Part shown: piece after piece, positions 1 to 25,918 of the stretch | How the letters are laid out: each line of letters starts with the position of its first letter | How positions within the stretch are numbered: the stretch's first letter is position 1 | Virus genome (UHGV): UHGV-0362220 | Direction: 5' to 3' (one strand) | Origin: a virus | DNA length: 25,918 nt | Program-made: the position numbers and the translations under genes | Notes under the pieces: model-generated | What the model was told of the DNA's origin: nothing | What the model saw: only the letters and a program-made list of their open reading frames with translations | The model's database searches: none

Positions 1-74
1 CACAACATCCGAGGACAGCAACACCCGATACTTTTTCCTGGCTTCCAGCAACGGGGTTTCTTCCTCCGTTGCAT
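1..74 (-). CDS. hypothetical protein, N-terminal fragment running off the left edge (MQRRKKPRCWKPGKSIGCCCPRML...)
   Basis: ATG at 74..72 preceded by AGGTGA about 7 nt upstream, 17 nt after the stop of the 92..385 ORF; frame open to the window edge. Only 24 codons visible, cysteine-rich; identity unknown. Confidence 0.2.
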   Translation of the reverse strand, partial: MQRRKKPRCWKPGKSIGCCCPRML

Positions 75-91
75 ATACAGCTCACCTTTTT

Positions 92-385
92 TCACCCACG
101 ATTAACCAACAGCCAGACCAGCAGACACGCCACCACCGGCACAGCAAAATCCATCAGGCTTGCCACATCCCAAGCTCGCGGATCAAAACCGCCCCACCAC
201 GGCATATTCATTCGCTTGCCATGCCCGAACATTTCAATCCAGCGATATTCTGCCTGGGTATGTTCACGCGCAATGAAGAACGTACAACCGGCTATCGCTC
301 CGTAAGCCCAGTTTCCGGTAAAAAGACCAACCAGTATCTGCGCAGCCACAGCACAAAGTGCATGAAGTAAGGGGCTTATATCCAT
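92..385 (-). CDS. hypothetical small membrane protein (97 aa, two predicted transmembrane helices)
   Basis: ATG at 385 preceded by AAGGAGG with a 5 nt spacer; two hydrophobic segments (LLHALCAVAAQILVGLFTG... and LMDFAVPVVACLLVWLLV) flank a W/G-rich loop (NMPWWGGFDPRAW). No family recognised. Confidence 0.6.
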   Translation of the reverse strand: MDISPLLHALCAVAAQILVGLFTGNWAYGAIAGCTFFIAREHTQAEYRWIEMFGHGKRMNMPWWGGFDPRAWDVASLMDFAVPVVACLLVWLLVNRG

Positions 386-397
386 TATTTCCTCCTT

Positions 398-676
398 TCA
401 GCTCCATTCCCGAAGCGGTGTTTCCAGCTCCACGACATAATCAGAGAATACAGAAACATCAAACAAGTCATCAAGAATGCGAATGTTGACAAAATAACCG
501 TCATTCCGGACACAGACAGGTTCTCCCTCTTCTGTTACCCCTGTTTCTGTGTAGGTGAAACCAATTTCATCGACTAACAGTTTATTCTGGAGGTCTTCAT
601 CCTCCTCCCAGTCAAGAGATGACAGGAAGGATTTAAACTCTCTGTTACCAGGAAATTTCAAAGTTAAATCTTTCAT
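398..676 (-). CDS. hypothetical acidic protein (92 aa), translationally coupled to the side tail fiber gene
   Basis: ATG overlaps the stf stop as ATGA (673..676); AAGGAGG lies in the last stf codons 4 nt upstream. Strongly acidic (WEEDEDLQ..., TEEGEP...). Sits where lambda has tfa, but no Tfa similarity recognised. Confidence 0.6.
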   Translation of the reverse strand: MKDLTLKFPGNREFKSFLSSLDWEEDEDLQNKLLVDEIGFTYTETGVTEEGEPVCVRNDGYFVNIRILDDLFDVSVFSDYVVELETPLREWS

Positions 677-2700
677 ACTGCCTCCTTGATTTGCCTGTCA
701 TTTAATTCTTTAAACCAGACTCTGAAATTTCTGATGTGTCCAAACAAATGACGCGTTCCTGCTGCGGTCTGCCCACCAAACCGGTACGATGTTGCTGTAA
801 CTCCAAATATTTTACCATTAAGGTTTGTTGTATAATTACCATTGCATATTGCATTTACTGATAAATCAGATTTAGCTCTCACACCCACAATGAACCTTTC
901 TCCATCTGAGGCAATTTGTGGCTGAACCATTCCTACGTTGGCGCTTATCTTTCCTGTTGCAACAAACCCCAGCGATAAATAATTATCATCAATACTGTGC
1001 CCTCCAACATCAAATATCCTTGGCGCAACATTGGGCGGTGTACTCCAGTTCCTGCTTACTTCGCACAATACCGTAAAAGGCCGTGTTGACAGGTTATTCT
1101 GCGATGGGATAGTAACTACATCACTTGCGCGTGTTGTTGGCATTGTAGTTACAATAAATGACGATGCCGTATTGCCCAGTTCAATTTGCGGCGTCGTCAT
1201 GGTTAATGTTGAGTCATCATAGAATGTCTCATTACTTATTTTATTTGTCATATAAAAAGCACAGTTAACGGTATCAATGTCCGTATTAGCTGTATAAGTG
1301 GCCTCATAGTAGGTCCACTCGCCCTGTTGTTCAGCTTTGGCTGTTATAAGGGATGTATTACCGCTTACTGTTGCGATCCGGGTATCCAGATCAAGATAAG
1401 AGTCAGCAGAGAAGGTATCTGTTCCACCAATAATAACTGAAACTCTTAACCTGCATCGTGCTTTAGCGCCTTTAACCCGGCACGAAAAAGTGAAACATTC
1501 ACCACTTGCCAGCGGGAATCTGTCTGCTGCAACCACACCATGCACAGTATAGCCACCTGTTGTTCCCACTATACTTTCCGTGGGTGTCACCGTGGCATAA
1601 TTGAACCCCTGTTTATCAGTGCCAAATGTTTTATTCAGTGCGGAATGAACAGTCCATGAGTCTGGTTTATTTGAGTTCCTCAGATAATTTGTCCTCTGTC
1701 CTTCAATCAATAAGCCATCGCGCTCAAATCGCGGTTCGTCAACTTCAGCAAGCTTGAGTTGGCCGGACTTATTAATATACGTTGCTGTTGAAGCACGTTT
1801 AAACTTAACAATCTTGTCGCCTGGCATTGTTATTTCATCGTCACCAATAACTATCTTTTTATAAGATGGCGAAAAACCCGTAATCATATCCAGTGAATCG
1901 TTAAACGGTATCCACACATCAGGCAGCGGCGGCACTATATTCGCACAGGGCTCTGCAGTCACTTCCGCTGCGGCTTCTGCGCGGTCTGCCGCCTTTTCAG
2001 CTCGTGTCGCTGCCGACAGAGCCTCATCCTTTTTCTGCCCGGCCTTTGTTGCGTCTGCTGCGGCCTCCCGCGCTTTTGTGGTGGCGACTCCGGCATTTTC
2101 AGCGGCTGACTCTGCATTACGGCGGGAAGCCTCTTCACTGTCTGCGGAGGCTTCTTCTGACGCACGGGCATTTGTCTCTGAACGTTCTGCCGCTGTTGCT
2201 GCGTTTTGTGCGGCTGTTTTTGAAGAAGCTGCCGCTTTCGCGCTGTTACCTGCATTCGTCTCTGATGTTTTCGCCGCGTTCCTGGACGATGCCGCTGCTG
2301 TTTCTGATTTCTTTGCTGCCGCTGCGCTCTGAGAGGCGGCTTCAGCGTTGCGTGCCGCCTCTTCCACCATCTTTTCAAAACGATACAGTGCCTCCGGACA
2401 AACATCATCTTCTGTTGCAGCGCCCAGAAAATCATTCAATGTCCCCGGCTTAGAATCCTCATACACGGTGATGGTCCCGGCATGTGAAGGCGGAAAACCT
2501 TCAACCAGCAGGGCGACGCTGTACTGGCCATACTCAACATCCATGCTGTAACGTCCGGCTTCATCCGGATTTTCTGAGGCCACCGTGTTCACCACAACTG
2601 TGGTGCTGTTACGTTTTGCTTTGAGCTGAATGGTGCAGTTCTGTATCGGTTTTCCTGCACCGTCTTTCAGCACACCTGAAATCTGTACTGCCATATTCAC
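673..2700 (-). CDS. stf: side tail fiber protein (lambda Stf-like N-terminal anchor, Ala/Ser/Glu-rich linker, unrelated C-terminal domain)
   Basis: First ~110 aa (MAVQISGVLKDGAGKPIQNCTIQLKAKRNSTTVVVNTV...EAGRYSMDVEYGQYS...PPSHAGTITVYED) match lambda Stf as recalled; residues ~110-240 are low-complexity A/S/E/K-rich; the C-terminal ~430 aa were not recognised. Confidence 0.85.
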   Translation of the reverse strand: MNMAVQISGVLKDGAGKPIQNCTIQLKAKRNSTTVVVNTVASENPDEAGRYSMDVEYGQYSVALLVEGFPPSHAGTITVYEDSKPGTLNDFLGAATEDDVCPEALYRFEKMVEEAARNAEAASQSAAAAKKSETAAASSRNAAKTSETNAGNSAKAAASSKTAAQNAATAAERSETNARASEEASADSEEASRRNAESAAENAGVATTKAREAAADATKAGQKKDEALSAATRAEKAADRAEAAAEVTAEPCANIVPPLPDVWIPFNDSLDMITGFSPSYKKIVIGDDEITMPGDKIVKFKRASTATYINKSGQLKLAEVDEPRFERDGLLIEGQRTNYLRNSNKPDSWTVHSALNKTFGTDKQGFNYATVTPTESIVGTTGGYTVHGVVAADRFPLASGECFTFSCRVKGAKARCRLRVSVIIGGTDTFSADSYLDLDTRIATVSGNTSLITAKAEQQGEWTYYEATYTANTDIDTVNCAFYMTNKISNETFYDDSTLTMTTPQIELGNTASSFIVTTMPTTRASDVVTIPSQNNLSTRPFTVLCEVSRNWSTPPNVAPRIFDVGGHSIDDNYLSLGFVATGKISANVGMVQPQIASDGERFIVGVRAKSDLSVNAICNGNYTTNLNGKIFGVTATSYRFGGQTAAGTRHLFGHIRNFRVWFKELNDRQIKEAV

Positions 2701-2707
2701 TCCACAA

Positions 2708-2733
2708 ATAAAAAAGGCACCATTTCTGGTGCC
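2708..2733 (-). terminator. tJ-like intrinsic terminator between J and stf
   Basis: Minus-strand RNA: stem GGCACC (2733..2728), loop AGAAAU, stem GGUGCC (2721..2716), then UUUUUUAUUU. Ends 8 nt before the stf start codon. Confidence 0.5.
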
Positions 2734-2752
2734 CGAATTTGGGTTTTAAAAT

Positions 2753-5700
2753 TCAACTGATACTGATGCCGGCTGTTGATTTCTTCATCACGACAACAAG
2801 AAGGTCGCTGATACTGGTCGTTGGCGTCCAGTTATTTGCACCATATGAAGAAACATTGAAAGTCAGGGTGACATGGCCGTGTCCGGCAGGCATATCAATG
2901 ACTGATGAAAATACCCTGCTGACATCCGTCGCGGGTTGCTGAAAGATTTCCTGTCCGTTCTTCAGCACCTGCAGCTTACAGGTTGAATACCAGTATGACT
3001 GTTGGTTGTTGCTGTTGAAGTTTTCATGCTTACCACCGCGAAACAGAACGGGGGGGACGACTATCTGACGGTCAAAAGCCTGGTCATCGTACACAGTGAC
3101 CGTTATTGTACCGCTGGCATAACTGCCATTTCTCGGAAAGGCTTTTCCCACCGTTTTGACAATATCACCTTCAATCTGGTTAGCTGACAGTTTTCCCAGA
3201 ATCCGACAGTTCTGGTTAATCGTGACATTATTGAGCGTCCCGGAGTTCGCATTCACGTTACCGCTGATATCCGCATTTCTCGCAGAAAGTCGACCATCAG
3301 GTGTCAGTGAAAACGTTGGGGGATTGCCACCGCTGGTAATGGTGGGAGCCGTCAGATATTTCAGGAACACTTCGTTCATGAATATCTGATCGCCCTGCCC
3401 AACAAACATCGGCTTTGTATTGCCATTCGCAGGATTAATCATCGCAATCCTGTCCGCCGCCAGCAGCACCTGACTCTGCATACCGTCAGGGGTATTCTCA
3501 ATACCGGCACCAATACCCGCGATATAAAGGCGTCCGTCCTGCATCTGCTGCAGCTTCACAGCCCACATGCTGTTCAGGTTATTATTTGTATCAACCTGAA
3601 CCTTCTGTATCTGCTGGATCGCTGCACTCTGGTCTTCCAGTTTCTTATTGACGGTCTGCGTGATTTCATTGCTGACATCCGTAATGGACGTCCTGATTTC
3701 AGCCAGGTCAGGCGCAAGCTGACCGTTATCAATCTGCGTCCACAACTCCTGAGCCAGATGGGTTTTCCCTATCTCTCCTTTGAAAAAATCCAGATAGCCG
3801 GATGCATCATCACTCGGCTGGCCAACAGCCTCCACAAATGCCGATTTGCCAACGGTGTTCACACTGCGAATGTAAAAATAATAATCATGGCCCGGTTTGA
3901 TATTGATACTGGCGGCTATCCAGTACAGCGCCGTACCAAGATAACGCGCGCTGGCTTCAACCTGCCTGATATCCGCAATCCGCTTTTCCGAGAACCAGAA
4001 CTCAAACTGTACCGTCGGATCATAAACGGCAAGATGCGGCGTTGCGGTTATCTGAAAATAGCCCGGCGTCAGCTCAATCCGCGATGGCGCTGCCGGTGCG
4101 GCAATCCGGAACGATACCGACGCCGGATCCCCCTGCTGCCCCCACGCATTTACCGCCCGGACTGTCAGCCTGTAGTTCCCCAGCGCCAGTTGCCTGAAGC
4201 GGTATGTGGTTTCCGTCGTCCTGGCCGTGCTGACCAGCCGCTCACTGCCGTCATCCGCTGCCACGGTCAGGCGAAGCATAAAGCTCACCCCCTTCACCAC
4301 CTTCGGTGTGTCCCATCGCGCCAGCACCTGATATTCCCCGCTGTCTGCGGTGACTTCTGCGGTCAGGTGCTGCACCGCGGGCGGCGTGACACCATTCACC
4401 GTGCCACTCTGTTCGCCGTCAAAGTGCGCCCCGTTATCCACGATGGTCTCTTTTTCCGGCACATGCTGCACGGCGGTGATGGCATACGTGCCGTCGTCGT
4501 TTTCACGGATACTCACGCAGCGGAACAGTCGCTGGCGCAGCGTCGGCAGCTTCAGCCCCCATACGCTGTATTCAGCAACACCGTCAGGAACACGGCTCAC
4601 TTTCACCTTCACGCCGTCGGTGACGGACTGAACCTCCACGCTGACCGGATTGCCACTTCCGTCAACCAGGCTTATCAGCGTGGTACCGGAGGATGGCAGC
4701 GTGATTTCACGGTCGAGCGTCAGCGTCCGGGTCTGGCTGTTCACCGCCAGCACACGACCACCGGTGCTGATACCGGCATAGTCATCATCGCAGATTTCAA
4801 TGACATCCCCCGGTACATGGCGAAGCCCTTCAGCACCCACGCTGAAGTCCACGGTCTGCGTTTCCAGCAGCTCCGTTTTAATCAGCCACAGCCCGGCGCG
4901 GTGTGCCTGCCCCCGGCTGGTACAGCCAAAGGCATCCATCTTCGTGACGTTACGGCCGTAACGGGCAATGGCCTGCGTATCCTCCACGAGCTCTGTCGCC
5001 GTCTCCCAGCCGTTATCCGGGTCAATCCAGTTCACCTCAACGGCATTATGGCGGTCCTTCAGGGCGCTGAAGCTGTAGCGGAACGGCGCGCCATCATCCG
5101 GCATCACCACATTACTGCGGTTATAGGTCCACACCTTATCTGATGGTCGGTCCTGCACGAACGTCAGCGTCTGCCCGTTCCATACCGGCATACAGCGCAT
5201 CGCCGAGCAGAAATCACTGAGCACATCCCACGCCTTGCGCTGTGTGGTCAGGTACGCATTACAGGTAATGCGCGGCTCCGTGCCGCCAAAGCCGTCCGGC
5301 ACCGACTGGTCGCAGTACTGGCCGATGACATACAGCGCCCATTTATCCACATCCGCCGCACCAAGACGTTTCCCCATGCCGTAGCGCGGATGGGTCAGCA
5401 TATCCCACAGACACCAGGCCATGTTGTTGCTGTATGCCGGTTTTAACGTTCCGTCCCAGATACCGCTGTATTGCCGCGTCTGCGGGTTATAGTTCGACGG
5501 CACCTGCAGAATGCGCCCGCGAAGATGATAATTACGGCTCACCTGCTGGCTGCCGAACTGCTCCGAGTCCACCTGCACGCCAACCAGTGCCGTGTTCGGG
5601 TAGCACTGTTTCACATCGATGATTTCGGTGTATGACGACCAGAGCGTTTTGTTCAGCAGCTGGTCTGTGGTGCTGTCCGGCGTCATCCTGCGCATCCGGA

Positions 5701-6235
5701 TATTAAACGGGCGCGGCGGCAGGTTATCCACCACCACCGAGGCCAGATACTGCGAGGTGGTTTTGCCCTTAATGGTGATGTCTTTTTCCGTCACCCAGCC
5801 ACCGTTACGCTGTATCTGAACCAGCAGGCGAACTTCCGACGGATTCCTGTCTCCCTTTGAGGTGGTTTCCACCAGTGCCTGTACACCGAAGGTAAAGCGC
5901 AGACGGTCGATGTTTGCCGACGTGATGGTCCGGGTGATCGGCGTGTCATATTTCACTTCCGTACCCAGCACCGTCTCGGAGCCGGAGGATTCAAATCCCT
6001 CCGGCGGTGACTGCTCCTGCTCACCGGCCCGGAACACCACCGTGACGCCGGATATATTGGTATTCCCCTCACTGTCCAGCACCGGCGTACTGTTCAGCAG
6101 CACGCTTTTTAATCCATCCACCGGACCTTCAACCGGCCCTTCGCTGATGGCATCGATCACACTCAGCAGCTGCGTGGACTTCAGGTTGTCCTTCGCTTCG
6201 CGCGGGGTATGCCCCTTACTGCTGCCTTTACCCAT
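2753..6235 (-). CDS. J: tail tip central fiber / host specificity protein J (1160 aa)
   Basis: Near-identical to lambda J over the N-terminal ~790 aa as recalled ([34 protein letters not shown]...); central and C-terminal parts diverge. Confidence 0.95.
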
Positions 6236-6250
6236 TCGTCATGCTCCATA

Positions 6251-6277
6251 AACGATAAAACCGCCCGGAGGCGGTTT
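6251..6277 (-). terminator. weak hairpin plus U-rich tract between I and J
   Basis: Plus-strand stem CCGCC (6261..6265), loop CGGA, GGCGG (6270..6274), extendable by A-U pairs; on the minus strand followed by UUUUAUCGUUUAU then the J SD (GGAG) and start. Confidence 0.3.
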
Positions 6278-6295
6278 CACATAAAACGTTTTTCA

Positions 6296-6937
6296 TCAGC
6301 GACCAATCACCACAACCTGACCACCATCACCTTCATCTGCTGTGCTGATCTCCTGAGATACCACACGTGATCCCACGCGCATTTCACCGTACAGAACGGG
6401 CAGAACATTGCCCTGGGCAACCATATTATCCAGTGAAGAAAAATAGGTGTTCTGTTTGCCGTTATCCGTTGTCTGTGTGCGGGGGGTTCTGGGTTTAGGG
6501 GCCAGCATCTGTGCAACACCGCCAAGCGTCATACTGGCACCGAGAGAAAACAGCAGATTACTCGCCATAATTCCTACCCCCGGCATCCATATAGCAACCG
6601 CCATAACAGCCGCCCCCAGCACAGCCTGAAACACACCGCCACTTTTGGCTCCTGCCAGACGCGGCACGATATGGATCACAGCACCATTTGCCAGCGGTTC
6701 ATTAAGACGGGCTGATAATTCCGTTTCACCTGTATCACGCCCGGCAATCCGTACCTGATACCAGCCGTCGCTCAGTTTCTGACGAAACGCCGGGAGCTGT
6801 GTGGCCAGCGCCCGGATGGCTTCAGCCCCCGTTTTCACACGAAGGTCGATGCGGCGGCCAAATCGTTGTAAATCCCCGTAAAGGCAGATGCGCGCCATGC
6901 CCGGTGACGCCAGAGGGAGTGTGTGCGTCGCTGCCAT
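6296..6937 (-). CDS. I: tail assembly protein I
   Basis: N-terminal ~70 aa and C-terminal ~80 aa match lambda gpI as recalled (MAATHTLPLASPGMARICLYGDLQRFGRRIDLRVKTGAEAIRAL...; ...NGKQNTYFSSLDNMVAQGNVLPVLYGEMRVGSRVVSQE...). Overlaps K as in lambda. Confidence 0.95.
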   Translation of the reverse strand: MAATHTLPLASPGMARICLYGDLQRFGRRIDLRVKTGAEAIRALATQLPAFRQKLSDGWYQVRIAGRDTGETELSARLNEPLANGAVIHIVPRLAGAKSGGVFQAVLGAAVMAVAIWMPGVGIMASNLLFSLGASMTLGGVAQMLAPKPRTPRTQTTDNGKQNTYFSSLDNMVAQGNVLPVLYGEMRVGSRVVSQEISTADEGDGGQVVVIGR

Positions 6938-7578
6938 TTGTCGGTATACCTCTCTCGTTTGCTCAGTTGTTCAGGAATATGGTGCAGCAGCTCGCCATCA
7001 CCACAGTAAATGGCGGCATGATTCGGCACCGATGAACCAAAACAGCACAGCAGCACATCGCCCGGTTGTGCTGATGACAACGGCACCTGATACAGCCCTG
7101 TGGCCTCCAGATTATCCAGATAGAGATTCTGACCGTGACGCCACCAGTCATCCCCGCGATGAAAATCCGGCATCTCAATCCCCGCCAGATGATAAGCATC
7201 CCGGAACAGCGTGTAACAGTCCGTCACCCCGTGCTCAAAGCGCCGTCCTGTCAGATGTGGCACACAGCGGAATTTGTGAATGTCACCCCGGCAGACCAGC
7301 CACCAGGGCAGTGCGCTTTTTATCTGCAGCCGCCGGTCAGCCTCGCTCAGCCAGGGCAGCCCACCGGGATGACTGTGGACCAGTGCCACAATCTCCCCCT
7401 GCATCTCTGCCCGCAGCCAGTCTTCCGGTGCGATACGAAAATACGCCTCCGGCTCTGCAGAAATATTCACACAAGGGATATACCACTCCCCCTCCGACGT
7501 GCTTATCACGAAGCCGCACGACTCCGCAGGCGCACACCGCCGGGCATGCGCCAGAATCGCTGATTCAGTCTGTGTCAT
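6835..7578 (-). CDS. K: tail assembly protein K
   Basis: From the internal Met (MTQTESAILAHARRCAPAESCGF...HSHPGG...) the product matches lambda gpK as recalled. The listed 334-aa ORF is an upstream extension overlapping L and is not used. Confidence 0.9.
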   Translation of the reverse strand: MTQTESAILAHARRCAPAESCGFVISTSEGEWYIPCVNISAEPEAYFRIAPEDWLRAEMQGEIVALVHSHPGGLPWLSEADRRLQIKSALPWWLVCRGDIHKFRCVPHLTGRRFEHGVTDCYTLFRDAYHLAGIEMPDFHRGDDWWRHGQNLYLDNLEATGLYQVPLSSAQPGDVLLCCFGSSVPNHAAIYCGDGELLHHIPEQLSKRERYTDKWQRRTHSLWRHRAWRASAFTGIYNDLAAASTFV

Positions 7579-7588
7579 AAACCGGGAT

Positions 7589-8287
7589 TTACTGCGAAAG
7601 TTTATTAATGGAAAGGAAACCGCCAAAATTGCCGACATTCCTGCGCAGTTCACACCCGCGCATGCACTTGCTGCATCTGTCCTTACGGATATCCGTGGTG
7701 GGGTTGTCGAACTCATCCGCCACCGCAGGACCGTTATACCCGCATTCATCTCCCCGGTAATCCCACATACAGGTGTTCGCCAGCATGATGCGACCGGGAA
7801 ACAGCGCCCCATCCGTCTCGGTCGGTGTAGCCAGCACAAACGAGGCCGTCATGGCTGTCAGCTGCGACATCTGCTCCACCACCCAGCGGTCACTCAGCTC
7901 CTGCTCCGGGTCCGCCTCCGGATTGCCCGCAACGAAATTCACCGCATCCAGAAAACGGGCATACACCCGGCGGCGGACCACCGTGGCCCCCACCAGACTC
8001 TGCAGGTCTTCCGCCATCCCGGTGACCAGACCGAACAGATTGGACACCGTCAGCGACGGTCTGGCACTGCTGCCCTTCCCGCTCATCTCAAAACCGCTGC
8101 CGTCAATCGGGTATGCCTGATATTGCCGCCCCTGCCAGGTGACCGGCTCCCCTTTTTCATTCAGCTCATTACAGAAAAAATACCGCTCACCGCCCTGTAC
8201 CGTCAGGTCGATTTCCCAGAGTACCACCCGCGGTGACTGCTCTGACTTAACCGACTCGTTCAGACTTTCTTCGCGAATATCCTGCAT
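7589..8287 (-). CDS. L: minor tail protein L
   Basis: Lambda gpL-like (MQDIREESLNESVKSEQSPRVVLWEIDLT..., Cys-rich C-terminus). Start overlaps the M stop as ATGA. Confidence 0.9.
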   Translation of the reverse strand: MQDIREESLNESVKSEQSPRVVLWEIDLTVQGGERYFFCNELNEKGEPVTWQGRQYQAYPIDGSGFEMSGKGSSARPSLTVSNLFGLVTGMAEDLQSLVGATVVRRRVYARFLDAVNFVAGNPEADPEQELSDRWVVEQMSQLTAMTASFVLATPTETDGALFPGRIMLANTCMWDYRGDECGYNGPAVADEFDNPTTDIRKDRCSKCMRGCELRRNVGNFGGFLSINKLSQ

Positions 8288-8628
8288 CAGTTCACCACCT
8301 GCTCAATCGTACAACTGAAATCACTGTGCCTGGCGTTATCTGTGACGCTCCACTCCCGGCACACCACCCTCACCGTCAGGTTATGTTTCGGCGGTCGCCA
8401 CAAAAAGGCACGGTAACCACCATGCCACGATAAAAATTCATCCAGCCAGCGCCGGGTTGGTTCATCCGTCACCCGGAACACCGCCTGAAACGTCTTCAGT
8501 CTGGCATTAAGTCCCGTCGGTCGGCGCTGTTCATAACCGTCACCAAACCGAACCCTCACCACCGACGGTTTCTCACTCACCTGCATCCCTTCACGCGGGA
8601 CCAGATGCAGCGTTTTTATCTCAGCCAC
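8287..8628 (-). CDS. M: minor tail protein M
   Basis: Lambda gpM-like (...VRFGDGYEQRRPTGLNARLKTF...; ends EQVVN as in lambda M). Position between H and L. Confidence 0.9.
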   Translation of the reverse strand: MAEIKTLHLVPREGMQVSEKPSVVRVRFGDGYEQRRPTGLNARLKTFQAVFRVTDEPTRRWLDEFLSWHGGYRAFLWRPPKHNLTVRVVCREWSVTDNARHSDFSCTIEQVVN

Positions 8629-11600
8629 TCAGCATTCCTCCGTCACGTCGCATGGACAGCATCACCGCCTGCACCCGCTGGTCAATCAGCTGCACAAGAC
8701 TGCCTGCCGCCTCCGCCCCTATCTGTCCGTTAGCCCCGTCATTCTGAATGGCGATGTGGTAGACCGGGGAATACACCAGACCGGCACTGCCGTTCATACT
8801 GCCCACCGCGCGTACGCCCAGCGAGCCATCCGCCGCCCGGGTCAGGGGCATAATGGCTTCAGGTCCGGCTTCCCCCATCAGCCCGGCCCCTTTTGCAAAC
8901 GCAAAGTACGTGGGCGTGTCCACAATGCTGTTGCTGTACGCACTCAGGTTTGCCGAGGTATACACGCCGCCTTTTGCATTGGCCACCGCACCGCCCAGCC
9001 AGTCACCAATGCTGCCAATAAATCCTCCCGCACCGGACATACCGTTTGCCGCCGTCTTAATTCCGTTGACAATCGCAGCATTCATAAGAACTTTTGAGAT
9101 TTCCTGCAGTACGGATGAGGCCCAGTTGCGCCATTCCACTTTGTTTCCGTTCAGCATCTCCGTGATGTTATTCACCATCCCTGAGATACCCTCCGTCGCA
9201 AGCTGTGCTGCCTGTGAGGCGTAATCGGATGCATTGTCCACCCAGTTACTGAGCCCCTCCTGCAAGCCTTTCTGCCAGTCCGCACGCTGCGCATCCGATT
9301 CGGCATAAAAGGCTGCCTGGTCCTTAAGGCGTTCGCTCAGATACTGCGCGTTCTGTGCCCGTGCCTGTCTGTAAAAATCCTCACTGATATCCCCGGTCTG
9401 ATACTGAGACTGAAGGTCCGCATCCTTCTGGCGGAAGCTGTCACGGATCTGCTGCAACTCCCGCATGCGTTCCCTGGCTCGTTCTCCCTGCCCGTATCCC
9501 AGCAGTTCGGCTTCATTTGATGCACGCGCAGCCACATTATCATTCTTCAGGGTCTCTTCCCGGGATCGCAACTGTTCCCGGATTTTTTGCTGGTCAATCA
9601 GGGCCGCGTTACGCAGCAGTTCCTGCTTCTGCATCTCCGTCAGGGTTTTCAGTTCGCCCTGCGCAGTCTGGTACTTCAGCTTCGCCAGCTCTGTATTCTG
9701 ACCCGCCAGTGCCAGTTGCTCTTTCTGCTGCTTCAGTAGCCGGGAAAAACTGTCTTCCGCTTTTTCCGTCTCTGATTTTCCACCCCGGGATTTAGGTTTG
9801 TTCGCCTCGTTATTACGCCAGGCTTCCAGAGCATTACTGATATAACGCTGTCTCGCCTCCTGATACGAATCCCCCACAAAACCAAGGTCATCCGCCGCAT
9901 ACCCCAGCCGGGCACGCTCTTTTTCCTCCCCCTTCAGTCGGGACAGGGCCAGCTCACGTTCTGTTTTTGTCAGGGCGCTCTGCTGTTTATCATCCAGGGT
10001 GGCCTGCGGCAGCCGTAACGGTACATTCACCAGTCCCTGACGCTGCTGAAGCAGTTCATTCCCCAGCCCCAGCAGACGGTTGAATTCCGTATGCTGACCG
10101 TTCATAACCAGCATGGACTGGTACACCTTATTCTGCTCTGCCGCCTGCTGACGAATTAACGCCACACGACGGTCTTCCAGCCCGGCAAGCACATCCTGAA
10201 TGGACTGCGCTTTTTCCTGCATCTGTGCCAGACGGGACTGCTCAACGGCAAGCTGCTCTGTTGCCTGAGAAAGCCCTTCCGTCACGGTCTTCACCGATGT
10301 CAGATGGTTTATCATGAATCCGTCACCGGTTGTCCAGCCAGGGTTAGCCAGAACATACTGATATCCAGCGATTTTTTCCTGCAGGGATTTCACCCGGCTG
10401 GCCTGTTCATCAATCAGCCGGTTCTGCTCTGCCAGCGCCGCCCGTGTTCGTCCTTCATTATCTGAGGCTTCAGGCAAAGACATTGACGGCGTTTTATGCG
10501 CGATTTCATCTATCGTCAGTGCATACTGGCGCGCTGACTCCCTGGCCTGCTCCTGATTCTGGTACAGCGTATACCATGCTGCTGCCCCCAGCATCACCAG
10601 TCCGGGTACGCCACCAACCAGTCCCAACGCACCAGTCATCAGACGTGAGCCCACCGCCGTTGTACTGTTCAGCTCATTCTGGGCTGCGGTTCTGGCAGCA
10701 ATATTTCTGTTCAGGCGTTCCTGTGTGGCCGCCAGACGGGCTTCTGCAGCAATCTGCATCTCCGTCCCGCGGGCTGCCGCCACAGCCTGCTGTGCACGGT
10801 ACACGGCTGCCCTTGCCCGCGCCGTGGCAATCTGCGTCCCCCTGAGCTGTGCTTCCGCCAGTGCCACTTCATTACGTGCTGCCGTCACAAGTCCTGCCGT
10901 GGCAGACACCGCTCCGGAGGCCATATTGCCAAAGTACCGGGCAACCCCGACGGCAACCAGCGCCCCCGCGGCTGTTGCCACATTATCAATATTACCGGCA
11001 ACACCGTTCAGCACGCCGGAGAGCGTTTTCGTCGCTCCGCTGGCTTCATTCGCGCCACCCACCCAGGCCATAAAGGCGTTTTCCACCTTTGTGATCCCGT
11101 CAGAGACCGTTTCCGGCATGGCGGCATATTCATCACGCAATACCCCCAGCTGGCTGATTAACGCAGGAACGACTTTATCCGCCGTCAGTTTGCCGTCGTC
11201 CGCCATCGCCTTAAGGTCTTTACGGGCCACGCCCATACCCGCAGCCAGTGCACGTACGATCCGGTCTCCGCTTTCATTGACCGAATTAAATTCCTCACCG
11301 CGTAACACACCCTGTGCCAGCGCCTGGCTGAACTGGGTGATCACCGAGCCCGCCTCTGCCGTACTGGCACCGGAGATTTTCAGCCCCGTGGAAATGGCCT
11401 CCGTCACCTTCAGCACATCATCAGCACTGTAACCATATTCACGCATTGAGGCTGCCGAGCGGGCAAACAGGGCCGCATTATCTGAAAATGCCGTGCCCGT
11501 CCGCTGGCTGATATCCATCAGCACTTTCTGTGATGACGAAAATTCATCGGATGACTGCGACGCCTGTTTCAGTCGGGCATTCACGGAACTCCATTCATCG

Positions 11601-11863
11601 GCCAGAGAAATCAGGTGTCCGGTGGCAAAGGCACCTGCAAATGCCCCCGCCGTTCCGGCAGCTGAAGCGCGGATTTCCGTCAACTGGCTGTTCAGCTCAG
11701 CCAGGGCGCGTCGCTGCACCCGGGCGACTGCGGCAGCCTGACGCCCGCCATTCTGCAGGGTCCGGTAATATTCACTGCCCATGCGGGAAGCCCGCTGGAT
11801 CTCCGACTGGAATGACTGCGAATTTGCCGAAATTTTGATAATCAGTTCACGTAACGTCGCCAT
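8621..11863 (-). CDS. H: tail tape measure protein (1080 aa)
   Basis: Long, mostly alpha-helical A/Q/E/R-rich protein with a Gly-rich hydrophobic segment, located between G-T and M. Length implies a tail somewhat longer than lambda (H is 853 aa there). Confidence 0.9.
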   Translation of the reverse strand: MATLRELIIKISANSQSFQSEIQRASRMGSEYYRTLQNGGRQAAAVARVQRRALAELNSQLTEIRASAAGTAGAFAGAFATGHLISLADEWSSVNARLKQASQSSDEFSSSQKVLMDISQRTGTAFSDNAALFARSAASMREYGYSADDVLKVTEAISTGLKISGASTAEAGSVITQFSQALAQGVLRGEEFNSVNESGDRIVRALAAGMGVARKDLKAMADDGKLTADKVVPALISQLGVLRDEYAAMPETVSDGITKVENAFMAWVGGANEASGATKTLSGVLNGVAGNIDNVATAAGALVAVGVARYFGNMASGAVSATAGLVTAARNEVALAEAQLRGTQIATARARAAVYRAQQAVAAARGTEMQIAAEARLAATQERLNRNIAARTAAQNELNSTTAVGSRLMTGALGLVGGVPGLVMLGAAAWYTLYQNQEQARESARQYALTIDEIAHKTPSMSLPEASDNEGRTRAALAEQNRLIDEQASRVKSLQEKIAGYQYVLANPGWTTGDGFMINHLTSVKTVTEGLSQATEQLAVEQSRLAQMQEKAQSIQDVLAGLEDRRVALIRQQAAEQNKVYQSMLVMNGQHTEFNRLLGLGNELLQQRQGLVNVPLRLPQATLDDKQQSALTKTERELALSRLKGEEKERARLGYAADDLGFVGDSYQEARQRYISNALEAWRNNEANKPKSRGGKSETEKAEDSFSRLLKQQKEQLALAGQNTELAKLKYQTAQGELKTLTEMQKQELLRNAALIDQQKIREQLRSREETLKNDNVAARASNEAELLGYGQGERARERMRELQQIRDSFRQKDADLQSQYQTGDISEDFYRQARAQNAQYLSERLKDQAAFYAESDAQRADWQKGLQEGLSNWVDNASDYASQAAQLATEGISGMVNNITEMLNGNKVEWRNWASSVLQEISKVLMNAAIVNGIKTAANGMSGAGGFIGSIGDWLGGAVANAKGGVYTSANLSAYSNSIVDTPTYFAFAKGAGLMGEAGPEAIMPLTRAADGSLGVRAVGSMNGSAGLVYSPVYHIAIQNDGANGQIGAEAAGSLVQLIDQRVQAVMLSMRRDGGMLSG

Positions 11864-11881
11864 TCACCTTTCTCCGGGCGT

Positions 11882-11902
11882 AAAAAAACCGCCTCAGCGG
11901 TT
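11882..11902 (-). terminator. hairpin plus U7 tract between T and H
   Basis: Minus-strand RNA: AACCGC, loop UGAG, GCGGUU, then UUUUUUU (plus 11888..11882), then SD GGAGAAAGGUGA and the H AUG at 11863. Confidence 0.4.
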
Positions 11903-11910
11903 CTCATCAT

Positions 11911-12590
11911 TCATGACTGTGCTGCGAAGCTCAGCGCGTCTTCCAGCGCCGCAAACGGATCCACCTCCGGCTTATCCTCATCCTCGCCCCAGCAGAGCAT
12001 GGCGTCCTTCAGTGCAACATTCATCCCCTGTGCCCCAAAAACCGCTTTCACGATCTGTGCATTACGGATATCCCCGCGCTCATCACCCAGCGGGGATACC
12101 CTGTCGAACTCCATCCACATCATCGCCTCGCTCACACTCAGGCTGTGCCGCAGTTCGGATAAGGTGCGCCCCAGACGGAGCGCAAGTCGCATCAGAAAGC
12201 GAATTTCCGGGCGGGCTACTTTTTTCTGGCCGACTCTGCATCAGCGATCAGTTCCAGTGCCTGACGCAGCAACCGGGCATGTACCGGACCATAGACGGCC
12301 AGCACCTGCTCACGGTCGTCCGGAGCGAACACCCGCTGCAGATCCGTATCACACAGGACATCGCAGAACAGCGTCACATCCGCTTCTAGGTTACGGCGGG
12401 TTTTCGCCACCACCGACAGGGTATCGTCATCCTCTCCATCACCATTGAGCACTTCCTGCCACAGATACCAGGCCTCTGCCGAAGGCTCCCGCAGCACCAC
12501 GCTGACATTACCCCATTCCGGCACCTTCACCGTTTTATGACGAAACCCTGACAGTCTGGCCAGCGCCAGCGTTTTCAGATCCTTTTTCAT
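11911..12590 (-). CDS. T: tail assembly chaperone G-T fusion, made by programmed -1 ribosomal frameshift
   Basis: G reading frame ends ...AGA AAA AAG TAG; the -1 frame from the last G of AAG (12219) is open and runs into the 11911..12192 ORF (VARPEIRFLMRLALRLG...). Frame arithmetic checked by hand. Confidence 0.7.
12216..12590 (-). CDS. G: tail assembly chaperone G
   Basis: Start at ATG 12590 (MKKDLKTLALARL...) with AAGGGGA upstream, just after the V stop (12605); acidic C-terminus; position between V and H. Confidence 0.8.
   Translation of the reverse strand: MKKDLKTLALARLSGFRHKTVKVPEWGNVSVVLREPSAEAWYLWQEVLNGDGEDDDTLSVVAKTRRNLEADVTLFCDVLCDTDLQRVFAPDDREQVLAVYGPVHARLLRQALELIADAESARKK
12219..12225 (-). 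other. slippery heptamer A AAA AAG for the G to G-T -1 frameshift
   Basis: Minus-strand AAAAAAG directly followed by the G stop codon UAG (12218..12216). Confidence 0.7.
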
Positions 12591-12604
12591 GATGACCCAT
12601 CCCC

Positions 12605-13321
12605 TTATCCGGCGGCTGCGCTCACTGTCACGGTGCATTCAACAGACGTCACACTCTGTGCTTTCTCTGCCGAATCGGTCACCACGCAGGTATATTTCCC
12701 CGCATCAGCGGACTGCGCACCTGGCTTACTGAAGGTGTCTGTCGTCTGCCCGTCAACCGGCTGACCATCCTTCTTCCAGGCGTATTTATACGGCGGCGTT
12801 CCCCCGTTGGCACTGACTGACATTGTCAGCAGCGCACCTGTATTCACGGTAAGTGTTTTATCCAGATTTTTCACAAACGCCAGCGGTACCACAAAGGACA
12901 CCGGTTTGCCTTTCATACGCAGTGAAAACGTTGCTGCCACCACGCCGTTGGTACCGGATGACCAGGTGTGCTGACGCACTTCCGCCAGGAACTTAAAGCC
13001 CTTACCGGACGGAAACAGCACCTTAAACGCATACAACGCGTCATTGTCATAGGCATCACGCAGGGCGTTCTGGGCCTGATTCAGATAAAAATTACCCGAC
13101 ATGGAAATCTCAGACGACGCCCCCAGACCGTTGATGTTCTCCTGCTCGGTGGAGCAGAGCGTGGTCACATCAATATCCTGTTTCTGACCAGCGGTGAACT
13201 GGACTTCCTTGATGGTGCAGTCCAGGCGCAGATATTCCGCCTTATCCATAGTTTCAGCAGTCGCCGGGGCAGATGAAATCATCACCTGCGTCAGCTGTGA
13301 GCGTTCATACAAAGCAGACAT
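12605..13321 (-). CDS. V: major tail tube protein with C-terminal Ig-like domain (V-like)
   Basis: Position immediately upstream of G/G-T; C-terminal ~80 aa show an Ig-like pattern (PPYKYAWKKDG...DAGKYTCVVTD). N-terminal domain is not lambda V-like in sequence, so the call is positional plus domain-based. Confidence 0.8.
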   Translation of the reverse strand: MSALYERSQLTQVMISSAPATAETMDKAEYLRLDCTIKEVQFTAGQKQDIDVTTLCSTEQENINGLGASSEISMSGNFYLNQAQNALRDAYDNDALYAFKVLFPSGKGFKFLAEVRQHTWSSGTNGVVAATFSLRMKGKPVSFVVPLAFVKNLDKTLTVNTGALLTMSVSANGGTPPYKYAWKKDGQPVDGQTTDTFSKPGAQSADAGKYTCVVTDSAEKAQSVTSVECTVTVSAAAG

Positions 13322-13331
13322 TCTGCCTCCT

Positions 13332-13359
13332 GATAATAAAAAACCCGCACGCGGCGGGG
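13332..13359 (-). terminator. hairpin plus U6 tract just upstream of the major tail protein gene
   Basis: Minus-strand RNA: stem CCCGC, loop CGCGU, stem GCGGG (plus 13344..13358), then UUUUUUAUUAU, then SD AGGAGG and the V start at 13321. Confidence 0.4.
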
Positions 13360-13387
13360 TATGGGTTTTGTAGAAAAAAAGAAAAAG

Positions 13388-13732
13388 TCACACCGTGACC
13401 TGAAACTCCAGGGTTGCACGGTAACAGCGGTTTTCCGGAATATAGTCCTGCATTTCACTGACGGATCCCGGGGCCAGCAGCATTATGGCTTCACGGGCGT
13501 CCTGACGTATCTGACGCGCCTGCGTCACAGTCCCGGCATAAACGTCTATCTGCACCGACACTGAGGACTCCGCCTGCCCGCCCATCACGTCCGCAGACAC
13601 CGATGAAATCAGGCTGAAAACCACCCACGGAAGCGCCACCGACGGCCTGCCATCCAGCAGGGGGACCACATACGGGTACACCTGCCCGCCGGCAAGATGC
13701 GCCAGATGAGGATACAAATCCGCCTCCGTCAT
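13388..13732 (-). CDS. tail terminator / neck protein candidate (gpU-equivalent position)
   Basis: 114-aa ORF between the gp10-like gene and the major tail gene, 4-nt overlap with the upstream gene. Call is positional only. Confidence 0.45.
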   Translation of the reverse strand: MTEADLYPHLAHLAGGQVYPYVVPLLDGRPSVALPWVVFSLISSVSADVMGGQAESSVSVQIDVYAGTVTQARQIRQDAREAIMLLAPGSVSEMQDYIPENRCYRATLEFQVTV

Positions 13733-14175
13733 CGTCTCAGTACCTCATCAATGGCCCGGTTCATCCGCGCAATCGCCACCTGAGCTGCCTGTTCACTGCG
13801 CACATCAAACGCCGGGCGCACAAACGGGTGCGGTGGCATATTCACGGTCCCCATTTCCACAAACCGCCAGTAGAAAGCATTGCGCGGGTTATCCGCCTTC
13901 ATGGTGTTATCGCTGTTACCGGTGTCCGGATTAACACCACGGATATGGACACCGGATTCCATCCCGCCATCGCGGGAGCGCCGGGAAAGGACCACCACAT
14001 TGCGGCGCAGTTTTCCCCTGCGTACCGGTGCCCGTGACACCACTTCTTCTTTCAGCACATTCGCACCCGCACGGGTTGCCTCACGCAGCACCCGGTTATT
14101 TTCCGCACCACTCAGAAGCTGCAAATCGCGGCTGATGTCCTCCAGCCCCGAAAAATCCAGCAGGGTTTCGATCAT
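13729..14175 (-). CDS. tail completion protein, HK97 gp10 family
   Basis: Conserved PHPFVRPAFD motif typical of the HK97 gp10 family; position in the head-tail joining module. Confidence 0.7.
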   Translation of the reverse strand: MIETLLDFSGLEDISRDLQLLSGAENNRVLREATRAGANVLKEEVVSRAPVRRGKLRRNVVVLSRRSRDGGMESGVHIRGVNPDTGNSDNTMKADNPRNAFYWRFVEMGTVNMPPHPFVRPAFDVRSEQAAQVAIARMNRAIDEVLRR

Positions 14176-14522
14176 TTTTCCCCTCCCAGCCGACAGAGAA
14201 TTTCCAGACGCCCGCCGGTCGCATCCGGCACGGGCAGCCCGACAACGTTCAGGATCCGGTCACGCCATGGACCACTCAGCACATGAAGTCGTGACGCTGC
14301 CGTGATTTCCCGACCGGACTGACCGCGCACCCAGATGCGGATTTCCGCCTGCGCCATTTCCGCACCGGACTGCATCCGCTCCCGGCTGCTCCTGCCTCGG
14401 ATATCCGCATGAATTTTCCCGCATGACACCCATTCTTCCGTCATTTCTCCGGCAGCGTTACGGGTTAACACCGGGTTCAGAACACTTATCATCTGTGTCA
14501 GACGACCTGCAGATATTGCCAT
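14172..14522 (-). CDS. head-tail adaptor / head closure protein
   Basis: 116 aa; C-terminal pattern (...EIRIWVRGQSGREITAASRLHVLSGPWRDRILNVVGLPVPD...LEILCRL) resembles the head-tail joining family; 4-nt overlaps with both neighbours. Confidence 0.65.
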   Translation of the reverse strand: MAISAGRLTQMISVLNPVLTRNAAGEMTEEWVSCGKIHADIRGRSSRERMQSGAEMAQAEIRIWVRGQSGREITAASRLHVLSGPWRDRILNVVGLPVPDATGGRLEILCRLGGEK

Positions 14523-14531
14523 TCCCCCTCC

Positions 14532-14858
14532 TCATAACACCGTCGGACAACGCAAATCGTAAATCAGCACGGAAACAGAAAACGGCAGCTCCCCCTGAAG
14601 CAGTTCTTCCCGCTCCGCAAGATCCGGATTCCGGTACAGCATCCCGGTCAGTCGCATGGCAGCCCCCTTCATCCGGGTTAATGCCTCGCCCGGGATCAGT
14701 TCACCGTCCTCACGGATCACTTTATCCCGGCTGCCCTGAATGTAGGCCAGCAGCACGGCGGTAGCCTGACGAACCTTGTCCATCAGCATGTCATCATCCG
14801 CGTCATGGTCGACACGCAGATGTGCCTTGATCTCTTCCAGTGTCAGTAATGCCGTCAT
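14532..14858 (-). CDS. head-tail connector protein (gp6-like)
   Basis: N-terminal LTLEEIKAHLRVDHDADDDML motif typical of gp6-like connectors; directly downstream of and overlapping the portal gene. Confidence 0.7.
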   Translation of the reverse strand: MTALLTLEEIKAHLRVDHDADDDMLMDKVRQATAVLLAYIQGSRDKVIREDGELIPGEALTRMKGAAMRLTGMLYRNPDLAEREELLQGELPFSVSVLIYDLRCPTVL

Positions 14859-17116
14859 TTTCCGCCTCCTGCATCCCGCCCACGTTTTGCAGCCAGGGTC
14901 CAGGCTGATGAATGAGCTTCTCCGGGTTTATCTTCGGTCATACTGTTGCAGTGCCACAGCGAGCCCCCCCACGTCACCGTATCGCCGGGGTGGTAGGTTT
15001 CACCGGCTCTGAACACACCGCGGTAGAGCATCACCGGCAGGGAAAATGTTTTTTCCGTACGCTGGCCACTGCTCTGCCGGACCACCACAGAGAACAACCG
15101 CTCACCCGTCATGCTGACGTCAATATCCGCCACCCCGTCAACCAGGCATTCCCATCCCCGCATCCCGTGCGTTTTTTCATACGCCCGCCAGAGTCCGCCC
15201 TGGTGTGTGGCATACGTGCCCCGGGGAAAGGATTTTTGATCGTCAATGGCGGGGAGTATTTCCAGAGCCGTGGCATCACGCCCGTCCTGCGGAGCCGGCA
15301 GGGCACTCACCGCATCCAGAACCGCCTTCTGCAGAACATCCGGATCGTAGTCACGACCATCACGCGGAACATGAATATGGCTTACCGCCTCCTTCACCAT
15401 CTGTTCAAGCATCGGACGCACATCATCCGGGGTGAGACTTTTACCGTCCGCCGGCTGCGGAATATTTGCGACCGCATCATTCACCGCCTGCTGCAGTACA
15501 TCCGGATCATAATCACGACCATCACGCGGTACCGGAATGGCCCCCACAGCGTCATCCACCATCGCCTGCAGAACCGGACGCACCTCATCCACCGTCACAT
15601 GCTTCTGTAATACCGCCGACAGGGAAGTCAGTTTCTCTTCAAACGCTTGTGCCTGCGAGGCCATCTTCCCCTCAAATGTGCGCTGTAAATCCGCCAGCAC
15701 TGTGGAGAATTCTTCTCCCAGTGCACGAATAATGGACAGTTCCCGTTCCGTCATTTTCTCAGTATCCCCCCTGAACATCGCTTTCACCGCATCATGCTCT
15801 GTTTCACTGATTGCCTTATTACCGTCAGATGCGCCGTCAGGCAGCTGTGATGAAACTGTTTTCCCGGCAGACGCGAACGGATCCTCACGGGCATCACGAC
15901 GGGACAGCGCCTCCAGACTGTAGTTCTGCTGCTGAAGATACAGTGCATCACCGCCGGCCAGGGGCGGCAGGTTCTCCCGTTTACGGGCCTCATTGGGCGT
16001 GAGAAGCGTATTTTTCACCGCATCCCCCAGCGTTTTCATGCGCCGCTCACTGTCCATTCTCAGCAGCGTGGTGACATCAAATTCTGTACTCTCGTTTTCC
16101 CCCGTTTCCAGCGCCTCATCCAGTAACAGTTCAATGGACTCAATCAGCGTCTGCAGGCACTGGGAATAATACTGCTGCTCCAGCGCCTCCACGTTGTCAC
16201 TGGAAGGCGGTTGTCCCACGCCAATCTTGTAGGCCGGGACACGGAACACCGAACAGACAATTTCAGCGGTCATCTTCAGTTGTTCCACCGTCTGCGCATC
16301 CACAGGTGAAAACGTCGTGGGGTTGTATTTTGCCCCGTTGCTCAGAATGGCCGTTTTCCCCGCATTTTCGCCTGTATACCCGCTGTCCCAGTTGCTCTTC
16401 AGTTTTTTCGCATTTTCTTCCGTAATACTGCCGGGGATCTCAATCACCCCGGACGGCCTGCCGCCATTTCTGAAAAAAGACGTCGAATTTTCCTGAATAT
16501 GATGCCCCTGCGTGGCCGCCAGCCCGGCGGCATACACCGGCGGCAATCCTATAAGCGGATGAAAAAAACAGTTAAACCGGTCGTGGATCACTTCCCGGGC
16601 AGGCACCGTCACCGCCTCCGTGATCCCGCAGTTCCGGTCCGGCGTGATGCGGTAGAACACCTCGCCGTCATCCGCCACCAGAGGTTCAACCCGGCTCCAG
16701 TCCAGAATACGCAGTTCTTTGATCTGCCCCCGGGCATTACGGATTTTCAGCACCACCGTATTGCCATGACGCAGTTTGGCGTTCAGCCACAGTTCAAAAA
16801 ACTGGATGCGGTTCTGCTGGGCGTTGGGACGACGACAGAGGCGGGCAATATCCCCCCGGCGCGTTTCCCTGCGTATCCCATGCGCATCCGTCTGCATAAG
16901 ACGCAGCCGCATTTTGGCGATATCCTGGGATATCAGCGAAATACATGCAAACACCGCATGAAAGGAGAGGACGGCTTCAGGATCGGCTTTCACGCCCTGC
17001 TGCCAGGCGCCGGAAAAGGGCTCAGCCACCGCCTGAAACAGGCTGGTCCAGCCCGCCTCTCTTACGTCACGTCCTGATTTCTGGTTTTTTCGGGTTCGCC
17101 GTAAAAGGTTCCACAT
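14855..17116 (-). CDS. portal protein (HK97 family) with ~350-aa C-terminal extension
   Basis: N-terminal ~400 aa carry HK97-portal signatures (FFRNGGRPSGVIEIPG..., ILSNGAKYNP..., FRVPAYKIGVG..., LTPNEARKRENLPPLAGGD). The extension holds two ~54-aa tandem repeats (VPRDGRDYDPDVLQ.AV.DAV) and an unrecognised terminal domain. Confidence 0.8.
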   Translation of the reverse strand: MWNLLRRTRKNQKSGRDVREAGWTSLFQAVAEPFSGAWQQGVKADPEAVLSFHAVFACISLISQDIAKMRLRLMQTDAHGIRRETRRGDIARLCRRPNAQQNRIQFFELWLNAKLRHGNTVVLKIRNARGQIKELRILDWSRVEPLVADDGEVFYRITPDRNCGITEAVTVPAREVIHDRFNCFFHPLIGLPPVYAAGLAATQGHHIQENSTSFFRNGGRPSGVIEIPGSITEENAKKLKSNWDSGYTGENAGKTAILSNGAKYNPTTFSPVDAQTVEQLKMTAEIVCSVFRVPAYKIGVGQPPSSDNVEALEQQYYSQCLQTLIESIELLLDEALETGENESTEFDVTTLLRMDSERRMKTLGDAVKNTLLTPNEARKRENLPPLAGGDALYLQQQNYSLEALSRRDAREDPFASAGKTVSSQLPDGASDGNKAISETEHDAVKAMFRGDTEKMTERELSIIRALGEEFSTVLADLQRTFEGKMASQAQAFEEKLTSLSAVLQKHVTVDEVRPVLQAMVDDAVGAIPVPRDGRDYDPDVLQQAVNDAVANIPQPADGKSLTPDDVRPMLEQMVKEAVSHIHVPRDGRDYDPDVLQKAVLDAVSALPAPQDGRDATALEILPAIDDQKSFPRGTYATHQGGLWRAYEKTHGMRGWECLVDGVADIDVSMTGERLFSVVVRQSSGQRTEKTFSLPVMLYRGVFRAGETYHPGDTVTWGGSLWHCNSMTEDKPGEAHSSAWTLAAKRGRDAGGGK

Positions 17117-17283
17117 TCGCCATGCTCCGCATCACGTTTCTTTTTCTGACCTGCCGGACGTCGCACCGTGATGTACTCCGCCTTTCCCAGGCGAACCAGC
17201 ACCTCCGCACACGGCTGTGCCACATCACGGATATCCCCGGCCCGGGCATCATGCGTGCCCTGCAGATATCGGATCTTTGCCAT
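17062..17283 (-). CDS. hypothetical protein (73 aa) between capsid and portal genes
   Basis: ATG at 17283 downstream of an SD-hairpin arrangement; overlaps the annotated portal start by 55 nt; basic and lysine-rich. Coding status uncertain. Confidence 0.3.
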   Translation of the reverse strand: MAKIRYLQGTHDARAGDIRDVAQPCAEVLVRLGKAEYITVRRPAGQKKKRDAEHGECGTFYGEPEKTRNQDVT

Positions 17284-17293
17284 AACCTGTTAC

Positions 17294-17311
17294 GGGAGGC
17301 GCACGCCTCCC
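17294..17311 (-). promoter_or_regulatory. perfect 8-bp stem / 2-nt loop hairpin between an SD and the next start codon
   Basis: GGGAGGCG ca CGCCTCCC. On the minus strand: UGA (MCP stop), UAAGGAGGAC, hairpin, GUAACAGGUU, AUG at 17283. The hairpin contains GGGAGG and sits between the AGGAGG SD and the AUG. Confidence 0.5.
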
Positions 17312-17327
17312 GTCCTCCTTATCAGAC

Positions 17328-19265
17328 TCAGCCGCCGGACGCACTGCCGTAGTTCACTCCGGTGATCACCGCCACCGCCGCAGTACGGCGACGACGCCAG
17401 TTGATCCAGCGCTCCGCACGGATGGCCACGCTGCCTGTCTGGAACATGGAAACCAGCTCCACCGGGGACGGCGTGGTACTGTCGCCGGTCGGCTCAGACT
17501 GCATTTCCAGTGATGCCTCGCGGGACATATCCACTGCCACGCCGCCGTCATCCGCCAGATAAATATCCGGGGCATTCACCAGCACCAGCTGGTCACCCAC
17601 GTACTGGGAGACAATCACCGGCAGCCCCTGGAAGGAGCCACCCAGCAGGGTCATGTCCGGGTATTCCTTCTGACCCAGCGCATTTTTACGCATGGACAGT
17701 GCCAGGGCATTGGTGCTGGACATCAGCCAGACCGCACCGGTGGGCTGCAGGTTTGCTGCCACAAACTGTCCAAACGCAGCCTCTGCATCCGCATCCGGGT
17801 TACCGGTTGATGCCGTGCCCTTCACATCATGGGTGATGGACGCCGGGGAGACATCTGCCACTGCGGCTTTTTTCGGGTCCACAAAGTCTGTATCCAGACG
17901 CGCCACCACCGCTTCCGCCAGCGCATTACGGACCAGTGCATCAGCAGCCGGACTGGAAAAACGGATCAATTCTTCCGTCAGTACCGCAATGGCCGACACC
18001 TTCGCATGACTGAAGGTGATGGATTCAAAATCAAACTTCGTCAGGGGTTTTGCCTTACCCTCACCCACCCAGCCGGCAGCACCGCCGGACACCTGGGCGT
18101 GCACACGGATATTGAATGGCACCTGACGAAGTGCAGGGATCCCGCCCTGACCAAATCGCCCGATAATGGTCTGCGGACGCAGGTAATCAATAAAGTCCTG
18201 TGCGTATTCCTGATATTCAGACAGGCTGCCTGCCCACTGCGGATCCGTGGTGGTCCCCGCGCCCACTGCCGATTTCAGGACATGATGCAGACGACTGTCA
18301 TCCGGATACTGACGACGGGCCACTTCCAGGGCTTCAGATCGGACGCCTTTAGCCGCAGCCAGCGATTTGGCAAAGCGGGCGAAGCCAATCCCCTTATCCA
18401 GTTTCTGCTCCACACGGATCACCGGCGCAGAAGCCACCGCGGCCACATTCCCGTTACCGGCCTGTTTCACCGGCTGCGCCGTGGCGGCCTTACCGGCTTC
18501 CAGTTCACGCAGGCGCTTCAGGTGCGCATCCACCTGACGGATTTCCGCTGCGGTGTTGTCGTAATGCTCTTCCTCCTCCACATCCAGCGTGCGCCCTTCC
18601 TCTGCGGCTTTGGTCATGACCTCCTCAAGGGAGGCTGCCAGCGCTGCACGCTTGTTTTCAAAACTTTTAATCTGTTCGCCAATATTCATTATGGTCTTTT
18701 CCTTATGAAAAACGGTTGTTGACTGTGCCGCAGCGCCGGCAGAAGATGCGATTTTCACCACCGGTTTCCGGTTGCCGGACGCGGCAGAAAACGGGCGGTC
18801 GTAAGATTTAATGGTCCGGATGGTGCATTCCGCATTCGCGGGCACGGTGACGGCAGACACCTCCATCAGTTCCCAGCGCAGAAAATGCAGTCCGCCTCCG
18901 TCCAGAAAGGTGTATTCATGGGGACGGAAGCCCACGGACAGCCCCCTGACCAGCCCGGTCTTAATGGCCGCCCAGACCTCATCCAGCCGGGCAGCCAGTT
19001 GCGACGGCATATCCGGTACGGGCTTCACCAGTGTTGCCGTGATTTCCAGCCCTTCGCTGACCCGGCGCACCGTACACTGCCCCACCGGGCGGGAATGGTC
19101 ATGCTGCCAGAGAAACGGGATCGCACTGCCAAACTCCGCGCCCTCCGGCTCCAGGATGTCACCATCCCGATCCGGAGAAGGCGTTGACGCAATCCCGGTG
19201 ATCACCCGTTCATCCTCACTGAAGGATTTCACCGTCAGCAGGGAACAGGCCCGTTTAAGAGTCAC
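17328..19265 (-). CDS. prohead protease (S78 family) fused in frame to an HK97-type major capsid protein
   Basis: N-terminus has S78 protease motifs (QHDHSRPVGQ, GLSVGF, ELMEVSAVTVPAN); then a coiled-coil segment and a capsid-like C-terminal half. GTG start at 19265 with AGGAGG 5 nt upstream. An internal in-frame ATG (MNIGEQIKSFENKRAA...) has AAGGAAAAG upstream. Confidence 0.8.
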   Translation of the reverse strand: MTLKRACSLLTVKSFSEDERVITGIASTPSPDRDGDILEPEGAEFGSAIPFLWQHDHSRPVGQCTVRRVSEGLEITATLVKPVPDMPSQLAARLDEVWAAIKTGLVRGLSVGFRPHEYTFLDGGGLHFLRWELMEVSAVTVPANAECTIRTIKSYDRPFSAASGNRKPVVKIASSAGAAAQSTTVFHKEKTIMNIGEQIKSFENKRAALAASLEEVMTKAAEEGRTLDVEEEEHYDNTAAEIRQVDAHLKRLRELEAGKAATAQPVKQAGNGNVAAVASAPVIRVEQKLDKGIGFARFAKSLAAAKGVRSEALEVARRQYPDDSRLHHVLKSAVGAGTTTDPQWAGSLSEYQEYAQDFIDYLRPQTIIGRFGQGGIPALRQVPFNIRVHAQVSGGAAGWVGEGKAKPLTKFDFESITFSHAKVSAIAVLTEELIRFSSPAADALVRNALAEAVVARLDTDFVDPKKAAVADVSPASITHDVKGTASTGNPDADAEAAFGQFVAANLQPTGAVWLMSSTNALALSMRKNALGQKEYPDMTLLGGSFQGLPVIVSQYVGDQLVLVNAPDIYLADDGGVAVDMSREASLEMQSEPTGDSTTPSPVELVSMFQTGSVAIRAERWINWRRRRTAAVAVITGVNYGSASGG

Positions 19266-19282
19266 ATCAGCCTCCTGAAAAT

Positions 19283-19303
19283 AAAAAAACCGCCGGAGCG
19301 GTT
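19283..19303 (-). terminator. hairpin plus U7 tract just upstream of the capsid gene SD
   Basis: Minus-strand RNA: AACCGC, loop UCCG, GCGGUU, then UUUUUUUAUUUUC, then AGGAGG and the GTG start at 19265. Confidence 0.4.
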
Positions 19304-19328
19304 CGTGATGGTTACAGTGTGAACAGGG

Positions 19329-20990
19329 TTATATGAAAAAAACCGCATATTCTTTCTTTTTCGGTTCCGGGTTAAGGGACATCAGGGAGACCGCATTGAA
19401 CAGCGCCATCAGCGGGTCAATTTTTCCCCGTCCACTGGCCTGTTTGGTGATAAGAATGGCGTTACCTTTAGGCTCCACCCGGGCATTGCCGACACACCAG
19501 GCCATCAGGGGCTGGTCACCATGCACCAGCACCCCTTCAGCCAGTTTGCGCTCGGTGGTTTTAATGGCCCCGCCCAGTTTCCAGCCCTGGCTTATCCCCA
19601 CCACAATTCCGTCGGGGATCCCGGCTTCCGCCAGTGAATCCAGAATCTGCCCCACCCCTGACGGGTCAATACCGATATGGTCCAGTAACTCAGCCTCATG
19701 AATGCGACGCACATATTCCGCCACTTCCGCCGTGTCATCCCCGACACGCCGGACAATGGTCATATCTCCACAGGCAACAAGATCCTGAAACCGGGACGCC
19801 TCGCTCTTCCGTCGGACCACCGCGGTTTCATGCGCCCAGGCATGGCCCCAGCCCAGCCATTCGCGGGTCTCCCGGTCACGCCCAATCACATACATCCCCA
19901 GCAGATCATCCAGCCCTCCGCCGTCAATCCCCACCGTCACCACATCAGCACGACGCAGGATATCGTCCAGGCTGATACAACGGCCCTGCTCTTCCCAGAA
20001 ATCAGCCCCCGCCCAGCGGTCAGAGCGCAGGGCAAGACCAATTTCCACATTGGCGTGTTTTGACATGAACCCCCGGAATGTCTCTTCACCGGCTTCCCGG
20101 GCTTTACGGTACTCCCGGTACAGAAAGGCCTCATCCACTGAATAGCCGAGATTCGGATTGACCATGGCGAGGTTTTCCATCAGCAGGTTAGTCCCGCTTT
20201 CCACCATTTCAGGAGGGTGTTCAAATATCACCGGCAGAAAGTGCGGATCATGAATTTTGCCGTCGCGCACATCCCGGGCGTACTGCAGTTTCTGTCTGAA
20301 CACCCCGGCGGGCGGTTCATTCGACTGGGTGGTCGTATACACCACAAACCCTTCCGGGCGGGAGGCAAGGCCGCCTATGGCTTCACGTAACATGTCCTCC
20401 GCCTTGCACTGCTTGCCAAACAGCCACAACTCATCAATCAGCGTACCCACGGACTTGATACCGGACACCGTATTCGGATCGGCTGCCACCACCTTCAGGG
20501 TGGTGTCCGTCACTCGGTGGGTGATGGTCCGGATATGGGTCTGTACCTGGCAGAGGTCATCCAGATCATCGTCACGTCGTACCATATCCCGGGCAGGGTT
20601 GAAGGCGTTGGCCGCCACCTCCACAGTCGGGGCCAGAATCGTGTAACCCGCCGCCTGCCGCCAGTTCAGTAACAGTGCAGTCATCATGATCCCCGCGGCC
20701 AGCGTGGACTTCGAGTTTTTCTTGGGGATAAGGATAAAAACTTCCTTGATATGGCGTACACCGGTCTGCGCATCGTAGGAGCCAAACAGGGCCGCCACCA
20801 GGTCAAACACCCACGGTGCACAGGACTCCCCGAACGTAGGGCTACCAGGTGCATCCACAATCCGCAGTTGTTTAAAAATCGCCAGGGCATGTGCGGCCTC
20901 GTCCGGATAAATCGGATCCGGAATAATCGACAGCCCCTTTTTCAGGCGCTCTGCCCAGTCCGGGCAGGCTGTGCTCCATACAGGTATCAT
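19329..20990 (-). CDS. terL: terminase large subunit
   Basis: Walker A-like ILIPKKNSKST, Walker B-like LIDELWLF, and a C-terminal acidic nuclease-type region (VVTVGIDGGGLDDLLGMYVIG); start overlaps the terS stop as ATGA. Confidence 0.9.
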   Translation of the reverse strand: MIPVWSTACPDWAERLKKGLSIIPDPIYPDEAAHALAIFKQLRIVDAPGSPTFGESCAPWVFDLVAALFGSYDAQTGVRHIKEVFILIPKKNSKSTLAAGIMMTALLLNWRQAAGYTILAPTVEVAANAFNPARDMVRRDDDLDDLCQVQTHIRTITHRVTDTTLKVVAADPNTVSGIKSVGTLIDELWLFGKQCKAEDMLREAIGGLASRPEGFVVYTTTQSNEPPAGVFRQKLQYARDVRDGKIHDPHFLPVIFEHPPEMVESGTNLLMENLAMVNPNLGYSVDEAFLYREYRKAREAGEETFRGFMSKHANVEIGLALRSDRWAGADFWEEQGRCISLDDILRRADVVTVGIDGGGLDDLLGMYVIGRDRETREWLGWGHAWAHETAVVRRKSEASRFQDLVACGDMTIVRRVGDDTAEVAEYVRRIHEAELLDHIGIDPSGVGQILDSLAEAGIPDGIVVGISQGWKLGGAIKTTERKLAEGVLVHGDQPLMAWCVGNARVEPKGNAILITKQASGRGKIDPLMALFNAVSLMSLNPEPKKKEYAVFFI

Positions 20991-21550
20991 CCGTTGCCCT
21001 CATTATCGTTATTCACCACCAGTCGGGGGGGCGGTGGCACCGCAAAACGGTTAGCCGCTTTTTTCGCGGCATCACCTTTTGCCGATTTTTTCCCGGTATC
21101 CCCTTTTTTATGGTGCGTGAACTGCGCCAGACGCCAGGCCGCATCCAGTGCCAGTTTCGGATCAATGCAGAGGTTTTCCACCAGGATCCGCCCCATGGCT
21201 TTCACCGGATCGGGAAGACCATCCTCCATATATTCAATACCAGGAGACATCACCGCGGACGGTGGCATCTCCAGATTGTTTTCGTCCGGCTGTGGTATTG
21301 CAGCCGCCTCACGGCGACGGGGTTTATCCTCCTGCTCTGATTTTTTCTGCCGGTAAACAGGAACCTCATCCACCTCCACCGTCTCGCATTGTTTACGGGC
21401 TATAAACGCAAGCACCTCAGGATCTTTTGCCAGCTGCGAGCCTTTAACCCTGGCGGTCTTCGCCGAATAACCGGCGGCAATGGCTGACGCTGTTTTGTTT
21501 TTCCCGGACATGAGCGCCAGCGCAAATTTTCGTTTTTGCGTTGTCAGCAC
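20987..21550 (-). CDS. terS: terminase small subunit (N-terminal helix-turn-helix type)
   Basis: N-terminal KRKFALALMSGKNKTASAIAAGYSAKTARVKGSQL matches the small-terminase HTH pattern; coupled to terL. GTG start at 21550 is uncertain. Confidence 0.8.
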   Translation of the reverse strand: MLTTQKRKFALALMSGKNKTASAIAAGYSAKTARVKGSQLAKDPEVLAFIARKQCETVEVDEVPVYRQKKSEQEDKPRRREAAAIPQPDENNLEMPPSAVMSPGIEYMEDGLPDPVKAMGRILVENLCIDPKLALDAAWRLAQFTHHKKGDTGKKSAKGDAAKKAANRFAVPPPPRLVVNNDNEGNG

Positions 21551-21626
21551 AGCCTCCTCCCGGGTCCAGAACGCACTCAGCCGGGTATGGTTCAGCCCAT
21601 TTTTCCCGGCGTCTCATGCCGCAAAT

Positions 21627-21746
21627 GTTAACTGCTGCCTGGTTAACATTTGCTGAAAAAGCCTGTTAACATTTTTTCCGCACAACAAACTGAATAATAA
21701 AGATAAAAACCGCAAAAATGCCCGGGCAGCCAGTTAACATGTTAAC
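21627..21746. promoter_or_regulatory. cluster of five GTTAAC palindromes upstream of terS; candidate terminase recognition (cos/pac-proximal) region
   Basis: GTTAAC at 21627, 21642, 21665, 21733 and 21741, two of them in the direct repeat GTTAACATTT, within the 290-bp HNH-terS intergenic region. Confidence 0.4.
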
Positions 21747-21840
21747 TGCCCTGAAACGGGAATTTTTTCTCTGCGTGAGAGGGGGCGCGGTGTCCAAAGC
21801 GATCGTTTTTTACGCCGGATGATACCCCCCCCGGGTTGGG

Positions 21841-22206
21841 TTACAGTCCGATGATGTCGTCCTCTCTGCCACTACCTCCGGACACCTCCGGCAGCGTCGG
21901 GTCCGGCATACCACTCGCCGCTTCACGAGCAGACTTTTGTCGATGGCATTCGGCACAGAGCGTCCAAAGATTCGTCTCCTCATTACCACCACCGAACTGA
22001 AGTGCAATTCGGTGATCGAGTTCACTGTCACAGAGGTCAACCACACGACCACAGATACAGCACTGCCCGGCGTCCCTCAGCCAGATATGACGCTTGAGGG
22101 AAACACGTGCACTGCCACTGACACGACGCTGCTCCCCCTTCAGAATATTCACCCGTCGGGTATTCAGTGTTTTGATTCTGCTCTGGAGTGTACGAAGCTC
22201 AGCCAT
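21841..22206 (-). CDS. HNH homing-type endonuclease (terminase-associated)
   Basis: Classic HNH motif: CCICGR...DHRIALQFGG...NLWTLCAECHRQK. Lies immediately upstream of the terminase genes. Confidence 0.9.
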   Translation of the reverse strand: MAELRTLQSRIKTLNTRRVNILKGEQRRVSGSARVSLKRHIWLRDAGQCCICGRVVDLCDSELDHRIALQFGGGNEETNLWTLCAECHRQKSAREAASGMPDPTLPEVSGGSGREDDIIGL

Positions 22207-22247
22207 GTAAAATCCCCGTCATATGGCAATCAGTAAAGGAAATAAAT

Positions 22248-22448
22248 ATGTCATCGAAAAACCGGACCCGCAGAACCACAACCCGCAATATCCGTTTCCC
22301 CAATCACATAATTGAACAGATCAACATCGCCCTTGAGCATAAAGGGTCCGGTAACTTTTCAGCGTGGGTTATTGAAGCCTGCAGGAGAAGGCTGGCAACA
22401 GATGCAACGCATCTGCGCCCGGCCAGCATGACAAATAACGAGAAATGA
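22248..22448 (+). CDS. YlcI-like (DUF3950-type) small protein, 66 aa
   Basis: ATG at 22248 with AAGGA 7 nt upstream; MSSKNRTRRTTTRNIRFPN...GSGNFSAWVIEACRRRL resembles the prophage YlcI family as recalled. On the opposite strand to the late operon. Confidence 0.65.
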   Translation: MSSKNRTRRTTTRNIRFPNHIIEQINIALEHKGSGNFSAWVIEACRRRLATDATHLRPASMTNNEK

Positions 22449-22646
22449 ACGTTCGGTTTCTTCCACCATCGCACCGGACAGGCGACTATGAGGGGACAAC
22501 GCCGCGCTCCGTTAACGCGGTAAACCCCGGTGTGTATCGTTTTTGATTATCCCCGCACACTCGCGCAGAGGAGTCTCCCTGTCGGGCTGCGGTCTCTGTT
22601 AATGCAGGAATACGGCGACAATACCGCGCATGGATAATAAGGTCGC

Positions 22647-22862
22647 TCAACACACTGGCTGTAATACCATGCGGCATTTAGCGGCATTCATCGTACACTC
22701 CACGGTTAGCTCTTCATTCGTGGCATTCACCTGAAAGGTCCGGGAGTGTAATTGCGTACATTTACCACTGAACGAACCTTCAACAAGAACACGACCACGC
22801 TGCAAAATACGGAACGGAATTGTTCCCTGAAAAGGTTCTACGGTTACCCGTAATTTCTTCAT
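22647..22862 (-). CDS. hypothetical protein (71 aa), translationally coupled to Rz
   Basis: ATG overlaps the Rz stop (ATGA at 22859..22862) with GGAGGA 4 nt upstream. [13 protein letters not shown]...; no family recognised. Confidence 0.5.
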
Positions 22863-23353
22863 GTATCCTCCGGATAATAAAAAGCCAGCTTAGTGCACTG
22901 AGTGCGGATATATTCCTGCGCCCCTTCCAGCTGCTTCTGCATTGTCATCAACCGTTCTCTGAGGATGAAATAATCCCGTTCAGCGGTGTCTGCCAGTCGG
23001 GGGCCGGTTGCATTATCCACGCTGGAGGTGCCGGTGGCTTCACGCACGGTACCGGGGCAGGTGGCGTTGACCCGCAGGCGCTTACGACCAGCGGCAACAT
23101 CAGCGCGCAGAGTTTCATTTTCAGCTCTCGCATCGGCTAATTCCTTCGTGTATCTGGCATCAAGCGCAGCGACATCTCGCTGGCGCTGCTGCATGTCAGT
23201 AATAGTGGCATTCGCCAGTTTCAGCTCACTGACTTTTTTATCGCGCTGCGCTTTGTAGGTGATGGCGTTATCGCGGTAATGATTCAGCCCCAGACTAAGC
23301 ACACCACAGGCTACCAGCATGACAATAATCACCACACACAGAACACGGTTCAT
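22859..23353 (-). CDS. Rz: i-spanin Rz
   Basis: From ATG 23353 ([17 protein letters not shown]...[16 protein letters not shown]...[23 protein letters not shown]) matches lambda Rz as recalled. The listed 192-aa ORF is a GTG-initiated upstream extension. Confidence 0.9.
22948..23133 (-). CDS. Rz1: o-spanin Rz1 (lipoprotein), embedded in Rz in the +1 frame
   Basis: [25 protein letters not shown]...[27 protein letters not shown] matches lambda Rz1; lipobox VSAC; proline-rich mature part. Confidence 0.85.
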
Positions 23354-23354
23354 A

Positions 23355-23441
23355 TCACCACCAACGGATTGCCCAGACCAGAACAGCAATGGCCACAATA
23401 CGAATGGCAAATGCCATTGCCCGAATAAGTTCAGCACTCAT
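23355..23441 (-). CDS. candidate 28-aa hydrophobic peptide immediately upstream of Rz
   Basis: ATG 23441 to TGA 23357..23355 ([28 protein letters not shown]); the stop overlaps the Rz start region (UGAUAUG). Weak SD (AAAAAG). Absent from the ORF track because it is under 60 aa. Confidence 0.3.
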
Positions 23442-23705
23442 CTTTTTAAAGTTCACGATTTCAGCGCAATGACCAGTTTTGCCAGCCCATACAGCATCGG
23501 AGACACAGCAATACCAACAGCCACCCACTTAATAGCAAAAGCCAGCGCTCTGCTGATGTCATCAGTCACTGTCACCCCAGCAGCCCCGACGAAGACAACA
23601 TCACCCAGGCGAGGGACAGAAAAAGAGCAACCAGCATTAGTGAAAATGAAATACCGACAATCACACACAGGACCTTTGCCGGCGTTATGAGTTTGTCTGA
23701 CATAG

Positions 23706-23801
23706 CTACCCCTTAATTGCCACAATTAACTGGGATACTACCCATAAAAAAGGGATGCTCCAGACCAGCAAAAATTTCCAGTTTGGTAATTGACTAATCA
23801 T
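23706..23801 (-). CDS. candidate 31-aa single-transmembrane peptide between endolysin and Rz
   Basis: ATG at 23801 with AGGGAG 9 nt upstream (MISQLPNWKFLLVWSIPFLWVVSQLIVAIKG). Nested as an in-frame internal start in the listed 70-aa ORF, whose GTG start lies inside the terminator hairpin. Confidence 0.35.
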   Translation of the reverse strand: MISQLPNWKFLLVWSIPFLWVVSQLIVAIKG

Positions 23802-23865
23802 GAGTCGCAACTCCCTAATCAGTTTGCTAAAATCAATCAAGGCAGCCTCCCATAGCTTACTGCCA

Positions 23866-23910
23866 TAAAAACAAAACCCCGCTTGCTGCCAACAAACGGG
23901 GTTTTTACTT
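23866..23910. terminator. bidirectional intrinsic terminator inside the lysis cassette, between endolysin and Rz
   Basis: 9-bp stem AAAACCCCG (23873..23881) / CGGGGTTTT (23897..23905), 15-nt loop; U-rich tracts follow on both strands (plus UUUUUACUUUU; minus UUUUGUUUUUAU). Confidence 0.6.
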
Positions 23911-23995
23911 TTATTCACTTAGGTTTTGCCAGTTCACAGGACTTCGTGTTATCCGCCCGCGTTGGCCAACCTCATTTTTCAGCAAAATATTCTGC

Positions 23996-24529
23996 TTATC
24001 TGTCGATTCCCCAGCACGCCAGCGCGCTCTCCTGGTCACGACGGAATACCTGACCGTAACAGTTATTTGAGCGAATACGGCAGTCTCTGCCACCGTCCTT
24101 AATCCACCAGCGAATCGCTTCGCATGCTCCCCTGCGATCACCTGCATTAATTCGTCTGTAAAACGTCGACGGGAAACACTTACCGGGACCAATGTTGTAC
24201 GGACAGAATGACGCGATCCCCGCTTTCTGGGGTTCGGTCAATGGCACTTTGATGTTTTTCTCCACCCATGCCAGCGCCTTATCACGCTCAATGGCGTTAA
24301 CCCGGTCGCATTTTTCCTTCGACAACTTCATGCCCGGAACGACAGGTTTGCCATCCACCAGGATGGCACCGCGGCAGATGGTCCAGATACCCGCGCCATC
24401 ACGGTATGCCGTGGTGTGGTTACCTTCCTTTTCATCCAGAAACTGGTCGAGAATGTCAGGCGCAGGCGCACCAGCGGCAATCAGCGCCAGAACGGCAGCC
24501 GACAGGCCGTATCTGATTTTTGCGTTCAT
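23996..24529 (-). CDS. endolysin, T4-lysozyme (GH24) type with N-terminal signal-anchor-release (SAR) segment
   Basis: Catalytic triad spacing E-9-D-6-T in LDEKEGNHTTAYRDGAGIWT; Gly/Ala-rich weakly hydrophobic N-terminus (GLSAAVLALIAAGAPA); eight cysteines in the catalytic domain. Confidence 0.9.
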   Translation of the reverse strand: MNAKIRYGLSAAVLALIAAGAPAPDILDQFLDEKEGNHTTAYRDGAGIWTICRGAILVDGKPVVPGMKLSKEKCDRVNAIERDKALAWVEKNIKVPLTEPQKAGIASFCPYNIGPGKCFPSTFYRRINAGDRRGACEAIRWWIKDGGRDCRIRSNNCYGQVFRRDQESALACWGIDR

Positions 24530-24634
24530 GGATATTTATCAGGATTTATCGGTTTCTGAGCCCTGGATATGTTTATCAGTTCCAGCCTGTTGCCTCAGGC
24601 TGCTAACAGGTCAATACAATCATGAGGATTATTT

Positions 24635-24907
24635 ATGGACAATAACACCATTTCTCTACAGGAGTTGCTCGACAGCATTTCCAGGCTTCGGGAAGACGTG
24701 AATACCCTTACCGTCGCCTTCTCATATCTGGCATTCTCAATTCCAAGGGAACAGATGCAATCAACGCTGGCATCAATCCAGTTTGAATCATGCAATCCCA
24801 AATGGTCTCAGGAACAACAAGACTCTTTCAGGCGGCTTGCTGTATTACTGGATGAAAAATATGCTGGTAAAATTACCATTTCGGCGGACTCTTCAGAGAA
24901 CCCGTAA
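24635..24907 (+). CDS. hypothetical protein (90 aa) encoded antisense within the lysis cassette
   Basis: ATG 24635 with GAGGA 7-9 nt upstream; protein-like helical sequence; rare codons (AGG, CGG, CTA) and locally lower GC suggest foreign origin; 3' end overlaps the YdfR-like ORF by 35 nt. Confidence 0.45.
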   Translation: MDNNTISLQELLDSISRLREDVNTLTVAFSYLAFSIPREQMQSTLASIQFESCNPKWSQEQQDSFRRLAVLLDEKYAGKITISADSSENP

Positions 24908-25217
24908 TTATTCCCGGTAGTTTTCCTCTGTAGGTTATCAACACATCCTGCGCCTCTAAAATTACGGGGCGCTTTTCCGGCGACTGCTCATCCCCTTCAC
25001 ATAACCCGGCAGCAACATCCAGGAAGACCTGTCTGATGCTCCTTCTGGCTGCTGCCTCATAAAACTCCAGCGCGGCACCTTCAACACGGTCCAGCGAGAT
25101 GTCCAGGTCAAAAATTTCACCGTCAAAGCGTTTTTTGTCCCGTAACGCTAAAGTTACCGTAACTTTATTCTCAAAATTGCGGATCCCTTTCACAATCAGT
25201 TCATAGTTTTGAGTCAT
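24873..25217 (-). CDS. YdfR-like hypothetical protein (114 aa) between holin and endolysin
   Basis: ATG 25217 lies 4 nt after the holin stop with GGGGAGAG upstream. Similar position to ydfR between the holin and lysozyme genes of E. coli prophage Qin (recalled, not verified). Confidence 0.55.
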   Translation of the reverse strand: MTQNYELIVKGIRNFENKVTVTLALRDKKRFDGEIFDLDISLDRVEGAALEFYEAAARRSIRQVFLDVAAGLCEGDEQSPEKRPVILEAQDVLITYRGKLPGIITGSLKSPPKW

Positions 25218-25221
25218 TGAA

Positions 25222-25437
25222 TTACTCTCCCCGTGCCGCCTTACGACGGTCCTCTCTGATTTTGAAATACAGGTTAGTCAGATATGTCAGCAGCCCAAAC
25301 AGCAGACTCCCCAGCACGCCTATTGCCGCCCACTGAGACGGGGAAACCCTGTCCAGCAACTGCAGGAACCAGTAGCCCGTTCCCACCGCTGACGTGGTGT
25401 ATGACACACCTGTTGTGATTTTTTCCATCTGGTACAT
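25222..25437 (-). CDS. class II holin / pinholin of phage 21 S type, with dual-start motif
   Basis: [71 protein letters not shown]; C-terminal two-thirds match phage 21 S as recalled. Starts at M1 (25437) and M4 (25428); SD GGGAGA upstream. The listed 97-aa ORF contains the terminator and is not used. Confidence 0.85.
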
Positions 25438-25472
25438 ACCCCGTCTCCCGTTATCCGGAAGCTGACAACAAT

Positions 25473-25503
25473 AAAAAAAGCCACCAGTTAAGTACTGATG
25501 GCT
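25473..25503 (-). terminator. tR'-like intrinsic terminator immediately upstream of the holin gene
   Basis: Minus-strand RNA: stem GCCAUCAG, loop UACUUAA, stem CUGGUGGC (8 bp, one G-U), then UUUUUUUAU; about 35 nt upstream of the holin start. Confidence 0.6.
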
Positions 25504-25587
25504 CTGATAACTCATGCAGGCATCTCAGACGACCCACTGACACTACCGGTGAGTTTAACGATACCTTCCATTTGACTGGCTCACTTT

Positions 25588-25918
25588 TTATGATGATGCC
25601 GGTGCATTTATCTCCAGCACCAGACTTTCTATCTCAACGCCATACGTTGCATTTTTGGTAATATCCGTCAGCGTCAGCGCATTCAGCCCCAGTGTCAGAC
25701 TGTCTTTTATGACCTGTGACGTCGTGGCGATGACCGGGACTGGTAACCCGTTCCTGATGTCGTTCTTCACCCAGACCACAGACGGCAAACTGAATCTGAT
25801 GCATCACAAGAAAGCAGCAGCCACTCCATTCAGTTTCGGAGTAACCGTGGCACTGCCGGCGGTGAACACCAGCTCCAGCGTCTGCCAGTCGTTACTGTAA
25901 TTCCCGAACTCGCCCAAC
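25588..25918 (-). pseudogene. reading frame running in from the right edge, interrupted by an in-frame TGA (25806..25804), then continuing as the 66-aa ORF
   Basis: Same frame on both sides of one stop: ...TPKLNGVAAAFL* then CIRFSLPSVVWVKNDIRNGLPV... Could be one disrupted gene or two unrelated frames. No similarity to Q antiterminators recognised. Confidence 0.2.

What the first reader, a model, noticed from the sequence alone, without database searches (positions are those of the whole stretch)
92..676. Two-gene accessory cassette after the side tail fiber: coupled acidic protein plus 2-TM membrane protein in place of tfa
Lambda has the tail fiber assembly gene tfa downstream of stf. Here there is instead a 92-aa acidic protein whose ATG overlaps the stf stop (SD inside the last stf codons) and a 97-aa protein with two TM helices and a W/G-rich loop, with a near-perfect SD. 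Neither resembles Tfa, Lom or Cor as I recall them. Hypotheses: a dedicated chaperone for the unusual Stf C-terminal domain paired with a membrane protein for superinfection exclusion or receptor masking, or a toxin/immunity-like pair. A third ORF starts at 74 and runs off the window.
Basis: partly seen in the sequence, partly recalled or inferred. Interest (0 to 1): 0.55.

Follow-up and report, generated by a model that had tools for sequence, protein, structure and literature searches.

The report
Tail-fibre partner gene plus membrane gene
Downstream of the side tail fibre of this phage-21-like E. coli prophage lie two real but uncharacterised genes that are independent rather than a pair: a small acidic protein that always accompanies this type of fibre tip in many unrelated phages, so it is probably a fibre helper or adaptor, and a small inner-membrane protein found only in the temperate phages and in some bacterial chromosomes.

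Summary
Both ORFs exist on the minus strand as described. A is 398-676 (92 aa, pI 4.05) and its ATG overlaps the stf stop (ATGA). B is 92-385 (97 aa). Each has an AAGGAGG Shine-Dalgarno sequence, and both are under purifying selection (dN/dS 0.34 and 0.18). The "third ORF" is 25 aa long, abuts sitD, and is not a gene.

The window matches phage 21, which has the same gene order: J, stf, A, B, then convergent sitDCBA. A and B are not one cassette.

- **A (phrog_1361):** it followed a homologue of this Stf's C-terminal ~425 aa in all 17 phage genomes examined (lambdoid, T1-like, Dhillonvirus, Queuovirinae, T5-like, rV5-like). It shares that region's low GC. It has no relative in Pfam, NCBIfam or PDB. 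It is most likely a dedicated fibre partner, either an assembly chaperone or a distal adaptor.
- **B (phrog_1443):** it occurred in the 4 temperate genomes of those 17 and in none of the 13 virulent ones. Elsewhere it follows unrelated tailspikes and fibres, and it is a stand-alone chromosomal gene in Aeromonas. It has three predicted helices, and its invariant loop is predicted to be cytoplasmic. Its function is unknown. General exclusion or host-membrane modulation is possible. Masking of a specific receptor is unlikely.

The toxin/immunity reading is rejected. Interest is moderate.

The parts
2715..2734 (-). Intrinsic terminator between J and stf (GGGCACCAGAAATGGTGCCT followed by a T-run)
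   Evidence: Found by the terminator scan. The phage 21 record annotates a terminator at the same place. stf, A and B therefore form a separate unit downstream of J that is read through only during antiterminated late transcription (inference).
673..2700 (-). Side tail fibre gene stf (675 aa, GTG start, intact ORF)
   Evidence: Pfam phage_tail_N matches residues 3-133 at E=2.8e-67. NCBIfam GTA_spike_fiber matches 331-525 at E=7.5e-18. phrog_1419 matches 197-675. There is no Peptidase_S74 and no Tfa. PDB 9e7m 'tail fiber protein' matches residues 3-96.
673..1950 (-). Horizontally mobile C-terminal part of Stf (residues 251-675). It has low GC and is shared with virulent sipho- and myoviruses.
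   Evidence: tblastn finds it in 216 phage records. GC is 0.43-0.44, against 0.55 for the Stf N-terminus and 0.56 for J. Residues 251-330 are conserved (68-100% identity), while 331-600 are only about 30% identical between alleles.
681..687 (-). Shine-Dalgarno sequence AAGGAGG for gene A, inside the last stf codons
   Evidence: Read directly from the sequence.
398..676 (-). Gene A: a 92-aa acidic cytoplasmic protein (phrog_1361, pVOG VOG7707), the fibre partner
391..397 (-). Shine-Dalgarno sequence AAGGAGG for gene B, 5 nt upstream of its ATG
   Evidence: Read directly from the sequence.
92..385 (-). Gene B: a 97-aa inner-membrane protein (phrog_1443) with three predicted helices and the invariant motif GRExxQAEYR...R..MPW..GF...W
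   Evidence: The AlphaFold2 model has pLDDT 94. The family has 422 representative clusters, all 57-146 aa, with no fusions. The conserved residues are H8, R40, E41, Q44, A45, E46, R58, W72 and P83. dN/dS is 0.18. GC is 0.53, unlike A.
1..91 (.). Spacer between B and the convergent sitD gene.
   Evidence: In strain 4/1-1 and in phage 21, sitD ends immediately before window position 1. The ORF is 25 aa long and is not annotated.

Best explanation
The region holds two independent accessory genes that are co-transcribed with stf. It is not a two-gene system.

Gene A encodes a small acidic cytoplasmic protein made by translational coupling to the end of stf. It is an obligate partner of the transferable C-terminal region of this fibre type (phrog_1419). 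I think it most likely binds the extreme C-terminal part of the Stf trimer and acts as its separate assembly helper. That would give it the job done by Tfa in lambda, or by the C-terminal intramolecular chaperone in T5- and K1F-type fibres. It may stay attached as a cap. In phages with a third gene, that cap would help dock a distal fibre.

Gene B encodes a small three-helix inner-membrane protein from a family that also exists as an ordinary chromosomal gene in some Proteobacteria. Temperate phages of several morphotypes have placed it directly after their receptor-binding gene. It is not needed for the fibre. It most likely acts on a conserved host inner-membrane process from the cytoplasmic face, to the benefit of the lysogen or the infected cell. 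General exclusion of incoming phage is the leading guess.

Shown: the gene anatomy, the co-occurrence patterns, the selection and the composition. Inferred: every biochemical role.
For: **A is linked to the fibre**
- A homologue of A lies immediately after a homologue of Stf residues ~130-675 in 17 of 17 phage genomes examined. These span Jouyvirus and other lambdoids, Drexlerviridae, Dhillonvirus, Queuovirinae, Tequintavirus and a Vequintavirus.
- Six of these genomes were picked from the Stf search alone, not through A.
- The same pairing holds in the IMG/VR prophage loci that were retrieved through A itself.
- The ATGA overlap is conserved.
- A has the low GC of the Stf C-terminus (0.42 against 0.43), not that of the Stf N-terminus, J or B (0.53-0.56).
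- Identity of A tracks Stf residues 601-675 (Spearman 0.81), not the variable 331-600 region.
- Stf has no Peptidase_S74 domain or Tfa. rV5 gp41, T5 Ltf and DT57C LtfA/B carry the intramolecular chaperone and lack A. The nomine and IrisVonRoten alleles lack that domain and have A.
- A is retained under purifying selection in prophages that have no distal fibre.

**B is independent of A**
- B is present in 4 of 4 temperate genomes and 0 of 13 virulent genomes among those 17.
- B occurs without A in these places:
  - after a P22-like tailspike;
  - after HP1-like fibres in Leclercia and Aeromonas;
  - after pectate-lyase tailspikes in Citrobacter and Salmonella;
  - after a Tfa-like gene in phiHAP-1;
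  - after J in Comamonas.
- B stands alone between a Pirin gene and a RIO1 gene in several Aeromonas species.
- Its start is usually coupled to the upstream gene, with spacing from -4 to +16 nt.
- Across the family, the N-terminus plus the loop hold 6.4 K+R on average, against 0.7 for the turn plus the C-terminus. This places the conserved loop in the cytoplasm.
Against: - No experiment or complex prediction shows that A touches Stf.
- A is 90-93% identical between alleles whose Stf residues 331-600 are only ~30% identical. It therefore cannot be a fold-specific chaperone of the receptor-binding domain itself.
- In 12 of the 13 virulent phages, A sits between a proximal fibre and a distal fibre. 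The distal fibres share an N-terminal motif, and most carry their own chaperone domain. This fits an adaptor at least as well as a chaperone.
- Tight 1:1 translational coupling also suits a structural subunit.
- For B there is no functional evidence at all. No sigma-70-like promoter was found in front of it, so expression in the lysogen is unproven.
- The chromosomal copies in Aeromonas and sphingomonads argue for a housekeeping-type activity rather than an anti-phage one.
- The topology is a prediction, and TMHMM disagrees with it.
Confidence: 0.5

Rival explanations
1. A is a structural subunit of the side fibre and not a chaperone. [quoted passage not shown] This compares with gp35/gp36 joining the half-fibres of T4. 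In phage 21-type prophages the distal fibre has been lost and A remains as a cap.
For: - In 12 of the 13 virulent phages and 2 of the 4 temperate phages examined, A is followed within about 6-110 nt (usually 9-12) by a distal fibre gene of 98-582 aa.
- In 12 of the 13 distal fibres aligned, the first ~18 residues are conserved (M-x-T-x-T-x-I-P-x-D-I-x-x-L-K) across five phage groups, although the rest differs. Dru_SM1 is the exception.
- Eight of the ten distal proteins scanned carry their own Peptidase_S74 chaperone domain, so they need a dock, not a chaperone.
- PMC11990801 predicts that the distal T-shaped fibre of IrisVonRoten attaches to the proximal fibre.
- ATGA coupling favours equimolar synthesis.
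- In two BASEL genomes, Bas32 and Bas34, the A homologue is annotated 'tail fiber protein'.
Against: - A is kept under purifying selection in hundreds of Stf-A-B prophages and in the myovirus nomine, none of which has a distal fibre gene after it.
- No virion proteomics showing A was found.
- The BASEL paper does not assign the small protein a role.
Confidence: 0.3
2. B is a host-physiology gene carried as cargo. It would be a phage-borne copy of a bacterial small membrane protein that modulates a conserved inner-membrane process such as a transporter, lipid-linked glycan synthesis or ion handling. It would improve the fitness of the lysogen and have no direct role against other phages.
For: - There are stand-alone chromosomal copies with conserved synteny in Aeromonas, and copies next to ligA and other housekeeping genes in sphingomonads.
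- The polar cluster (H8, R40, E41, Q44, E46, R58) is nearly invariant across Alpha-, Beta-, Gamma- and Deltaproteobacteria. This suggests a conserved ligand or partner.
- In this prophage it sits beside another cargo operon, sitABCD.
- It is absent from virulent phages.
Against: - In prophages it is nearly always coupled to the 3' end of the receptor-binding gene. In HP1-like and Salmonella prophages it sits inside the structural operon. That placement is odd for a pure fitness gene.
- No own promoter was detected.
Confidence: 0.25
3. B is a receptor-masking or adsorption-blocking protein matched to this particular Stf, as Cor and Llp are matched to FhuA-binding phages. A would be its partner.
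For: - Its position next to the receptor-binding gene resembles cor and llp. PMC13164509 reviews the cor cassette downstream of tail fibre genes.
- B has a Trp/Gly-rich loop.
Against: - B of 93-100% identity accompanies Stf alleles whose receptor-binding region is only ~30% identical.
- It also accompanies tailspikes and myovirus fibres of unrelated specificity.
- It is an integral inner-membrane protein without a lipobox, and the loop is predicted cytoplasmic.
- It does not match the Cor or Llp families.
Confidence: 0.05
4. A and B form a toxin/immunity or defence pair: a membrane toxin with an acidic antidote.
For: - The layout is two small coupled genes, one membrane protein and one acidic.
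Against: - The two genes separate completely: A without B in 13 virulent phages, and B without A in many prophages and chromosomes.
- Their GC content differs.
- There is no PADLOC hit.
Confidence: 0.02
5. B takes part in the late stage of the phage's own cycle, for example lysis timing or membrane-associated fibre or tail maturation.
For: - It is translationally coupled to late structural genes.
- It lies inside the tail operons of HP1-like prophages.
- It has the size and helix count of a class I holin.
- One of 80 family members gave a weak Phage_holin_8 hit.
Against: - Virulent phages with the same Stf-A module do without it.
- Chromosomal copies exist outside prophages.
- It lacks the charged C-terminal tail typical of holins. 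The related prophage in strain 4/1-1 has its own lysis cassette elsewhere.
Confidence: 0.08

Closest known systems
Lambda Tfa, Mu gpU and P2 gpG tail fibre assembly proteins (Pfam Caudo_TAP)
   Same: A is a separate small gene immediately 3' of the fibre gene, co-inherited with the fibre's C-terminal part. It occupies the place where lambda has tfa.
   Different: There is no sequence similarity (Pfam, PHROGs, NCBIfam). A is half the size (92 against ~190 aa). Its predicted fold is a three-stranded sheet with two helices, with no PDB relative. A varies much less than the fibre's receptor-binding region, whereas Tfa C-termini co-vary with the tip (own knowledge).
C-terminal intramolecular chaperone domain of fibres and tailspikes (Peptidase_S74; K1F endosialidase, T5 Ltf/pb1)
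   Same: It is the functional alternative at the same loci. rV5 gp41, T5 Ltf and DT57C LtfA/B end in this domain and have no A. The nomine, IrisVonRoten and phage 21 fibres lack it and have A.
   Different: A is a separate polypeptide, is not homologous to the domain, and has no protease motif.
T4 gp35/gp36 hinge and connector proteins of the long tail fibre, and the branched LtfA-LtfB fibres of DT57C
   Same: A is a small protein encoded between the genes of a proximal and a distal fibre protein. The fibre is predicted to be two-part (PMC4728585, PMC11990801).
   Different: There is no homology. A also occurs where no distal fibre exists. In DT57C, LtfB is thought to attach to LtfA directly, and no A homologue is described.
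Cor (T1, phi80, N15) and Llp (T5) receptor-blocking lipoproteins
   Same: They are accessory genes next to receptor-binding genes.
   Different: Cor and Llp are outer-membrane lipoproteins tied to one receptor, FhuA. B is a three-helix inner-membrane protein that is not tied to any receptor-binding type and has no lipobox.
Small inner-membrane exclusion proteins: T4 Imm, P22 SieA, HK97 gp15 (own knowledge)
   Same: They are small integral inner-membrane proteins that block DNA entry, and some are encoded as cargo in tail-gene regions. This is the best functional analogy for B if it is an exclusion factor.
   Different: No sequence or specific fold similarity was detected. The B family has chromosomal members outside prophages. 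No exclusion phenotype is known.
P2 Z/fun and the conversion loci after the P22 or epsilon15 tailspike gene (own knowledge)
   Same: They occupy the same genomic slot, directly after the fibre or tailspike genes of temperate phages, which is a classic site for lysogenic-conversion cargo. In phiHAP-1 B lies between the Tfa-like gene and the sheath gene, and in JEP4 between the tailspike and int.
   Different: B is not homologous to GtrA, Oac or Fun. It is usually translationally coupled to the upstream gene and does not have a detectable promoter of its own.

Membership tests
Tail fibre assembly protein Tfa (Pfam Caudo_TAP; lambda Tfa, Mu gpU) | Sequence match to the family profile | tested here: not met
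   A has no Pfam, NCBIfam or PHROG Tfa hit. Its only Pfam line is LUD_dom at E=0.1. A profile of 44 A sequences finds nothing in PDB.
Tail fibre assembly protein Tfa (Pfam Caudo_TAP; lambda Tfa, Mu gpU) | Gene immediately downstream of the fibre gene and co-inherited with the fibre's C-terminus | tested here: met
   Met in 17 of 17 phage genomes. The ATGA overlap and the low GC are shared.
Tail fibre assembly protein Tfa (Pfam Caudo_TAP; lambda Tfa, Mu gpU) | Required for trimerisation or folding of the fibre tip, and binds it | not testable with these tools
   This needs co-expression or a multimer structure prediction.
Intramolecular chaperone (Peptidase_S74) fibres | Peptidase_S74 domain at the C-terminus of the fibre | tested here: not met
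   The domain is absent from this Stf. It is present in the distal fibre proteins of related loci.
PHROG 1361 / pVOG VOG7707 (unknown function) | Full-length profile match | tested here: met
   A matches phrog_1361 at E=1.6e-39 over residues 1-91 of 92. The homologues in tonn, swan01 and nomine are labelled VOG7707.
PHROG 1443 (unknown function) | Full-length profile match | tested here: met
   B matches phrog_1443 at E=2.4e-58 over residues 1-96 of 97.
Lom / Ail outer-membrane proteins | Ail_Lom beta-barrel profile match | tested here: not met
   No hit for A or B. B is all-helical.
Cor / Llp receptor-blocking lipoproteins | Signal peptide with lipobox, and association with FhuA-binding phages | tested here: not met
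   B has no lipobox, is an integral three-helix protein, and is associated with many receptor-binding types.
Toxin-antitoxin or anti-phage defence pair | Strict co-occurrence of the two genes, and a match to known defence models | tested here: not met
   The genes separate. PADLOC gives no hit.
Holins (class I, three transmembrane helices) | Holin family profile, charged C-terminal tail, and location in the lysis cassette | tested here: not met
   Only 1 of 80 family members gave a weak Phage_holin_8 hit. The C-terminus is just N-R-G. In the related prophage of strain 4/1-1 the lysis genes lie elsewhere.
Superinfection exclusion membrane proteins (Imm, SieA, HK97 gp15) | Blocks infection by other phages when expressed | not testable with these tools
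   No homology was detected. The phenotype needs a plating assay.

The most novel reading that the evidence does not exclude
A defines a third, so far unrecognised solution to tail-fibre assembly, alongside Tfa-type chaperones and intramolecular chaperone domains. It would be a 10-kDa keystone protein that travels with a portable fibre tip between siphoviruses and myoviruses. It would complete the proximal fibre and also provide the socket for the conserved N-terminal plug (MxTxTxIPxDIxxLK) of interchangeable distal fibres, which would explain how branched, modular fibres are swapped. Separately, B would be a phage-captured bacterial membrane protein that temperate phages of every tail type link to their receptor-binding gene, giving a generic, receptor-independent exclusion mechanism that acts at the cytoplasmic face of the inner membrane.
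Probability: 0.2. Interest if true: 0.7.

Novelty: new variant of a known kind. Interest (0 to 1): 0.42.

Why it matters
The A-B pair, at 80% coverage or more, is present in 1,127 of 5,426 complete E. coli genomes. B-containing matches occur in 1,903 genomes, at up to 7 places each. In the RefSeq records inspected, both genes are annotated 'hypothetical protein'.

The Stf C-terminus plus A module is shared by widely used model and therapeutic phages: the BASEL collection, T5-like, T1-like and rV5-like phages. If A is needed to build or extend this fibre, anyone engineering host range by swapping these fibre tips must move A with them. The conserved N-terminal plug of the distal fibres would then be a ready-made docking rule.

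B is a compact, very conserved membrane protein family with no assigned function. It is linked to lysogeny, so it is a tractable candidate for a new exclusion or conversion mechanism.

None of this overturns current ideas. It fills two gaps in annotation.

Tried and rejected
- **Sequence libraries.** Pfam, NCBIfam and PADLOC scans of A and B gave nothing, and PHROGs gave only the two unknown-function families. PDB sequence and profile searches gave nothing. Pfam scans of 80 diverse B members gave only scattered weak hits that fit transmembrane composition (PhoR N-terminus 6 of 80, VirB3 4 of 80).
- **Domain fusions of B.** The exhaustive profile search found no protein longer than 146 aa.
- **Promoters.** None lies in front of A or B.
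- **Literature.** The accession numbers appear in no paper. The DT57C papers describe fibres with intramolecular chaperones and no A homologue. The BASEL papers model the proximal and distal fibres of IrisVonRoten but do not discuss the small protein. The rV5 and SH6 proteomics papers concern alleles without A.
- **rV5 small ORFs.** gp29, gp31 and gp38 are not A homologues.
- **Hypotheses rejected.** The toxin/immunity pair, Stf-specific receptor masking and a holin role are rejected. The reasons are given under the rival explanations.
- **Third ORF.** It is 25 aa long.
Full report
**What is there**

All genes of the finding are on the minus strand. The 1160-aa tail tip gene J (2753-6235) is followed by an intrinsic terminator at 2734-2715. 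Next comes an intact 675-aa side tail fibre gene, stf (673-2700, GTG start).

- The last stf codons read GAG GCA GTA TGA.
- The ATG of a 92-aa ORF (398-676, here called A) overlaps the stop as ATGA, and AAGGAGG lies 4 nt upstream of that ATG.
- The TGA of A is followed directly by AAGGAGG, then AAATA, then the ATG of a 97-aa ORF (92-385, here called B).
- A is acidic: pI 4.05, 22 D+E against 8 K+R.

- The ORF "starting at 74 and running off the window" is only 25 aa long. It stops 3 nt past the window edge. The stop codon of the convergent sitD gene lies there in every close relative. It is not a gene.
- B is predicted by AlphaFold2 (pLDDT 94) to have three helices (4-23, 26-52, 74-96), not two.

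**Where it comes from**

Window 1-2800 is 100% identical to prophages in many E. coli genomes. In strain 4/1-1 the prophage lies next to an icd fragment, with the sitABCD operon convergent on B. Phage 21 (OL657228, Jouyvirus) has the same gene order: J, terminator, stf, a hypothetical protein, a "putative membrane protein", then sitDCBA.

The A-B stretch, at 80% coverage or more, occurs in 1,127 of 5,426 complete E. coli genomes. Some match, mostly to B, occurs in 1,903 genomes at up to seven places each. In the RefSeq records inspected, both genes are annotated "hypothetical protein".

**Both are real genes of unknown family**

- Pairwise dN/dS among unique alleles has a median of 0.34 for A and 0.18 for B.
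- A matches phrog_1361 and B matches phrog_1443. Both families are of unknown function.
- Neither protein has a Pfam, NCBIfam, PADLOC or PDB sequence relative, whether searched as a single sequence or as a profile.
- The A model (pLDDT 92) is a small alpha+beta fold: strand 2-8, helices 11-20 and 27-32, a long hairpin 33-47/53-67, and a less ordered C-terminal tail ending in an invariant Trp.
- The B model matches only generic helical bundles.

**The fibre**

Stf has the lambda-type N-terminal attachment domain (phage_tail_N, residues 3-133). That domain matches the "tail fiber protein" chain of PDB entry 9e7m. An Ala-rich shaft follows. The C-terminal ~425 aa belong to phrog_1419 and include an NCBIfam GTA_spike_fiber domain (331-525). 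There is no Peptidase_S74 intramolecular chaperone domain.

PMC11990801 describes the homologous proximal fibre of the T5-like phage IrisVonRoten as carrying a galectin-like domain near its C-terminus.

The C-terminal 425 aa occur in 216 phage records. GC drops from 0.55 in the N-terminal part to 0.43 in the C-terminal part. Residues 251-330 are conserved among all alleles, while 331-600 are only about 30% identical between alleles. This is the usual picture of a swapped receptor-binding module.

**A belongs to the fibre**

I examined 17 phage genomes that carry this fibre type. Six of them were chosen from the Stf search alone, without reference to A. In all 17, a homologue of A (88-110 aa, hmmsearch E-values from about 1e-16 to 1e-46 for the six checked individually) lies immediately after the fibre gene. 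The stop and start codons nearly always overlap.

| Phage group | Genomes examined |
|---|---|
| Lambdoids | phage 21, PhiR49_1_star, PhiR47_1 |
| Temperate, 108 kb circular with ParA | PhiR41_1 |
| Drexlerviridae | KarlJaspers, PeterMerian, tonn, swan01 |
| Dhillonvirus | KarlBarth |
| Queuovirinae | JenP1, Dru_SM1, SA126VB |
| Tequintavirus | IrisVonRoten, L6jm, SelmaRatti, FFH1 |
| Vequintavirus (myovirus) | nomine |

Further points link A to the fibre:

- The fibre's N-terminus differs according to the tail it must attach to. The homology with this Stf always runs to the very C-terminus.
- A has the GC content of the Stf C-terminus (0.42), not that of J or B. Stf-C and A have evidently moved together.
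- Identity of A correlates best with the last 75 residues of Stf (Spearman 0.81) and not with the variable 431-600 region.
  - Phage 21 has an A that is 93% identical to the window's, but its Stf 331-600 is only ~30% identical.
  - KarlJaspers has an 81-88% identical Stf 331-525, but its A is only 49% identical.
- A therefore does not read the receptor-binding domain. It goes with the extreme C-terminus.

**Chaperone or adaptor?**

Two layouts exist. In most temperate lambdoids the order is Stf-A-B. In 12 of the 13 virulent phages and in two of the temperate ones, A is followed after about 6-110 nt (usually 9-12) by a distal fibre protein X of 98-582 aa. Eight of the ten X proteins scanned carry their own Peptidase_S74 chaperone domain. 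In 12 of the 13 X proteins aligned, the first ~18 residues (M-x-T-x-T-x-I-P-x-D-I-x-x-L-K) are conserved across five phage groups, although the rest differs. Dru_SM1 is the exception.

That conserved plug needs a conserved socket, and A is the best-conserved protein at hand. This supports an adaptor role, in line with the predicted proximal-plus-distal fibre of IrisVonRoten.

Other evidence points to a function on Stf itself.

- A is retained under purifying selection in the many prophages, and in the myovirus nomine, that have no X.
- At equivalent loci, alleles that end in an intramolecular chaperone domain lack A: rV5 gp41, T5 Ltf and DT57C LtfA/B.
- Alleles without that domain have A.

My best reading is a dedicated assembly partner of the Stf C-terminus that may remain bound as a cap and socket. 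I cannot separate the two roles with the tools available.

**B is a separate matter**

Among the same 17 genomes, B is present in the 4 temperate phages and in none of the 13 virulent ones. Its GC (0.53) differs from that of A.

B occurs without A in these contexts:

- directly after the tailspike of the P22-like phage JEP4, before int;
- after the Tfa-like gene of the myovirus phiHAP-1, before the sheath gene;
- after HP1-type tail fibres in Leclercia and Aeromonas salmonicida prophages, inside the tail operon;
- after or between pectate-lyase tailspikes in Citrobacter and Salmonella;
- after a giant J protein in Comamonas.

In these prophages its start lies between -4 and +16 nt from the upstream stop.

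The family also has stand-alone chromosomal members. One has conserved Pirin-B-RIO1 synteny in at least three Aeromonas species. Others lie next to ligA and other housekeeping genes in sphingomonads.

An exhaustive profile search found 422 clusters. All the proteins are 57-146 aa long, and none is fused to another domain.

Across the family H8, R40, E41, Q44, A45, E46, R58, W72 and P83 are invariant or nearly so, giving the motif GRExxQAEYR...R..MPW..GF...W. In the model these residues gather on the side of the membrane that holds the N-terminus. Counting K+R across the family gives 6.4 for the N-terminus plus the loop, against 0.7 for the hairpin turn plus the C-terminus. The positive-inside rule therefore places the conserved loop in the cytoplasm. 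This is a prediction, and TMHMM as quoted in the phage 21 record gives a two-helix model instead.

**What B may do**

Three points bear on this.

- Virulent phages with the same Stf-A module lack B, so it is not needed for the fibre.
- It accompanies receptor-binding proteins of unrelated specificity. Copies 93-100% identical go with Stf alleles that are only ~30% identical in the binding region. It therefore cannot be a mask for one receptor.
- It is an inner-membrane protein, so direct masking of an outer-membrane receptor is unlikely.

The link to lysogeny and the position right after the receptor-binding gene suggest a benefit to the lysogen or to the infected cell. That slot is a classic one for conversion and exclusion genes: P2 Z/fun, the P22 conversion genes and cor, the first two from my own knowledge and cor from PMC13164509.

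The leading guesses are a receptor-independent block at the inner membrane, as with T4 Imm or HK97 gp15 (own knowledge), or a host-physiology function inherited from the chromosomal family. No promoter was detected in front of B, so expression in the lysogen is unproven. I rate any specific mechanism for B as low confidence.

- The "dedicated chaperone" idea is reasonable for A and is supported by the distribution. An adaptor role is a serious rival.
- The "pair" idea, whether chaperone plus exclusion protein as one unit or toxin plus immunity, is contradicted by the independent distributions, the different composition and the lack of any defence-model hit.

**Novelty and interest**

Both families are catalogued (PHROG, pVOG) but unnamed and, as far as I could find, unstudied. 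The strict linkage of A to a widely shared fibre tip, and the conserved plug of the distal fibres, are useful and probably unpublished observations. They belong to a known kind of system, fibre accessory proteins. B is an orphan membrane family with an intriguing distribution. I score the finding as moderately interesting. It is real, common and testable, but not surprising in kind.

Noticed in passing
window 1 and upstream; L001 4551-8000; L002 5386-8835: The iron/manganese transporter operon sitABCD lies convergent to B and ends at the base before window position 1. Phage 21 itself carries sitABCD as cargo at the same place. In strain 4/1-1 the prophage lies beside a partial icd-like (isocitrate/isopropylmalate dehydrogenase family) pseudogene.
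   Followed up: partly
window 673-2700; L001 8673-10694: RefSeq/PGAP annotates this intact 675-aa stf ORF as two separate partial pseudogenes ('phage head spike fiber domain-containing protein' and 'prophage tail fiber N-terminal domain-containing protein'). This looks like an annotation artefact caused by the mosaic protein.
   Followed up: partly
window 673-2700, in hits H1-H3: In three of the best-matching E. coli genomes the 2.8-kb query matches in two pieces spanning about 4.05 kb, and an IS3-family ISEc52 transposase is annotated under the match. An insertion therefore interrupts this region in those strains. The exact insertion point was not mapped.
   Followed up: no
window 1711-1950 (Stf residues 251-330): This 80-residue segment is 68-100% identical in every fibre of this type, whatever the phage family. 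It lies between a variable shaft and a very variable receptor-binding part, and it coincides with the GC drop from 0.55 to 0.43. It is probably the recombination junction used for tip swapping.
   Followed up: partly
L090 5292-5996, L091 5289-6344, L004 5289-7013 and ten other loci: The distal fibre proteins encoded after A in other phages share a conserved N-terminal motif, M-x-T-x-T-x-I-P-x-D-I-x-x-L-K, followed by heptad-like repeats. Their remaining sequence and length (98-582 aa) differ. Most end in a Peptidase_S74 chaperone domain.
   Followed up: partly
L165 (phage nomine) against L168 (rV5) at the large tail fibre gene: Two Vequintavirus phages carry different solutions at the same locus. 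rV5 gp41 ends in a K1F-type intramolecular chaperone. The nomine fibre ends in the phrog_1419 module followed by a 110-aa A homologue.
   Followed up: partly
L006 6001-9645 (Aeromonas rivipollensis chromosome): The stand-alone chromosomal B homologue lies between a Pirin gene and a RIO1 kinase gene, and two lipid A acyltransferase genes follow. The Pirin-B arrangement recurs in A. aquatica and A. media.
   Followed up: partly
window 8621-11863 against L173 15448-18009: The window's tape measure ORF is 1080 aa, whereas the prophage of strain 4/1-1, which is identical over window 1-2800, has an 853-aa one. The head and terminase ORF sizes also differ. The fibre end is therefore shared between otherwise different lambdoid prophages.
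   Followed up: no
window 50-72: An inverted repeat, CAACGG-(11 nt)-CCGTTG, sits in the spacer between B and sitD. It could be a weak bidirectional terminator for the two convergent units, but the terminator scan did not call it.
   Followed up: no
L031, L046-L048 (IMG/VR prophages): In a few prophages the B ORF is called as 146 aa instead of 97. This may be a C-terminal extension caused by a changed stop codon. It was not examined.
   Followed up: no

What the first reader, a model, noticed from the sequence alone, without database searches (positions are those of the whole stretch)
2708..25503. Recurring GC hairpin plus U-tract placed just 5' of the SD of major late genes
At least six minus-strand elements share one architecture: a short GC stem (often CCGC/GCGG with a 4-nt loop), a run of 6-7 U, then within ~10-25 nt the SD and start of a major gene. 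They precede the holin (25473..25503), capsid (19283..19303), V (13332..13359), H (11882..11902), J (6251..6277) and stf (2708..2733). Three share nearly the same stem (CCGC-N4-GCGG). They look like intrinsic terminators that a Q-modified polymerase would read through, but could also act as 3' stabilisers of upstream segments or processing sites.
Basis: seen in the sequence. Interest (0 to 1): 0.45.

Follow-up and report, generated by a model that had tools for sequence, protein, structure and literature searches.

The report
Internal terminators in prophage late operon
The recurring GC hairpin plus U-run elements are real, conserved Rho-independent terminators at the few non-overlapping gene junctions of a lambda-like prophage's late operon, a feature already annotated in phage HK97 and present in lambda itself, so the finding is correct but ordinary.

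Summary
All six minus-strand hairpin/U-tract elements are at the stated coordinates. A stringent terminator definition finds 7 on the late-gene strand against 0.53 expected. Six of the 7 are intergenic; the I|J element fails only the U-tract criterion.

The window is the late operon of an EHEC-type lambdoid prophage, 90-97% identical to Stx phages. In 43-78 related loci per junction a hairpin is almost always present. Stem sequences differ and show compensatory changes (3 of 8 pairs after J; 5 of 12 before the holin).

Accessory genes ("morons") found in relatives always lie upstream of the hairpin. These are two lipoprotein genes and lom.

HK97's GenBank record annotates "putative terminator" at the homologous junctions. 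Lambda has them at D|E, E|FI, J|lom and lom|stf. P2 and Mu, which lack antitermination, have none inside their late operons.

Best reading: these are intrinsic terminators that stop unmodified polymerase in the lysogen and are read through by Q-loaded polymerase. Their closeness to the next ribosome-binding site reflects genome compaction. The shared CCGC-N4-GCGG stem is a generic design. Function is untested here, and the literature calls the roles of such terminators "not known". Low novelty, low interest.

The parts
25470..25505 (-). Terminator-like hairpin (12 bp, loop 5) plus U-run. Its stem ends 39 nt upstream of the P21-type holin start at 25437.
   Evidence: -17 kcal/mol, z -6.3. In relatives a hairpin sits here behind different upstream genes, and 5 of 12 pairs show compensatory changes. 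Holin identity.
19280..19304 (-). Terminator GAACCGC-TCCG-GCGGTT plus U7 between the TerL stop (19329) and the protease-capsid fusion start (19265).
   Evidence: A strict terminator is present in 61 of 61 related loci with 9 stem-loop alleles, including CCCGC/GCGGG, CCCCGC/GCGGGG and ACCGC-TTCG-GCGGT.
13338..13369 (-). Terminator CCCGC-CGCGT-GCGGG plus U6, extendable to AAAACCC...GGGUUUU. It lies between the tail-completion (U-like) gene and the major tail gene V.
   Evidence: Present in 76 of 77 related loci by the strict definition. Positional homologue of the HK97 annotated terminator 6692-6719 between gp11 and gp12.
11880..11905 (-). Terminator GAGAACCGC-TGAG-GCGGTTTTT. It starts 7 nt after the T stop and lies upstream of tape-measure gene H.
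   Evidence: Present in 70 of 70 related loci. A second allele is AAAACCTGC-TGTG-GCAGGTTTT. In 3 loci a 137-aa lipoprotein moron sits between T and the hairpin. Homologue of HK97 8398-8422, which follows moron gp15.
6248..6277 (-). Strong hairpin AAACCGCC-TCCG-GGCGGTTT with a weak, interrupted U-tract (UUUUAUCGUUU). It lies between tail genes I and J.
   Evidence: -17 kcal/mol. It fails the strict U-tract criterion. A relaxed definition finds a hairpin in 76 of 78 related loci. Twelve loci carry a 112-aa lipoprotein moron upstream of a different hairpin allele, GAGCCGCC-TTTT-GGGCGGCTT. Homologue of HK97 15107-15129.
2709..2734 (-). Terminator GGGCACCA-GAAA-TGGTGCCT plus U6 between J and the stf-like tail-fibre gene.
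   Evidence: Across 11 alleles, 3 of 8 pairs show compensatory changes and 98.9% of cells are paired. In 40 of 43 related loci an insert of more than 150 nt (a lom-type cassette with its own terminator) follows this hairpin. Lambda has equivalents at 18920-18935 and 19612-19633.
23866..23905 (-). Additional terminator-like element not in the finding: a 15-bp hairpin plus U-run after the endolysin gene.
   Evidence: -21.1 kcal/mol. Conserved in many relatives, and replaced by a different hairpin (GGCACC-GTAAT-GGTGCC) in others.
17292..17313 (-). Additional hairpin ACGGGAGGCG-TG-CGCCTCCCGT after the protease-capsid gene, with no U-run. It belongs to the set of junction hairpins but is not terminator-like.
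   Evidence: -18.9 kcal/mol. Conserved with covarying stems in relatives.

Best explanation
These are genuine Rho-independent terminators embedded in the Q-antiterminated late operon of a lambdoid prophage. They occupy the few junctions where neighbouring genes do not overlap. In this phage family those junctions are also the slots where accessory genes (morons) come and go.

Proposed mechanism. In the lysogen, some polymerases have not been loaded with Q at pR'. These are transcripts from moron promoters, spurious internal starts and read-in transcription. Such a polymerase forms the hairpin at the U-tract and terminates. This gives moron transcripts their 3' ends and keeps lysis and virion genes silent. 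After induction, Q-loaded polymerase reads through all of them.

The U-tract abuts the next Shine-Dalgarno sequence because the junction holds nothing but the terminator and the ribosome-binding site.

Shown here: terminator anatomy, non-random and strand-specific intergenic placement, conservation with compensatory changes, position at the 3' edge of moron slots, and homology to annotated HK97 terminators.

Inferred: actual termination, Q read-through, and the insulating role.
For: - Seven strict terminators lie on the gene strand against 0.53 expected, and six are intergenic. Every gap of >=44 nt holds a hairpin. Folding is stable.
- Relatives keep a hairpin at each junction: 61/61, 76/77, 70/70 and 43/43 by the strict definition, and 76/78 at I|J by a relaxed one. 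Stem alleles differ while U-tracts are retained.
- Compensatory changes occur in 3 of 8 pairs after J and 5 of 12 pairs before the holin.
- By contrast, the one strict hit inside a coding region (gene M) is not kept in other M alleles.
- Co-directional morons in relatives lie upstream of the hairpin, that is, the hairpin closes the slot. These are a 137-aa lipoprotein at T|H, a 112-aa lipoprotein at I|J, and lom at J|stf.
- The HK97 record annotates putative terminators at homologous junctions with the same hairpin/T-run/SD layout.
- Lambda has them at D|E, E|FI, J|lom and lom|stf.
- A close relative encodes Q upstream of the holin.
- With the same finder, P2 and Mu (activator-driven late operons without processive antitermination) have no intergenic internal terminators.
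- Stems are 5-12 bp, the length class bypassed by a processive antitermination system, whereas stems of >=14 bp resisted it (PMC10325885).
- Q forms a nozzle that blocks terminator-hairpin formation (PMC9388147 abstract).
- A phage-L genome paper proposes the same role for such terminators (PMC8022706).
- Morons are expressed while late genes stay silent in lysogens (PMC7067206).
Against: - No 3'-end, termination or read-through data were available. Function is inferred.
- The window does not contain Q or pR', so Q dependence rests on relatives.
- The promoter scan finds no consensus sigma-70 site on the gene strand at 12900-25918, and only four weak ones in K and stf. What these terminators would stop in this particular prophage is therefore unclear.
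- TerL|capsid and U|V host no moron in any of the 61 and 77 sampled loci, so the moron link does not cover all sites.
- The I|J element has a poor U-tract.
- The T|H stem starts 7 nt after the stop codon and the holin-proximal one about 9 nt after an upstream stop. At those distances a trailing ribosome largely suppresses a terminator (PMC4824070).
- The P2/Mu contrast rests on two phages only.
- The related loci are not independent samples.
Confidence: 0.6

Rival explanations
1. Their main role is post-transcriptional. After endonucleolytic cleavage of the long late transcript in the A/U-rich stretch downstream, each hairpin becomes a 3' barrier to exonucleases and sets the half-life of the upstream segment.
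For: The hairpins are stable and conserved. The U/A-rich single-stranded tracts just 3' of them resemble RNase E target sequence (my own knowledge). A clearly U-less conserved hairpin follows the capsid gene, so this phage does use non-terminator hairpins. This role is not exclusive of termination.
Against: A stabiliser needs no U-tract, yet U6-U8 is retained across unrelated stem alleles. The U-tract hairpins follow low-copy products (TerL, tail completion, T, I, J), not the abundant ones. Stems of 5-15 bp are too short for RNase III, which needs about two helical turns (established knowledge).
Confidence: 0.2
2. They are partial terminators (attenuators) even for Q-loaded polymerase. They step transcript abundance down along the operon to help set virion protein stoichiometry.
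For: The phage-L authors list this as one possible consequence (PMC8022706). Elements before H, J and stf precede low-copy proteins.
Against: Elements also precede the two most abundant products, the capsid fusion and major tail protein V. For lambda, relative late-gene expression was attributed to translation initiation (Sampson et al. 1988; reference verified, content from my own knowledge). Q-loaded polymerase is described as termination-deficient (abstracts listed).
Confidence: 0.1
3. They are neutral leftovers of moron cassettes or mosaic recombination joints, with no present function for the phage.
For: Hairpins mark the 3' edge of moron slots, and the same hairpin allele occurs with and without the moron at T|H. 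The lom cassette's boundaries coincide with the 3' ends of two terminators.
Against: Compensatory substitutions and retained U-tracts indicate purifying selection. Two junctions never carry a moron in the sample yet always carry the terminator. The unselected in-coding hairpin is not conserved.
Confidence: 0.07
4. They serve translation. The hairpin insulates the downstream ribosome-binding site from upstream structure, and the U-tract acts as an S1-binding or standby enhancer for genes that cannot be translationally coupled.
For: Stem end to start codon is 14-22 nt at five sites, with good SDs. HK97 has the same layout. U-rich leaders can enhance translation (my own knowledge).
Against: The layout is equally expected from compaction. 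The same generic hairpin occurs without a nearby start in 58 of 83 unrelated viral contexts. The holin element is 39 nt away. Nothing here tests translation.
Confidence: 0.05

Closest known systems
Putative terminators annotated inside the HK97 late operon (GenBank AF069529; Juhala et al. 2000)
   Same: Same junctions: tail-completion|major tail, (moron)|tape measure, and (morons)|J. Same layout of GC stem, T-run, then SD and start within about 15-22 nt. V and H are clear homologues of HK97 gp12 and gp16.
   Different: Stem sequences differ. HK97 also has elements after the portal, major capsid and major tail genes. This window has one after TerL and none with a U-run after the capsid gene. 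HK97 carries morons (gp15, gp22/23) where the window has none.
Phage lambda late operon with Q/pR'/tR' antitermination
   Same: One long late operon read by Q-loaded polymerase. Strict co-directional terminators lie at D|E, E|FI, J|lom and lom|stf. The lom|stf hairpin is homologous to the one in this family's lom-bearing relatives.
   Different: Lambda's U|V, T|H and I|J junctions lack them. The window lacks lom, so one terminator serves the J|stf junction. The window does not include Q, pR' or tR'.
Intra-operon terminator in P22-like phage L (PMC8022706)
   Same: A predicted Rho-independent terminator inside a single-promoter, antitermination-dependent late operon. The authors offer the same two candidate roles.
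   Different: A different virion module (podovirus), and one site discussed rather than a series. The authors state that the roles of such terminators are not known.
Processive-antitermination operons with several internal terminators (conAn in pLS20; Tn916 insulator terminator)
   Same: Multiple ordinary-length intrinsic terminators are bypassed only by modified polymerase. Terminators act as insulators against premature expression of a mobile element.
   Different: Gram-positive conjugative elements with unrelated antiterminators. Those were tested experimentally, whereas nothing here is.
Prophage sRNAs ending in intrinsic terminators (StxS at tR', AgvB/AsxR, HnrS)
   Same: Same prophage family. 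Hairpin plus U-tail elements in or near the late region bind Hfq.
   Different: None of them maps to the six elements. Rfam finds nothing in the window, and the HnrS segment is absent.

Membership tests
Rho-independent (intrinsic) terminator | Compact GC-rich stem-loop (about 5-12 bp, short loop) | tested here: met
   Stems of 5-12 bp with 4-5 GC pairs and loops of 4-5 nt. Energies are -9.9 to -17 kcal/mol.
Rho-independent (intrinsic) terminator | U-tract immediately 3' of the stem | tested here: met
   U6-U7 at five sites. The I|J site has only UUUUAUCGUUU and fails the strict criterion.
Rho-independent (intrinsic) terminator | Co-directional with transcription and placed after a stop codon | tested here: met
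   All are on the gene strand, 7-29 nt after the upstream stop. The plus strand has only 2 hits, both inside coding sequence.
Rho-independent (intrinsic) terminator | Pairing maintained in evolution | tested here: met
   Compensatory changes in 3 of 8 pairs after J and 5 of 12 pairs before the holin. Multiple stem alleles occur at the other sites.
Rho-independent (intrinsic) terminator | Releases transcripts at the U-tract in vitro or in vivo | not testable with these tools
   No 3'-end data could be read. The Sakai Term-seq data set exists (PMC7547250), but its tables are not held.
Internal terminators of a Q-antiterminated lambdoid late operon | The operon is served by a Q antiterminator acting at pR' | tested here: inconclusive
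   The window stops short of Q and pR'. A relative at about 92% identity has an annotated Q roughly 6.7 kb upstream of the holin.
Internal terminators of a Q-antiterminated lambdoid late operon | Positional homology to terminators described in characterised lambdoid phages | tested here: met
   HK97 6692-6719, 8398-8422 and 15107-15129. Lambda 18920-18935 and 19612-19633.
Internal terminators of a Q-antiterminated lambdoid late operon | Read through by Q-loaded polymerase but not by unmodified polymerase | not testable with these tools
   Needs in vitro transcription or induction experiments.
Moron-associated terminator (Hendrix/Juhala definition) | An extra gene present in some relatives and absent in others between two conserved genes | tested here: met
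   Met at T|H, I|J and J|stf. No insert was seen at TerL|capsid (0 of 61) or U|V (0 of 77), so it is not met at those two.
Moron-associated terminator (Hendrix/Juhala definition) | Terminator immediately 3' of the inserted gene | tested here: met
   A hairpin lies just before the downstream gene in 3 of 3 (T|H), 12 of 14 (I|J) and 40 of 40 (J|stf) insert-bearing loci.
Moron-associated terminator (Hendrix/Juhala definition) | Own promoter upstream of the inserted gene | not tested
   Promoters of the inserts in related loci were not scanned. The window itself carries no insert at these sites.
RNase III processing site | About 20 bp or more of double-stranded RNA | tested here: not met
   The longest stem among the six is 12 bp. 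The post-endolysin hairpin is 15 bp with two G-U pairs.
Described RNA families and prophage sRNAs | Match to an Rfam model or to HnrS | tested here: not met
   No Rfam hit at gathering threshold. The window lacks the HnrS-bearing segment of Sakai Sp9.

The most novel reading that the evidence does not exclude
The elements may be conditional, ribosome-gated terminators. Their stems start only 7-29 nt after the upstream stop codon. A closely trailing ribosome would therefore suppress them, and they would fire only on untranslated or uncoupled transcripts. In that case they act as a translation-checked silencer of late genes, independent of Q. The same T-tract-bounded cassettes would be the physical docking points where morons are gained and lost. 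Some could also yield Hfq-binding 3'-end RNAs in lysogens, as tR' does for StxS.
Probability: 0.12. Interest if true: 0.5.

Novelty: already known. Interest (0 to 1): 0.2.

Why it matters
It matters little as a discovery. Internal terminators in lambdoid late operons have been annotated since the HK97 genome, and they are implicit in the textbook picture of Q antitermination.

The modest value is that their role is still described as unknown (PMC8022706). This family, with hundreds of sequenced EHEC prophages, offers a natural experiment:
- the same junctions occur with and without morons;
- the stems have turned over many times;
- there is a contrast with P2 and Mu.

If the insulating role is right, these elements help keep lysis genes and virion genes silent in lysogens that carry Shiga-toxin phages.

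Tried and rejected
- Chance was rejected by simulation and by intergenic concentration.
- The idea that the three similar stems form a specific repeat family was rejected. Of 122 matches, 83 lie in unrelated contexts, often with UUCG- or GNRA-type loops.
- No known RNA family matches: Rfam gave no hit.
- I checked whether any element is a known EHEC prophage sRNA. HnrS (EcOnc10-12) lies antisense between Rz and the HNH gene in Sakai Sp9, and that segment is missing from the window. AgvB and AsxR lie upstream of the window's extent.
- The strict hit inside gene M was rejected as a selected element because other M alleles lack it.
- My first loose RNAfold-based terminator scan gave 32 and 48 hits on the two strands. 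It was uninformative and was replaced.
- The tool's own loose scan likewise shows no excess: 11 against 11.7 expected, and 18 against 13.2.
- I could not obtain Juhala et al. 2000, Sampson et al. 1988 or the Sakai Term-seq tables.
- A suspected frameshift in the gene upstream of the holin was not supported, because the relative's protein has no match in the window.

Full report
**What the window is.** The 25.9-kb window is 90-97% identical over about 85% of its length to Stx1a/Stx2a-converting phages and to phage vB_EcoS-569R3. All its genes run on the minus strand in lambdoid late-operon order:
- P21-type holin, endolysin, Rz/Rz1 and an HNH nuclease;
- TerS and TerL;
- a 645-aa S78-protease/HK97-capsid fusion and the portal;
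- head-tail genes, a tail-completion (U-like) gene and major tail protein V;
- G/T, an HK97-type tape measure H, then M, L, K, I and J;
- an stf-like fibre gene.

A close relative carries an annotated Q antiterminator, tRNAs and stx2AB about 6.7 kb upstream of its holin. The window itself stops before that region.

**Checking the observation.** Each of the six elements is present at the given coordinates on the minus strand. Five are a compact GC hairpin followed directly by U6-U7. The element before J has a strong stem (-17 kcal/mol) but only UUUUAUCGUUU after it.

The built-in loose scan shows no overall excess of terminator-like sites. My first loose scan did not either. A stringent definition does. 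It requires a perfect stem of at least 5 bp, at least 4 GC pairs, a loop of 3-8 nt and at least 6 T in 8. It gives 7 hits on the gene strand against 0.53 expected (maximum 3 in 100 simulations), and only 2 on the other strand.

Six of the seven lie in intergenic DNA, which makes up only about 390 nt of the ~21.4 kb from TerS onwards. Every gap of 44 nt or more in that stretch (6 of 6) contains a GC hairpin. Folding z-scores are -4.3 to -6.3 for five of the six.

- a 15-bp hairpin plus U-run after the endolysin;
- a 9-10-bp hairpin with no U-run after the capsid gene;
- a weak hairpin plus T-rich run at the end of the U-like gene.

**Conservation.** I fetched related loci around V, I and TerL and extracted each junction by anchoring on the flanking proteins. 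A strict terminator sits just before the downstream gene at four junctions:

| Junction | Loci with strict terminator |
|---|---|
| TerL\|capsid | 61 of 61 |
| U\|V | 76 of 77 |
| T\|H | 70 of 70 |
| J\|stf | 43 of 43 |

At I|J the strict definition finds only 12 of 78 loci, because the U-tract is weak throughout the family. A relaxed definition finds a hairpin in 76 of 78.

The stems are not the same sequence. TerL|capsid has nine stem-loop alleles, including CCGC/GCGG, CCCGC/GCGGG, CCCCGC/GCGGGG and ACCGC-TTCG-GCGGT. T|H has CCGC/GCGG or CCTGC/GCAGG. The U-run is kept throughout.

After J, 11 alleles give 98.9% paired cells, with compensatory double changes in 3 of 8 pairs. No slid register shows any compensatory change. 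Before the holin, where the upstream gene differs between phages, RNAalifold finds 12 pairs, 5 of them with compensatory changes.

The one strict hit inside a coding region (gene M, 8407-8426) is absent from other M alleles that encode the same motif. That is the behaviour expected of an unselected match. The related loci are many near-identical prophages, so the counts describe alleles rather than independent events.

**Association with morons.** Three of the junctions carry extra genes in some relatives:
- a 137-aa lipoprotein gene between T and H (3 loci);
- a 112-aa lipoprotein gene between I and J (12 loci);
- lom between J and stf (inserts of more than 150 nt, lom-type, in 40 of 43 loci).

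sodC lies on the opposite strand between I and J in LC567829. In every co-directional case the extra gene lies upstream of a hairpin that directly precedes the next conserved gene.

At J|stf the lom-bearing phages have one terminator after J and a second after lom. The window and three loci lack lom and keep a single terminator. The boundaries of the cassette coincide with the 3' ends of the two terminators. TerL|capsid and U|V never carry an insert in the sample.

**Comparison with what is known.** The HK97 GenBank record annotates seven co-directional 'putative terminator' features within its late operon. These include gp11|major tail, moron gp15|tape measure and morons|J. Their sequences show the same hairpin, T-run, SD and start layout.

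With my strict finder, lambda has co-directional terminators at D|E, E|FI, J|lom and lom|stf.

[quoted passage not shown] It offers two possibilities: partial termination, or stopping spurious transcription that starts without antitermination (PMC8022706). Morons are defined as units with their own promoter and terminator (PMC3594210).

The same finder applied to P2 and Mu finds no intergenic internal terminator. Their late operons are activator-driven and lack processive antitermination. Only operon-end terminators are found there. This fits the idea that such elements are tolerated because of antitermination, but it rests on two phages.

**The shared stem.** CCGC-N4-GCGG-T4 occurs twice in the window against none expected. 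The TerL|capsid and T|H elements differ only in two loop bases. Of 122 matches, 83 are in contexts with no similarity to the window, frequently with UUCG-type loops. Some sit at T|H-, I- and stf-type junctions of more distant lambdoid phages. The stem is a common terminator design, not a signature of a special family.

**Mechanism.** I favour plain intrinsic termination of polymerase that has not been loaded with Q, together with read-through by Q-loaded polymerase.
- Stems of 5-12 bp are in the class bypassed by a processive antitermination system, whereas stems of 14 bp or more resisted it (PMC10325885).
- Q is described as forming a nozzle that prevents terminator-hairpin formation.
- In lysogens, morons are transcribed while late genes stay silent (PMC7067206).

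The retained U-tracts argue against a purely stabilising hairpin. So does the placement after low-copy genes (TerL, tail completion, T, I, J). The single hairpin after the abundant capsid gene has no U-run and may be a true stabiliser.

Stem end to start codon is 14-22 nt at five sites. That leaves room only for the U-run, a spacer and the SD, so closeness to the SD is most simply compaction.

One nuance is the spacing from stop codon to stem, which is 7-29 nt. That is the range in which a trailing ribosome suppressed lambda tR2 in vivo, with full efficiency only beyond about 27-30 nt (PMC4824070). The elements may therefore act mainly on untranslated transcripts.

**Limits.**
- Nothing here measures termination, read-through or RNA stability.
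- The window lacks Q and pR'.
- No consensus promoter was found on the gene strand between 12900 and 25918, so the transcripts being stopped in this particular prophage are not identified.

**Verdict.** The feature is already known in kind and at homologous positions. Interest is low. The only open point is the experimentally untested role of such terminators.

Noticed in passing
window 17284-17327 (hairpin 17292-17313, minus strand): After the protease-capsid gene, a conserved hairpin without a U-run lies between a GGAGG and the ATG of the 73-aa ORF, about 30 nt apart. Folding would bring the SD-like GGAGG to normal spacing from the ATG. Relatives keep the GGAGG-hairpin-ATG arrangement with different stems (for example GGCGGGG-GAAA-CCCCGCC). 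This may be a split ribosome-binding site as well as a 3' stabiliser.
   Followed up: partly
window 23866-23905 (minus strand): A 15-bp hairpin flanked by A4 and a U-run, and so potentially bidirectional, follows the endolysin gene and sits inside the late operon. It is conserved in many relatives and replaced by another hairpin in others. The stem is unusually long, and in another system stems of >=14 bp resisted antitermination.
   Followed up: partly
window 8407-8426 (minus strand, inside gene M): A canonical-looking terminator (8-bp stem plus UUUUUG) lies within coding sequence. It is specific to this M allele and absent from other alleles encoding the same HGG.(R/K)AF.W motif, so it is probably a chance product of codon choice.
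   Followed up: yes
window 13370-13401 (minus strand): A weak 7-bp hairpin overlaps the stop of the U-like gene and is followed by a long T-rich run (CTTTTTCTTTTTTTC). The run length varies among relatives. Together with the main element it gives a tandem arrangement before V.
   Followed up: no
window 2701-2752: The window lacks lom between J and stf. Only 3 of 43 related loci share this lom-less junction. In one locus (L129) a 2.1-kb insertion interrupts the 3' arm of the J terminator.
   Followed up: partly
window 22403-22455; L084 (Sakai Sp9) about 2134-2383: In Sakai Sp9 the Hfq-dependent sRNA HnrS (EcOnc12) lies antisense between Rz and the HNH gene. The window aligns on both sides of it but has a 53-nt replacement instead, so it lacks HnrS.
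   Followed up: partly
L245 (Sakai Sp15) 1492-1731, the I|J intergenic region: The published Hfq-binding peak EcOnc22 lies in the 240-nt I|J spacer of Sp15, antisense to the late operon. EcOnc22 is about 85 nt and is destabilised without Hfq. An antisense terminator lies next to the I stop and a forward hairpin lies before J. The I|J slot can therefore host a reverse small transcription unit.
   Followed up: partly
window 8287-8628 versus loci L085-L164: Many loci chosen for 90-100% identity in protein I carry M proteins that are far more divergent, down to about 30% identity to the window's M. This indicates a sharp mosaic boundary within the tail-tip gene block.
   Followed up: no
window 25515-25918: The DNA upstream of the holin terminator has only a 66-aa ORF (25588-25788). 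It has no similarity to the 90-aa protein annotated at that position in LC567829. This is another variable slot whose content in this window was not identified.
   Followed up: no

What the first reader, a model, noticed from the sequence alone, without database searches (positions are those of the whole stretch)
2753..3500. J is lambda-like except for a replaced receptor-binding C-terminus
The protein follows lambda J closely for ~790 residues, then shows a divergent central patch and an unrelated last ~170 aa (after ...[20 protein letters not shown]). In lambda the J C-terminus determines LamB binding, so this phage probably uses a different outer-membrane receptor. Together with the non-lambda Stf distal domain this is a clear host-range mosaic.
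Basis: partly seen in the sequence, partly recalled or inferred. Interest (0 to 1): 0.4.

Follow-up and report, generated by a model that had tools for sequence, protein, structure and literature searches.

The report
Phage 21-type J tail tip allele
The tail-tip protein J of this prophage carries the same receptor-binding end as the classical coliphage 21, which uses LamB just as lambda does, so this is a common, already characterised allele and not a new host-range determinant.

Summary
The gene at window 2753-6235 (minus strand) encodes an intact 1160-aa J protein. It is 97% identical to lambda J up to about residue 810-820 and diverges after that, so the mosaic is real. The end is not "unrelated", though. 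The last 174 aligned residues are 53% identical to lambda J, the last 175 aa give BLASTP E=2e-47 against it, and they match Pfam's J receptor-binding domain at 129 bits (cutoff 26). The whole divergent C-terminal third is the phage 21 allele. There are 21 differences in 1160 residues, and residues 987-1160 are identical to phage 21 J. Published knockout assays report LamB as phage 21's native receptor, with a single I1025T change adding OmpC. The window has I1025. One caveat is that the assayed laboratory phage 21 carries E1071K, whereas the window has E1071. A relative 82% identical in this region (A8 gpJ, PDB 9wcb) binds OmpC. The allele is common: at least 99% identical DNA occurs in 468 complete E. 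coli genome records and 17 phage records. The real difference from phage 21 lies in the distal side tail fibre. The finding is ordinary and already known.

The parts
2753..6235 (-). J gene (central tail fibre / tip attachment protein), 1160 codons plus stop; phage 21-type allele
   Evidence: ORF. 99.9% nt identity to J of phage PhiR47_2 and 96.6% to phage 21 J over the full length. 21 aa differences from phage 21 J and 1 from PhiR47_2. Six Pfam J/tail domains above their cutoffs.
3812..6235 (-). Residues 1-808: hub domains and two FNIII/Ig domains, nearly lambda-identical
   Evidence: 799/820 identical to lambda J. 96% nt identity over gene nt 1-2460. Pfam FNIII-A_GpJ, Phage-tail_3, Ig_J and Ig_J_second. 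Aligns to PDB 8iyk residues 1-835.
3569..3811 (-). Boundaries are transferred from the lambda structure paper (lambda 809-861).
   Evidence: 23/53 identical to lambda with 28 gapped columns. 44/45 identical to phage 21 over residues 821-865. Lambda domain names are from PMC11101478.
3638..3730 (-). Stretch holding the 28 extra residues relative to lambda J (gaps opposite window residues 836-856 and 860-866); shared with phage 21
   Evidence: Alignments. 28 residues equals four heptads, so a longer helical shaft is inferred but not shown.
3158..3568 (-). Residues 890-1026: central straight fibre (beta prism), including the conserved island with [20 protein letters not shown] (962-981)
   Evidence: Pfam Phage_Tail_Tip on residues 872-1000. 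46/72 identical to lambda over 890-961 and 19/20 over 962-981. nt identity 83-85% at residues 941-980, falling to 78% at 981-1000.
3161..3163 (-). Codon I1025. In phage 21 the I1025T change adds OmpC use; the window has the ancestral Ile.
   Evidence: residue 1025 = I; PMC11336670 section 8.
2756..3157 (-). Residues 1027-1160: Ig-like receptor-binding domain, identical to that of phage 21
   Evidence: Residues 987-1160 are identical to phage 21 J. Pfam Ig_GpJ_C 1.6e-37. 82% identical to A8 gpJ (PDB 9wca/9wcb), 50% to lambda and 48% to phage 434. Relatives share gene nt 1-3101 but carry other receptor-binding alleles.
3023..3025 (-). Codon E1071. The laboratory phage 21 used in the receptor assays carries K here (G18903A); the window and GenBank phage 21 have E.
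   Evidence: Methods of bioRxiv 10.1101/2023.04.13.536812.
2715..2734 (-). Intrinsic-terminator-like hairpin plus T-run between J and stf; there is no lom gene here
   Evidence: A terminator is annotated at the same place in phage 21. Lambda and 434 have lom/ail at this position.
676..2694 (-). Side tail fibre Stf, 673 aa: N-terminal ~275 aa as in phage 21, with a divergent distal ~400 aa
   Evidence: Pfam phage_tail_N 2.8e-67. 64% overall identity to phage 21 Stf; in the printed alignment it is near-identical to about residue 275 and much weaker beyond. 99% identical to PhiR47_2 Stf. phrog_1419 tail protein.

Best explanation
This is the phage 21-type allele of the lambdoid central tail fibre protein J. 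By homology with the solved lambda J structures, it forms a trimer. The N-terminal ~810 residues build the tail-tip hub and FNIII collar. Residues ~809-889 form an alpha-helical shaft, 28 residues longer than lambda's. Residues ~890-1026 form the beta-prism straight fibre. Residues ~1027-1160 form an Ig-like receptor-binding domain whose distal loops insert into a trimeric outer-membrane porin.

The receptor-binding domain is residue-for-residue that of phage 21, so the most likely receptor is the maltoporin LamB, the same as lambda's despite only about 50% identity. As shown for lambda, binding would spread the three receptor-binding domains, twist the fibre, flip the helical shaft and open the tail tip for DNA ejection. 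This allele sits close to OmpC use: in phage 21 one substitution (I1025T) adds OmpC, and a natural relative 82% identical in this region binds OmpC.

Shown here: the gene is intact, the domains are homologous, and the receptor-binding domain is identical to phage 21's. Taken from the literature: phage 21 uses LamB. Inferred: this prophage's virions do the same, and the lambda opening mechanism applies.
For: - Intact ORF with all J domains above the Pfam cutoffs.
- 21/1160 differences from phage 21 J, none in residues 987-1160. Only R986K falls within the last 175 aa, and 17 phage records are at least 99% identical to the window over those 175 aa.
- The J-terminator-stf-two small ORFs layout is the same as in phage 21 and PhiR47_2.
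[quoted passage not shown] It fails on a lamB deletion strain until it acquires I1025T, which adds OmpC. This was shown with double-knockout hosts. LamB is also listed as the phage 21 receptor in PMC12803456.
- The window has I1025.
- Fold homology: phmmer 1e-143 to the A8 gpJ fragment (9wca) and 3e-94 to the lambda J fragment 8xcj, which is the LamB-bound state.
- J is 99.9% identical in nt (1 aa difference) to J of PhiR47_2, a deposited complete phage genome whose listed host is E. coli C, so the allele appears to be functional in a phage.
Against: - The receptor has not been tested for this prophage.
- The laboratory phage 21 ancestor used in the knockout assays differs from GenBank phage 21, and from the window, by E1071K inside the receptor-binding domain. 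The exact window sequence was therefore not the one assayed.
- Sequence identity does not track receptor in this family. A8 gpJ is 82% identical in this region yet binds OmpC (PDB 9wcb holds both chains; PMC11338833). Lambda is 50% identical and binds LamB.
- Three of the window's differences from phage 21 lie in the shaft and fibre (D853G, I912V, R986K), regions where destabilising changes can alter receptor use.
- LamB variants in natural hosts may matter.
Confidence: 0.85

Rival explanations
1. One reading: the J C-terminus confers use of a different outer-membrane receptor from lambda's, most plausibly OmpC, either natively or alongside LamB.
For: The closest solved relative, A8 gpJ (82.3% identical over the last 175 aa), is an OmpC binder and is deposited in complex with OmpC. 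Phage 21 gains OmpC use with a single substitution. The assayed laboratory phage 21 carries E1071K, whereas the window, GenBank phage 21 and A8 all have E1071.
Against: The receptor-binding domain is identical to phage 21's, for which LamB is reported as the native receptor. The OmpC-enabling I1025T change is absent. A8 differs from the window at 34 positions in residues 968-1160, clustered in five variable stretches. The other published OmpC-binding chimera, 1A2, is a clearly different allele.
Confidence: 0.1
2. The J C-terminus is a non-homologous domain acquired from outside the J family, as 'unrelated' would imply, with an unpredictable target.
For: None beyond the visual impression of divergence. 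nt identity to lambda is only 46-57% across most of the domain.
Against: Collinear alignment to lambda J to the last residue at 50% identity, E=2e-47. Pfam Ig_GpJ_C at 129 bits. A graded series of alleles (100%, 87%, 82%, 69%, 50%, 47%) links it to lambda's domain among 262 phage records.
Confidence: 0.01
3. The gene is a decaying remnant in a cryptic prophage and no longer makes a working fibre, so its specificity is moot.
For: The window is prophage-like and its inducibility is unknown. Most of the window resembles other lambdoid prophages at only 90-97% identity.
Against: An uninterrupted 1160-codon ORF with one aa difference from the J of the deposited phage PhiR47_2. The neighbouring I, K, L, M, H, stf, head and lysis genes are intact ORFs with the expected domains.
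Confidence: 0.04

Closest known systems
Phage 21 central tail fibre J (CPT_21_21, UMO75436.1, GenBank OL657228); native receptor LamB
   Same: Same length (1160 aa), 98.2% aa identity, and identical residues 987-1160. It shares the 28-aa shaft insertion relative to lambda, the downstream terminator, the Stf N-terminus and the two small ORFs.
   Different: 21 scattered substitutions, 18 of them in residues 1-820, plus D853G, I912V and R986K. The Stf distal ~400 aa is a different allele.
Escherichia phage PhiR47_2 J (XSB42920.1, PV340567)
   Same: 99.9% nt identity with 1 aa difference (G228S). Stf is 99% identical. Gene order downstream of J is the same.
   Different: Essentially none in the tail tip. 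PhiR47_2 is not among the 12 best-matching phage records listed for window 1-25000, and the rest of the two genomes was not compared directly.
Lambda J (P03749; PDB 8iyk, 8xcg, 8xcj/8xck); receptor LamB
   Same: Same domain architecture throughout. 97% identity to residue ~820. Same Ig-like receptor-binding domain family, and probably the same receptor.
   Different: The lambda shaft is 28 aa shorter. The fibre is 64% identical over residues 890-961 and 19/20 over 962-981. The receptor-binding region is about 50% identical, with four indels in residues 1039-1131.
A8 gpJ chimera (lambda 1-964 plus a natural prophage J C-terminus; PDB 9wca, 9wcb with OmpC; Brodel et al. 2024, PMC11338833)
   Same: Same receptor-binding sub-family: 82.3% identical over the last 175 aa, no indels, and the last 29 residues identical.
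   Different: 34 substitutions in residues 968-1160, clustered at 1008-1013, 1030-1037, 1047-1060, 1087-1107 and 1119-1131. A8 binds OmpC rather than LamB.
Phage 434 J (UMO75286.1); receptor OmpC
   Same: Same family and architecture. 47.8% identity over the last 175 aa, E=1e-44.
   Different: As distant from the window allele as lambda's domain is. It is followed by an ail/lom-type gene, which is absent from the window.

Membership tests
Lambda-type central tail fibre / tip attachment protein J | N-terminal hub and FNIII/Ig domain set (Pfam FNIII-A_GpJ, Phage-tail_3, Ig_J, Ig_J_second) | tested here: met
   All four match above their cutoffs, E=1e-39 to 1e-43. Residues 1-835 align to PDB 8iyk.
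Lambda-type central tail fibre / tip attachment protein J | Position in the tail operon after M, L, K and I and before stf | tested here: met
   ORF order. Same order as the annotated lambda, phage 21 and PhiR47_2 loci.
J C-terminal receptor-binding domain (Pfam PF12421 Ig_GpJ_C) | Profile match above the gathering score at the extreme C-terminus | tested here: met
   129 bits against a cutoff of 26.2, residues 1038-1160 on profile positions 17-135 of 135.
J C-terminal receptor-binding domain (Pfam PF12421 Ig_GpJ_C) | Collinear alignment to solved receptor-binding-domain structures | tested here: met
   9wca 1e-143 and 8xcj 3e-94 over window J residues 866-1160 / 866-1159 (query residues 154-448 / 154-447 of the fragment searched). 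No structure prediction was run because solved homologues at 82% and 50% identity cover the whole domain.
Phage 21-type J allele | 28-aa longer helical shaft and phage 21-type fibre sequence | tested here: met
   44/45 identical over residues 821-865 and 123/125 over residues 866-990 to phage 21.
Phage 21-type J allele | Receptor-binding domain sequence identical to phage 21 | tested here: met
   Residues 987-1160 show no differences. 99.4% over the last 175 aa.
LamB-dependent lambdoid phages | Infection or adsorption abolished on a lamB deletion host | not testable with these tools
   Taken from the literature on phage 21 only. The assayed stock had E1071K.
OmpC-dependent J variants (A8, 1A2, 434, phage 21 I1025T) | Sequence identity to a J shown to use OmpC, or presence of the I1025T change | tested here: not met
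   82% to A8, 48% to 434, and 1A2 is a different allele. Residue 1025 is Ile.

The most novel reading that the evidence does not exclude
The natural E1071 form of the phage 21-type receptor-binding domain, as found in this prophage and at >=99% DNA identity in hundreds of E. coli genomes, may natively use OmpC as well as, or instead of, LamB. On this reading the LamB-only phenotype reported for laboratory phage 21 would be partly a consequence of its E1071K change. This very common allele would then be a natural dual-receptor J.
Probability: 0.07. Interest if true: 0.35.

Novelty: already known. Interest (0 to 1): 0.1.

Why it matters
It matters little as a discovery. The allele is sequenced, common, structurally covered by close homologues and functionally studied in phage 21.

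The useful lesson concerns method. In the J family, receptor choice cannot be read from percent identity to lambda. The lambda and phage 21 domains share LamB at about 50% identity. The phage 21 and A8 domains differ in receptor (LamB versus OmpC) at 82% identity. One substitution outside the binding loops can add a receptor. For annotation, this J should be labelled 'phage 21-type J, probable LamB receptor'. Host-range differences from phage 21 should be sought in the Stf distal domain.

Tried and rejected
- Looked for receptor data on the near-identical phage PhiR47_2. The source paper (Brenes & Laub 2025) is not held. The SNIPE paper that uses the same phage panel gives ManYZ dependence only, not outer-membrane receptors.
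- Checked whether the window's receptor-binding domain equals the second published OmpC-binding chimera, 1A2. The supplement DNA is OCR-noisy, so no exact identity could be computed, but diagnostic stretches (KHEKEHTDIYSSC, AWLVNNWYPT, ATAGITIS) show a different allele.
- Compared with HK97 J (taken from my own knowledge to be a LamB user) and N15 gp21 (FhuA). Neither shows similarity to the last 175 aa: no hit better than E = 2.9 (N15) or 9.2 (HK97). The only HK97 match, 27% identity at E=2.6e-7, falls in the fibre part of the last-250-aa query. They are uninformative.
- The phage 21 genome announcement says nothing about the receptor.
- The two structural papers on lambda J did not list contact residues in the text I retrieved, so conservation of LamB-contacting residues could not be scored.
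- I did not run the large protein-database searches or a structure prediction. A solved homologue at 82% identity and an identical characterised sequence already answer the question.
- Rfam scan of the whole window: no hits.
- The long antisense ORF inside J (3758-5143, +) is not treated as a gene, because lambda J has an equivalent unannotated one.

Full report
**The observation.** Window 2753-6235 on the minus strand is one uninterrupted ORF of 1160 codons. It carries the full set of lambda J domains: FNIII-A_GpJ, Phage-tail_3, Ig_J, Ig_J_second, Phage_Tail_Tip and Ig_GpJ_C, all far above their Pfam cutoffs. The finding's coordinates, 2753-3500, correspond to residues 912-1160.

Against lambda J (NC_001416) the protein is 799/820 identical over residues 1-820. 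At the DNA level, identity is 93-97% up to gene nt 2400, 78% at nt 2401-2460, and 25-37% over nt 2461-2640.

The 'divergent central patch' is real:
- 28 extra residues relative to lambda, as two gaps opposite window residues 836-856 and 860-866.
- 43% identity over residues 809-889.
- 64% identity over residues 890-961.

The claim that everything after this motif is unrelated to lambda does not hold:
- The next 30 residues are 22/30 identical to lambda.
- Residues 982-1160 are 92/174 identical with 10 gapped columns.
- BLASTP of the last 175 aa against lambda J runs to the last residue at 50.3% identity, E=2e-47.
- Pfam's J C-terminal receptor-binding domain matches at 129 bits against a cutoff of 26.2.
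- phmmer aligns window J residues 866-1159 (query residues 154-447 of the fragment searched) to the solved lambda fragment 8xcj at 3e-94.

The C-terminal third is strongly divergent, but it is a homologous allele and not a foreign domain.

**What it is.** The whole gene is 99.9% identical in DNA to J of Escherichia phage PhiR47_2 and 96.6% identical to J of the classical lambdoid phage 21 (OL657228), both over the full length. At the protein level there is one difference from PhiR47_2 and 21 from phage 21. Eighteen of those 21 lie in residues 1-820; the other three are D853G, I912V and R986K. Residues 987-1160 are identical to phage 21 J. The 28-residue insertion and the divergent fibre are shared with phage 21: 44/45 identical over residues 821-865 and 123/125 over residues 866-990.

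The surroundings are also phage 21-like. A terminator hairpin follows J at 2715-2734, and one is annotated at the same place in phage 21. There is no lom gene, unlike lambda and 434. Next come stf and two small conserved ORFs.

Using the domain names of the lambda J structures (PMC11101478), the divergent region comprises the alpha-helical shaft (window ~809-889), the beta-prism central straight fibre (~890-1026) and the Ig-like receptor-binding domain (~1027-1160). The extra 28 residues equal four heptads, which suggests a longer shaft. That is an inference.

**Comparison with J proteins of known receptor.** Over the last 175 aa:

| J protein | Receptor | Identity to window |
|---|---|---|
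| Phage 21 | LamB | 99.4% (R986K only) |
| A8 gpJ | OmpC | 82.3% |
| Lambda | LamB | 50.3% |
| Phage 434 | OmpC | 47.8% |
| HK97 J | LamB (from my own knowledge) | no similarity in this part |
| N15 gp21 | FhuA | no similarity in this part |

A8 is a chimera of lambda J 1-964 with a natural prophage J C-terminus, engineered to target OmpC (PMC11338833). PDB entry 9wcb holds both an A8 gpJ fragment and an OmpC chain. The second OmpC chimera from that paper, 1A2, is a clearly different allele. Its sequence is only available as noisy OCR text, so I give no exact figure.

In the phage collection, the last 175 aa fall into a graded series of alleles. Seventeen records are at least 99% identical. 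Clusters follow near 87%, 82%, 69% and 65%, and then lambda-like and other alleles at 45-50%.

Several relatives match gene nt 1-3101 at 94-97% (PhiR55_1, vB_EcoS-640R1, PhiR46_1 and phage 500465-3). PhiR46_1, however, is only 67.6% identical over the last 175 aa. A natural exchange point therefore appears to lie at about residue 1034, the junction between fibre and receptor-binding domain.

**The receptor.** Borin et al. [quoted passage not shown] They show with lamB, ompC and ompF knockout combinations that it acquires OmpC use and then OmpF use during coevolution. Gerbino et al. (PMC11336670) tabulate the ancestor as LamB-only and identify I1025T as the single change that adds OmpC. The window has Ile at 1025. 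A third paper lists LamB as the receptor of lambda, K10, TP1, phage 21 and Bp7 (PMC12803456).

Because the receptor-binding domain here is identical to phage 21's, LamB is by far the most likely receptor. That is lambda's own receptor.

**Caveats.**
- The laboratory phage 21 used in those assays differs from the GenBank sequence by G18903A. I map this to E1071K inside the receptor-binding domain. The window, GenBank phage 21 and A8 all have E1071, so the exact window sequence was not the one assayed.
- Identity is a poor guide to receptor in this family. The 82%-identical A8 binds OmpC, while the 50%-identical lambda domain binds LamB.
- The 34 differences between the window and A8 in residues 968-1160 cluster at 1008-1013, 1030-1037, 1047-1060, 1087-1107 and 1119-1131. 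They may mark the specificity loops, but I could not test that.

I put about 0.85 on LamB as the primary receptor and about 0.1 on native OmpC use, alone or in addition.

**Mechanism.** This rests on homology with lambda and is inferred, not shown here. The trimeric receptor-binding domain inserts its distal loops into the extracellular mouth of the porin trimer. Binding spreads the bases of the three domains, new hydrogen bonds compact and twist the straight fibre, the helical shaft flips back, the FNIII strings dissociate and the hub opens (PMC11101478). The Stf side fibres, attached through the conserved N-terminal domain (Pfam phage_tail_N), would give faster reversible adsorption to a separate surface target, as in Ur-lambda (PMC12617516).

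**The mosaic claim.** Relative to lambda, both J (from residue ~810) and Stf are different alleles, so 'mosaic' is correct but ordinary for lambdoid phages. Relative to phage 21, J is the same. Stf is near-identical for its first ~275 aa and then much more weakly similar over the distal ~400 aa (64% overall), while being 99% identical to PhiR47_2 Stf. Any host-range difference from phage 21 is therefore more likely to reside in Stf than in J.

**Prevalence and novelty.** The 748-nt segment of the finding occurs at 99% identity or more in 468 records, and at 95-99% in a further 525, among 5,426 complete E. coli genomes. It is annotated there as gpJ. The allele has been sequenced many times, is covered by solved structures of close homologues, and has been the subject of experimental evolution work. 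It is already known, and interest is low.

**Other checks.** There are no Rfam matches in the window. The 461-aa antisense ORF inside J (3758-5143, +) has a counterpart in lambda J and is not evidence of a gene. The rest of the window is a lambdoid late operon: phage 21-type holin, lysozyme, Rz, HNH, TerS, TerL, a protease-capsid fusion, portal and tail genes. It is closest to vB_EcoS-569R3 (96.6%) and to Stx-phage-like prophages at 90-92%.

Noticed in passing
window 676-1870 (-), distal ~400 aa of Stf: The Stf distal part is much more weakly similar to phage 21 Stf than the near-identical first ~275 aa (64% overall), yet Stf as a whole is 99% identical to PhiR47_2 Stf. It gives a weak CBM_4_9 match (E=1.9e-4, below cutoff) and hits phrog_1419. 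This is the real host-range-relevant difference from phage 21. No tfa-like chaperone gene follows it.
   Followed up: partly
window 2695-2752, between J and stf: There is no lom/ail-type outer-membrane gene between J and stf, unlike lambda and 434. Only a 58-nt spacer with a terminator hairpin is present, as in phage 21.
   Followed up: yes
window 8621-11863 (-): The tape measure ORF is 1080 aa, against 853 aa in lambda and in phage 21. It combines TMP_3, HK97-type TLTM and lambda-type C-terminal domains. This predicts a tail roughly a quarter longer than lambda's. The start codon was not verified.
   Followed up: partly
window 3758-5143 (+): A 461-aa ORF lies antisense to J. Lambda J has an equivalent 564-aa antisense ORF that is not annotated as a gene. 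It probably reflects codon composition and not a coding sequence.
   Followed up: partly
window 14855-19265 (-): A 645-aa ORF fuses a prohead protease (S78) to a capsid domain. It is followed by a 753-aa portal ORF in which the Pfam portal domain covers only residues 54-382, leaving a C-terminal ~370 aa unassigned.
   Followed up: no
window 21841-22206 (-): An HNH endonuclease ORF (121 aa) lies just upstream of the small and large terminase genes, the arrangement known for HK97-like cos packaging modules.
   Followed up: no
window 1-25000 versus the phage collection: Only the tail-tip end (J, stf) was seen to be near-identical to PhiR47_2, which is not among the 12 best-matching phage records listed for window 1-25000. 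Over that span the best match is vB_EcoS-569R3 (83% coverage, 96.6%), and Stx1a/Stx2a-converting phages match at 90-92%. The prophage is mosaic beyond the J gene as well.
   Followed up: partly
L003 / PhiR46_1, PhiR55_1, vB_EcoS-640R1: Relatives share J nt 1-3101 at 95-97% but then carry other receptor-binding alleles; PhiR46_1 is 67.6% identical over the last 175 aa. This points to a recurrent recombination junction at about residue 1034, some 70 residues downstream of the engineered junction (lambda residue 964) used for the A8 and 1A2 chimeras.
   Followed up: partly
window 92-385 and 398-676 (-): Two small conserved ORFs follow stf: a 92-aa hypothetical protein (phrog_1361) and a 97-aa ORF (phrog_1443, unknown function) whose phage 21 counterpart is annotated as a putative membrane protein. 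Both are also present in phage 21 and PhiR47_2, where they precede the sitABCD transporter cargo. Their function is unknown.
   Followed up: no

What the first reader, a model, noticed from the sequence alone, without database searches (positions are those of the whole stretch)
14855..15990. Portal protein carries a ~350-aa C-terminal extension with two 54-aa tandem repeats
The HK97-portal signature ends near residue 395 (NEARKRENLPPLAGGD), where such portals normally finish. Here the frame continues ~350 aa more: a helical segment, two tandem ~54-aa repeats (TVDEVRPVLQAMVDDAVGAIPVPRDGRDYDPDVLQQAVNDAV... and TPDDVRPMLEQMVKEAVSHIHVPRDGRDYDPDVLQKAVLDAV...), and a ~120-aa W/G-containing terminal domain. 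The repeats are ~162-bp direct repeats in the DNA (about 15280..15600). An in-frame ATG with GAGGGGAAG upstream (MASQAQAFEEK..., near 15670) could also yield the extension as a separate nested protein, by analogy with lambda C/Nu3. The extension could be a scaffold, decoration or ejection-protein-like module.
Basis: partly seen in the sequence, partly recalled or inferred. Interest (0 to 1): 0.5.

Follow-up and report, generated by a model that had tools for sequence, protein, structure and literature searches.

The report
Portal fused to neighbouring fibre-like gene
The long tail on this prophage portal protein is really a separate, widely conserved fibre-like gene that a single extra G has welded onto the portal gene, a real and common variant in E. 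coli prophages whose function is still unknown.

Summary
Window 14855-17116 (-) is one 753-aa ORF: an HK97-type portal, then about 300 extra residues holding two 54-aa repeats and a beta-rich end domain.

The extension is not a grown portal domain. In 27 of 27 loci from other genera the portal and the "extension" are two separate genes, with overlapping stop and start in 26 (enterobacteria: ..AMLRGLLTK*, ATGA, MNERELSLIK..). About half of the E. coli relatives keep this layout. They differ from the window by one base: TTCAGGGGGAT (G5, split) against TTCAGGGGGGAT (G6, fused; window 15766-15771).

Both states are heritable and common. The exact window protein occurs on 512 contigs. Phages 2851, YYZ-2008 and WGPS6 are fused; phi330, a plaque-former on K-12, also has G6, though its record is ambiguous. 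BP-4795, 1717 and JLK-2012 are split.

The downstream gene belongs to a large uncharacterised family (5702 clusters at 50% identity; PHROG 1289, mislabelled "portal protein"). It has an N-terminal helix, 1-7 or more helix/Pro-rich repeats (collagen-like in a third of relatives) and a conserved CBM5/12-like domain.

My best reading is a portal-associated accessory fibre, here tethered to the portal C-terminus. Its location and function are inferred, not shown.

The parts
14855..17116 (-). Fused portal-plus-fibre ORF, 753 aa plus stop codon
   Evidence: ORF list. The exact protein is in public collections on 512 contigs, named 'phage portal protein'. The DNA is 100% identical to E. coli AVS0543.
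15767..17116 (-). Portal proper (residues 1-450), HK97 family
   Evidence: Pfam PF04860 covers residues 54-382, E 5e-81. PDB portals 9lbn and 8cez align to residues 43-420. In split relatives the portal ends 9 codons after the G-run.
15766..15771 (-). G6 homopolymer (C6 on the + strand): the single-base insertion that fuses the two genes
   Evidence: The alignment shows TTCAGGGGGGAT in the window against TTCAGGGGGAT in JLK-2012 and Stx2_EH1910. The tally is 59 G5 and 42 G6 loci, with no G4 or G7.
15751..15754 (-). ATGA: ancestral start codon of the downstream gene (Met455, MTERELS) overlapping the ancestral portal stop, which is out of frame here
   Evidence: Junction sequences of 101 loci. 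The same ATGA overlap is seen in other enterobacterial genera.
15596..15754 (-). N-terminal long helix of the fibre-like protein (residues 455-507)
   Evidence: AlphaFold2 gives a helix at residues 3-50 of the extension with pLDDT about 90. The N-terminus is conserved as MNERELSLIK in relatives.
15662..15664 (-).
   Evidence: Present in the sequence. Not a conserved Met in the family alignment. Not the start used in split relatives.
15434..15595 (-). 54-aa repeat 1 (residues 508-561), made of two 27-aa helix plus IPxPxDG units
15272..15433 (-). 54-aa repeat 2 (residues 562-615)
   Evidence: Copy number is 1-7 in relatives.
14858..15271 (-). Conserved all-beta C-terminal domain (residues 616-753) with CBM5/12-like subdomain(s)
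14964..14970 (-). Second homopolymer (G7) inside the C-terminal domain; a frameshift hotspot in relatives
   Evidence: Three relatives end 'VTWGARCGTATV'.
14532..14858 (-). Head-tail adaptor (gp6-like); its start overlaps the stop of the fused ORF (ATGA)
   Evidence: Pfam Phage_connect_1. The order portal, fibre-like gene, adaptor is conserved.

Best explanation
The 'extension' is a gene fusion.

Shown:
- The ancestral arrangement, kept in every relative from other genera examined and in roughly half of the E. coli copies, is two genes. One is an HK97-type portal of about 451 aa. The other lies directly downstream, and its start overlaps the portal stop (ATGA). That layout is typical of termination-reinitiation coupling, which would tie its output to that of the portal.
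- In the window's lineage one extra G in an AGGGGG run, nine codons before the portal stop, moves the portal frame into the downstream frame. Every portal polypeptide therefore continues into the full downstream protein.
- The downstream protein has a 48-residue N-terminal helix, a copy-number-variable stalk of 27/54-aa helix plus Pro-rich units, and a strongly conserved CBM5/12-like beta domain.
- The fused allele is heritable and widespread.

Inferred:
- The downstream protein is a low-copy accessory fibre of the portal vertex. It is probably trimeric, because a third of its relatives replace or supplement the stalk with collagen-like G-X-Y runs.
- It docks through its N-terminal helix at or near the portal C-terminal tail. 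This would explain why covalent tethering there is tolerated and has arisen more than once.
- A portal C-terminus lies in the crown, which faces the capsid interior (established from solved portals). The tethered copies must therefore sit inside the head, as about 12 flexible stalks or 4 trimers.
- The C-terminal domain is conserved across phages of unrelated hosts. That points to a conserved ligand, such as peptidoglycan-like glycan, DNA or a phage partner, rather than a host-specific receptor.
- The ancestral start Met455 and its purine-rich upstream element are intact. Some free protein may therefore still be made from the fused mRNA.
For: Fusion by one base:
- Alignment of the window with split relatives shows the G-run as the only frame-changing difference.
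- Of 101 loci, 59 are G5 and 42 are G6.
- In G5 loci the portal ends ..MFRGILRK*, and the -1-frame ORF starting MTERELS is intact with the same C-terminus in 38 of 43 complete cases.

The split state is ancestral:
- In 27 of 27 loci from Pseudomonas phages PAJU2 and IME307, EBPR siphovirus 3, Rhizobium phage RHph_X2_26 and 23 bacterial genomes of other genera, the two are separate ORFs. They overlap in 26; in the Rhizobium phage a 4-nt gap separates them.
- Enterobacterial portals end ..AMLRGLLTK*, homologous to the E. coli G5 ending.

The states are stable and real:
- Only 6 state changes are needed on an 84-tip tree, against 27.4 (minimum 19) in shuffles. There are 20 distinct G6 flank haplotypes differing by up to 7.8%.
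- The exact protein is on 512 contigs, and the 861-aa form on at least 1000.

Compatible with viable phage:
- Fused forms occur in phages 2851, YYZ-2008 and WGPS6.
- phi330, a close relative of WGPS6 with G6, plaques on K-12 at 1e9 PFU/ml (PMC12502783).
- All neighbouring virion genes in the window are intact.
- pN/pS of the fibre domain is 0.16 in G6 loci and 0.19 in G5 loci.

Family and architecture:
- 5702 representative clusters match, and only 2 of the best 150 carry a portal domain. One of these, P0206, is an independent fusion at 41% identity.
- The structure model has mean pLDDT 83.8, with the C-domain at about 97.
- Fold matches are to CBM5/12 domains and phage fibre tips.
- 51 of 150 relatives have at least 5 G-X-Y triplets.
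Against: - No experiment shows that the fibre-like protein is in virions, where it sits, or that it binds the portal.
- Collagen-like, CBM-tipped fibres are usually external adhesins. An interior location would be unusual.
- Purifying selection in G6 loci may reflect divergence that predates the fusion, or that arrived by recombination. G6 and G5 C-domains are equally diverse (pS 0.11).
- If free protein is still made from Met455, the survival of the fused allele says little about where the protein works.
- The window's own copy has no collagen-like run, so trimerisation is extrapolated from relatives.
- The phi330 record carries a 2-nt insertion upstream of the G-run that would re-separate the genes. 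That record also has indels in essential genes and is probably error-prone, so its true state is uncertain.
Confidence: 0.6

Rival explanations
1. The downstream protein is an external neck or collar whisker, analogous to T4 fibritin. It would be anchored by its N-terminus at the portal-adaptor junction and use the CBM-like tip for reversible binding to cell-surface glycans. On this view the fused allele is a tolerated accident. The working protein still comes from the retained internal start (Met455), making the gene nested in frame like lambda C/Nu3. The portal-tethered copies would be inert cargo inside the head.
For: - The architecture resembles fibritin-type and tail-fibre proteins: helix, segmented stalk and small beta tip, with collagen-like runs in 51 of 150 relatives.
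- Fold neighbours are phage tail-fibre tips and carbohydrate-binding modules.
- The gene sits directly upstream of the head-tail adaptor.
- The start codon and a purine-rich element (AGAGGA or AGGGGG) 11 nt upstream are conserved across enterobacterial relatives and kept in the window.
- One relative (P0206) has a stalk of about 24 units, which is long for an internal part.
Against: - The tip domain is the most conserved part of the protein. It is 53-70% identical between phages of E. coli, Pseudomonas, Marinobacter and Haliea, with pN/pS of 0.16-0.19. Host-specific receptor binders are usually the opposite.
- The 11-12 nt spacing is long for a Shine-Dalgarno element, so independent initiation may be weak once coupling is lost.
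- Fusion to the portal has arisen at least twice.
- phi330 infection depends on OmpC through the J-type central fibre (PMC12502783).
Confidence: 0.3
2. The fused allele is an inactivating frameshift. On this view G6 prophages have a crippled portal, are defective or rely on helper prophages, and the long ORF is a pseudogene that looks like a gene.
For: - It is a single-base indel in a homopolymer, a typical decay mutation.
- E. coli carries up to 18 copies of this module per genome, so complementation is plausible.
- O157 prophages with morphogenesis defects are still packaged and transferred (PMC2669165).
Against: - The state is clade-forming, with 20 distinct haplotypes.
- 25 of 31 complete G6 downstream ORFs are full length, similar to 38 of 43 in G5.
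- The portal in G6 loci shows pN/pS of 0.09.
- Named phages with the fused form include 2851 and WGPS6. The WGPS6-like phi330 plaques on K-12.
- All other virion genes in the window are intact.
Confidence: 0.08
3. The G-run is a programmed recoding site or a phase-variable contingency tract. Ribosomal or transcriptional slippage, or frequent G5/G6 switching, would then let one genome make both the plain portal and the portal-fibre fusion in a set ratio.
For: - The two observed states are exactly those that give either coupled genes or an in-frame fusion. No G4 or G7 was seen in 101 loci.
- In G5 E. coli copies the portal stop context A_AAA_TGA would allow a -1 P-site slip into ATG ACG.
- At least 6 independent state changes are inferred.
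Against: - The slippery context is not conserved in other genera, which have ACC AAA TGA or GCC AAA TGA, while the ATGA overlap is conserved.
- Most relatives have AGAGGA, not a G-run, at this position.
- State changes are rare relative to sequence divergence: 6 against 27 expected if the state were unlinked to phylogeny.
- Runs of 5-6 G are short for efficient polymerase slippage (general knowledge).
Confidence: 0.06
4. This is a sequencing or assembly artefact. On this view the window really has G5 and two genes.
For: Homopolymer length errors are common, and RefSeq flags some copies of this locus as 'frameshifted'.
Against: - G6 is found in 42 independent loci and in Sanger-era phage genomes (2851, YYZ-2008).
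- The exact 753-aa protein is on 512 contigs.
- The state follows phylogeny.
Confidence: 0.01

Closest known systems
PHROG phrog_1289 / phrog_2271 ('portal protein'), and RefSeq 'phage portal protein' entries such as WP_000267294.1
   Same: The extension matches phrog_1289 end to end (E 3e-156). The whole ORF matches phrog_2271, an 859-position profile built from fused four-repeat forms. Identical proteins are already deposited.
   Different: These entries carry only a transferred name. The standalone family has no portal domain (148 of the best 150 representatives) and no described function. Other sources call the same protein 'gp6-like head-tail connector' or 'carbohydrate binding domain'.
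P22-type portal C-terminal barrel (gp1 residues about 602-725; from memory)
   Same: It is extra C-terminal polypeptide on a portal that must project from the crown into the capsid interior, and it begins with a long helix.
   Different: There is no sequence relation. Here the addition is a whole separate gene with a repeat stalk and a beta domain, joined through a disordered linker of about 35 residues. Barrel formation is untested.
SPP1 gp7 / Mu gpF 'minor head protein' encoded next to the portal (from memory)
   Same: The gene lies directly after the portal, is low copy, and is thought to bind the portal inside the head. It is occasionally fused to other modules.
   Different: No PF04233 (Phage_Mu_F) match appeared in any Pfam scan. 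The fold and architecture are entirely different.
T4 fibritin (wac) and other neck or collar whiskers (from memory)
   Same: It has a short N-terminal attachment segment, a segmented helical stalk with loop interruptions and a small C-terminal beta domain. Its gene is adjacent to neck genes.
   Different: There is no homology. Whiskers are external, whereas the fused copies here cannot be. The tip is CBM5/12-like rather than a foldon.
CBM5/12 chitin-binding modules (Serratia ChiB, Streptomyces ChiC CBD, Vibrio chitin deacetylase) and CBM-tipped, collagen-like phage fibres
   Different: The Pfam score in the window is below the gathering threshold (19.5-22 against 26.2 bits). Ligand binding is untested. 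The domain here is larger (138 aa) and contains additional beta structure.
Lambda side-tail-fibre (stf) frameshift, Ur-lambda versus laboratory lambda (from memory)
   Same: A one-base indel changes the ORF structure of an accessory fibre gene, and both alleles exist in viable phage.
   Different: In lambda the indel splits and disables a fibre gene. Here it joins a fibre-like gene to the portal.

Membership tests
HK97-family portal (PF04860 / TIGR01537) | Portal domain scoring above the curated threshold | tested here: met
   PF04860 scores 272.8 bits against a cut-off of 39.1, over residues 54-382.
HK97-family portal (PF04860 / TIGR01537) | Homology to solved portals through the crown, with the protein ending shortly afterwards (about 400-450 aa) | tested here: not met
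   Homology to 9lbn (431 aa) and 8cez (424 aa) ends near residue 420. The ORF continues to 753 aa. Split relatives end at 450-454 aa.
Portal-adjacent fibre-like family (phrog_1289) | N-terminal helix, helix/Pro-rich repeats and conserved C-terminal domain DGRDAL..ILP.ID..KSYPRGTYA.H.GGLW...GDTVTWGGSLWHC...KPG...W.LA.KRGRD | tested here: met
   phrog_1289 E 3.4e-156. 49-sequence alignment with invariant W/G/D/P columns. Structure model.
Portal-adjacent fibre-like family (phrog_1289) | Separate gene directly downstream of the portal, usually overlapping its stop, and upstream of the head-tail adaptor | tested here: not met
   The position is kept, but the gene is fused in frame in the window. 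It is separate in 27 of 27 loci from other genera and in 59 of 101 E. coli-type loci.
CBM5/12 carbohydrate-binding module | Pfam PF02839 above the gathering score | tested here: not met
   19.5 bits for the full ORF and 22.0 bits for the extension alone, against 26.2. Klebsiella homologues reach 26.0, and some have PF02839 precomputed.
CBM5/12 carbohydrate-binding module | Small beta fold superposable on solved CBM5/12 domains | tested here: met
CBM5/12 carbohydrate-binding module | Binds chitin, cellulose or a related glycan | not testable with these tools
   Needs binding assays with the recombinant domain.
Collagen-like trimeric phage fibre | Runs of G-X-Y triplets (5 or more) | tested here: not met
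   The window copy has none. 51 of the best 150 family representatives do. The window has only isolated PxPxDG(K/R)D motifs.
Programmed ribosomal frameshift (lambda G/GT type) | Slippery site conserved among relatives at the frame junction | tested here: not met
   A_AAA_TGA occurs in E. coli G5 copies but is not conserved in other genera. The ATGA overlap is conserved.
Nested in-frame gene (lambda C/Nu3 type) | Internal in-frame start codon with an upstream ribosome-binding element | tested here: inconclusive
The ancestral start Met455 and the purine-rich run 11 nt upstream are intact, but the spacing is long and use of the start is untested.
Phase-variable contingency locus | Homopolymer whose length switches often and reversibly between close relatives | tested here: not met
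   6 changes on 84 tips against 27.4 in shuffles. One identical-flank pair differs. Only two lengths are seen. Within-population variation was not testable.
MuF / SPP1 gp7 minor head protein | PF04233 (Phage_Mu_F) domain | tested here: not met
   No such hit in Pfam scans of the ORF, the extension or relatives.
P22-type portal barrel | C-terminal helices of the twelve subunits forming a continuous tube above the crown | not testable with these tools
   Only a monomer model is available. A 48-residue helix is predicted after a low-complexity linker of about 35 residues.

The most novel reading that the evidence does not exclude
HK97-like siphophages of many proteobacteria carry an unrecognised virion component. 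It would be a portal-stoichiometric, probably trimeric stalk with a conserved CBM5/12-like head, docked on the portal crown inside the capsid. There it could hold the DNA end or leave first through the tail to bind peptidoglycan. The E. coli fusion would be a natural 'Rosetta stone' revealing that contact.
Probability: 0.25. Interest if true: 0.7.

Novelty: new variant of a known kind. Interest (0 to 1): 0.45.

Why it matters
First, annotation. Thousands of database entries call the standalone downstream protein a 'portal protein' or a 'gp6-like connector'. RefSeq and O157 phage records mark at least some copies of this locus as frameshifted pseudogenes. The O157 literature scores several of these portals as defective, for reasons I did not see. 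The comparative evidence says the split form is the ancestral, normal state and the fused form is the derived one.

Second, biology. A natural, viable fusion of a portal to its neighbour suggests that this large uncharacterised family (5702 clusters at 50% identity) works at the portal vertex. Nothing is known about it experimentally. The G5/G6 pair in otherwise near-identical Stx phages is a ready-made experiment: BP-4795 against 2851, WGPS6 and phi330.

Third, practice. The 162-bp repeats and the multiple copies per genome are a likely reason why so many database entries for this gene are partial.

Tried and rejected
- Tandem Repeats Finder found no 162-bp array; the seed-based repeat finder did.
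- NCBIfam gave nothing for the extension or nine relatives.
- PDB sequence and profile searches found no solved homologue of the extension. The only hits were to the short CBM-like motif, plus chance hits to designed helical repeats.
- The search for related loci with the 49-sequence alignment failed for lack of a conserved stretch. A smaller C-domain alignment worked.
- Literature searches found no study of this protein, its fusion or its presence in virions. Strauch et al. 2008 on phage 2851 is not held, so the infectivity of 2851 rests on my memory.
- The Antarctic Pseudomonas phage paper proved irrelevant. It has a different head module, and its 'head morphogenesis protein' was not shown to be related.
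- Klebsiella homologues named 'gp6-like head-tail connector' are not fusions to the adaptor. They show no similarity to the window's adaptor, and their length fits four repeats.
- A newer Pfam family, PF28083, is recorded for some relatives, including extension-only proteins. It is absent from the local Pfam copy, so I could not learn what it is.
- pN/pS for G5 portals (0.46) is probably inflated by indel misregister in my fixed-length extraction. I did not use it.
- I considered a head-length 'ruler' role, because prolate heads are reported for some of these phages. I dropped it: copy number varies from 1 to 7 among near-identical phages, and phi330 has an isometric head.
Full report
**Observation**

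Window 14855-17116 on the minus strand is a single 753-aa ORF. Pfam Phage_portal covers residues 54-382 (E 5e-81). Sequence homology to solved HK97-type portals of 424-431 aa (9lbn, 8cez) runs to about residue 420. About 300-330 further residues follow:
- a low-complexity acidic linker;
- a helical segment (455-507);
- two 54-aa repeats (508-561 and 562-615), 34/54 identical, encoded by a 162-nt-spaced direct repeat that is 76% identical over 120 nt;
- a 138-aa terminal domain.

The in-frame ATG with GAGGGGAAG upstream is Met485 at 15662-15664.

**Surroundings**

The ORF sits in an uninterrupted late operon of a lambdoid prophage. The order is:
- endolysin, Rz and HNH endonuclease;
- TerS and TerL;
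- a protease-scaffold-capsid fusion gene;
- a 73-aa ORF;
- this ORF;
- the gp6-like adaptor, head closure, Neck1 and tail terminator;
- an Ig-tagged major tail protein and the G/T chaperones;
- tape measure, M, L, K, I and J, and a tail fibre.

The DNA is 100% identical to E. coli AVS0543. 1246 of 5426 complete E. coli genomes carry a match, with up to 18 places per genome.

**The key comparison**

Phage records with over 92% identity cover the query with 2261, 2423, 2585 or 2747 nt, so they differ by whole 162-nt units. Many annotate two genes instead of one. In an alignment across the junction, the one indel that changes the reading frame is a homopolymer. The window and 569R3 read TTCAGGGGGGAT. 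JLK-2012 and Stx2_EH1910 read TTCAGGGGGAT.

With five Gs the portal ends nine codons later (..AMFRGILRK*). The next gene starts at an ATG that overlaps this stop (AAAATGACG, giving MTERELS..). With six Gs the portal frame passes into that gene (..AMFRGDTEK-MTERELS..).

An exact-pattern scan of IMG/VR, together with the three phage-database loci already fetched, gave 59 G5 and 42 G6 loci and no other length. In G5 loci the downstream ORF is intact with the same C-terminus in 38 of 43 complete cases. Its lengths are 245, 299, 353, 407, 461 and 515 aa. The G6 set adds 569 aa, so relatives carry 1-7 repeats.

**Which state is ancestral**

The downstream protein has relatives far outside E. coli. 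In every case with upstream sequence (27 of 27), the portal and this protein are separate ORFs. Stop and start overlap in 26; in the Rhizobium phage they are 4 nt apart. These cases are:
- Pseudomonas phages PAJU2 (gp06/gp07) and IME307;
- EBPR siphovirus 3 (gp4/gp5);
- Rhizobium phage RHph_X2_26;
- 23 of 25 genome loci, from Phytobacter, Kosakonia, Kluyvera, Atlantibacter, Enterobacter, Citrobacter, Buttiauxella, Pantoea, Serratia, Morganella, Pseudomonas, Pseudoduganella, Marinobacter and Haliea.

Enterobacterial portals end ..AMLRGLLTK* with AAATGAATGAACG. That is the same ATGA overlap and a homologous C-terminal peptide to the E. coli G5 form. The split state is therefore ancestral. The window's fusion is derived by insertion of one G.

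**Is the fused state real and stable?**

On a neighbour-joining tree of 1.5 kb of flanks (84 loci), G6 forms mainly one clade that includes the window. Only 6 state changes are needed, against 27.4 (minimum 19) when states are shuffled. G6 comprises 20 distinct flank haplotypes differing by up to 119 of 1531 positions.

The exact 753-aa protein is on 512 contigs, including O25b:H4-ST131. An 861-aa form is on at least 1000 contigs. The fused cluster has 6387 member sequences, against 1728 and 2367 for two split-portal clusters.

Named phages fall on both sides. 2851, YYZ-2008 and WGPS6 are fused; BP-4795, 1717 and JLK-2012 are split. phi330 is a near-twin of WGPS6 with G6. It plaques on K-12 at 1e9 PFU/ml and has a 55-nm head and a 145-nm tail (PMC12502783). 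Its record also shows a 2-nt insertion upstream that would re-separate the genes. That record differs from WGPS6 by seven small indels, some in essential genes, so I treat it as unreliable.

The rate of ORF disruption is similar in the two states: 6 of 31 in G6 and 5 of 43 in G5. pN/pS of the terminal domain is 0.16 in G6 and 0.19 in G5. Recombination could have imported that diversity, so this is weak evidence for continued function.

**What the downstream protein is**

A full HMMER scan found 5702 representative clusters (50% identity) at E<=1e-3 and 569 at E<=1e-30. Nearly all are standalone proteins of 250-700 aa. Only 2 of the best 150 contain a portal domain. One is the E. coli group. 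The other is P0206 (1237 aa, 41% identity, about 24 units of 27 aa), which I take to be an independent fusion.

PHROGs holds the family as phrog_1289, labelled 'portal protein'. Other sources call it 'gp6-like head-tail connector' or 'carbohydrate binding domain'. I checked the Klebsiella proteins and they are not adaptor fusions.

AlphaFold2 with a 49-sequence alignment gives:
- a 48-residue N-terminal helix (pLDDT about 90);
- repeat units each made of one helix plus a Pro-rich loop (pLDDT 60-78);
- an all-beta terminal domain (pLDDT about 97).

51 of the 150 relatives contain at least 5 G-X-Y triplets. Such runs form trimers (established knowledge), so the family is probably trimeric. The window's own copy lacks such a run.

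**How it most likely works**

Shown:
- two ancestrally separate genes, with stop and start overlapping in 26 of 27 outgroup loci, joined here by one base;
- the joined allele is inherited and common.

Inferred:
- The ATGA overlap implies termination-reinitiation coupling, so the protein is made in portal-like, low amounts.
- Tolerance of a covalent link to the portal C-terminus, probably arising twice independently, suggests that the N-terminal helix normally sits near that terminus.
- Solved portals all place the C-terminus in the crown, facing the capsid interior (general knowledge; P22, SPP1, HK97, T4). The tethered copies must therefore be inside the head. By volume this is easy: 12 x 300 aa is about 0.4 MDa.
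- The terminal domain is the best-conserved part across phages of unrelated hosts (53-70% identity). That argues for a conserved ligand rather than a host-specific receptor.
- The ancestral start Met455 and a purine-rich element 11 nt upstream (AGAGGA, AGGGGG or CGGGGG in all enterobacterial relatives) survive. Some free protein may still be made.

**Rivals**

- External whisker. The protein could be an external, fibritin-like neck whisker, with the fusion a tolerated accident. Its fibre-like build and fold neighbours favour this. The conserved tip and the recurrent fusion count against it.
- Inactivating mutation. This is unlikely given the clade structure, the named phages and the intact neighbouring genes.
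- Programmed frameshifting or phase variation. I find no support for either. The slippery context is not conserved, most relatives lack a G-run, and state changes are rare.
- Sequencing error. This is excluded for practical purposes.

**Comparison with known systems**

It works somewhat like a P22 barrel or an SPP1 gp7/Mu F protein, which are portal-attached internal parts. It looks like a fibritin or a CBM-tipped fibre. It is a sequence member of none of these. It is a member of the HK97 portal family (N-terminal 450 aa) and of the uncharacterised phrog_1289 family (C-terminal 299 aa).

The fused protein itself is already in databases under a portal name. New here are the recognition that it is a fusion, the direction of the change, the single-base cause, and the size and architecture of the downstream family. 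I found no paper that addresses any of this.

Noticed in passing
window 14964-14970 (-): A second homopolymer, G7 (TGG GGG GGC, the W-G-G of the CBM-like motif), lies inside the terminal domain. Three related loci end prematurely with 'VTWGARCGTATV', which is a frameshift at this run.
   Followed up: partly
window 17328-19265 (-): A single 645-aa gene combines a prohead protease (S78), a coiled-coil stretch and an HK97-type capsid domain. It lies upstream of the portal, which is an unusual order (TerL, protease-capsid, portal). The same order is seen in Pseudomonas phage PAJU2.
   Followed up: partly
window 17062-17283 (-): A conserved 73-aa ORF of unknown function (phrog_829) overlaps the portal start by 55 nt. 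It is annotated as hypothetical in all relatives.
   Followed up: no
window 13729-14522 (-): PHROG phrog_23409 (264 positions) spans both the head-closure gene (14172-14522) and the Neck1/gp10-like gene (13729-14175). Fused versions of this overlapping pair therefore also exist in databases; phage 569R3 annotates a 246-aa product there. This may be another indel-driven fusion, or a sequencing error.
   Followed up: no
window 11911-12638 (-): This is a tail chaperone pair: 12216-12638 (phrog_344) and 11911-12192 (phrog_337). phrog_14766 covers both, as expected for a lambda G/GT-type frameshift product.
   Followed up: no
window 12605-13321 (-): The major tail protein carries a C-terminal Ig-like domain and matches Hoc-like decoration PHROGs. 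Some phage records mislabel it 'fibritin'.
   Followed up: no
L138 (phi330, PV189401) 5151; also 6134, 6176, 6216, 7460, 8513: The phi330 record has G6 plus a CT insertion about 70 nt upstream, which would restore a separate portal (444 aa) and downstream gene. The record differs from WGPS6 by seven small indels, including some in essential tail genes. These are probably sequence errors. If the CT insertion is real, it would be a second-site reversal of the fusion.
   Followed up: partly
L103 (E. coli RM9975) and phage records WGPS8 / F349: In L103 RefSeq flags the portal ORF as 'frameshifted' and both pieces as incomplete pseudogenes. The WGPS8 and F349 phage records label the region 'portal protein (pseudogene)'. 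Asadulghani et al. 2009 score the portal as defective in Sakai Sp6, Sp9 and Sp12 and intact in Sp10. I did not check which G-run state those prophages have.
   Followed up: partly
proteins P0002, P0330-P0338 (relatives): Pfam family PF28083 is precomputed for many relatives, including extension-only proteins. It is not in the local Pfam copy, so its name and extent are unknown to me. It may already describe part of this extension.
   Followed up: no
window 21841-22206 (-): An HNH endonuclease gene lies just upstream of the small terminase. This arrangement is often linked to cos-site cleavage in HK97-like phages.
   Followed up: no

What the first reader, a model, noticed from the sequence alone, without database searches (positions are those of the whole stretch)
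17284..17327. Perfect 8-bp hairpin inserted between an SD and the next start codon
After the capsid stop, the minus-strand RNA reads UAAGGAGGAC, then GGGAGGCG-ca-CGCCUCCC (perfect 8-bp stem, 2-nt loop), then 10 nt, then AUG. The AGGAGG is about 30 nt from the AUG in linear sequence but would come within range if the hairpin forms, as in the structured SD-AUG spacers described for some phage T4 genes. Alternatively the hairpin may be an RNase III site or a 3' stabiliser of the capsid message. The downstream 73-aa ORF overlaps the portal start, so the real target may be portal translation.
Basis: seen in the sequence. Interest (0 to 1): 0.4.

Follow-up and report, generated by a model that had tools for sequence, protein, structure and literature searches.

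The report
Hairpin-bridged ribosome binding site after capsid gene
In this Shiga-toxin-type E. coli prophage, a very stable RNA hairpin sits between a strong Shine-Dalgarno sequence and the start of a small conserved gene just after the capsid gene; dozens of related phages keep the same layout, and it matches the experimentally proven "split" ribosome binding site of phage T4 gene 25.

Summary
On the minus strand, the 44-nt gap between the protease-capsid gene and a 73-aa ORF reads UGA-GUC-UGA-UAAGGAGG-[ACGGGAGGC-GUGC-GCCUCCCGU]-AACAGGUU-AUG. A 9-bp hairpin alone is about what chance gives in 26 kb. Comparison makes it meaningful.

- Of 189 unique sequences downstream of homologous capsid genes, 171 have a stem of at least 7 bp, with 84 different stem sequences.
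- In 79 unique Enterobacterales-type sequences, the only Shine-Dalgarno (SD) sequence abuts the 5' side of the hairpin (-1 to +3 nt).
- The stem-to-AUG spacer is 5-11 nt (mode 7) and usually has no SD of its own.
- With the hairpin excised, SD-AUG spacing is 5-8 nt in 66 of 79, the same range as the direct spacing in distant relatives that have hairpin, then SD, then AUG.
- E. coli variants keep the stem through an A-U to G-C swap and G.U wobbles.
- T4 gene 25, read directly, has the same layout: SD, 1 nt, 7-bp stem with a 4-nt loop, 8 nt, AUG.

The downstream ORF is a real gene (dN/dS about 0.2). In relatives it is stop-start coupled to the portal gene.

Verdict: a new, widespread member of the T4-type split ribosome binding site, probably also a capsid-mRNA 3' stabiliser or terminator remnant. 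None of this has been tested experimentally.

The parts
17328..19265 (-). Upstream cistron: 645-aa prohead protease + major capsid fusion. The stop is UGA at 17330-17328, followed in frame by GUC, UGA (17324-17322) and UAA (17321-17319).
   Evidence: ORF list; Pfam Peptidase_S78 + Phage_capsid; sequence.
17314..17321 (-). Shine-Dalgarno sequence UAAGGAGG (core AGGAGG 17319-17314), 30 nt upstream of the AUG in linear sequence and directly abutting the hairpin.
   Evidence: Sequence. Predicted mostly unpaired. An SD is conserved at -1 to +3 nt from the stem in 79 unique relatives.
17305..17313 (-). 5' arm of the hairpin, ACGGGAGGC.
   Evidence: MFE and centroid folds. E. coli variants keep the pairing: A-U to G-C at the stem base, and G.U wobbles.
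17301..17304 (-). Tetraloop GUGC. In variants it is GUGU, GCUA, GCGA, GAGA or GAGC; in other genera mostly GAAA or UUCG.
17292..17300 (-). 3' arm of the hairpin, GCCUCCCGU.
17284..17291 (-). 8-nt spacer AACAGGUU between the stem and the AUG. It holds no conserved SD (AGUAACUG or AGUAACAG in other E. coli variants) and no U-tract.
   Evidence: The site is not called terminator-like.
17062..17283 (-). Downstream cistron: 73-aa ORF (AUG 17283-17281), PHROG family phrog_829, function unknown. Codon 56, GAA (17118-17116), replaces the ancestral stop, so the ORF runs 18 codons into the portal gene.
   Evidence: dN/dS about 0.2.
14855..17116 (-). Portal gene (753 aa). The start ATG 17116-17114 is confirmed by homology (MWNxF...). 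In relatives it is stop-start overlapped (TGATG/TAATG) with the small ORF.
   Evidence: Pfam Phage_portal; tblastn and junction sequences.

Best explanation
The element is an intercistronic RNA hairpin inside a split (hairpin-bridged) translation initiation region.

On the late, minus-strand transcript, the only strong SD for the small gene after the capsid gene (UAAGGAGG, 17321-17314) lies 30 nt from its AUG (17283). The very stable 9-bp GUGC hairpin (17313-17292, about -17 to -19.5 kcal/mol) loops out 22 nt. The 30S subunit would then see the SD about 8 nt from the AUG and could initiate on the 73-aa ORF.

In relatives, ribosomes finishing that ORF are handed to the overlapping portal start. 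In the window the portal keeps its own GGAG 8 nt upstream, inside the small ORF.

The same hairpin most probably also marks the 3' end of the capsid cistron, as an exonuclease barrier or a remnant of an intrinsic terminator. That would help capsid mRNA and protein exceed portal.

Shown: the anatomy, its conservation and compensatory changes, the geometric match to canonical spacing and to T4 gene 25, and that the downstream ORF is a real gene.

Inferred: that the ribosome uses the upstream SD across the folded hairpin, and that the hairpin stabilises capsid mRNA.
For: 1. Anatomy and fold: (z = -3.3; hairpin base-pairing probability about 1 and SD mostly unpaired).
2. Geometry in 79 unique class-A intergenic sequences from Enterobacterales prophages:
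- stop to stem varies from 4 to 18 nt, but SD end to stem is -1 to +3 nt;
- stem to AUG is 5-11 nt (45 of 79 are 7, 18 of 79 are 8);
- linear SD-AUG distance is 23-32 nt, and hairpin-excised spacing is 5-8 nt in 66 of 79.
In distant relatives with the order hairpin, SD, AUG (class B), direct spacing is 4-9 nt in 28 of 35.
3. Ample divergence. Synonymous sites between the window and other genera are near saturation (pS about 0.7), and the loops, the spacer sequence and the stop-SD segment all vary.
4. Stem maintained through change. In the E. coli clade, ACGGGAGGC/GCCUCCCGU versus GCGGGAGGC/GCUUCCCGC, plus C-to-U wobbles. Across genera, GGCGAGG/CCUCGCC, AAGUGGGGA/UCCCCACUU and AUGCGGGGG/CCCCCGCAU. 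4 of 7 pairs show changes on both sides, matched by at most 2 of 500 shuffles. There are 84 distinct 5' arms among 171 hairpins.
5. RNA-specific tetraloops. GAAA accounts for 37 of 79 class-A loops, with GCGA, GAGA and UUCG among the rest; UUCG is the commonest loop in class B, 12 of 35.
6. Internal control. Five other junctions of the same operon combine a hairpin with a U-rich run. The four that have an SD are in the order hairpin, SD (4-8 nt), start. Only this junction is SD, hairpin, start.
7. The AUG is the true start of a gene under purifying selection (dN/dS about 0.2). Its N-terminus is conserved in the Enterobacterales relatives, MxxIRYL.
8. Known precedent. T4 genes 38 (22 to 5 nt) and 25 (27 to 11 nt) were validated by mutagenesis and probing (PMC3014915). 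The T4 gene 25 region read directly is AAGAGG-C-[CUCAAAG-AGUU-CUUUGAG]-UUACUAUA-AUG, with the same 7-bp stem, 4-nt loop and 8-nt layout.
Against: - There are no experimental data for this element.
- The hairpin is much more stable than T4's (-17 to -19.5 against -7.4 kcal/mol) and is GC-rich with GNRA or UUCG loops. That is typical of terminators and stabilisers, so stabilisation could be the only selected function.
- In most relatives the last one or two G of the SD lie inside the stem.
- In 28 of 79, the MFE fold pairs more than half of the SD core with the U-rich spacer.
- The stem core is nearly invariant within class A, so formal covariation is modest and confounded by relatedness.
- The small ORF could instead be initiated by reinitiation after capsid termination, or through the U-rich leader and an A-rich second and third codon.
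- Whether a 30S subunit can accommodate a 22-nt, 9-bp GC hairpin has not been shown.
Confidence: 0.6

Rival explanations
1. The hairpin is only a cistron-boundary element for the capsid message: an intrinsic terminator (ancestrally) or a 3'-to-5' exonuclease barrier that lets capsid mRNA outlast the downstream portal region. The SD next to it plays no special hairpin-dependent role.
For: - A hairpin within 70 nt of the capsid stop is present in 171 of 189 unique relatives, including lineages with no small ORF. It is often followed by a U-run.
- Stability is very high and the loops are GNRA or UUCG.
- Similar hairpin + U-run elements flank other highly expressed structural genes in the window.
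- Differential stability through intercistronic hairpins is well established (malE-malF, puf operon; my own knowledge).
Against: - It does not explain why, in 79 unique sequences, the only SD lies within -1 to +3 nt of the 5' side of the stem, nor why the stem-AUG distance is held at 6-8 nt with no SD in it.
- A real, conserved gene starts there.
- The window's own version has no U-tract (2 T in 8 nt) and is not called a terminator, yet the stem is maintained by compensatory changes.
- This role is compatible with the best explanation as a second function.
Confidence: 0.25
2. The small ORF is translated by ribosomes that have just terminated on the capsid gene (termination-reinitiation or 70S scanning). 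The SD just after the stop tethers the post-termination ribosome, and the hairpin merely shortens the path or blocks diffusion.
For: - Stop-to-AUG distance is only 31-47 nt in most class-A loci.
- In several relatives the stop codon is part of the SD (UAAGGAG).
- Coupling is the rule at the next junction, small ORF to portal, TGATG.
Against: - Stop-to-SD distance is variable (stop-to-stem 4-18 nt), while SD-hairpin-AUG geometry is fixed.
- Distant relatives place a normal SD next to the AUG, 14-50 nt after the hairpin, which indicates de novo initiation.
- A -17 kcal/mol hairpin would hinder scanning.
Confidence: 0.07
3. The hairpin is an RNase III processing site.
For: Only the presence of a perfect stem in an intercistronic region.
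Against: The stem is 9-10 bp here and 7-10 bp in class-A relatives. RNase III substrates need roughly two helical turns, about 20 bp (established knowledge). No longer enclosing helix is supported: outer pairing is no better than with shuffled flanks.
Confidence: 0.02
4. The SD drives a four-codon mini-ORF that starts at the GUG in the loop (GUG CGC CUC CCG UAA). Its stop lies 6 nt before the AUG, coupling the two.
For: In the window the GUG lies 9 nt after AGGAGG and the UAA is in frame.
Against: The loop GUG is absent from the other E. coli variants that have GCUA, GCGA or GAGA loops, and from all other genera (GAAA, UUCG). The GUG is also buried in a very stable stem-loop.
Confidence: 0.01
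5. It is a chance palindrome, or a DNA-level protein-binding or recombination site with no RNA role.
For: A single 9-bp hairpin is expected about 0.76 times per 26 kb. The DNA is a perfect 10+2+10 palindrome.
Against: - The hairpin is conserved at the same place while its sequence changes: 84 distinct arms.
- Pairing is kept through G.U wobbles, which work only in RNA of this strand.
- GNRA and UUCG loops.
- The region is not a repeated element in the window.
Confidence: 0.03

Closest known systems
Phage T4 gene 25 split translation initiation region at the gene 26-25 junction (Nivinskas et al. 1999; Malys & Nivinskas 2009; reviewed in PMC3014915)
   Same: The anatomy is the same. SD (AAGAGG), 1 nt, 7-bp stem with a 4-nt loop, 8 nt, AUG. 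The linear spacing of 27 nt is reduced to a functional distance. It is also restricted to a sub-clade, with distant relatives using ordinary sites.
   Different: - The T4 hairpin is weak (-7.4 kcal/mol against -17 to -19.5) and AU-rich.
- It lies inside the coding sequence of the upstream gene (gene 26 stops at TAATG), so translating ribosomes melt it. Here the hairpin is untranslated, lies after the upstream stop, and resembles a terminator or stabiliser.
- There is no sequence homology, and the phage lineage (temperate HK97-like head module) and gene are different.
Phage T4 gene 38 translation initiation region
   Same: A hairpin between SD and AUG reduces a 22-nt spacing to 5 nt and is needed for efficient initiation (PMC3014915).
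   Different: I did not read the sequence here. Its context is a tail-fibre assembly gene.
E. coli thrS 'split ribosome binding site' (Sacerdot et al., discussed in PMC3936740)
   Same: The ribosome accommodates a folded hairpin between two single-stranded binding segments without unfolding it.
   Different: In thrS the SD and AUG are adjacent, the upstream segment is a standby or enhancer region, and the hairpin is a regulatory operator bound by ThrRS.
Intrinsic terminators and stabiliser hairpins after major capsid genes or between cistrons (T7 T-phi after gene 10; malE-malF REP; puf operon; my own knowledge)
   Same: A GC-rich stem-loop directly after a very highly expressed structural gene. 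Distant relatives of this locus have the full terminator form with a U-run, followed by a separate SD.
   Different: The window's hairpin has no U-tract, and the downstream gene's SD is on the 5' side of the hairpin.

Membership tests
Hairpin-bridged (split) translation initiation region, T4 gene 25/38 type | Linear SD-to-start spacing beyond the functional range (more than about 15 nt) | tested here: met
   30 nt in the window; 23-32 nt in 79 unique relatives.
Hairpin-bridged (split) translation initiation region, T4 gene 25/38 type | A stable stem-loop fills the gap, and its formation reduces spacing to a functional 5-11 nt | tested here: met
   9-bp stem with base-pairing probability about 1. 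Excised spacing is 8 nt in the window and 5-8 nt in 66 of 79 relatives. T4 gene 25, read directly, has 1 + 8 nt.
Hairpin-bridged (split) translation initiation region, T4 gene 25/38 type | No alternative SD at normal distance from the start codon | tested here: met
   The class-A rule excluded GGAG, GAGG or AGGA in the 5-11 nt spacer; only one short-spacer relative (L103) has such a motif there. The window's AGG, 2 nt from the AUG, is too close and is not conserved (AGUAACUG in other variants).
Hairpin-bridged (split) translation initiation region, T4 gene 25/38 type | Phylogenetic conservation of the structure with compensatory changes | tested here: met
   A-U to G-C and G.U changes in the E. 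coli clade. 4 of 7 pairs show changes on both sides, matched by at most 2 of 500 shuffles. The stem core is mostly invariant, so the signal is modest.
Hairpin-bridged (split) translation initiation region, T4 gene 25/38 type | Stem-destabilising mutations lower translation, compensatory mutations restore it, and the structure is confirmed by probing | not testable with these tools
   Needs reporter fusions, toeprinting, and DMS or SHAPE probing.
Intrinsic (Rho-independent) terminator | GC-rich stem-loop | tested here: met
Intrinsic (Rho-independent) terminator | U-tract immediately 3' of the stem | tested here: not met
   The window has AACAGGUU, 2 U in 8 nt, and is not called by the terminator scan. 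Among class-A relatives, only 12 of 79 have at least 5 T in 8 nt. Many distant relatives do have U-runs.
RNase III processing site | About 20 bp or more of double-stranded RNA | tested here: not met
   The stem is 9-10 bp. There is no supported enclosing helix.
Any curated RNA family (Rfam 15) | A score at or above the family's gathering threshold | tested here: not met
   The best hit is sroE at 17.8 bits against a threshold of 51, E = 0.28.
Dispersed repeated palindrome (REP-like element) | Multiple copies in intergenic regions of the same genome segment | tested here: not met
   The covariance model built from the element finds one significant site in the window. The palindrome is unique.

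The most novel reading that the evidence does not exclude
The element would be a bifunctional cistron boundary that is also an operator.
[quoted passage not shown] Its confident AlphaFold core (residues 1-40) superposes on the rRNA-binding N-terminal domain of ribosomal protein L9, and it carries a basic tail.
- That protein would bind the hairpin and SD to autoregulate its own translation and, through coupling, portal translation. This would set the capsid:portal stoichiometry.
Probability: 0.06. Interest if true: 0.7.

Novelty: new member of a known kind. Interest (0 to 1): 0.45.

Why it matters
The review I read (PMC3014915) cites only two validated natural hairpin-bridged Shine-Dalgarno sites, T4 genes 25 and 38, both in one group of lytic phages.

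This locus would be an independent, much more widespread family.
- It occurs in temperate HK97-like head modules of many Enterobacterales.
- It is present in 1244 of 5426 complete E. coli genomes, in up to 7 copies, and in Stx1, Stx2a and Stx2c phage records.

It also differs in an instructive way. The bridging hairpin is extremely stable and untranslated, and it doubles as the boundary of the most highly expressed late cistron. It therefore offers a natural test of how large and stable a structure the 30S subunit can accommodate between SD and start. It would also show how phages combine mRNA punctuation and translational control in about 40 nt.

There is a practical consequence. SD-based start predictors and gene callers can miss the small gene. 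Several phage records do not annotate it (for example phage 2851 and Stx2 phage 1717), and few protein entries for it exist outside E. coli.

Tried and rejected
- Mini-ORF from the loop GUG: rejected, because the loop is not conserved.
- RNase III site: rejected on stem length.
- Terminator in the window: the scan does not call it.
- Significance of the hairpin from the window alone: not significant, 1 observed against 0.76 expected.
- RNAalifold on the MAFFT alignment recovered only 2 pairs. Stems of different length are put in different registers, and the covariance-model realignment improved this only slightly. I therefore relied on register-free hairpin detection.
- A second, outer helix enclosing SD and hairpin, seen in some MFE folds: no better than shuffled flanks, 4.57 against 4.67 pairs.
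- Rfam: nothing above threshold.
- The alignment of small proteins was too divergent to seed a locus search.
- Function of the small protein:
  - Pfam gave nothing for the window protein, and PHROGs placed it in a family of unknown function.
  - A scan of the aligned relatives hit only DUF7210 (2 members) and E3_binding in the Marinobacter protein.
  - A PDB sequence search gave nothing significant.
  - The only lead is a fold resemblance to the L9 N-terminal domain.
- Literature searches for other split ribosome binding sites or for this locus found only the T4 and thrS cases.

Full report
**Context.** The window is the late (minus-strand) operon of a lambdoid E. coli prophage whose head module is that of the Stx phages BP-4795, YYZ-2008 and 2851, at 99-100% identity over the region. 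The gene order is:
- small terminase, 21550-20987;
- large terminase, 20990-19329;
- a 645-aa prohead-protease + major-capsid fusion, 19265-17328;
- a 73-aa ORF, 17283-17062;
- a 753-aa portal, 17116-14855;
- connector and tail genes.

The finding's coordinates, 17284-17327, are exactly the 44-nt gap between the capsid fusion and the 73-aa ORF.

**Observation.** The minus-strand RNA reads UGA GUC UGA UAAGGAGG ACGGGAGGC GUGC GCCUCCCGU AACAGGUU AUG.
- The loop letters 'ca' are the plus-strand reading.
- The true capsid stop is the first UGA. The UAA that begins the SD is the third in-frame stop.
- The 30-nt SD-AUG distance, the 10 nt after the 8-bp stem, and the 55-nt overlap of the 73-aa ORF with the portal start are all correct.
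- Taken alone, a hairpin of at least 9 bp is about what chance gives in 26 kb: 1 observed against 0.76 expected.
- The whole SD-hairpin-AUG arrangement is rarer, 1 against 0.13. The 45-nt segment folds better than all 200 shuffles, z = -3.3.

**Comparative evidence.** I collected about 345 loci encoding relatives of the capsid C-terminal half, from genomes of other species and from IMG/VR contigs. I located the capsid stop in 335 of them and, where present, the homologue of the small ORF. Three results matter.

1. *A hairpin after the capsid stop is nearly universal.*
- 171 of 189 unique 70-nt downstream regions have an uninterrupted stem of at least 7 bp, with 84 different 5' arms.
- Mean MFE z-score is -2.35, against -0.69 for coding-region controls.
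- This includes lineages with no small ORF, where the hairpin is a textbook terminator with a U-run.

2. *The loci with the small ORF fall into two architectures*.
- Class B: 35 unique sequences, mostly distant non-enterobacterial lineages. The order is stop, hairpin, often a U-run, a separate SD, AUG. The SD lies 4-9 nt from the AUG in 28 of 35.
- Serratia and Rouxiella loci have the same hairpin-first order, with only a weak GAGAG/GAGCG purine run near the AUG.
- Class A: 79 unique sequences, including the E. coli clade, Pantoea, Enterobacter, Citrobacter, Kluyvera, Buttiauxella, Erwinia and many metagenomic phages. The order is stop, a variable segment (stop to stem 4-18 nt), GGAG(G), hairpin, a short spacer, AUG.
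- In class A the SD core ends -1 to +3 nt from the stem.
- The stem is 7-10 bp with GAAA (37 of 79), GCGA, GAGA or UUCG loops.
- The spacer is 5-11 nt (7 nt in 45 and 8 nt in 18).
- Linear SD-AUG distance is 23-32 nt. With the hairpin excised it is 5-8 nt in 66 of 79, the same range as the direct spacing in class B.

3. *There has been ample time for this to decay.*
- Synonymous divergence of the adjacent small ORF between the window and other genera is about 0.7.
- The stop-SD segment, the loops and the spacer sequence all vary. The SD, the pairing and the two distances do not.
- Within the E. coli clade the stem base covaries: A-U in ACGGGAGGC/GCCUCCCGU against G-C in GCGGGAGGC/GCUUCCCGC.
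- C-to-U changes give G.U wobbles, and the loops drift through GUGC, GUGU, GCUA, GCGA, GAGA and GAGC.
- Across genera there are double changes such as GGCGAGG/CCUCGCC and AAGUGGGGA/UCCCCACUU.
- Formal counting gives 4 of 7 pairs with changes on both sides. At most 2 of 500 shuffles reach that count, and none reaches the covariation score. The signal is modest because the GC core is nearly invariant and MAFFT and Infernal put stems of different length in different registers.

**The downstream gene is real.**
- The 73-aa ORF belongs to the PHROG family phrog_829, of unknown function.
- Its first ~45 residues are conserved across genera (MAKIRYLQRTHDS..GD...V.D.CA.VLVLLGKAEY).
- dN/dS is about 0.2.
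- Within the Enterobacterales relatives the N-terminus aligns at the same AUG, and no nearer in-frame start is evident.

**Link to the portal.**
- In relatives the ORF is 51-58 aa and ends in TGATG or TAATG, overlapping the portal ATG. That is classic translational coupling.
- In the E. coli clade that stop has become GAA (17118-17116), so the ORF reads on for 18 codons.
- The portal keeps a GGAG 8 nt upstream of its ATG.

**Internal control.**
- Most genes of the same operon have an SD 4-8 nt from their start.
- Five other junctions combine a hairpin with a U-rich run: before the capsid gene (19304-19287), the major tail gene (13358-13344) and the genes starting at 11863, 6235 and 2700.
- The first four have the order hairpin, SD, start; the GUG at 2700 has no SD-like motif.
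- The capsid/small-ORF junction is the only one with the SD on the far side of the hairpin.

**Mechanism.** The best-supported reading is a split translation initiation region. The hairpin loops out 22 nt, so the strong SD (UAAGGAGG, predicted mostly single-stranded) sits about 8 nt from the AUG.

This is the mechanism established by mutagenesis, reporter fusions and DMS probing for T4 genes 38 (22 to 5 nt) and 25 (27 to 11 nt) (review PMC3014915). I read the T4 gene 26-25 junction directly. It is AAGAGG-C-[CUCAAAG-AGUU-CUUUGAG]-UUACUAUA-AUG: SD, 1 nt, a 7-bp stem with a 4-nt loop, 8 nt, AUG. That is essentially the same geometry as here. As in T4, the arrangement is confined to a sub-clade, while distant relatives use ordinary sites.

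**Differences from T4.**
- The hairpin here is far more stable (-17 to -19.5 against -7.4 kcal/mol).
- It is untranslated.
- It occupies the position where relatives have a terminator.

I therefore think it is bifunctional. It would be a 3' boundary for the capsid cistron, either an exonuclease barrier or a terminator remnant overridden by lambdoid late antitermination. That would favour capsid over portal expression. It would also be the scaffold of the next cistron's ribosome binding site. In the window the terminator role is not supported, because there is no U-tract and the scan does not call it.

**Rivals.**
- Stabiliser or terminator only (0.25). This explains the hairpin but not the fixed SD-stem and stem-AUG distances, nor the absence of any other SD.
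- Reinitiation by ribosomes terminating on the capsid gene (0.07). This fits the short distance, but not the variable stop-SD spacing or the class-B design.
- RNase III site. The stem is too short.
- Loop-GUG mini-ORF. It is not conserved.
- Chance or DNA-level palindrome. This is contradicted by conservation with sequence turnover, G.U wobbles and RNA tetraloops.

**Caveats.**
- In most class-A relatives the last one or two G of the SD are in the stem.
- In 28 of 79, the MFE fold pairs more than half of the SD core with the U-rich spacer.
- The class-A sequences are related to one another.
- Nothing has been tested experimentally.

**Novelty and verdict.**
- No Rfam family matches.
- Literature searches found no description of this element, or of split sites beyond T4 and thrS.
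- The element is widespread: 1244 of 5426 complete E. coli genomes, up to 7 copies each, and Stx1, Stx2a and Stx2c phage records.
- I rate it a new member of a known kind, of moderate interest. Confidence is 0.6 that the hairpin-bridged SD is functional, and higher that the hairpin is a selected RNA element.

Noticed in passing
window 17116-17118 (minus strand; codon 56 of the 73-aa ORF): In relatives the small ORF stops here with TGATG or TAATG overlapping the portal ATG. In the whole E. coli clade the stop is GAA, which extends the ORF by 18 codons into the portal gene and removes the stop-start coupling.
   Followed up: yes
window 17062-17283 (minus strand), residues 1-40 of the product: The AlphaFold model is confident for residues 1-40 (block mean pLDDT 91-95), with a beta-beta-alpha-beta fold and a disordered basic tail. 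Its top PDB matches are the N-terminal rRNA-binding domain of ribosomal protein L9 (rmsd about 1 A over 40 residues, 25-32% identity, Foldseek E about 0.07). Sequence searches do not recover L9.
   Followed up: partly
window 19287-19304, 13344-13358, 13385-13401, about 11880-11905, 6258-6277 and about 2705-2740 (minus strand): Other GC-rich hairpins with U-runs sit in intergenic gaps of the late operon, flanking the capsid and major tail genes. Most are followed by a canonical SD 4-8 nt before the next start; the GUG at 2700 has no SD-like motif. They may be antitermination-overridden terminators or mRNA stabilisers that punctuate the operon.
   Followed up: partly
window 17319-17330 (minus strand): There are three in-frame stops within four codons after the capsid gene (UGA GUC UGA UAA). 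One IMG/VR variant (L039) lacks the middle six bases. This may be insurance against UGA readthrough.
   Followed up: no
L023:3462-3797 (Marinobacter) and proteins P0061, P0069, P0071, P0073: In distant relatives the homologue of the small protein is about 110 aa long and carries a C-terminal E3-binding (peripheral subunit-binding) domain, PF02817.
   Followed up: no
window 14855-17116 (minus strand): The portal ORF is 753 aa, but the Pfam portal domain covers only residues 54-382, leaving an uncharacterised C-terminal half of about 370 aa. In BP-4795 the same region is annotated as two 'portal protein' ORFs, and in some Stx phages as a pseudogene.
   Followed up: no
window 21731-21748, 5255-5272, 24349-24368, 25149-25167: Other perfect 8-bp palindromes, for example CAGTTAACATGTTAACTG about 180 nt upstream of the small terminase start. 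I did not examine them.
   Followed up: no
L124, L125, L206 and L002-type loci (capsid stop to small-ORF ATG): In some relatives the U-run after the hairpin can pair with the GGAGAG or AAGGAG SD through A-U and G.U pairs, extending the helix to 12-13 bp. That would mask the SD. Overall, though, outer pairing is no better than with shuffled flanks.
   Followed up: partly

What the first reader, a model, noticed from the sequence alone, without database searches (positions are those of the whole stretch)
17328..19265. Protease-capsid fusion with a possible nested internal start, and unusual head gene order (terL, protease/capsid, portal)
A single 645-aa frame joins an S78-type prohead protease domain to an HK97-like capsid protein. 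An in-frame ATG (about 18694, MNIGEQIKSFENKRAALAASLEEV...) preceded by AAGGAAAAG looks like a natural capsid N-terminus, so both a long fusion and a short capsid-only product may be made. The portal gene lies downstream of the capsid gene rather than between terL and the protease as in HK97.
Basis: partly seen in the sequence, partly recalled or inferred. Interest (0 to 1): 0.45.

Follow-up and report, generated by a model that had tools for sequence, protein, structure and literature searches.

The report
Nested capsid gene inside protease-capsid fusion
A common E. coli prophage gene joins the head-maturation protease to the major capsid protein, and a ribosome-binding site plus start codon conserved at the joint in about 140 diverged relatives suggests it also makes the capsid protein alone; the fusion and the gene order were already annotated, but I found no description of the nested start.

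Summary
On the minus strand, 19265..17328 is one 645-aa ORF. It has an HK97-type (S78) prohead protease domain, a variable disordered linker, a helical delta-like domain and an HK97-family capsid shell domain. An in-frame ATG lies at 18689 (M193), 10 nt after TAAGGA. The gene order is terS-terL-fusion-orf73-portal.

The fusion and the order are not new. The gene is annotated "major head protein/prohead protease" in Stx phages (BP-4795, 2851) and "prohead protease fused capsid protein" in Pseudomonas phage PAJU2. It occurs in 1255 of 5426 complete E. coli genomes, and the order holds in every related locus long enough to show it.

The new point is comparative support for the nested start. In 138 distinct fused homologs (median pairwise identity 50%), the M193 column holds a start codon in 96% and a start codon plus Shine-Dalgarno in 90%. 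Other columns average 3.6%. ATG is replaced by GTG nine times. The site is the least structured part of the mRNA. Unfused relatives start their capsid gene at exactly this residue.

The best reading is a nested gene pair like lambda C/Nu3, but with the capsid protein itself as the inner product. Two protein products have not been shown. Interest is moderate.

The parts
17328..19265 (-). Full 645-aa ORF (69.0 kDa): protease, linker, delta-like domain and capsid shell domain. GTG start.
   Evidence: PHROG 617 matches over the full length.
19271..19276 (-). Shine-Dalgarno AGGAGG of the long product, 5 nt before GTG 19265. Most homologs have ATG here.
18798..19265 (-). HK97-family (S78) prohead protease domain, aa 1-156. 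Catalytic His55 is the codon at 19103-19101 and Ser110 the codon at 18938-18936.
   Evidence: Pfam PF04586. BLASTP against HK97 gp4 gives 29% identity, E 4e-9, with S110 aligned to gp4 S114 and H55 beside gp4 H65. H55 and S110 are invariant in 42 sequences at 36-53% identity to the query.
18690..18797 (-). Variable, probably disordered linker (aa 157-192), A-rich at its 3' end.
   Evidence: Indels and low conservation: commonest-residue frequency 0.45, against 0.69 for the protease domain and 0.73 for the shell domain. AlphaFold pLDDT is 22-26 over aa 140-193.
18700..18705 (-). Internal Shine-Dalgarno TAAGGA, read in frame as ..cAT AAG GAa.. (His-Lys-Glu).
   Evidence: The equivalent AAGGA, AGGAGG or GGAGGG motif is present in 90% of 138 fused homologs.
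18687..18689 (-). Internal in-frame ATG (M193), the proposed start of the nested capsid gene.
   Evidence: Unfused relatives and capsid-only proteins begin at the homologous residue.
17328..18689 (-). Proposed nested ORF: 453-aa (48.2 kDa) capsid precursor made of the delta-like domain plus the shell domain.
   Evidence: (TIGR01554 profile position 3 aligns to aa 204).
18483..18683 (-). Helical, coiled-coil-like N-terminal scaffolding (delta-like) region, aa 195-261.
   Evidence: AlphaFold helices 195-222 and 229-261 at pLDDT about 77. In the profile search, aa 194-263 match residues 3-72 of the solved major head protein 9gyi_B, E 3e-10.
17331..18257 (-). HK97-family capsid shell region, roughly aa 337-645 (32.7 kDa if cleaved near aa 336). 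The boundary is inferred.
   Evidence: Pfam PF05065. PDB profile hits 9d9w (1.4e-17), 8gta, 6tba and 6b0x. A weak local alignment puts TDPQWAGSL.. opposite HK97 gp5 residues 107-141, just after the gp5 cleavage site.
19287..19304 (-). Hairpin plus T-run (terminator-like) between terL and the fusion gene, about 10 nt upstream of the 5' SD.
   Evidence: A hairpin plus T-run is present at the same place in most homologs. HK97 has an annotated putative terminator just before its protease gene.
19329..20990 (-). Large terminase gene, immediately upstream.
17062..17283 (-). Conserved 73-aa ORF between the capsid and portal genes (PHROG 829, function unknown).
14855..17116 (-). Portal gene, downstream of the capsid gene. 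Here it is 753 aa because it is fused to a repeat-containing C-terminal extension.

Best explanation
This is a dual-initiation (nested) head gene of a lambdoid siphophage prophage of the BP-4795/2851 type.

Ribosomes starting at GTG 19265 make a 69-kDa polyprotein: S78 prohead protease, flexible linker, delta-like scaffolding domain and HK97-fold shell domain. Ribosomes starting at the internal ATG 18689 (SD TAAGGA, in an A-rich unstructured stretch) make the 48-kDa capsid precursor alone.

Both products carry the same delta and shell domains, so they should co-assemble around the portal. Each long subunit would then bring one covalently tethered protease into the procapsid interior. After assembly the protease (His55/Ser110) would cut away the linker and the delta domains near aa 330-340, leaving a shell protein of about 33 kDa.

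The arrangement is the covalent equivalent of the non-covalent targeting of HK97 gp4 to the gp5 delta domain. It uses the same logic as lambda C/Nu3 and herpesvirus UL26/UL26.5.

Shown here:
- the ORF and its domains;
- the conserved catalytic dyad;
- the conserved SD plus start codon at the joint;
- low mRNA structure at the joint;
- coincidence of M193 with the N-terminus of unfused capsid genes.

Inferred:
- that both products are made, and in what ratio;
- co-assembly;
- the cleavage positions.
For: (1) The fusion is maintained by selection. The top 120 hits in Enterobacterales are almost all two-domain proteins of 644-648 aa. About 130 of the best 150 representatives of 50%-identity clusters are two-domain proteins of 590-740 aa. 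The ORF stays open through a linker that varies in length and sequence. H55 and S110 are invariant.

(2) The internal initiation region is conserved. In 138 distinct fused ORFs (median pairwise identity 50%), the column of M193 holds ATG, GTG or TTG in 96%. It holds a start codon with SD pairing of -5 kcal/mol or better in 90%. Other well-occupied columns average 3.6%, and the next best internal column reaches 38%. The annotated 5' start column itself scores 58% at the exact column and 76% within 2 columns.

(3) The start codon turns over while the residue does not stay fixed. Nine ORFs from about six or seven distinct sequence contexts have GTG (Val when read through) instead of ATG, eight of them behind AGGAGG-like motifs. 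In L023 and L027 the ATG is shifted by 7 and 2 codons together with its SD.

(4) The 60 nt around the internal start are among the least structured in the ORF. For the window the folding energy is -5.8 against -18.3 +/- 4.9 kcal/mol. The z-score is positive in 33 of 33 homologs, and 28 of 33 lie in the top 10%. GC is 41% at the junction against 57% for the ORF.

(5) About 40 distinct unfused relatives start their capsid gene at the residue homologous to M193. The protease stop is often the TAA of a TAAGGA SD lying 9-10 nt upstream, or an ATGA overlap. Capsid-only representatives P0251 and P0264 begin MNYAEQI and MNIAEQI.

(6) The mechanism has precedents. Nested protease/scaffold genes are known in lambda and HSV-1, and were shown by initiation-site ribosome profiling in archaeal virus HFTV1 (bioRxiv 10.64898/2026.09.13.751334).
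Against: - No protein or ribosome-profiling data were available, so two products are not demonstrated.
- In E. coli the internal SD is only moderate (TAAGGA, -6.2 kcal/mol), and 15 in-frame start codons in this ORF have an equal or better SD. The single sequence is therefore not decisive.
- The 5' start has the stronger SD (AGGAGG, -10.3 kcal/mol). The long product is therefore not obviously the minor one, and upstream-initiated ribosomes could occlude the internal site.
- Fused and unfused states can differ by a single nucleotide (TAAGGA versus AAAGGA). Part of the SD/ATG conservation could therefore reflect repeated recent fusions.
- The A-rich, unstructured character could partly follow from the Lys/Asn/Thr-rich composition of the linker.
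- The 138 ORFs are phylogenetically related, so the percentages are not independent trials.
Confidence: 0.72

Rival explanations
1. Single polyprotein only. Every capsid subunit is made as the 69-kDa fusion and carries its own protease (1:1), which cuts itself and the delta domain off after assembly. The SD-like motif and Met at the joint are evolutionary leftovers of a formerly separate capsid gene, or serve as a translational pause.
For: The 5' SD is strong (AGGAGG). Protease-capsid fusions are annotated as single proteins in many phages: Arthrobacter clusters AM, AU and AN (PMC5513430), MD8 gp5 (PMC8508860) and PAJU2. Fusion can arise from the unfused state by one base change in TAAGGA, so relic signals are expected soon after a fusion event.
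Against: A relic would decay. The surrounding linker has diverged almost completely (commonest-residue frequency 0.45, with indels), yet the start codon persists in 96% and SD plus start in 90% of 138 ORFs at median 50% identity. Met is replaced only by GTG-encoded Val, never by a non-initiator codon without another start nearby. The start moves together with its SD in L023 and L027. A pause function would explain the SD but not the start codon or the minimum in mRNA structure.
Confidence: 0.2
2. Only the short capsid protein matters. The upstream protease part is a decaying or dispensable remnant read through by accident, and maturation does not need it.
For: The TIGR01543 score (46.5 bits) is below NCBI's equivalog cutoff of 59. 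Pseudogenised copies exist, for example in the Arsenophonus endosymbiont locus L022.
Against: The protease domain is well conserved (commonest-residue frequency 0.69). The catalytic His and Ser are invariant across 42 sequences at 36-53% identity to the query, and Ser110 aligns exactly with HK97 gp4 Ser114. No other protease or scaffold gene is present in the head module. The same gene is in inducible Stx phages.
Confidence: 0.04
3. Artefact. A sequencing or assembly error has removed a stop codon or frameshift between two separate genes.
For: Unfused relatives differ by as little as one base. A few database entries are obvious mis-joins, such as the 1079-aa terL-protease-capsid protein P0001.
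Against: Identical or near-identical fused ORFs occur in 93 phage records and 1255 complete E. coli genomes. The fused ORF is also found in hundreds of diverged lineages.
Confidence: 0.01

Closest known systems
Lambda C/Nu3, herpes simplex UL26/UL26.5 and HFTV1 gp17/gp17.5 (nested in-frame protease/scaffold genes)
   Same: One ORF has an N-terminal maturation protease and a C-terminal assembly domain. An in-frame internal start at the domain boundary gives the assembly protein alone, and the long form carries the protease into the procapsid (for HFTV1 and its summary of lambda and HSV-1; lambda and HSV details are established knowledge).
   Different: In those systems the inner product is a free scaffolding protein that leaves the capsid. 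Here the inner product is the major capsid protein itself, with an HK97-style delta domain. The protease family also differs: S78 here, S49-like in lambda, assemblin in HSV. Two products are not yet shown here.
HK97 gp4 (protease) plus gp5 (delta domain and capsid protein), separate adjacent genes
   Same: The protease family and catalytic Ser/His are the same. The capsid family is the same (TIGR01554, PF05065), as is the N-terminal helical scaffolding domain. The protease lies immediately upstream of the capsid gene, and a terminator-like hairpin precedes the protease gene.
   Different: The two genes are fused in frame here. The window protease portion is 192 aa against 225 aa for gp4, and the alignment ends near gp4 residue 162, so the gp4 C-terminal tail is replaced by a 36-aa linker. 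The portal gene lies after, not before, the protease and capsid genes. Direct capsid-to-gp5 BLASTP is not significant (E 0.31).
Pseudomonas phage PAJU2 ORF003 ('prohead protease fused capsid protein') and Stx phages BP-4795 ORF56 and 2851 gp17
   Same: These are direct homologs with the same architecture and the same order: terL, fusion, small ORF(s), portal, portal-adjacent ORF, adaptor. PAJU2 also has PKPQEGND-M-KTTAEQ at the joint.
   Different: No difference of kind; the window gene is a member of this group. Their annotations describe one fusion protein and do not mention an internal start.
Gifsy-2 tripartite capsid gene (Effantin et al. 2010, Virology 402:355, cited in PMC8538268) and Pseudomonas phage MD8 gp5 (PMC8508860)
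   Same: A single ORF encodes protease, a scaffolding region and an HK97-fold capsid protein. The Gifsy-2 gene also has an in-frame ATG with a GAGGAG SD directly after the protease domain, at residue 221.
   Different: The protease there is ClpP-like, not S78. The scaffolding region is lambda Nu3-like. In Gifsy-2 the portal is in the usual place before the gene. A ClpP-type protease fused to the capsid family of this window also exists (P0261).
Actinobacteriophage 'major capsid and protease fusion protein' (Arthrobacter clusters AM, AU, AN; Microbacterium cluster EE) and NCBIfam NF045541
   Same: The same category of fusion is recognised in curated annotation.
   Different: Sequence relatedness is weak. 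NF045541 scores 54 bits against a cutoff of 525. The junctions of those phages were not examined.

Membership tests
HK97-family prohead protease (Pfam Peptidase_S78 / TIGR01543) | Significant match to the family model | tested here: met
   PF04586 scores 34.7 bits (cutoff 21) over aa 48-152. BLASTP against HK97 gp4 gives E 4e-9. TIGR01543 scores 46.5 bits, below its equivalog cutoff of 59. The domain therefore belongs to the Pfam family but is not called by NCBI's strict model.
HK97-family prohead protease (Pfam Peptidase_S78 / TIGR01543) | Catalytic His and Ser present and conserved | tested here: met
   S110 aligns with gp4 S114, and H55 lies one column from gp4 H65 in an ungapped stretch. 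H55 and S110 are invariant in alignments A1 and A2.
HK97-family prohead protease (Pfam Peptidase_S78 / TIGR01543) | Proteolytic processing of the capsid precursor | not testable with these tools
   Needs protein work.
HK97-family major capsid protein with N-terminal delta (scaffolding) domain | Significant match to family models and to solved HK97-fold capsid proteins | tested here: met
   TIGR01554 scores 78.1 bits (cutoff 27.5) over aa 204-584. PF05065 scores 53.1 bits. The profile search against PDB hits 9d9w at 1.4e-17, and also 8gta, 6tba and 6b0x.
HK97-family major capsid protein with N-terminal delta (scaffolding) domain | HK97 fold in a structure model | tested here: inconclusive
   The AlphaFold model from a shallow 19-sequence alignment has mean pLDDT 44.6, so it was not used for a fold search.
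HK97-family major capsid protein with N-terminal delta (scaffolding) domain | Helical N-terminal domain preceding the shell domain | tested here: met
   Helices 195-222 and 229-261 have pLDDT about 77. Residues 194-263 match residues 3-72 of solved head protein 9gyi_B, E 3e-10.
HK97-family major capsid protein with N-terminal delta (scaffolding) domain | Delta domain removed on maturation; chainmail cross-link residues | not tested
   The cleavage site near aa 336 is only inferred from a weak local alignment. Cross-link residues were not examined.
Nested in-frame protease/assembly-protein gene pairs (lambda C/Nu3 type) | Protease and assembly domain in one ORF | tested here: met
Nested in-frame protease/assembly-protein gene pairs (lambda C/Nu3 type) | In-frame internal translation initiation region at the domain boundary | tested here: met
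   TAAGGA, 10 nt, ATG. The site is conserved in 90-96% of 138 fused homologs, with GTG substitutions and a minimum in mRNA structure. This is sequence evidence only.
Nested in-frame protease/assembly-protein gene pairs (lambda C/Nu3 type) | Two polypeptides actually produced from the two starts | not testable with these tools
   No proteomic or ribosome-profiling data were reachable, and no paper was found.
Nested in-frame protease/assembly-protein gene pairs (lambda C/Nu3 type) | Inner product is a free scaffolding protein distinct from the shell protein | tested here: not met
   The inner ORF encodes the capsid protein itself. This is therefore a variant of the known nested pairs, not a member.
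Protease-capsid fusion proteins (PAJU2 ORF003 / BP-4795 ORF56 group; NCBIfam NF045541) | Homology and same architecture as annotated fusion proteins | tested here: met
   DNA identity to BP-4795 and 2851 is 98-99.8%. PAJU2 ORF003 has the same architecture and synteny.
Protease-capsid fusion proteins (PAJU2 ORF003 / BP-4795 ORF56 group; NCBIfam NF045541) | Passes the NF045541 model cutoff | tested here: not met
   It scores 54 bits against a cutoff of 525. That model describes a different, distantly related fusion family.

The most novel reading that the evidence does not exclude
The major capsid protein of a very widespread prophage lineage is the inner product of a dual-initiation gene. The number of proteases per procapsid would then be set by the ratio of two initiation sites on one mRNA. 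Evolution would switch between separate genes and a nested fusion by single-base changes in a UAAGGA element that serves both as the protease stop codon and as the capsid Shine-Dalgarno. The same logic may hold for ClpP-type fusions such as Gifsy-2.
Probability: 0.65. Interest if true: 0.55.

Novelty: new variant of a known kind. Interest (0 to 1): 0.45.

Why it matters
The gene is in about a quarter of complete E. coli genomes, including Shiga-toxin phages, and in hundreds of diverged prophage lineages of Gamma- and Alphaproteobacteria. Current annotation gives it one product.

If the nested start is used, three things follow:
- Genome annotation misses the real capsid precursor.
- The "nested protease" strategy known from lambda, herpesviruses and an archaeal virus extends to viruses whose scaffold is part of the capsid protein.
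- It gives a simple, testable answer to how an HK97-type protease is dosed and delivered when it lacks the gp4 C-terminal tail.

It also warns that protease-capsid fusion genes expressed for nanoparticle work may yield two products.

Tried and rejected
- AlphaFold on the full protein with the 19-sequence alignment gave a poor model (pLDDT 44.6). No fold search was run, and only the local secondary structure and confidence pattern were used.
- Direct BLASTP of the capsid part against HK97 gp5 was not significant (E 0.31). Family membership therefore rests on HMM and profile hits.
- The single-sequence SD statistic is not significant: 15 comparable in-frame sites occur in the ORF.
- Seven full-text searches found no paper reporting an internal start in an S78-capsid fusion or proteomics of this gene.
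- Three papers were not held: the Gifsy-2 paper, Duda et al. 2013 and a third cited structural paper on a capsid with its protease. I could not check whether they discuss internal initiation.
- RNAalifold on the hairpin upstream of the gene gave only 3 consensus pairs and little covariation, because the alignment shifts register. Each sequence nevertheless has its own hairpin plus T-run.
- A sequencing artefact and a pseudogenised protease were considered and rejected; see the rival explanations.
Full report
WHAT IS THERE

The finding lies on the minus strand. One ORF runs from a GTG at 19265 to a TGA at 17330-17328 and encodes 645 aa, 69.0 kDa. Pfam places a Peptidase_S78 (HK97-type prohead protease) domain at aa 48-152 and a Phage_capsid domain at aa 386-635. 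NCBIfam's HK97 major-capsid model TIGR01554 covers aa 204-584 at 78 bits.

The protease part aligns with HK97 gp4 at 29% identity, E 4e-9. Ser110 lies opposite the gp4 nucleophile Ser114, and His55 lies beside gp4 His65. Both residues are invariant in 42 homologs that are only 36-53% identical to the query.

Residues 157-192 form a linker with indels and little conservation. AlphaFold confidence there is very low. Residues 195-261 are two confident helices. They match the first 70 residues of a solved, free-standing major head protein (9gyi_B, E 3e-10), so they form an HK97-style delta (scaffolding) domain.

It is preceded by TAAGGA and a 10-nt spacer. The surrounding order on the minus strand is terS, terL, this gene, a 73-aa ORF, portal, head-tail connector, head completion, gp10-like, tail completion and tail tube.

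WHAT IS ALREADY KNOWN

The same gene, at 98-100% DNA identity, is in 93 phage records. These are mostly long-tailed Shiga-toxin phages such as BP-4795, 2851 and YYZ-2008, where it is annotated "putative major head protein/prohead protease". It is in 1255 of 5426 complete E. coli genomes, with up to seven places per genome, annotated "phage major capsid protein".

Pseudomonas phage PAJU2 has a homolog annotated "prohead protease fused capsid protein", with the same neighbours. Curated resources have categories for such fusions: NCBIfam NF045541, PHROG 4523 and the actinobacteriophage term "major capsid and protease fusion protein". Triple protease-scaffold-capsid genes have been discussed for Gifsy-2 and MD8.

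The gene order terL, protease, capsid, small ORF, portal is found in every related locus long enough to show it. These come from Enterobacterales, Proteus, Marinobacter, Hydrocarboniphaga, Hyphomicrobiales, Caulobacteraceae and viral metagenome contigs. The order holds whether or not protease and capsid are fused. The order differs from HK97, but it is a lineage trait, not a local rearrangement.

THE NESTED START

In the window alone the internal site proves nothing. Fifteen in-frame start codons in this ORF have an equal or better SD. The comparison is decisive.

I collected 138 distinct fused ORFs with median pairwise identity 50%. In their alignment:
- The M193 column holds a start codon in 96% of sequences.
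- It holds a start codon with SD pairing of -5 kcal/mol or better in 90%.
- The mean for other well-occupied columns is 3.6%.
- The best other internal column reaches 38%, where a conserved Asp-Asp-Gly-Gly happens to encode an SD-like string.
- The annotated 5' start column scores 58% at the exact column and 76% within 2 columns.

This conservation sits at the edge of the least conserved stretch of the protein. The commonest-residue frequency is 0.45 in the linker, against 0.69 in the protease domain and 0.73 in the shell domain.

The residue is not conserved as methionine. Nine ORFs, from about six or seven distinct sequence contexts, have GTG (Val when read through), eight of them behind AGGAGG-like motifs. 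In two alphaproteobacterial loci the ATG has moved by 2 or 7 codons together with its SD. Among 42 representative proteins, 39 have Met and 3 have Val within three residues of the boundary.

The 60 nt around the site are the least structured, or nearly the least structured, window of the ORF in most homologs. For the window sequence the folding energy is -5.8 against -18.3 +/- 4.9 kcal/mol. The z-score is positive in 33 of 33 homologs, and GC is 41% against 57%.

ORIGIN OF THE FUSION

About 40 distinct relatives have separate genes. Their capsid gene starts at the residue homologous to M193.

In many of these the protease stop is the TAA of a TAAGGA Shine-Dalgarno lying 9 nt (in frame) or 10 nt before the ATG. 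In others the stop overlaps the start as ATGA. The fused forms read the same element as sense codons, for example AAA GGA (Lys-Gly), or, in this window, cAT AAG GAa. Fusion and fission can therefore be single-base events. The capsid SD is physically the same element as the end of the protease gene.

A ClpP-type protease is fused to the same capsid family in P0261, again with Met at the joint. The Gifsy-2 gene has an in-frame ATG with a GAGGAG SD right after its ClpP domain.

MECHANISM

The best-supported reading (confidence about 0.7) is a nested gene pair. The long product is a capsid subunit carrying a tethered protease, and the short product is the ordinary capsid precursor. The two share delta and shell domains, co-assemble, and place the protease inside the procapsid. 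The protease then removes linker and delta domains.

This parallels lambda C/Nu3, HSV-1 UL26/UL26.5 and HFTV1 gp17/gp17.5, the last shown by initiation-site profiling. The difference is that the inner product here is the shell protein itself.

The window protease portion is 192 aa against 225 aa for HK97 gp4, and the alignment ends near gp4 residue 162. Replacement of a targeting tail by a covalent link is consistent with this, but it is an inference from established knowledge of gp4.

The ratio of the two products cannot be predicted. The 5' site has the stronger SD. In the E. coli lineage that site uses GTG, whereas most homologs use ATG.

RIVALS

A single polyprotein with relic signals (about 0.2) is the serious alternative. 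It is weakened by the depth of conservation in an otherwise scrambled linker, by the GTG replacements and by the structure minimum. It cannot be excluded without protein data. Frequent single-base switching between the two states could also keep the signals fresh. A dispensable protease and a sequencing artefact are effectively excluded.

VERDICT

The fusion and the gene order are already annotated and ordinary for this lineage. I found no description of the nested start in the searchable literature. The Gifsy-2 paper, Duda et al. 2013 and a third cited structural paper could not be read.

I rate it a new variant of a known kind, of moderate interest. It is unsurprising in principle to a phage-assembly specialist. 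It is very widespread, is annotated as a single product in the records seen here, and is directly testable.

Noticed in passing
window 14855-17116 (minus strand), especially 14855-15763: The portal ORF is 753 aa. A normal portal of about 450 aa (TIGR01537) is fused in frame to a roughly 300-aa extension. The extension has tandem ~40-aa repeats (VPRDGRDYDPDVLQ..) and a weak CBM_5_12-like C-terminus. In BP-4795 and most relatives this extension is a separate, overlapping downstream gene (ORF59; 229-461 aa; some copies have collagen-like GKDG repeats). The repeat region varies in length between phage records. This may be a second gene fusion in the same head module, or a frameshift.
   Followed up: partly
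window 19277-19306 (minus strand): A terminator-like hairpin plus T-run (GAACCGCTCCGGCGGTTT + TTTTATTTTC) lies between terL and the fusion gene, about 10 nt before its SD. A hairpin plus T-run occurs at the same place in most homologs from different genera. HK97 has an annotated putative terminator just before its protease gene. RNAalifold gave little covariation because the alignment shifts register. Its role is unknown: attenuator, or mRNA end or stability element.
   Followed up: partly
window 19263-19265 (minus strand): In the E. coli Stx-phage lineage (this window and BP-4795) the long product starts with GTG. Most other homologs examined use ATG behind a similar GGAGG motif. This may lower the long:short product ratio in this lineage.
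   Followed up: no
window 17062-17283 (minus strand): A conserved 73-aa ORF lies between the capsid and portal genes (PHROG 829, no Pfam or NCBIfam hit). It overlaps the longest portal ORF by 55 nt and is present in most Enterobacterales loci at 32-58% identity. Function unknown.
   Followed up: partly
loci L161-L220 (for example L162, around 2076-2090) and L046/L047 (around 2606-2614): In unfused relatives the protease stop codon is the TAA of the capsid gene's TAAGGA Shine-Dalgarno, often exactly 9 nt (in frame) before the ATG. In L046 and L047 stop and start overlap as ATGA. A single base change would therefore fuse or separate the genes.
   Followed up: yes
L221 (Gifsy-2) 22471-24561, codon 221: The Gifsy-2 tripartite ClpP-scaffold-capsid gene has an in-frame ATG (MPQSIKG..) directly after the protease domain, with a GAGGAG SD (-8.8 kcal/mol) and low local structure (z 1.85). 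This is a possible nested start there too. It is a single sequence and conservation was not tested.
   Followed up: partly
proteins P0261, P0001, P0123, P0132: P0261 is a ClpP-type protease fused to the same capsid family, which suggests protease-domain swapping. P0001 (1079 aa), P0123 and P0132 (about 1090 aa) appear to join terL or other upstream sequence to the protease-capsid ORF. These may be real larger fusions or assembly or gene-calling errors.
   Followed up: no
window 12605-13321 (minus strand): The tail tube protein carries a C-terminal immunoglobulin-like domain (Pfam Ig_3, Ig_2 and I-set hits). This is common in siphophage tail tubes and is noted only for completeness.
   Followed up: no

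What the first reader, a model, noticed from the sequence alone, without database searches (positions are those of the whole stretch)
21551..21840. Five GTTAAC palindromes between the HNH endonuclease gene and terS; candidate terminase recognition site
The only sizeable non-coding stretch in the packaging module holds five copies of GTTAAC in 120 bp, including a direct repeat GTTAACATTT and an abutting pair (21733..21746). Small terminase subunits with an N-terminal HTH bind repeated sites near cos/pac, and HNH endonucleases next to terminase genes are known to assist cos cleavage in HK97-like phages. The actual cleavage site cannot be read from sequence alone.
Basis: partly seen in the sequence, partly recalled or inferred. 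Interest (0 to 1): 0.45.

Follow-up and report, generated by a model that had tools for sequence, protein, structure and literature searches.

The report
Phage cos site with terminase-binding repeats
This 290-bp gap is the DNA-packaging start site (cos) of a very common E. coli prophage: a cut site placed by homology, followed by five copies of a short motif that the small terminase most likely binds, which is a useful but expected kind of element.

Summary
Five GTTAAC lie at 21627, 21642, 21665, 21733 and 21741, inside the 290-bp HNH-terS spacer; only four others occur in the remaining 25.6 kb. All genes here are on the minus strand.

Two relatives have mapped virion ends: Lys8385Vzw (TerL 97% identical) and Acinetobacter phage fEg-Aba01. 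Both place a 10-nt 3' cohesive end in the same conserved core. In the window this is CGCGCCCCCT, at 21789..21780.

The five sites lie +34 to +153 downstream of that cut, on the side carrying terS. In lambda and HK97 this is the side packaged first. They never vary in 48 distinct E. coli versions, whereas 104 of 199 other spacer positions do. They also survive in PICI-like satellite islands that have no terS beside them, while a third of the surrounding bases changed.

Relatives in other genera keep GTTAAC at about the same distance from the cut, usually overlapping the terS start codon (ATG TTA AC). TerS has the N-terminal small-terminase helix-turn-helix domain.

Best reading: a cosB-like array of TerS sites. 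This is a new member of a known kind, of moderate interest.

The parts
21841..22206 (-). HNH endonuclease gene (121 aa), the last gene before cos in the direction of transcription
   Evidence: ORF list. Pfam PF01844, E=2.7e-7. 69% identical to the HNH protein of Salmonella phage FSL SP-016 in the same position.
21825..21832 (-). G8 run (C8 on the + strand), 46-53 nt upstream of the predicted cut. Function unknown; possibly a cosQ-like or nuclease-positioning element.
   Evidence: A run of at least 6-7 G at this place is kept in type A and type B phages, in the satellites and in Acinetobacter.
21752..21795 (-). Conserved cos core GGACAC-CGCGCCCCCT-CTCACGCAGAGAAAAAATTCCCGTTTCA, which includes the cut site and an A6 tract (21763-21768)
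   Evidence: Nearly invariant in 48 type B and 57 type A sequences, including bases outside the search pattern. Identical in the satellites.
21780..21789 (-). Predicted 10-nt 3' cohesive end CGCGCCCCCT (cosN). The mature left end would start at 21779 and run toward terS.
   Evidence: Placed by homology to mapped ends of Lys8385Vzw (CGCCCCCCCT; PMC7946995) and fEg-Aba01 (CGCCCCCCAT; PMC7354433). Not measured for this prophage.
21731..21748 (-). Palindrome P1, CAGTTAACA|TGTTAACTG, holding sites R1 (21741-21746) and R2 (21733-21738); +32..+49 from the left end. It is homologous to the terS start region of relatives.
   Evidence: It aligns with GTAAAC-ATGTTAAC (terS start) of SP-016 and about 57 other sequences. 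Invariant.
21678..21730 (-). T-rich spacer with T5, T5 and T3 tracts between P1 and R3; possibly bendable DNA
   Evidence: Sequence. T-richness and length are kept within 1 nt in the satellites although about 40% of bases differ. No IHF consensus above chance.
21665..21677 (-). Site R3, AAAAAATGTTAAC (GTTAAC at 21665-21670); +110..+115
   Evidence: Invariant in 48 type B sequences. One loss seen (GTTACC) in satellite L153, which also shows other small deletions.
21621..21653 (-). Inverted pair P2, GCAAATGTTAAC-N9-GTTAACATTTGC, holding R4 (21642-21647) and R5 (21627-21632); +127..+159. Similarity to the satellites ends just after it.
   Evidence: I2: 12-nt arms, 100% complementary.
21561..21620 (-). 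Variable linker between the array and the terS ribosome-binding site; not part of the conserved signal
   Evidence: Most positions vary among type B sequences. There is no similarity to the satellites here.
20987..21560 (-). Shine-Dalgarno GGAGGAGG (21553-21560) and terS (GTG at 21550; 187 aa). The N-terminal ~56 aa form the small-terminase HTH DNA-binding domain. The start GTG CTG ACA is the degenerate homologue of ATG TTA ACA.
   Evidence: PF03592, E=1.3e-8, residues 2-57. In a profile search of the PDB, the best five hits are all small-terminase chains, matched over the N-terminal part of the query (E 0.006-0.04). Alignment with SP-016 TerS.
19329..20990 (-). terL (553 aa), the large terminase with ATPase and nuclease domains
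   Evidence: PF03354 and PF20441. 97% identical to Lys8385Vzw TerL and 83% to SP-016 TerL.

Best explanation
The HNH-terS spacer is the cos region of an HK97-style, HNH-dependent cos phage. Read on the minus strand, in the direction of transcription, it contains:

- a G8 run;
- a conserved core in which terminase, with the HNH protein, makes staggered nicks that leave the 10-nt 3' overhang CGCGCCCCCT (21789..21780);
- an A6 tract;
- five copies of (A)AATGTTAAC at +34 to +153, arranged as an abutting palindrome, a T-rich spacer, a single site and an inverted pair.

The five sites most likely act as a cosB-like array. Several N-terminal helix-turn-helix domains of the oligomeric TerS would bind them. 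This would anchor TerL and HNH on the adjacent core for cutting, and hold the terS-proximal end for insertion into the prohead.

Shown here: the existence, arrangement and strict conservation of the sites; their position relative to cut sites mapped in two relatives; the TerS domain type; and their retention in satellites without terS. Inferred: that TerS is the binder, the stoichiometry and bending, the role of HNH, and that packaging runs from this end (by analogy with HK97 and lambda, whose genomes start at terS).
For: 1. Cut site. Lys8385Vzw (TerL 97.3% identical) is a PhageTerm-mapped cos phage with 3' end CGCCCCCCCT (PMC7946995). Its record ends in that decamer and begins CTCACGCAGAGAAAAAATTCCCGTTTCAGGGCAGTTAACATGTTAAC, which is collinear with window 21779 downward. 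fEg-Aba01 has a 10-nt 3' end, CGCCCCCCAT, at the same place in the core, confirmed by a heat/cool restriction test (PMC7354433).

2. Constraint. Among 48 distinct long-type sequences retrieved with the cos core only, 0 of 30 GTTAAC positions vary, against 104 of 199 other positions between the cut and terS (Fisher p=2e-9). No long-type sequence has fewer than five sites.

3. Independence from terS. PICI-like islands beside clpS, yejO or phoQ carry the core plus all five sites at their end, with no terS downstream. In the 128 bp from P1 to P2, 0-1 of 30 motif bases differ from the window, against 32-35 of 98 other bases (p about 3e-5 to 3e-4). Similarity stops right after the fifth site.

4. 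Deep conservation of the core motif at the same distance from the cut. About 57 sequences from other Enterobacterales have G(T/A)(A/T)AAC-(A/G)T-GTTAAC at about +38..+51, with the terS start codon inside it. Where the terS start is displaced (Proteus L023, Pantoea L024, and the window), GTTAAC stays in place upstream and the Leu codon drifts from TTA to CTA or CTG.

5. Independent expansions. The Proteus terS holds about 15 in-frame 12-bp units, AAAGTTAAYnCT.

6. Hint of co-variation. Acinetobacter-type TerS differs from the window over the stretch that aligns with the SF6 DNA-binding domain (EKTASAAGARL against AKTARVKGSQL). It goes with 2-3 AAGTTAAA repeats at the same position.

7. TerS domain. 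The N-terminus matches the small-terminase HTH domain.
Against: No binding, footprint or packaging assay exists for this family, so TerS as the binder is inferred.

The cut site is transferred by homology. The window's overhang differs by one base from each mapped relative, and this prophage's virion DNA has not been examined.

Site spacing is irregular (8, 68, 23 and 15 bp centre to centre) and fits no simple wrapping model.

Most relatives manage with a single palindrome, so four of the five sites may be accessory.

In relatives the motif coincides with codons (Met-Leu-Thr, Val-Asn), so part of its conservation there is protein-level.

HK97 TerS, the best-studied HNH-dependent case, recognises one 15-bp site through a C-terminal arginine clamp and not through an HTH (PMC11331095). 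That precedent does not transfer directly.
Confidence: 0.7

Rival explanations
1. The array is a genuine cis-acting packaging signal, but it is read by something other than the TerS HTH. Candidates are TerL, the HNH protein, a host architectural protein, or an accessory phage or satellite protein.
For: Conservation and retention in the satellites show only that the sites matter in cis, not who binds them. HK97 TerS does not use an HTH (PMC11331095). A T-rich spacer sits between the sites.
Against: The TerS N-terminal domain is the most conserved part of the protein across genera. It is of the DNA-binding small-terminase type. The motif changes to GTTAAA where TerS differs over the stretch aligned with the SF6 DNA-binding domain. 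No IHF consensus was found above chance.
Confidence: 0.13
2. The repeats are evolutionary debris: reiterated copies of the terS 5' end (ATG TTA AC = Met-Leu-Thr) left by duplications that pushed the start codon downstream. On this view they have no present function.
For: P1 is homologous to the terS start of relatives. The window has about 190 extra bp between it and the present start GTGCTGACA. Each copy contains ATG.
Against: Debris should decay like its surroundings. Instead, 0 of 30 motif positions vary against 104 of 199 others. The satellites keep all five while a third of neighbouring bases changed. Nothing beyond the 8-10-nt motif resembles terS.
Confidence: 0.05
3. The sites are operators or translational elements that control terS and late-gene expression. 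This could involve small upstream ORFs starting at each ATGTTAAC, or a repressor-binding palindrome over the start codon.
For: In most relatives the palindrome overlaps the terS start codon and lies just after its Shine-Dalgarno sequence. In the window each ATGTTAAC opens a mini-ORF; the first encodes 24 aa, MLTGCPGIFAVFIFIIQFVVRKKC.
Against: The satellites keep the array with no gene downstream. The mini-ORFs are not conserved: there is a stop after 4 codons in the satellites and after 14 in L074. There is no excess of promoter-like or terminator-like sites and no Rfam match. A secondary autoregulatory role in relatives is not excluded.
Confidence: 0.05
4. The cluster is a chance or restriction-related feature: HpaI-type GTTAAC sites with no role in packaging.
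For: GTTAAC is a known restriction site. Nine copies in the whole window is only mildly above expectation (3 of 100 shuffles reach 9).
Against: The clustering is not reproduced in 5000 simulations. The flanks are also conserved (AAATGTTAAC). The position relative to the cut is kept across genera.
Confidence: 0.01

Closest known systems
Phage lambda cos (cosQ-cosN-cosB, with R3-I1-R2-R1 bound by the gpNu1 winged HTH)
   Same: Repeated short elements lie between the nicking site and the small-terminase gene, on the end that carries terS. Some are in inverted orientation and they are separated by an A/T-rich stretch. The small terminase has an N-terminal HTH. Satellites copy the site (PMC6739421).
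   Different: TerS belongs to an unrelated family (PF03592, not PF07471 Nu1). The overhang is 10 nt and 3', against lambda's 12-nt 5' overhang (the latter from my own knowledge). An HNH partner gene is present. No IHF site was found. The motif is a 6-bp palindrome core, not a 16-bp R element. The satellites found here keep the phage's array, whereas EcCICFT073 replaces lambda cosB.
HK97 cos with gp74 HNH and gp1 TerS
   Same: The gene order is HNH - cos - terS - terL. The 3' overhang is 10 nt. An A-tract lies shortly downstream of the cut (+12..+17 here; the HK97 TerS site is at +15..+29) (PMC11331095).
   Different: HK97 TerS binds a single 15-bp site through a C-terminal arginine clamp. Here TerS has a different N-terminal HTH domain and there are five repeats. 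By inspection, the first 120 nt of the HK97 left end show no evident resemblance to this cos.
Mapped cos ends of Escherichia phage Lys8385Vzw and Acinetobacter phage fEg-Aba01
   Same: They share the conserved core GGACAC|CGCnCCCCnT|CnCACGCA-A6-8-TTCCC, and the mapped 10-nt 3' end is at the homologous place. Lys8385Vzw has the same five GTTAAC.
   Different: Those papers report only the overhang. Neither mentions the downstream repeats. fEg-Aba01 has three AAGTTAAA instead of GTTAAC.
SPP1/SF6 G1P small terminase and its pac site
   Same: The TerS N-terminal DNA-binding domain is of the same Pfam family. Repeated short boxes near the cleavage site are the accepted recognition mode for that family; this last point is from my own knowledge.
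   Different: Those phages package by the headful mechanism from pac. This family makes defined cohesive ends and carries an HNH gene.
Satellites that carry their helper's cos (P4 with P2; SaPIbov5 with HNH-dependent cos phages)
   Same: E. coli PICI-like islands carry a diverged copy of this cos core plus the array, without their own matching terS.
   Different: Mobilisation of these islands by this phage family has not been shown. Several of them also hold two lambda-type cosN sequences.

Membership tests
HK97-style HNH-dependent cos packaging module | Gene order HNH endonuclease - non-coding cos - terS - terL, all on one strand | tested here: met
   ORFs and Pfam domains. The same order is found in SP-016, BP-4795 and 20 genome loci.
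HK97-style HNH-dependent cos packaging module | Defined cohesive ends with a 10-nt 3' overhang in the HNH-terS spacer | tested here: inconclusive
   Met in two relatives with mapped ends at the homologous position (PMC7946995, PMC7354433). Not measurable for this prophage from sequence.
HK97-style HNH-dependent cos packaging module | HNH protein required for, or stimulating, cos cleavage | not testable with these tools
   Only the presence and position of an HNH-domain gene is shown. The role is inferred from HK97 gp74 (as cited in PMC11331095).
HK97-style HNH-dependent cos packaging module | TerS of the HK97 gp1 type, with a single site read by a C-terminal arginine clamp | tested here: not met
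   The window TerS matches only PF03592 (Terminase_2), over its N-terminal 56 residues. The HK97 mode of DNA recognition, a C-terminal arginine clamp on one 15-bp site, is described in PMC11331095; no direct sequence comparison with HK97 gp1 was run.
Lambda-type cosB | Several mutually similar sequence elements between the nick site and the small-terminase gene | tested here: met
   Five (A)AATGTTAAC at +34..+153, and terS at +230.
Lambda-type cosB | Elements bound by the N-terminal HTH of the small terminase | not testable with these tools
   The HTH domain is present. Binding is inferred from conservation and from the motif change seen with the TerS difference.
Lambda-type cosB | IHF site (I1) between R elements | tested here: not met
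   The best matches to WATCAANNNNTTR have 2 mismatches, which is the chance rate (1.2 expected per 290 bp).
Lambda-type cosB | Small terminase of the Nu1 family (PF07471) | tested here: not met
   The window TerS matches PF03592 only.
SPP1/SF6-type small terminase (PF03592) | N-terminal HTH DNA-binding domain of the family | tested here: met
   PF03592, E=1.3e-8, over residues 2-57. In the profile-versus-PDB search the top five hits are small-terminase chains 21di, 4zc3, 7joq, 2cmp and 3zqp.
SPP1/SF6-type small terminase (PF03592) | Headful (pac) packaging | tested here: not met
   Close relatives have defined cohesive ends.

The most novel reading that the evidence does not exclude
The five-site array is a lineage-specific expansion of an ancestral single TerS operator that in most relatives overlaps the terS start codon. 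On this reading the family repeatedly builds arrays of the same core, even inside the terS reading frame, as in Proteus.

The array plus cut site would also behave as a portable cassette captured by EcCICFT073-like PICIs. Some of these hold it next to two lambda-type cos sites. One island could then be packaged by two unrelated helper phage families without needing an Rpp-type specificity switch for this one.
Probability: 0.35. Interest if true: 0.6.

Novelty: new member of a known kind. Interest (0 to 1): 0.42.

Why it matters
This packaging module sits in about a quarter of complete E. coli genomes, with up to 7 copies per genome. It belongs to long-tailed Stx1, Stx2a and Stx2c phages and to ST131 prophages.

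Knowing the cut site and a defined candidate recognition motif would help in several ways:
- prophage ends and activity become easier to call from virion reads;
- a minimal cos cassette of about 180 bp (21620-21800) is available for transduction or phagemid tools;
- helper phages can be predicted for a set of PICI-like islands whose helpers are not known to me, a point I did not check in the literature;
- a TerS-DNA recognition problem is offered for an HTH-type TerS working with HNH-dependent cos cleavage, a combination for which my searches found no structural model.

The concept itself, repeated TerS sites beside the nick site, is textbook.

Tried and rejected
- IHF site in the T-rich spacer: only 2-mismatch matches, at the chance rate.
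- Structured RNA: no Rfam match at E<=1.
- Promoters and terminators: no excess. The one promoter-like hit on the + strand is made of the motif itself.
- Tandem repeat: none in the window.
- Small proteins from the ATGTTAAC mini-ORFs, including a hydrophobic 24-mer: the reading frames are not conserved.
- phi330 record ends as evidence for termini: the record was simply rotated to start at terL, and its paper has no end mapping.
- HK97 as a direct model: by inspection, the first 120 nt of its left end show no evident resemblance to this cos, and its TerS recognises DNA differently.
- Whether the clpS island's protease/capsid fusion was copied from this phage: no similarity.
- Literature search for GTTAAC with terminase and cos, and for the cos decamer: nothing beyond the PhageTerm sentence in PMC7946995.
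- Possible ascertainment bias in the invariance test: checked. Every long-type sequence retrieved with the cos core alone has exactly five sites.
- Structure prediction of TerS: not run, because the Pfam and PDB-profile results already settle the domain type and a model could not show DNA specificity.

Full report
**1. What is in the sequence**

All genes in this part of the window run on the minus strand. In transcription order they are:
- an HNH endonuclease gene (22206..21841; PF01844);
- a 290-bp gap (21840..21551);
- terS (21550..20987, GTG start preceded by GGAGGAGG; its first 56 residues match the Terminase_2 family, PF03592);
- terL (20990..19329; PF03354 plus PF20441);
- a prohead protease/capsid fusion gene.

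GTTAAC occurs nine times in the window.

The repeated unit is longer than six bases: (A)AATGTTAAC. Read on the minus strand, the copies form three groups:
- a perfect 18-bp palindrome, CAGTTAACA|TGTTAACTG (21748..21731; sites R1 and R2);
- a single site, AAAAAATGTTAAC (R3, 21677..21665);
- a perfect inverted pair, GCAAATGTTAAC-N9-GTTAACATTTGC (21653..21621; R4 and R5).

None of 5000 Markov simulations of the gap had more than two GTTAAC.

**2. Where the DNA is cut**

The gap is 95-100% identical in about 93 phage records, including long-tailed Stx1a, Stx2a and Stx2c phages, BP-4795, 2851, YYZ-2008 and 1717. It is also present in 1277 of 5426 complete E. coli genomes, with up to seven places per genome.

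Two relatives have mapped virion ends.

- Lys8385Vzw has a TerL 97.3% identical to the window's. [quoted passage not shown] The record ends ...GGACACCGCCCCCCCT and begins CTCACGCAGAGAAAAAATTCCCGTTTCAGGGCAGTTAACATGTTAACTGG.
- Acinetobacter phage fEg-Aba01 is much more distant (TerS N-terminus 51% identical). It has 10-nt 3' cohesive ends, CGCCCCCCAT, found by PhageTerm and confirmed by a heat/cool restriction test (PMC7354433). Its record ends ...GGACACCGCCCCCCAT and begins CGCACGCACAAAAAAAATTCCC....

Both cuts fall at the same place in one conserved core. In the window that core reads GGACAC|CGCGCCCCCT|CTCACGCAGAGAAAAAATTCCC.

By homology, the overhang is therefore 21789..21780, and the mature left end starts at 21779 and runs toward terS. 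This is an inference: the overhang differs by one base from each mapped relative, and no virion data exist for this prophage.

Relative to that end the features lie as follows:
- A6 tract at +12..+17;
- P1 at +32..+49;
- R3 at +110..+115;
- R4 at +133..+138;
- R5 at +148..+153;
- terS at +230.

The repeats thus lie downstream of the cut, on the terS side. This is where lambda has cosB.

**3. Are the repeats functional?**

I collected related DNA without using the repeat as bait. One set came from a TerS-based scan of species-representative genomes. The other came from a scan of IMG/VR with the cos core GGACACCGCNCCCCCTCTCA. Two layouts appear.

*The long layout.* This is the window's layout, found in the E. 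coli phage records and in IMG/VR contigs that match them. There are 48 distinct sequences over the 350-nt stretch analysed, and every one has exactly five GTTAAC. None of the 30 GTTAAC positions varies, while 104 of the 199 other positions between the cut and terS do (Fisher p=2e-9). A divergent subgroup (L074) has 16 changes in the 98 non-motif positions from P1 to P2, and none in the motifs.

*A natural experiment.* About 50 E. coli genomes carry a roughly 80%-identical copy of the region that is not next to HNH, terS or terL. It sits at the end of 10-kb islands inserted beside clpS, yejO (tRNA-Pro) or phoQ.

These islands encode an integrase, an HTH regulator, an Icd-like protein, a RepA-type helicase, SSB, capsid and decoration proteins, and sometimes a Nu1-like protein. 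They are therefore PICI-type satellites of the EcCICFT073 kind.

In the satellites the G-run, the core and all five sites are kept, while 32-35 of 98 other bases between P1 and P2 differ (p about 3e-5 to 3e-4). Similarity ends just after R5. Only one island (L153) has lost a site, and it also shows other small deletions.

The sites are therefore under selection as DNA, independently of terS coding, translation or transcription.

**4. Origin and family-wide pattern**

In about 57 distinct sequences from Salmonella phage FSL SP-016, Atlantibacter, Kluyvera, Kosakonia, Enterobacter, Citrobacter, Phytobacter, Erwinia, Pantoea, Rouxiella, Buttiauxella and Serratia, the spacer is only about 100 bp. 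There the terS start codon lies inside an imperfect palindrome, G(T/A)(A/T)AAC-(A/G)T-GTTAAC, at about +38 to +51. That is, terS starts ATG TTA ACA (Met-Leu-Thr).

The window's P1 is the homologue of that palindrome. About 190 bp carrying R3-R5 have been added after it. The present start, GTG CTG ACA, is the relaxed homologue of ATG TTA ACA.

Two other lineages with a displaced start still keep GTTAAC at the ancestral distance from the cut, upstream of the gene:
- Proteus L023, start ATGCTAACA;
- Pantoea L024, start ATGCTGACA.

So the motif is not merely a by-product of the codons.

The Proteus prophage additionally has about 15 in-frame 12-bp units, AAAGTTAAYnCT, inside the hypervariable linker of terS. 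Val is always GTT in these units.

Acinetobacter-type phages have a TerS that differs over the stretch aligning with the SF6 DNA-binding domain (EKTASAAGARL against AKTARVKGSQL). They carry two or three AAGTTAAA repeats at +30 to +65 instead. This is a small hint of protein-site co-variation.

**5. The protein**

The TerS N-terminal ~53 residues are by far the most conserved part of the protein across genera. They match Pfam Terminase_2. A profile of 16 homologues finds, as its five best PDB hits, only small-terminase chains, matched over the N-terminal part of the query: 21di, 4zc3, 7joq, 2cmp and 3zqp (E 0.006-0.04). From my own knowledge, 2cmp and 4zc3 are isolated HTH DNA-binding domains of SF6-type small terminases.

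**6. Most likely mechanism**

Steps that are shown:
- a conserved nick-site core with mapped homologues;
- five strictly conserved sites on the terS side;
- an HTH-type TerS;
- an HNH gene directly upstream.

Steps that are inferred:
- several HTH domains of one TerS oligomer bind the sites, perhaps with bending of the T-rich spacer;
- this positions TerL and HNH on the core to make staggered nicks leaving CGCGCCCCCT as a 3' overhang;
- the complex stays on the terS-proximal end, which enters the prohead first. This follows lambda and HK97, whose genomes begin at terS and, for HK97, end at the HNH gene (PMC11331095).

I put about 0.7 on TerS being the reader of the sites. I put higher confidence (about 0.9) on the narrower claim that the array is a cis-acting part of cos.

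**7. Rivals**

- Another protein reads the sites (0.13). This cannot be excluded without biochemistry.
- Duplication debris (0.05) and expression control or mini-ORFs (0.05). Both are contradicted by the invariance and by the satellites. The mini-ORFs are not conserved.
- Chance or restriction-site clustering (0.01).

No IHF site, Rfam family, promoter or terminator excess, or tandem repeat was found.

**8. Comparison with known systems, and novelty**

Functionally the array resembles lambda cosB. It is not a member of that system: the TerS is not Nu1-type, there is no IHF site, and the overhang is 10 nt and 3'.

The module belongs with HK97-style HNH-dependent cos phages by gene order and end type. 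Its TerS, however, is of the SPP1/SF6 HTH family and not the HK97 gp1 type, which reads a single site with an arginine clamp.

The literature I could search gives only the overhang for two relatives, and nothing on the repeats. I therefore rate this a new member of a known kind.

Interest is moderate (0.42). A specialist would expect TerS sites next to cos. The less expected points are:
- the operator over the terS start codon in relatives;
- the independent array expansions;
- the capture of the cassette by PICIs, some of which also carry two lambda-type cos sites.

Noticed in passing
L150, L151, L154/L155, L084 (E. coli islands at tRNA-Pro/yejO and phoQ); e.g. L150 1122-1133 and about 1860, plus the cos copy at about 2500-2790: EcCICFT073-like PICIs carry a diverged copy of this phage family's cos core plus all five GTTAAC sites. 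They also carry two lambda-type cosN sequences (GGGCGGCGACCT) in opposite orientations, giving three cos sites of two kinds within about 1.5 kb. This suggests one satellite can use two unrelated helper families.
   Followed up: partly
L028/L029 (E. coli Ec-042-T5-ESBL NZ_CP086532.1, 2992174-3002000, between clpS and cspD/yljB; also E. coli 042 and MS6198): A 9.5-kb satellite-like island has an integrase, an Icd-like protein, a RepA helicase and a ClpP-type protease/capsid fusion (PF00574+PF25209) unrelated to the window's fusion. Its only cos is a copy of this one, with no lambda-type cosN. About 50 of 5426 genomes carry this satellite version of the cos.
   Followed up: partly
L023 2663-2842 (Proteus mirabilis ATCC 29906 prophage terS): About 15 in-frame 12-bp units, AAAGTTAAYnCT (x-Val-Asn-x, with Val always GTT), fill the variable linker of terS. 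Twelve of the locus's 24 RTTAAY lie there. This looks like a binding-site array embedded in a coding sequence.
   Followed up: partly
L004 2595-2608 and about 57 other sequences (L007-L022, L025 and many of L030-L149): In most relatives the terS start codon lies inside the palindrome GTAAAC-ATGTTAAC, about 40 nt from the cut. The Leu codon is always TTA there. It becomes CTG or CTA in the three lineages where the start has moved away from the site, the window included (21547..21545).
   Followed up: yes
window 21825-21832: A G8 run 46-53 nt upstream of the predicted cut is conserved in phages of several genera and in the satellites. Its role is unknown; it may be cosQ-like.
   Followed up: no
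L156 746-2204 (PPompW_699, LC567826.1); corresponds to window ~21828: In PPompW prophages of O157, an IS110-family ISEc20 ends exactly in the G-run. HNH and the lysis genes are absent upstream, so the prophage is defective at its cos.
   Followed up: partly
L004 ~2823, L025 ~2720, and many short-layout loci at about +270 from the cut: Short-layout terS genes have another GT(A/T)AAC about 270 nt from the cut. It encodes the only conserved residues (Val-Asn) of an otherwise hypervariable linker, and may be a further DNA site. The window's terS lacks it.
   Followed up: no
L157 33-64 (fEg-Aba01); L067 and L085: Acinetobacter-type relatives have two or three AAGTTAAA direct repeats between the mapped left end and terS. 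Their TerS differs over the stretch that aligns with the SF6 DNA-binding domain.
   Followed up: partly
window 21740..21666 (minus strand): A 24-codon hydrophobic mini-ORF (MLTGCPGIFAVFIFIIQFVVRKKC) starts at R2 and stops in R3. It is not conserved in the satellites or in L074, so it is probably not a gene.
   Followed up: yes
window 17328-19265 (minus strand): The prohead protease and the major capsid protein are fused in one 645-aa ORF (PF04586 + PF05065).
   Followed up: no
window 21540-21860: The region is 100% identical in many ST131/O25b:H4 and other human isolates, and is present up to 7 times per genome in O157 and other STEC. Repeated identical cos regions may matter for assembly breaks and for recombination between prophages.
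   Followed up: no
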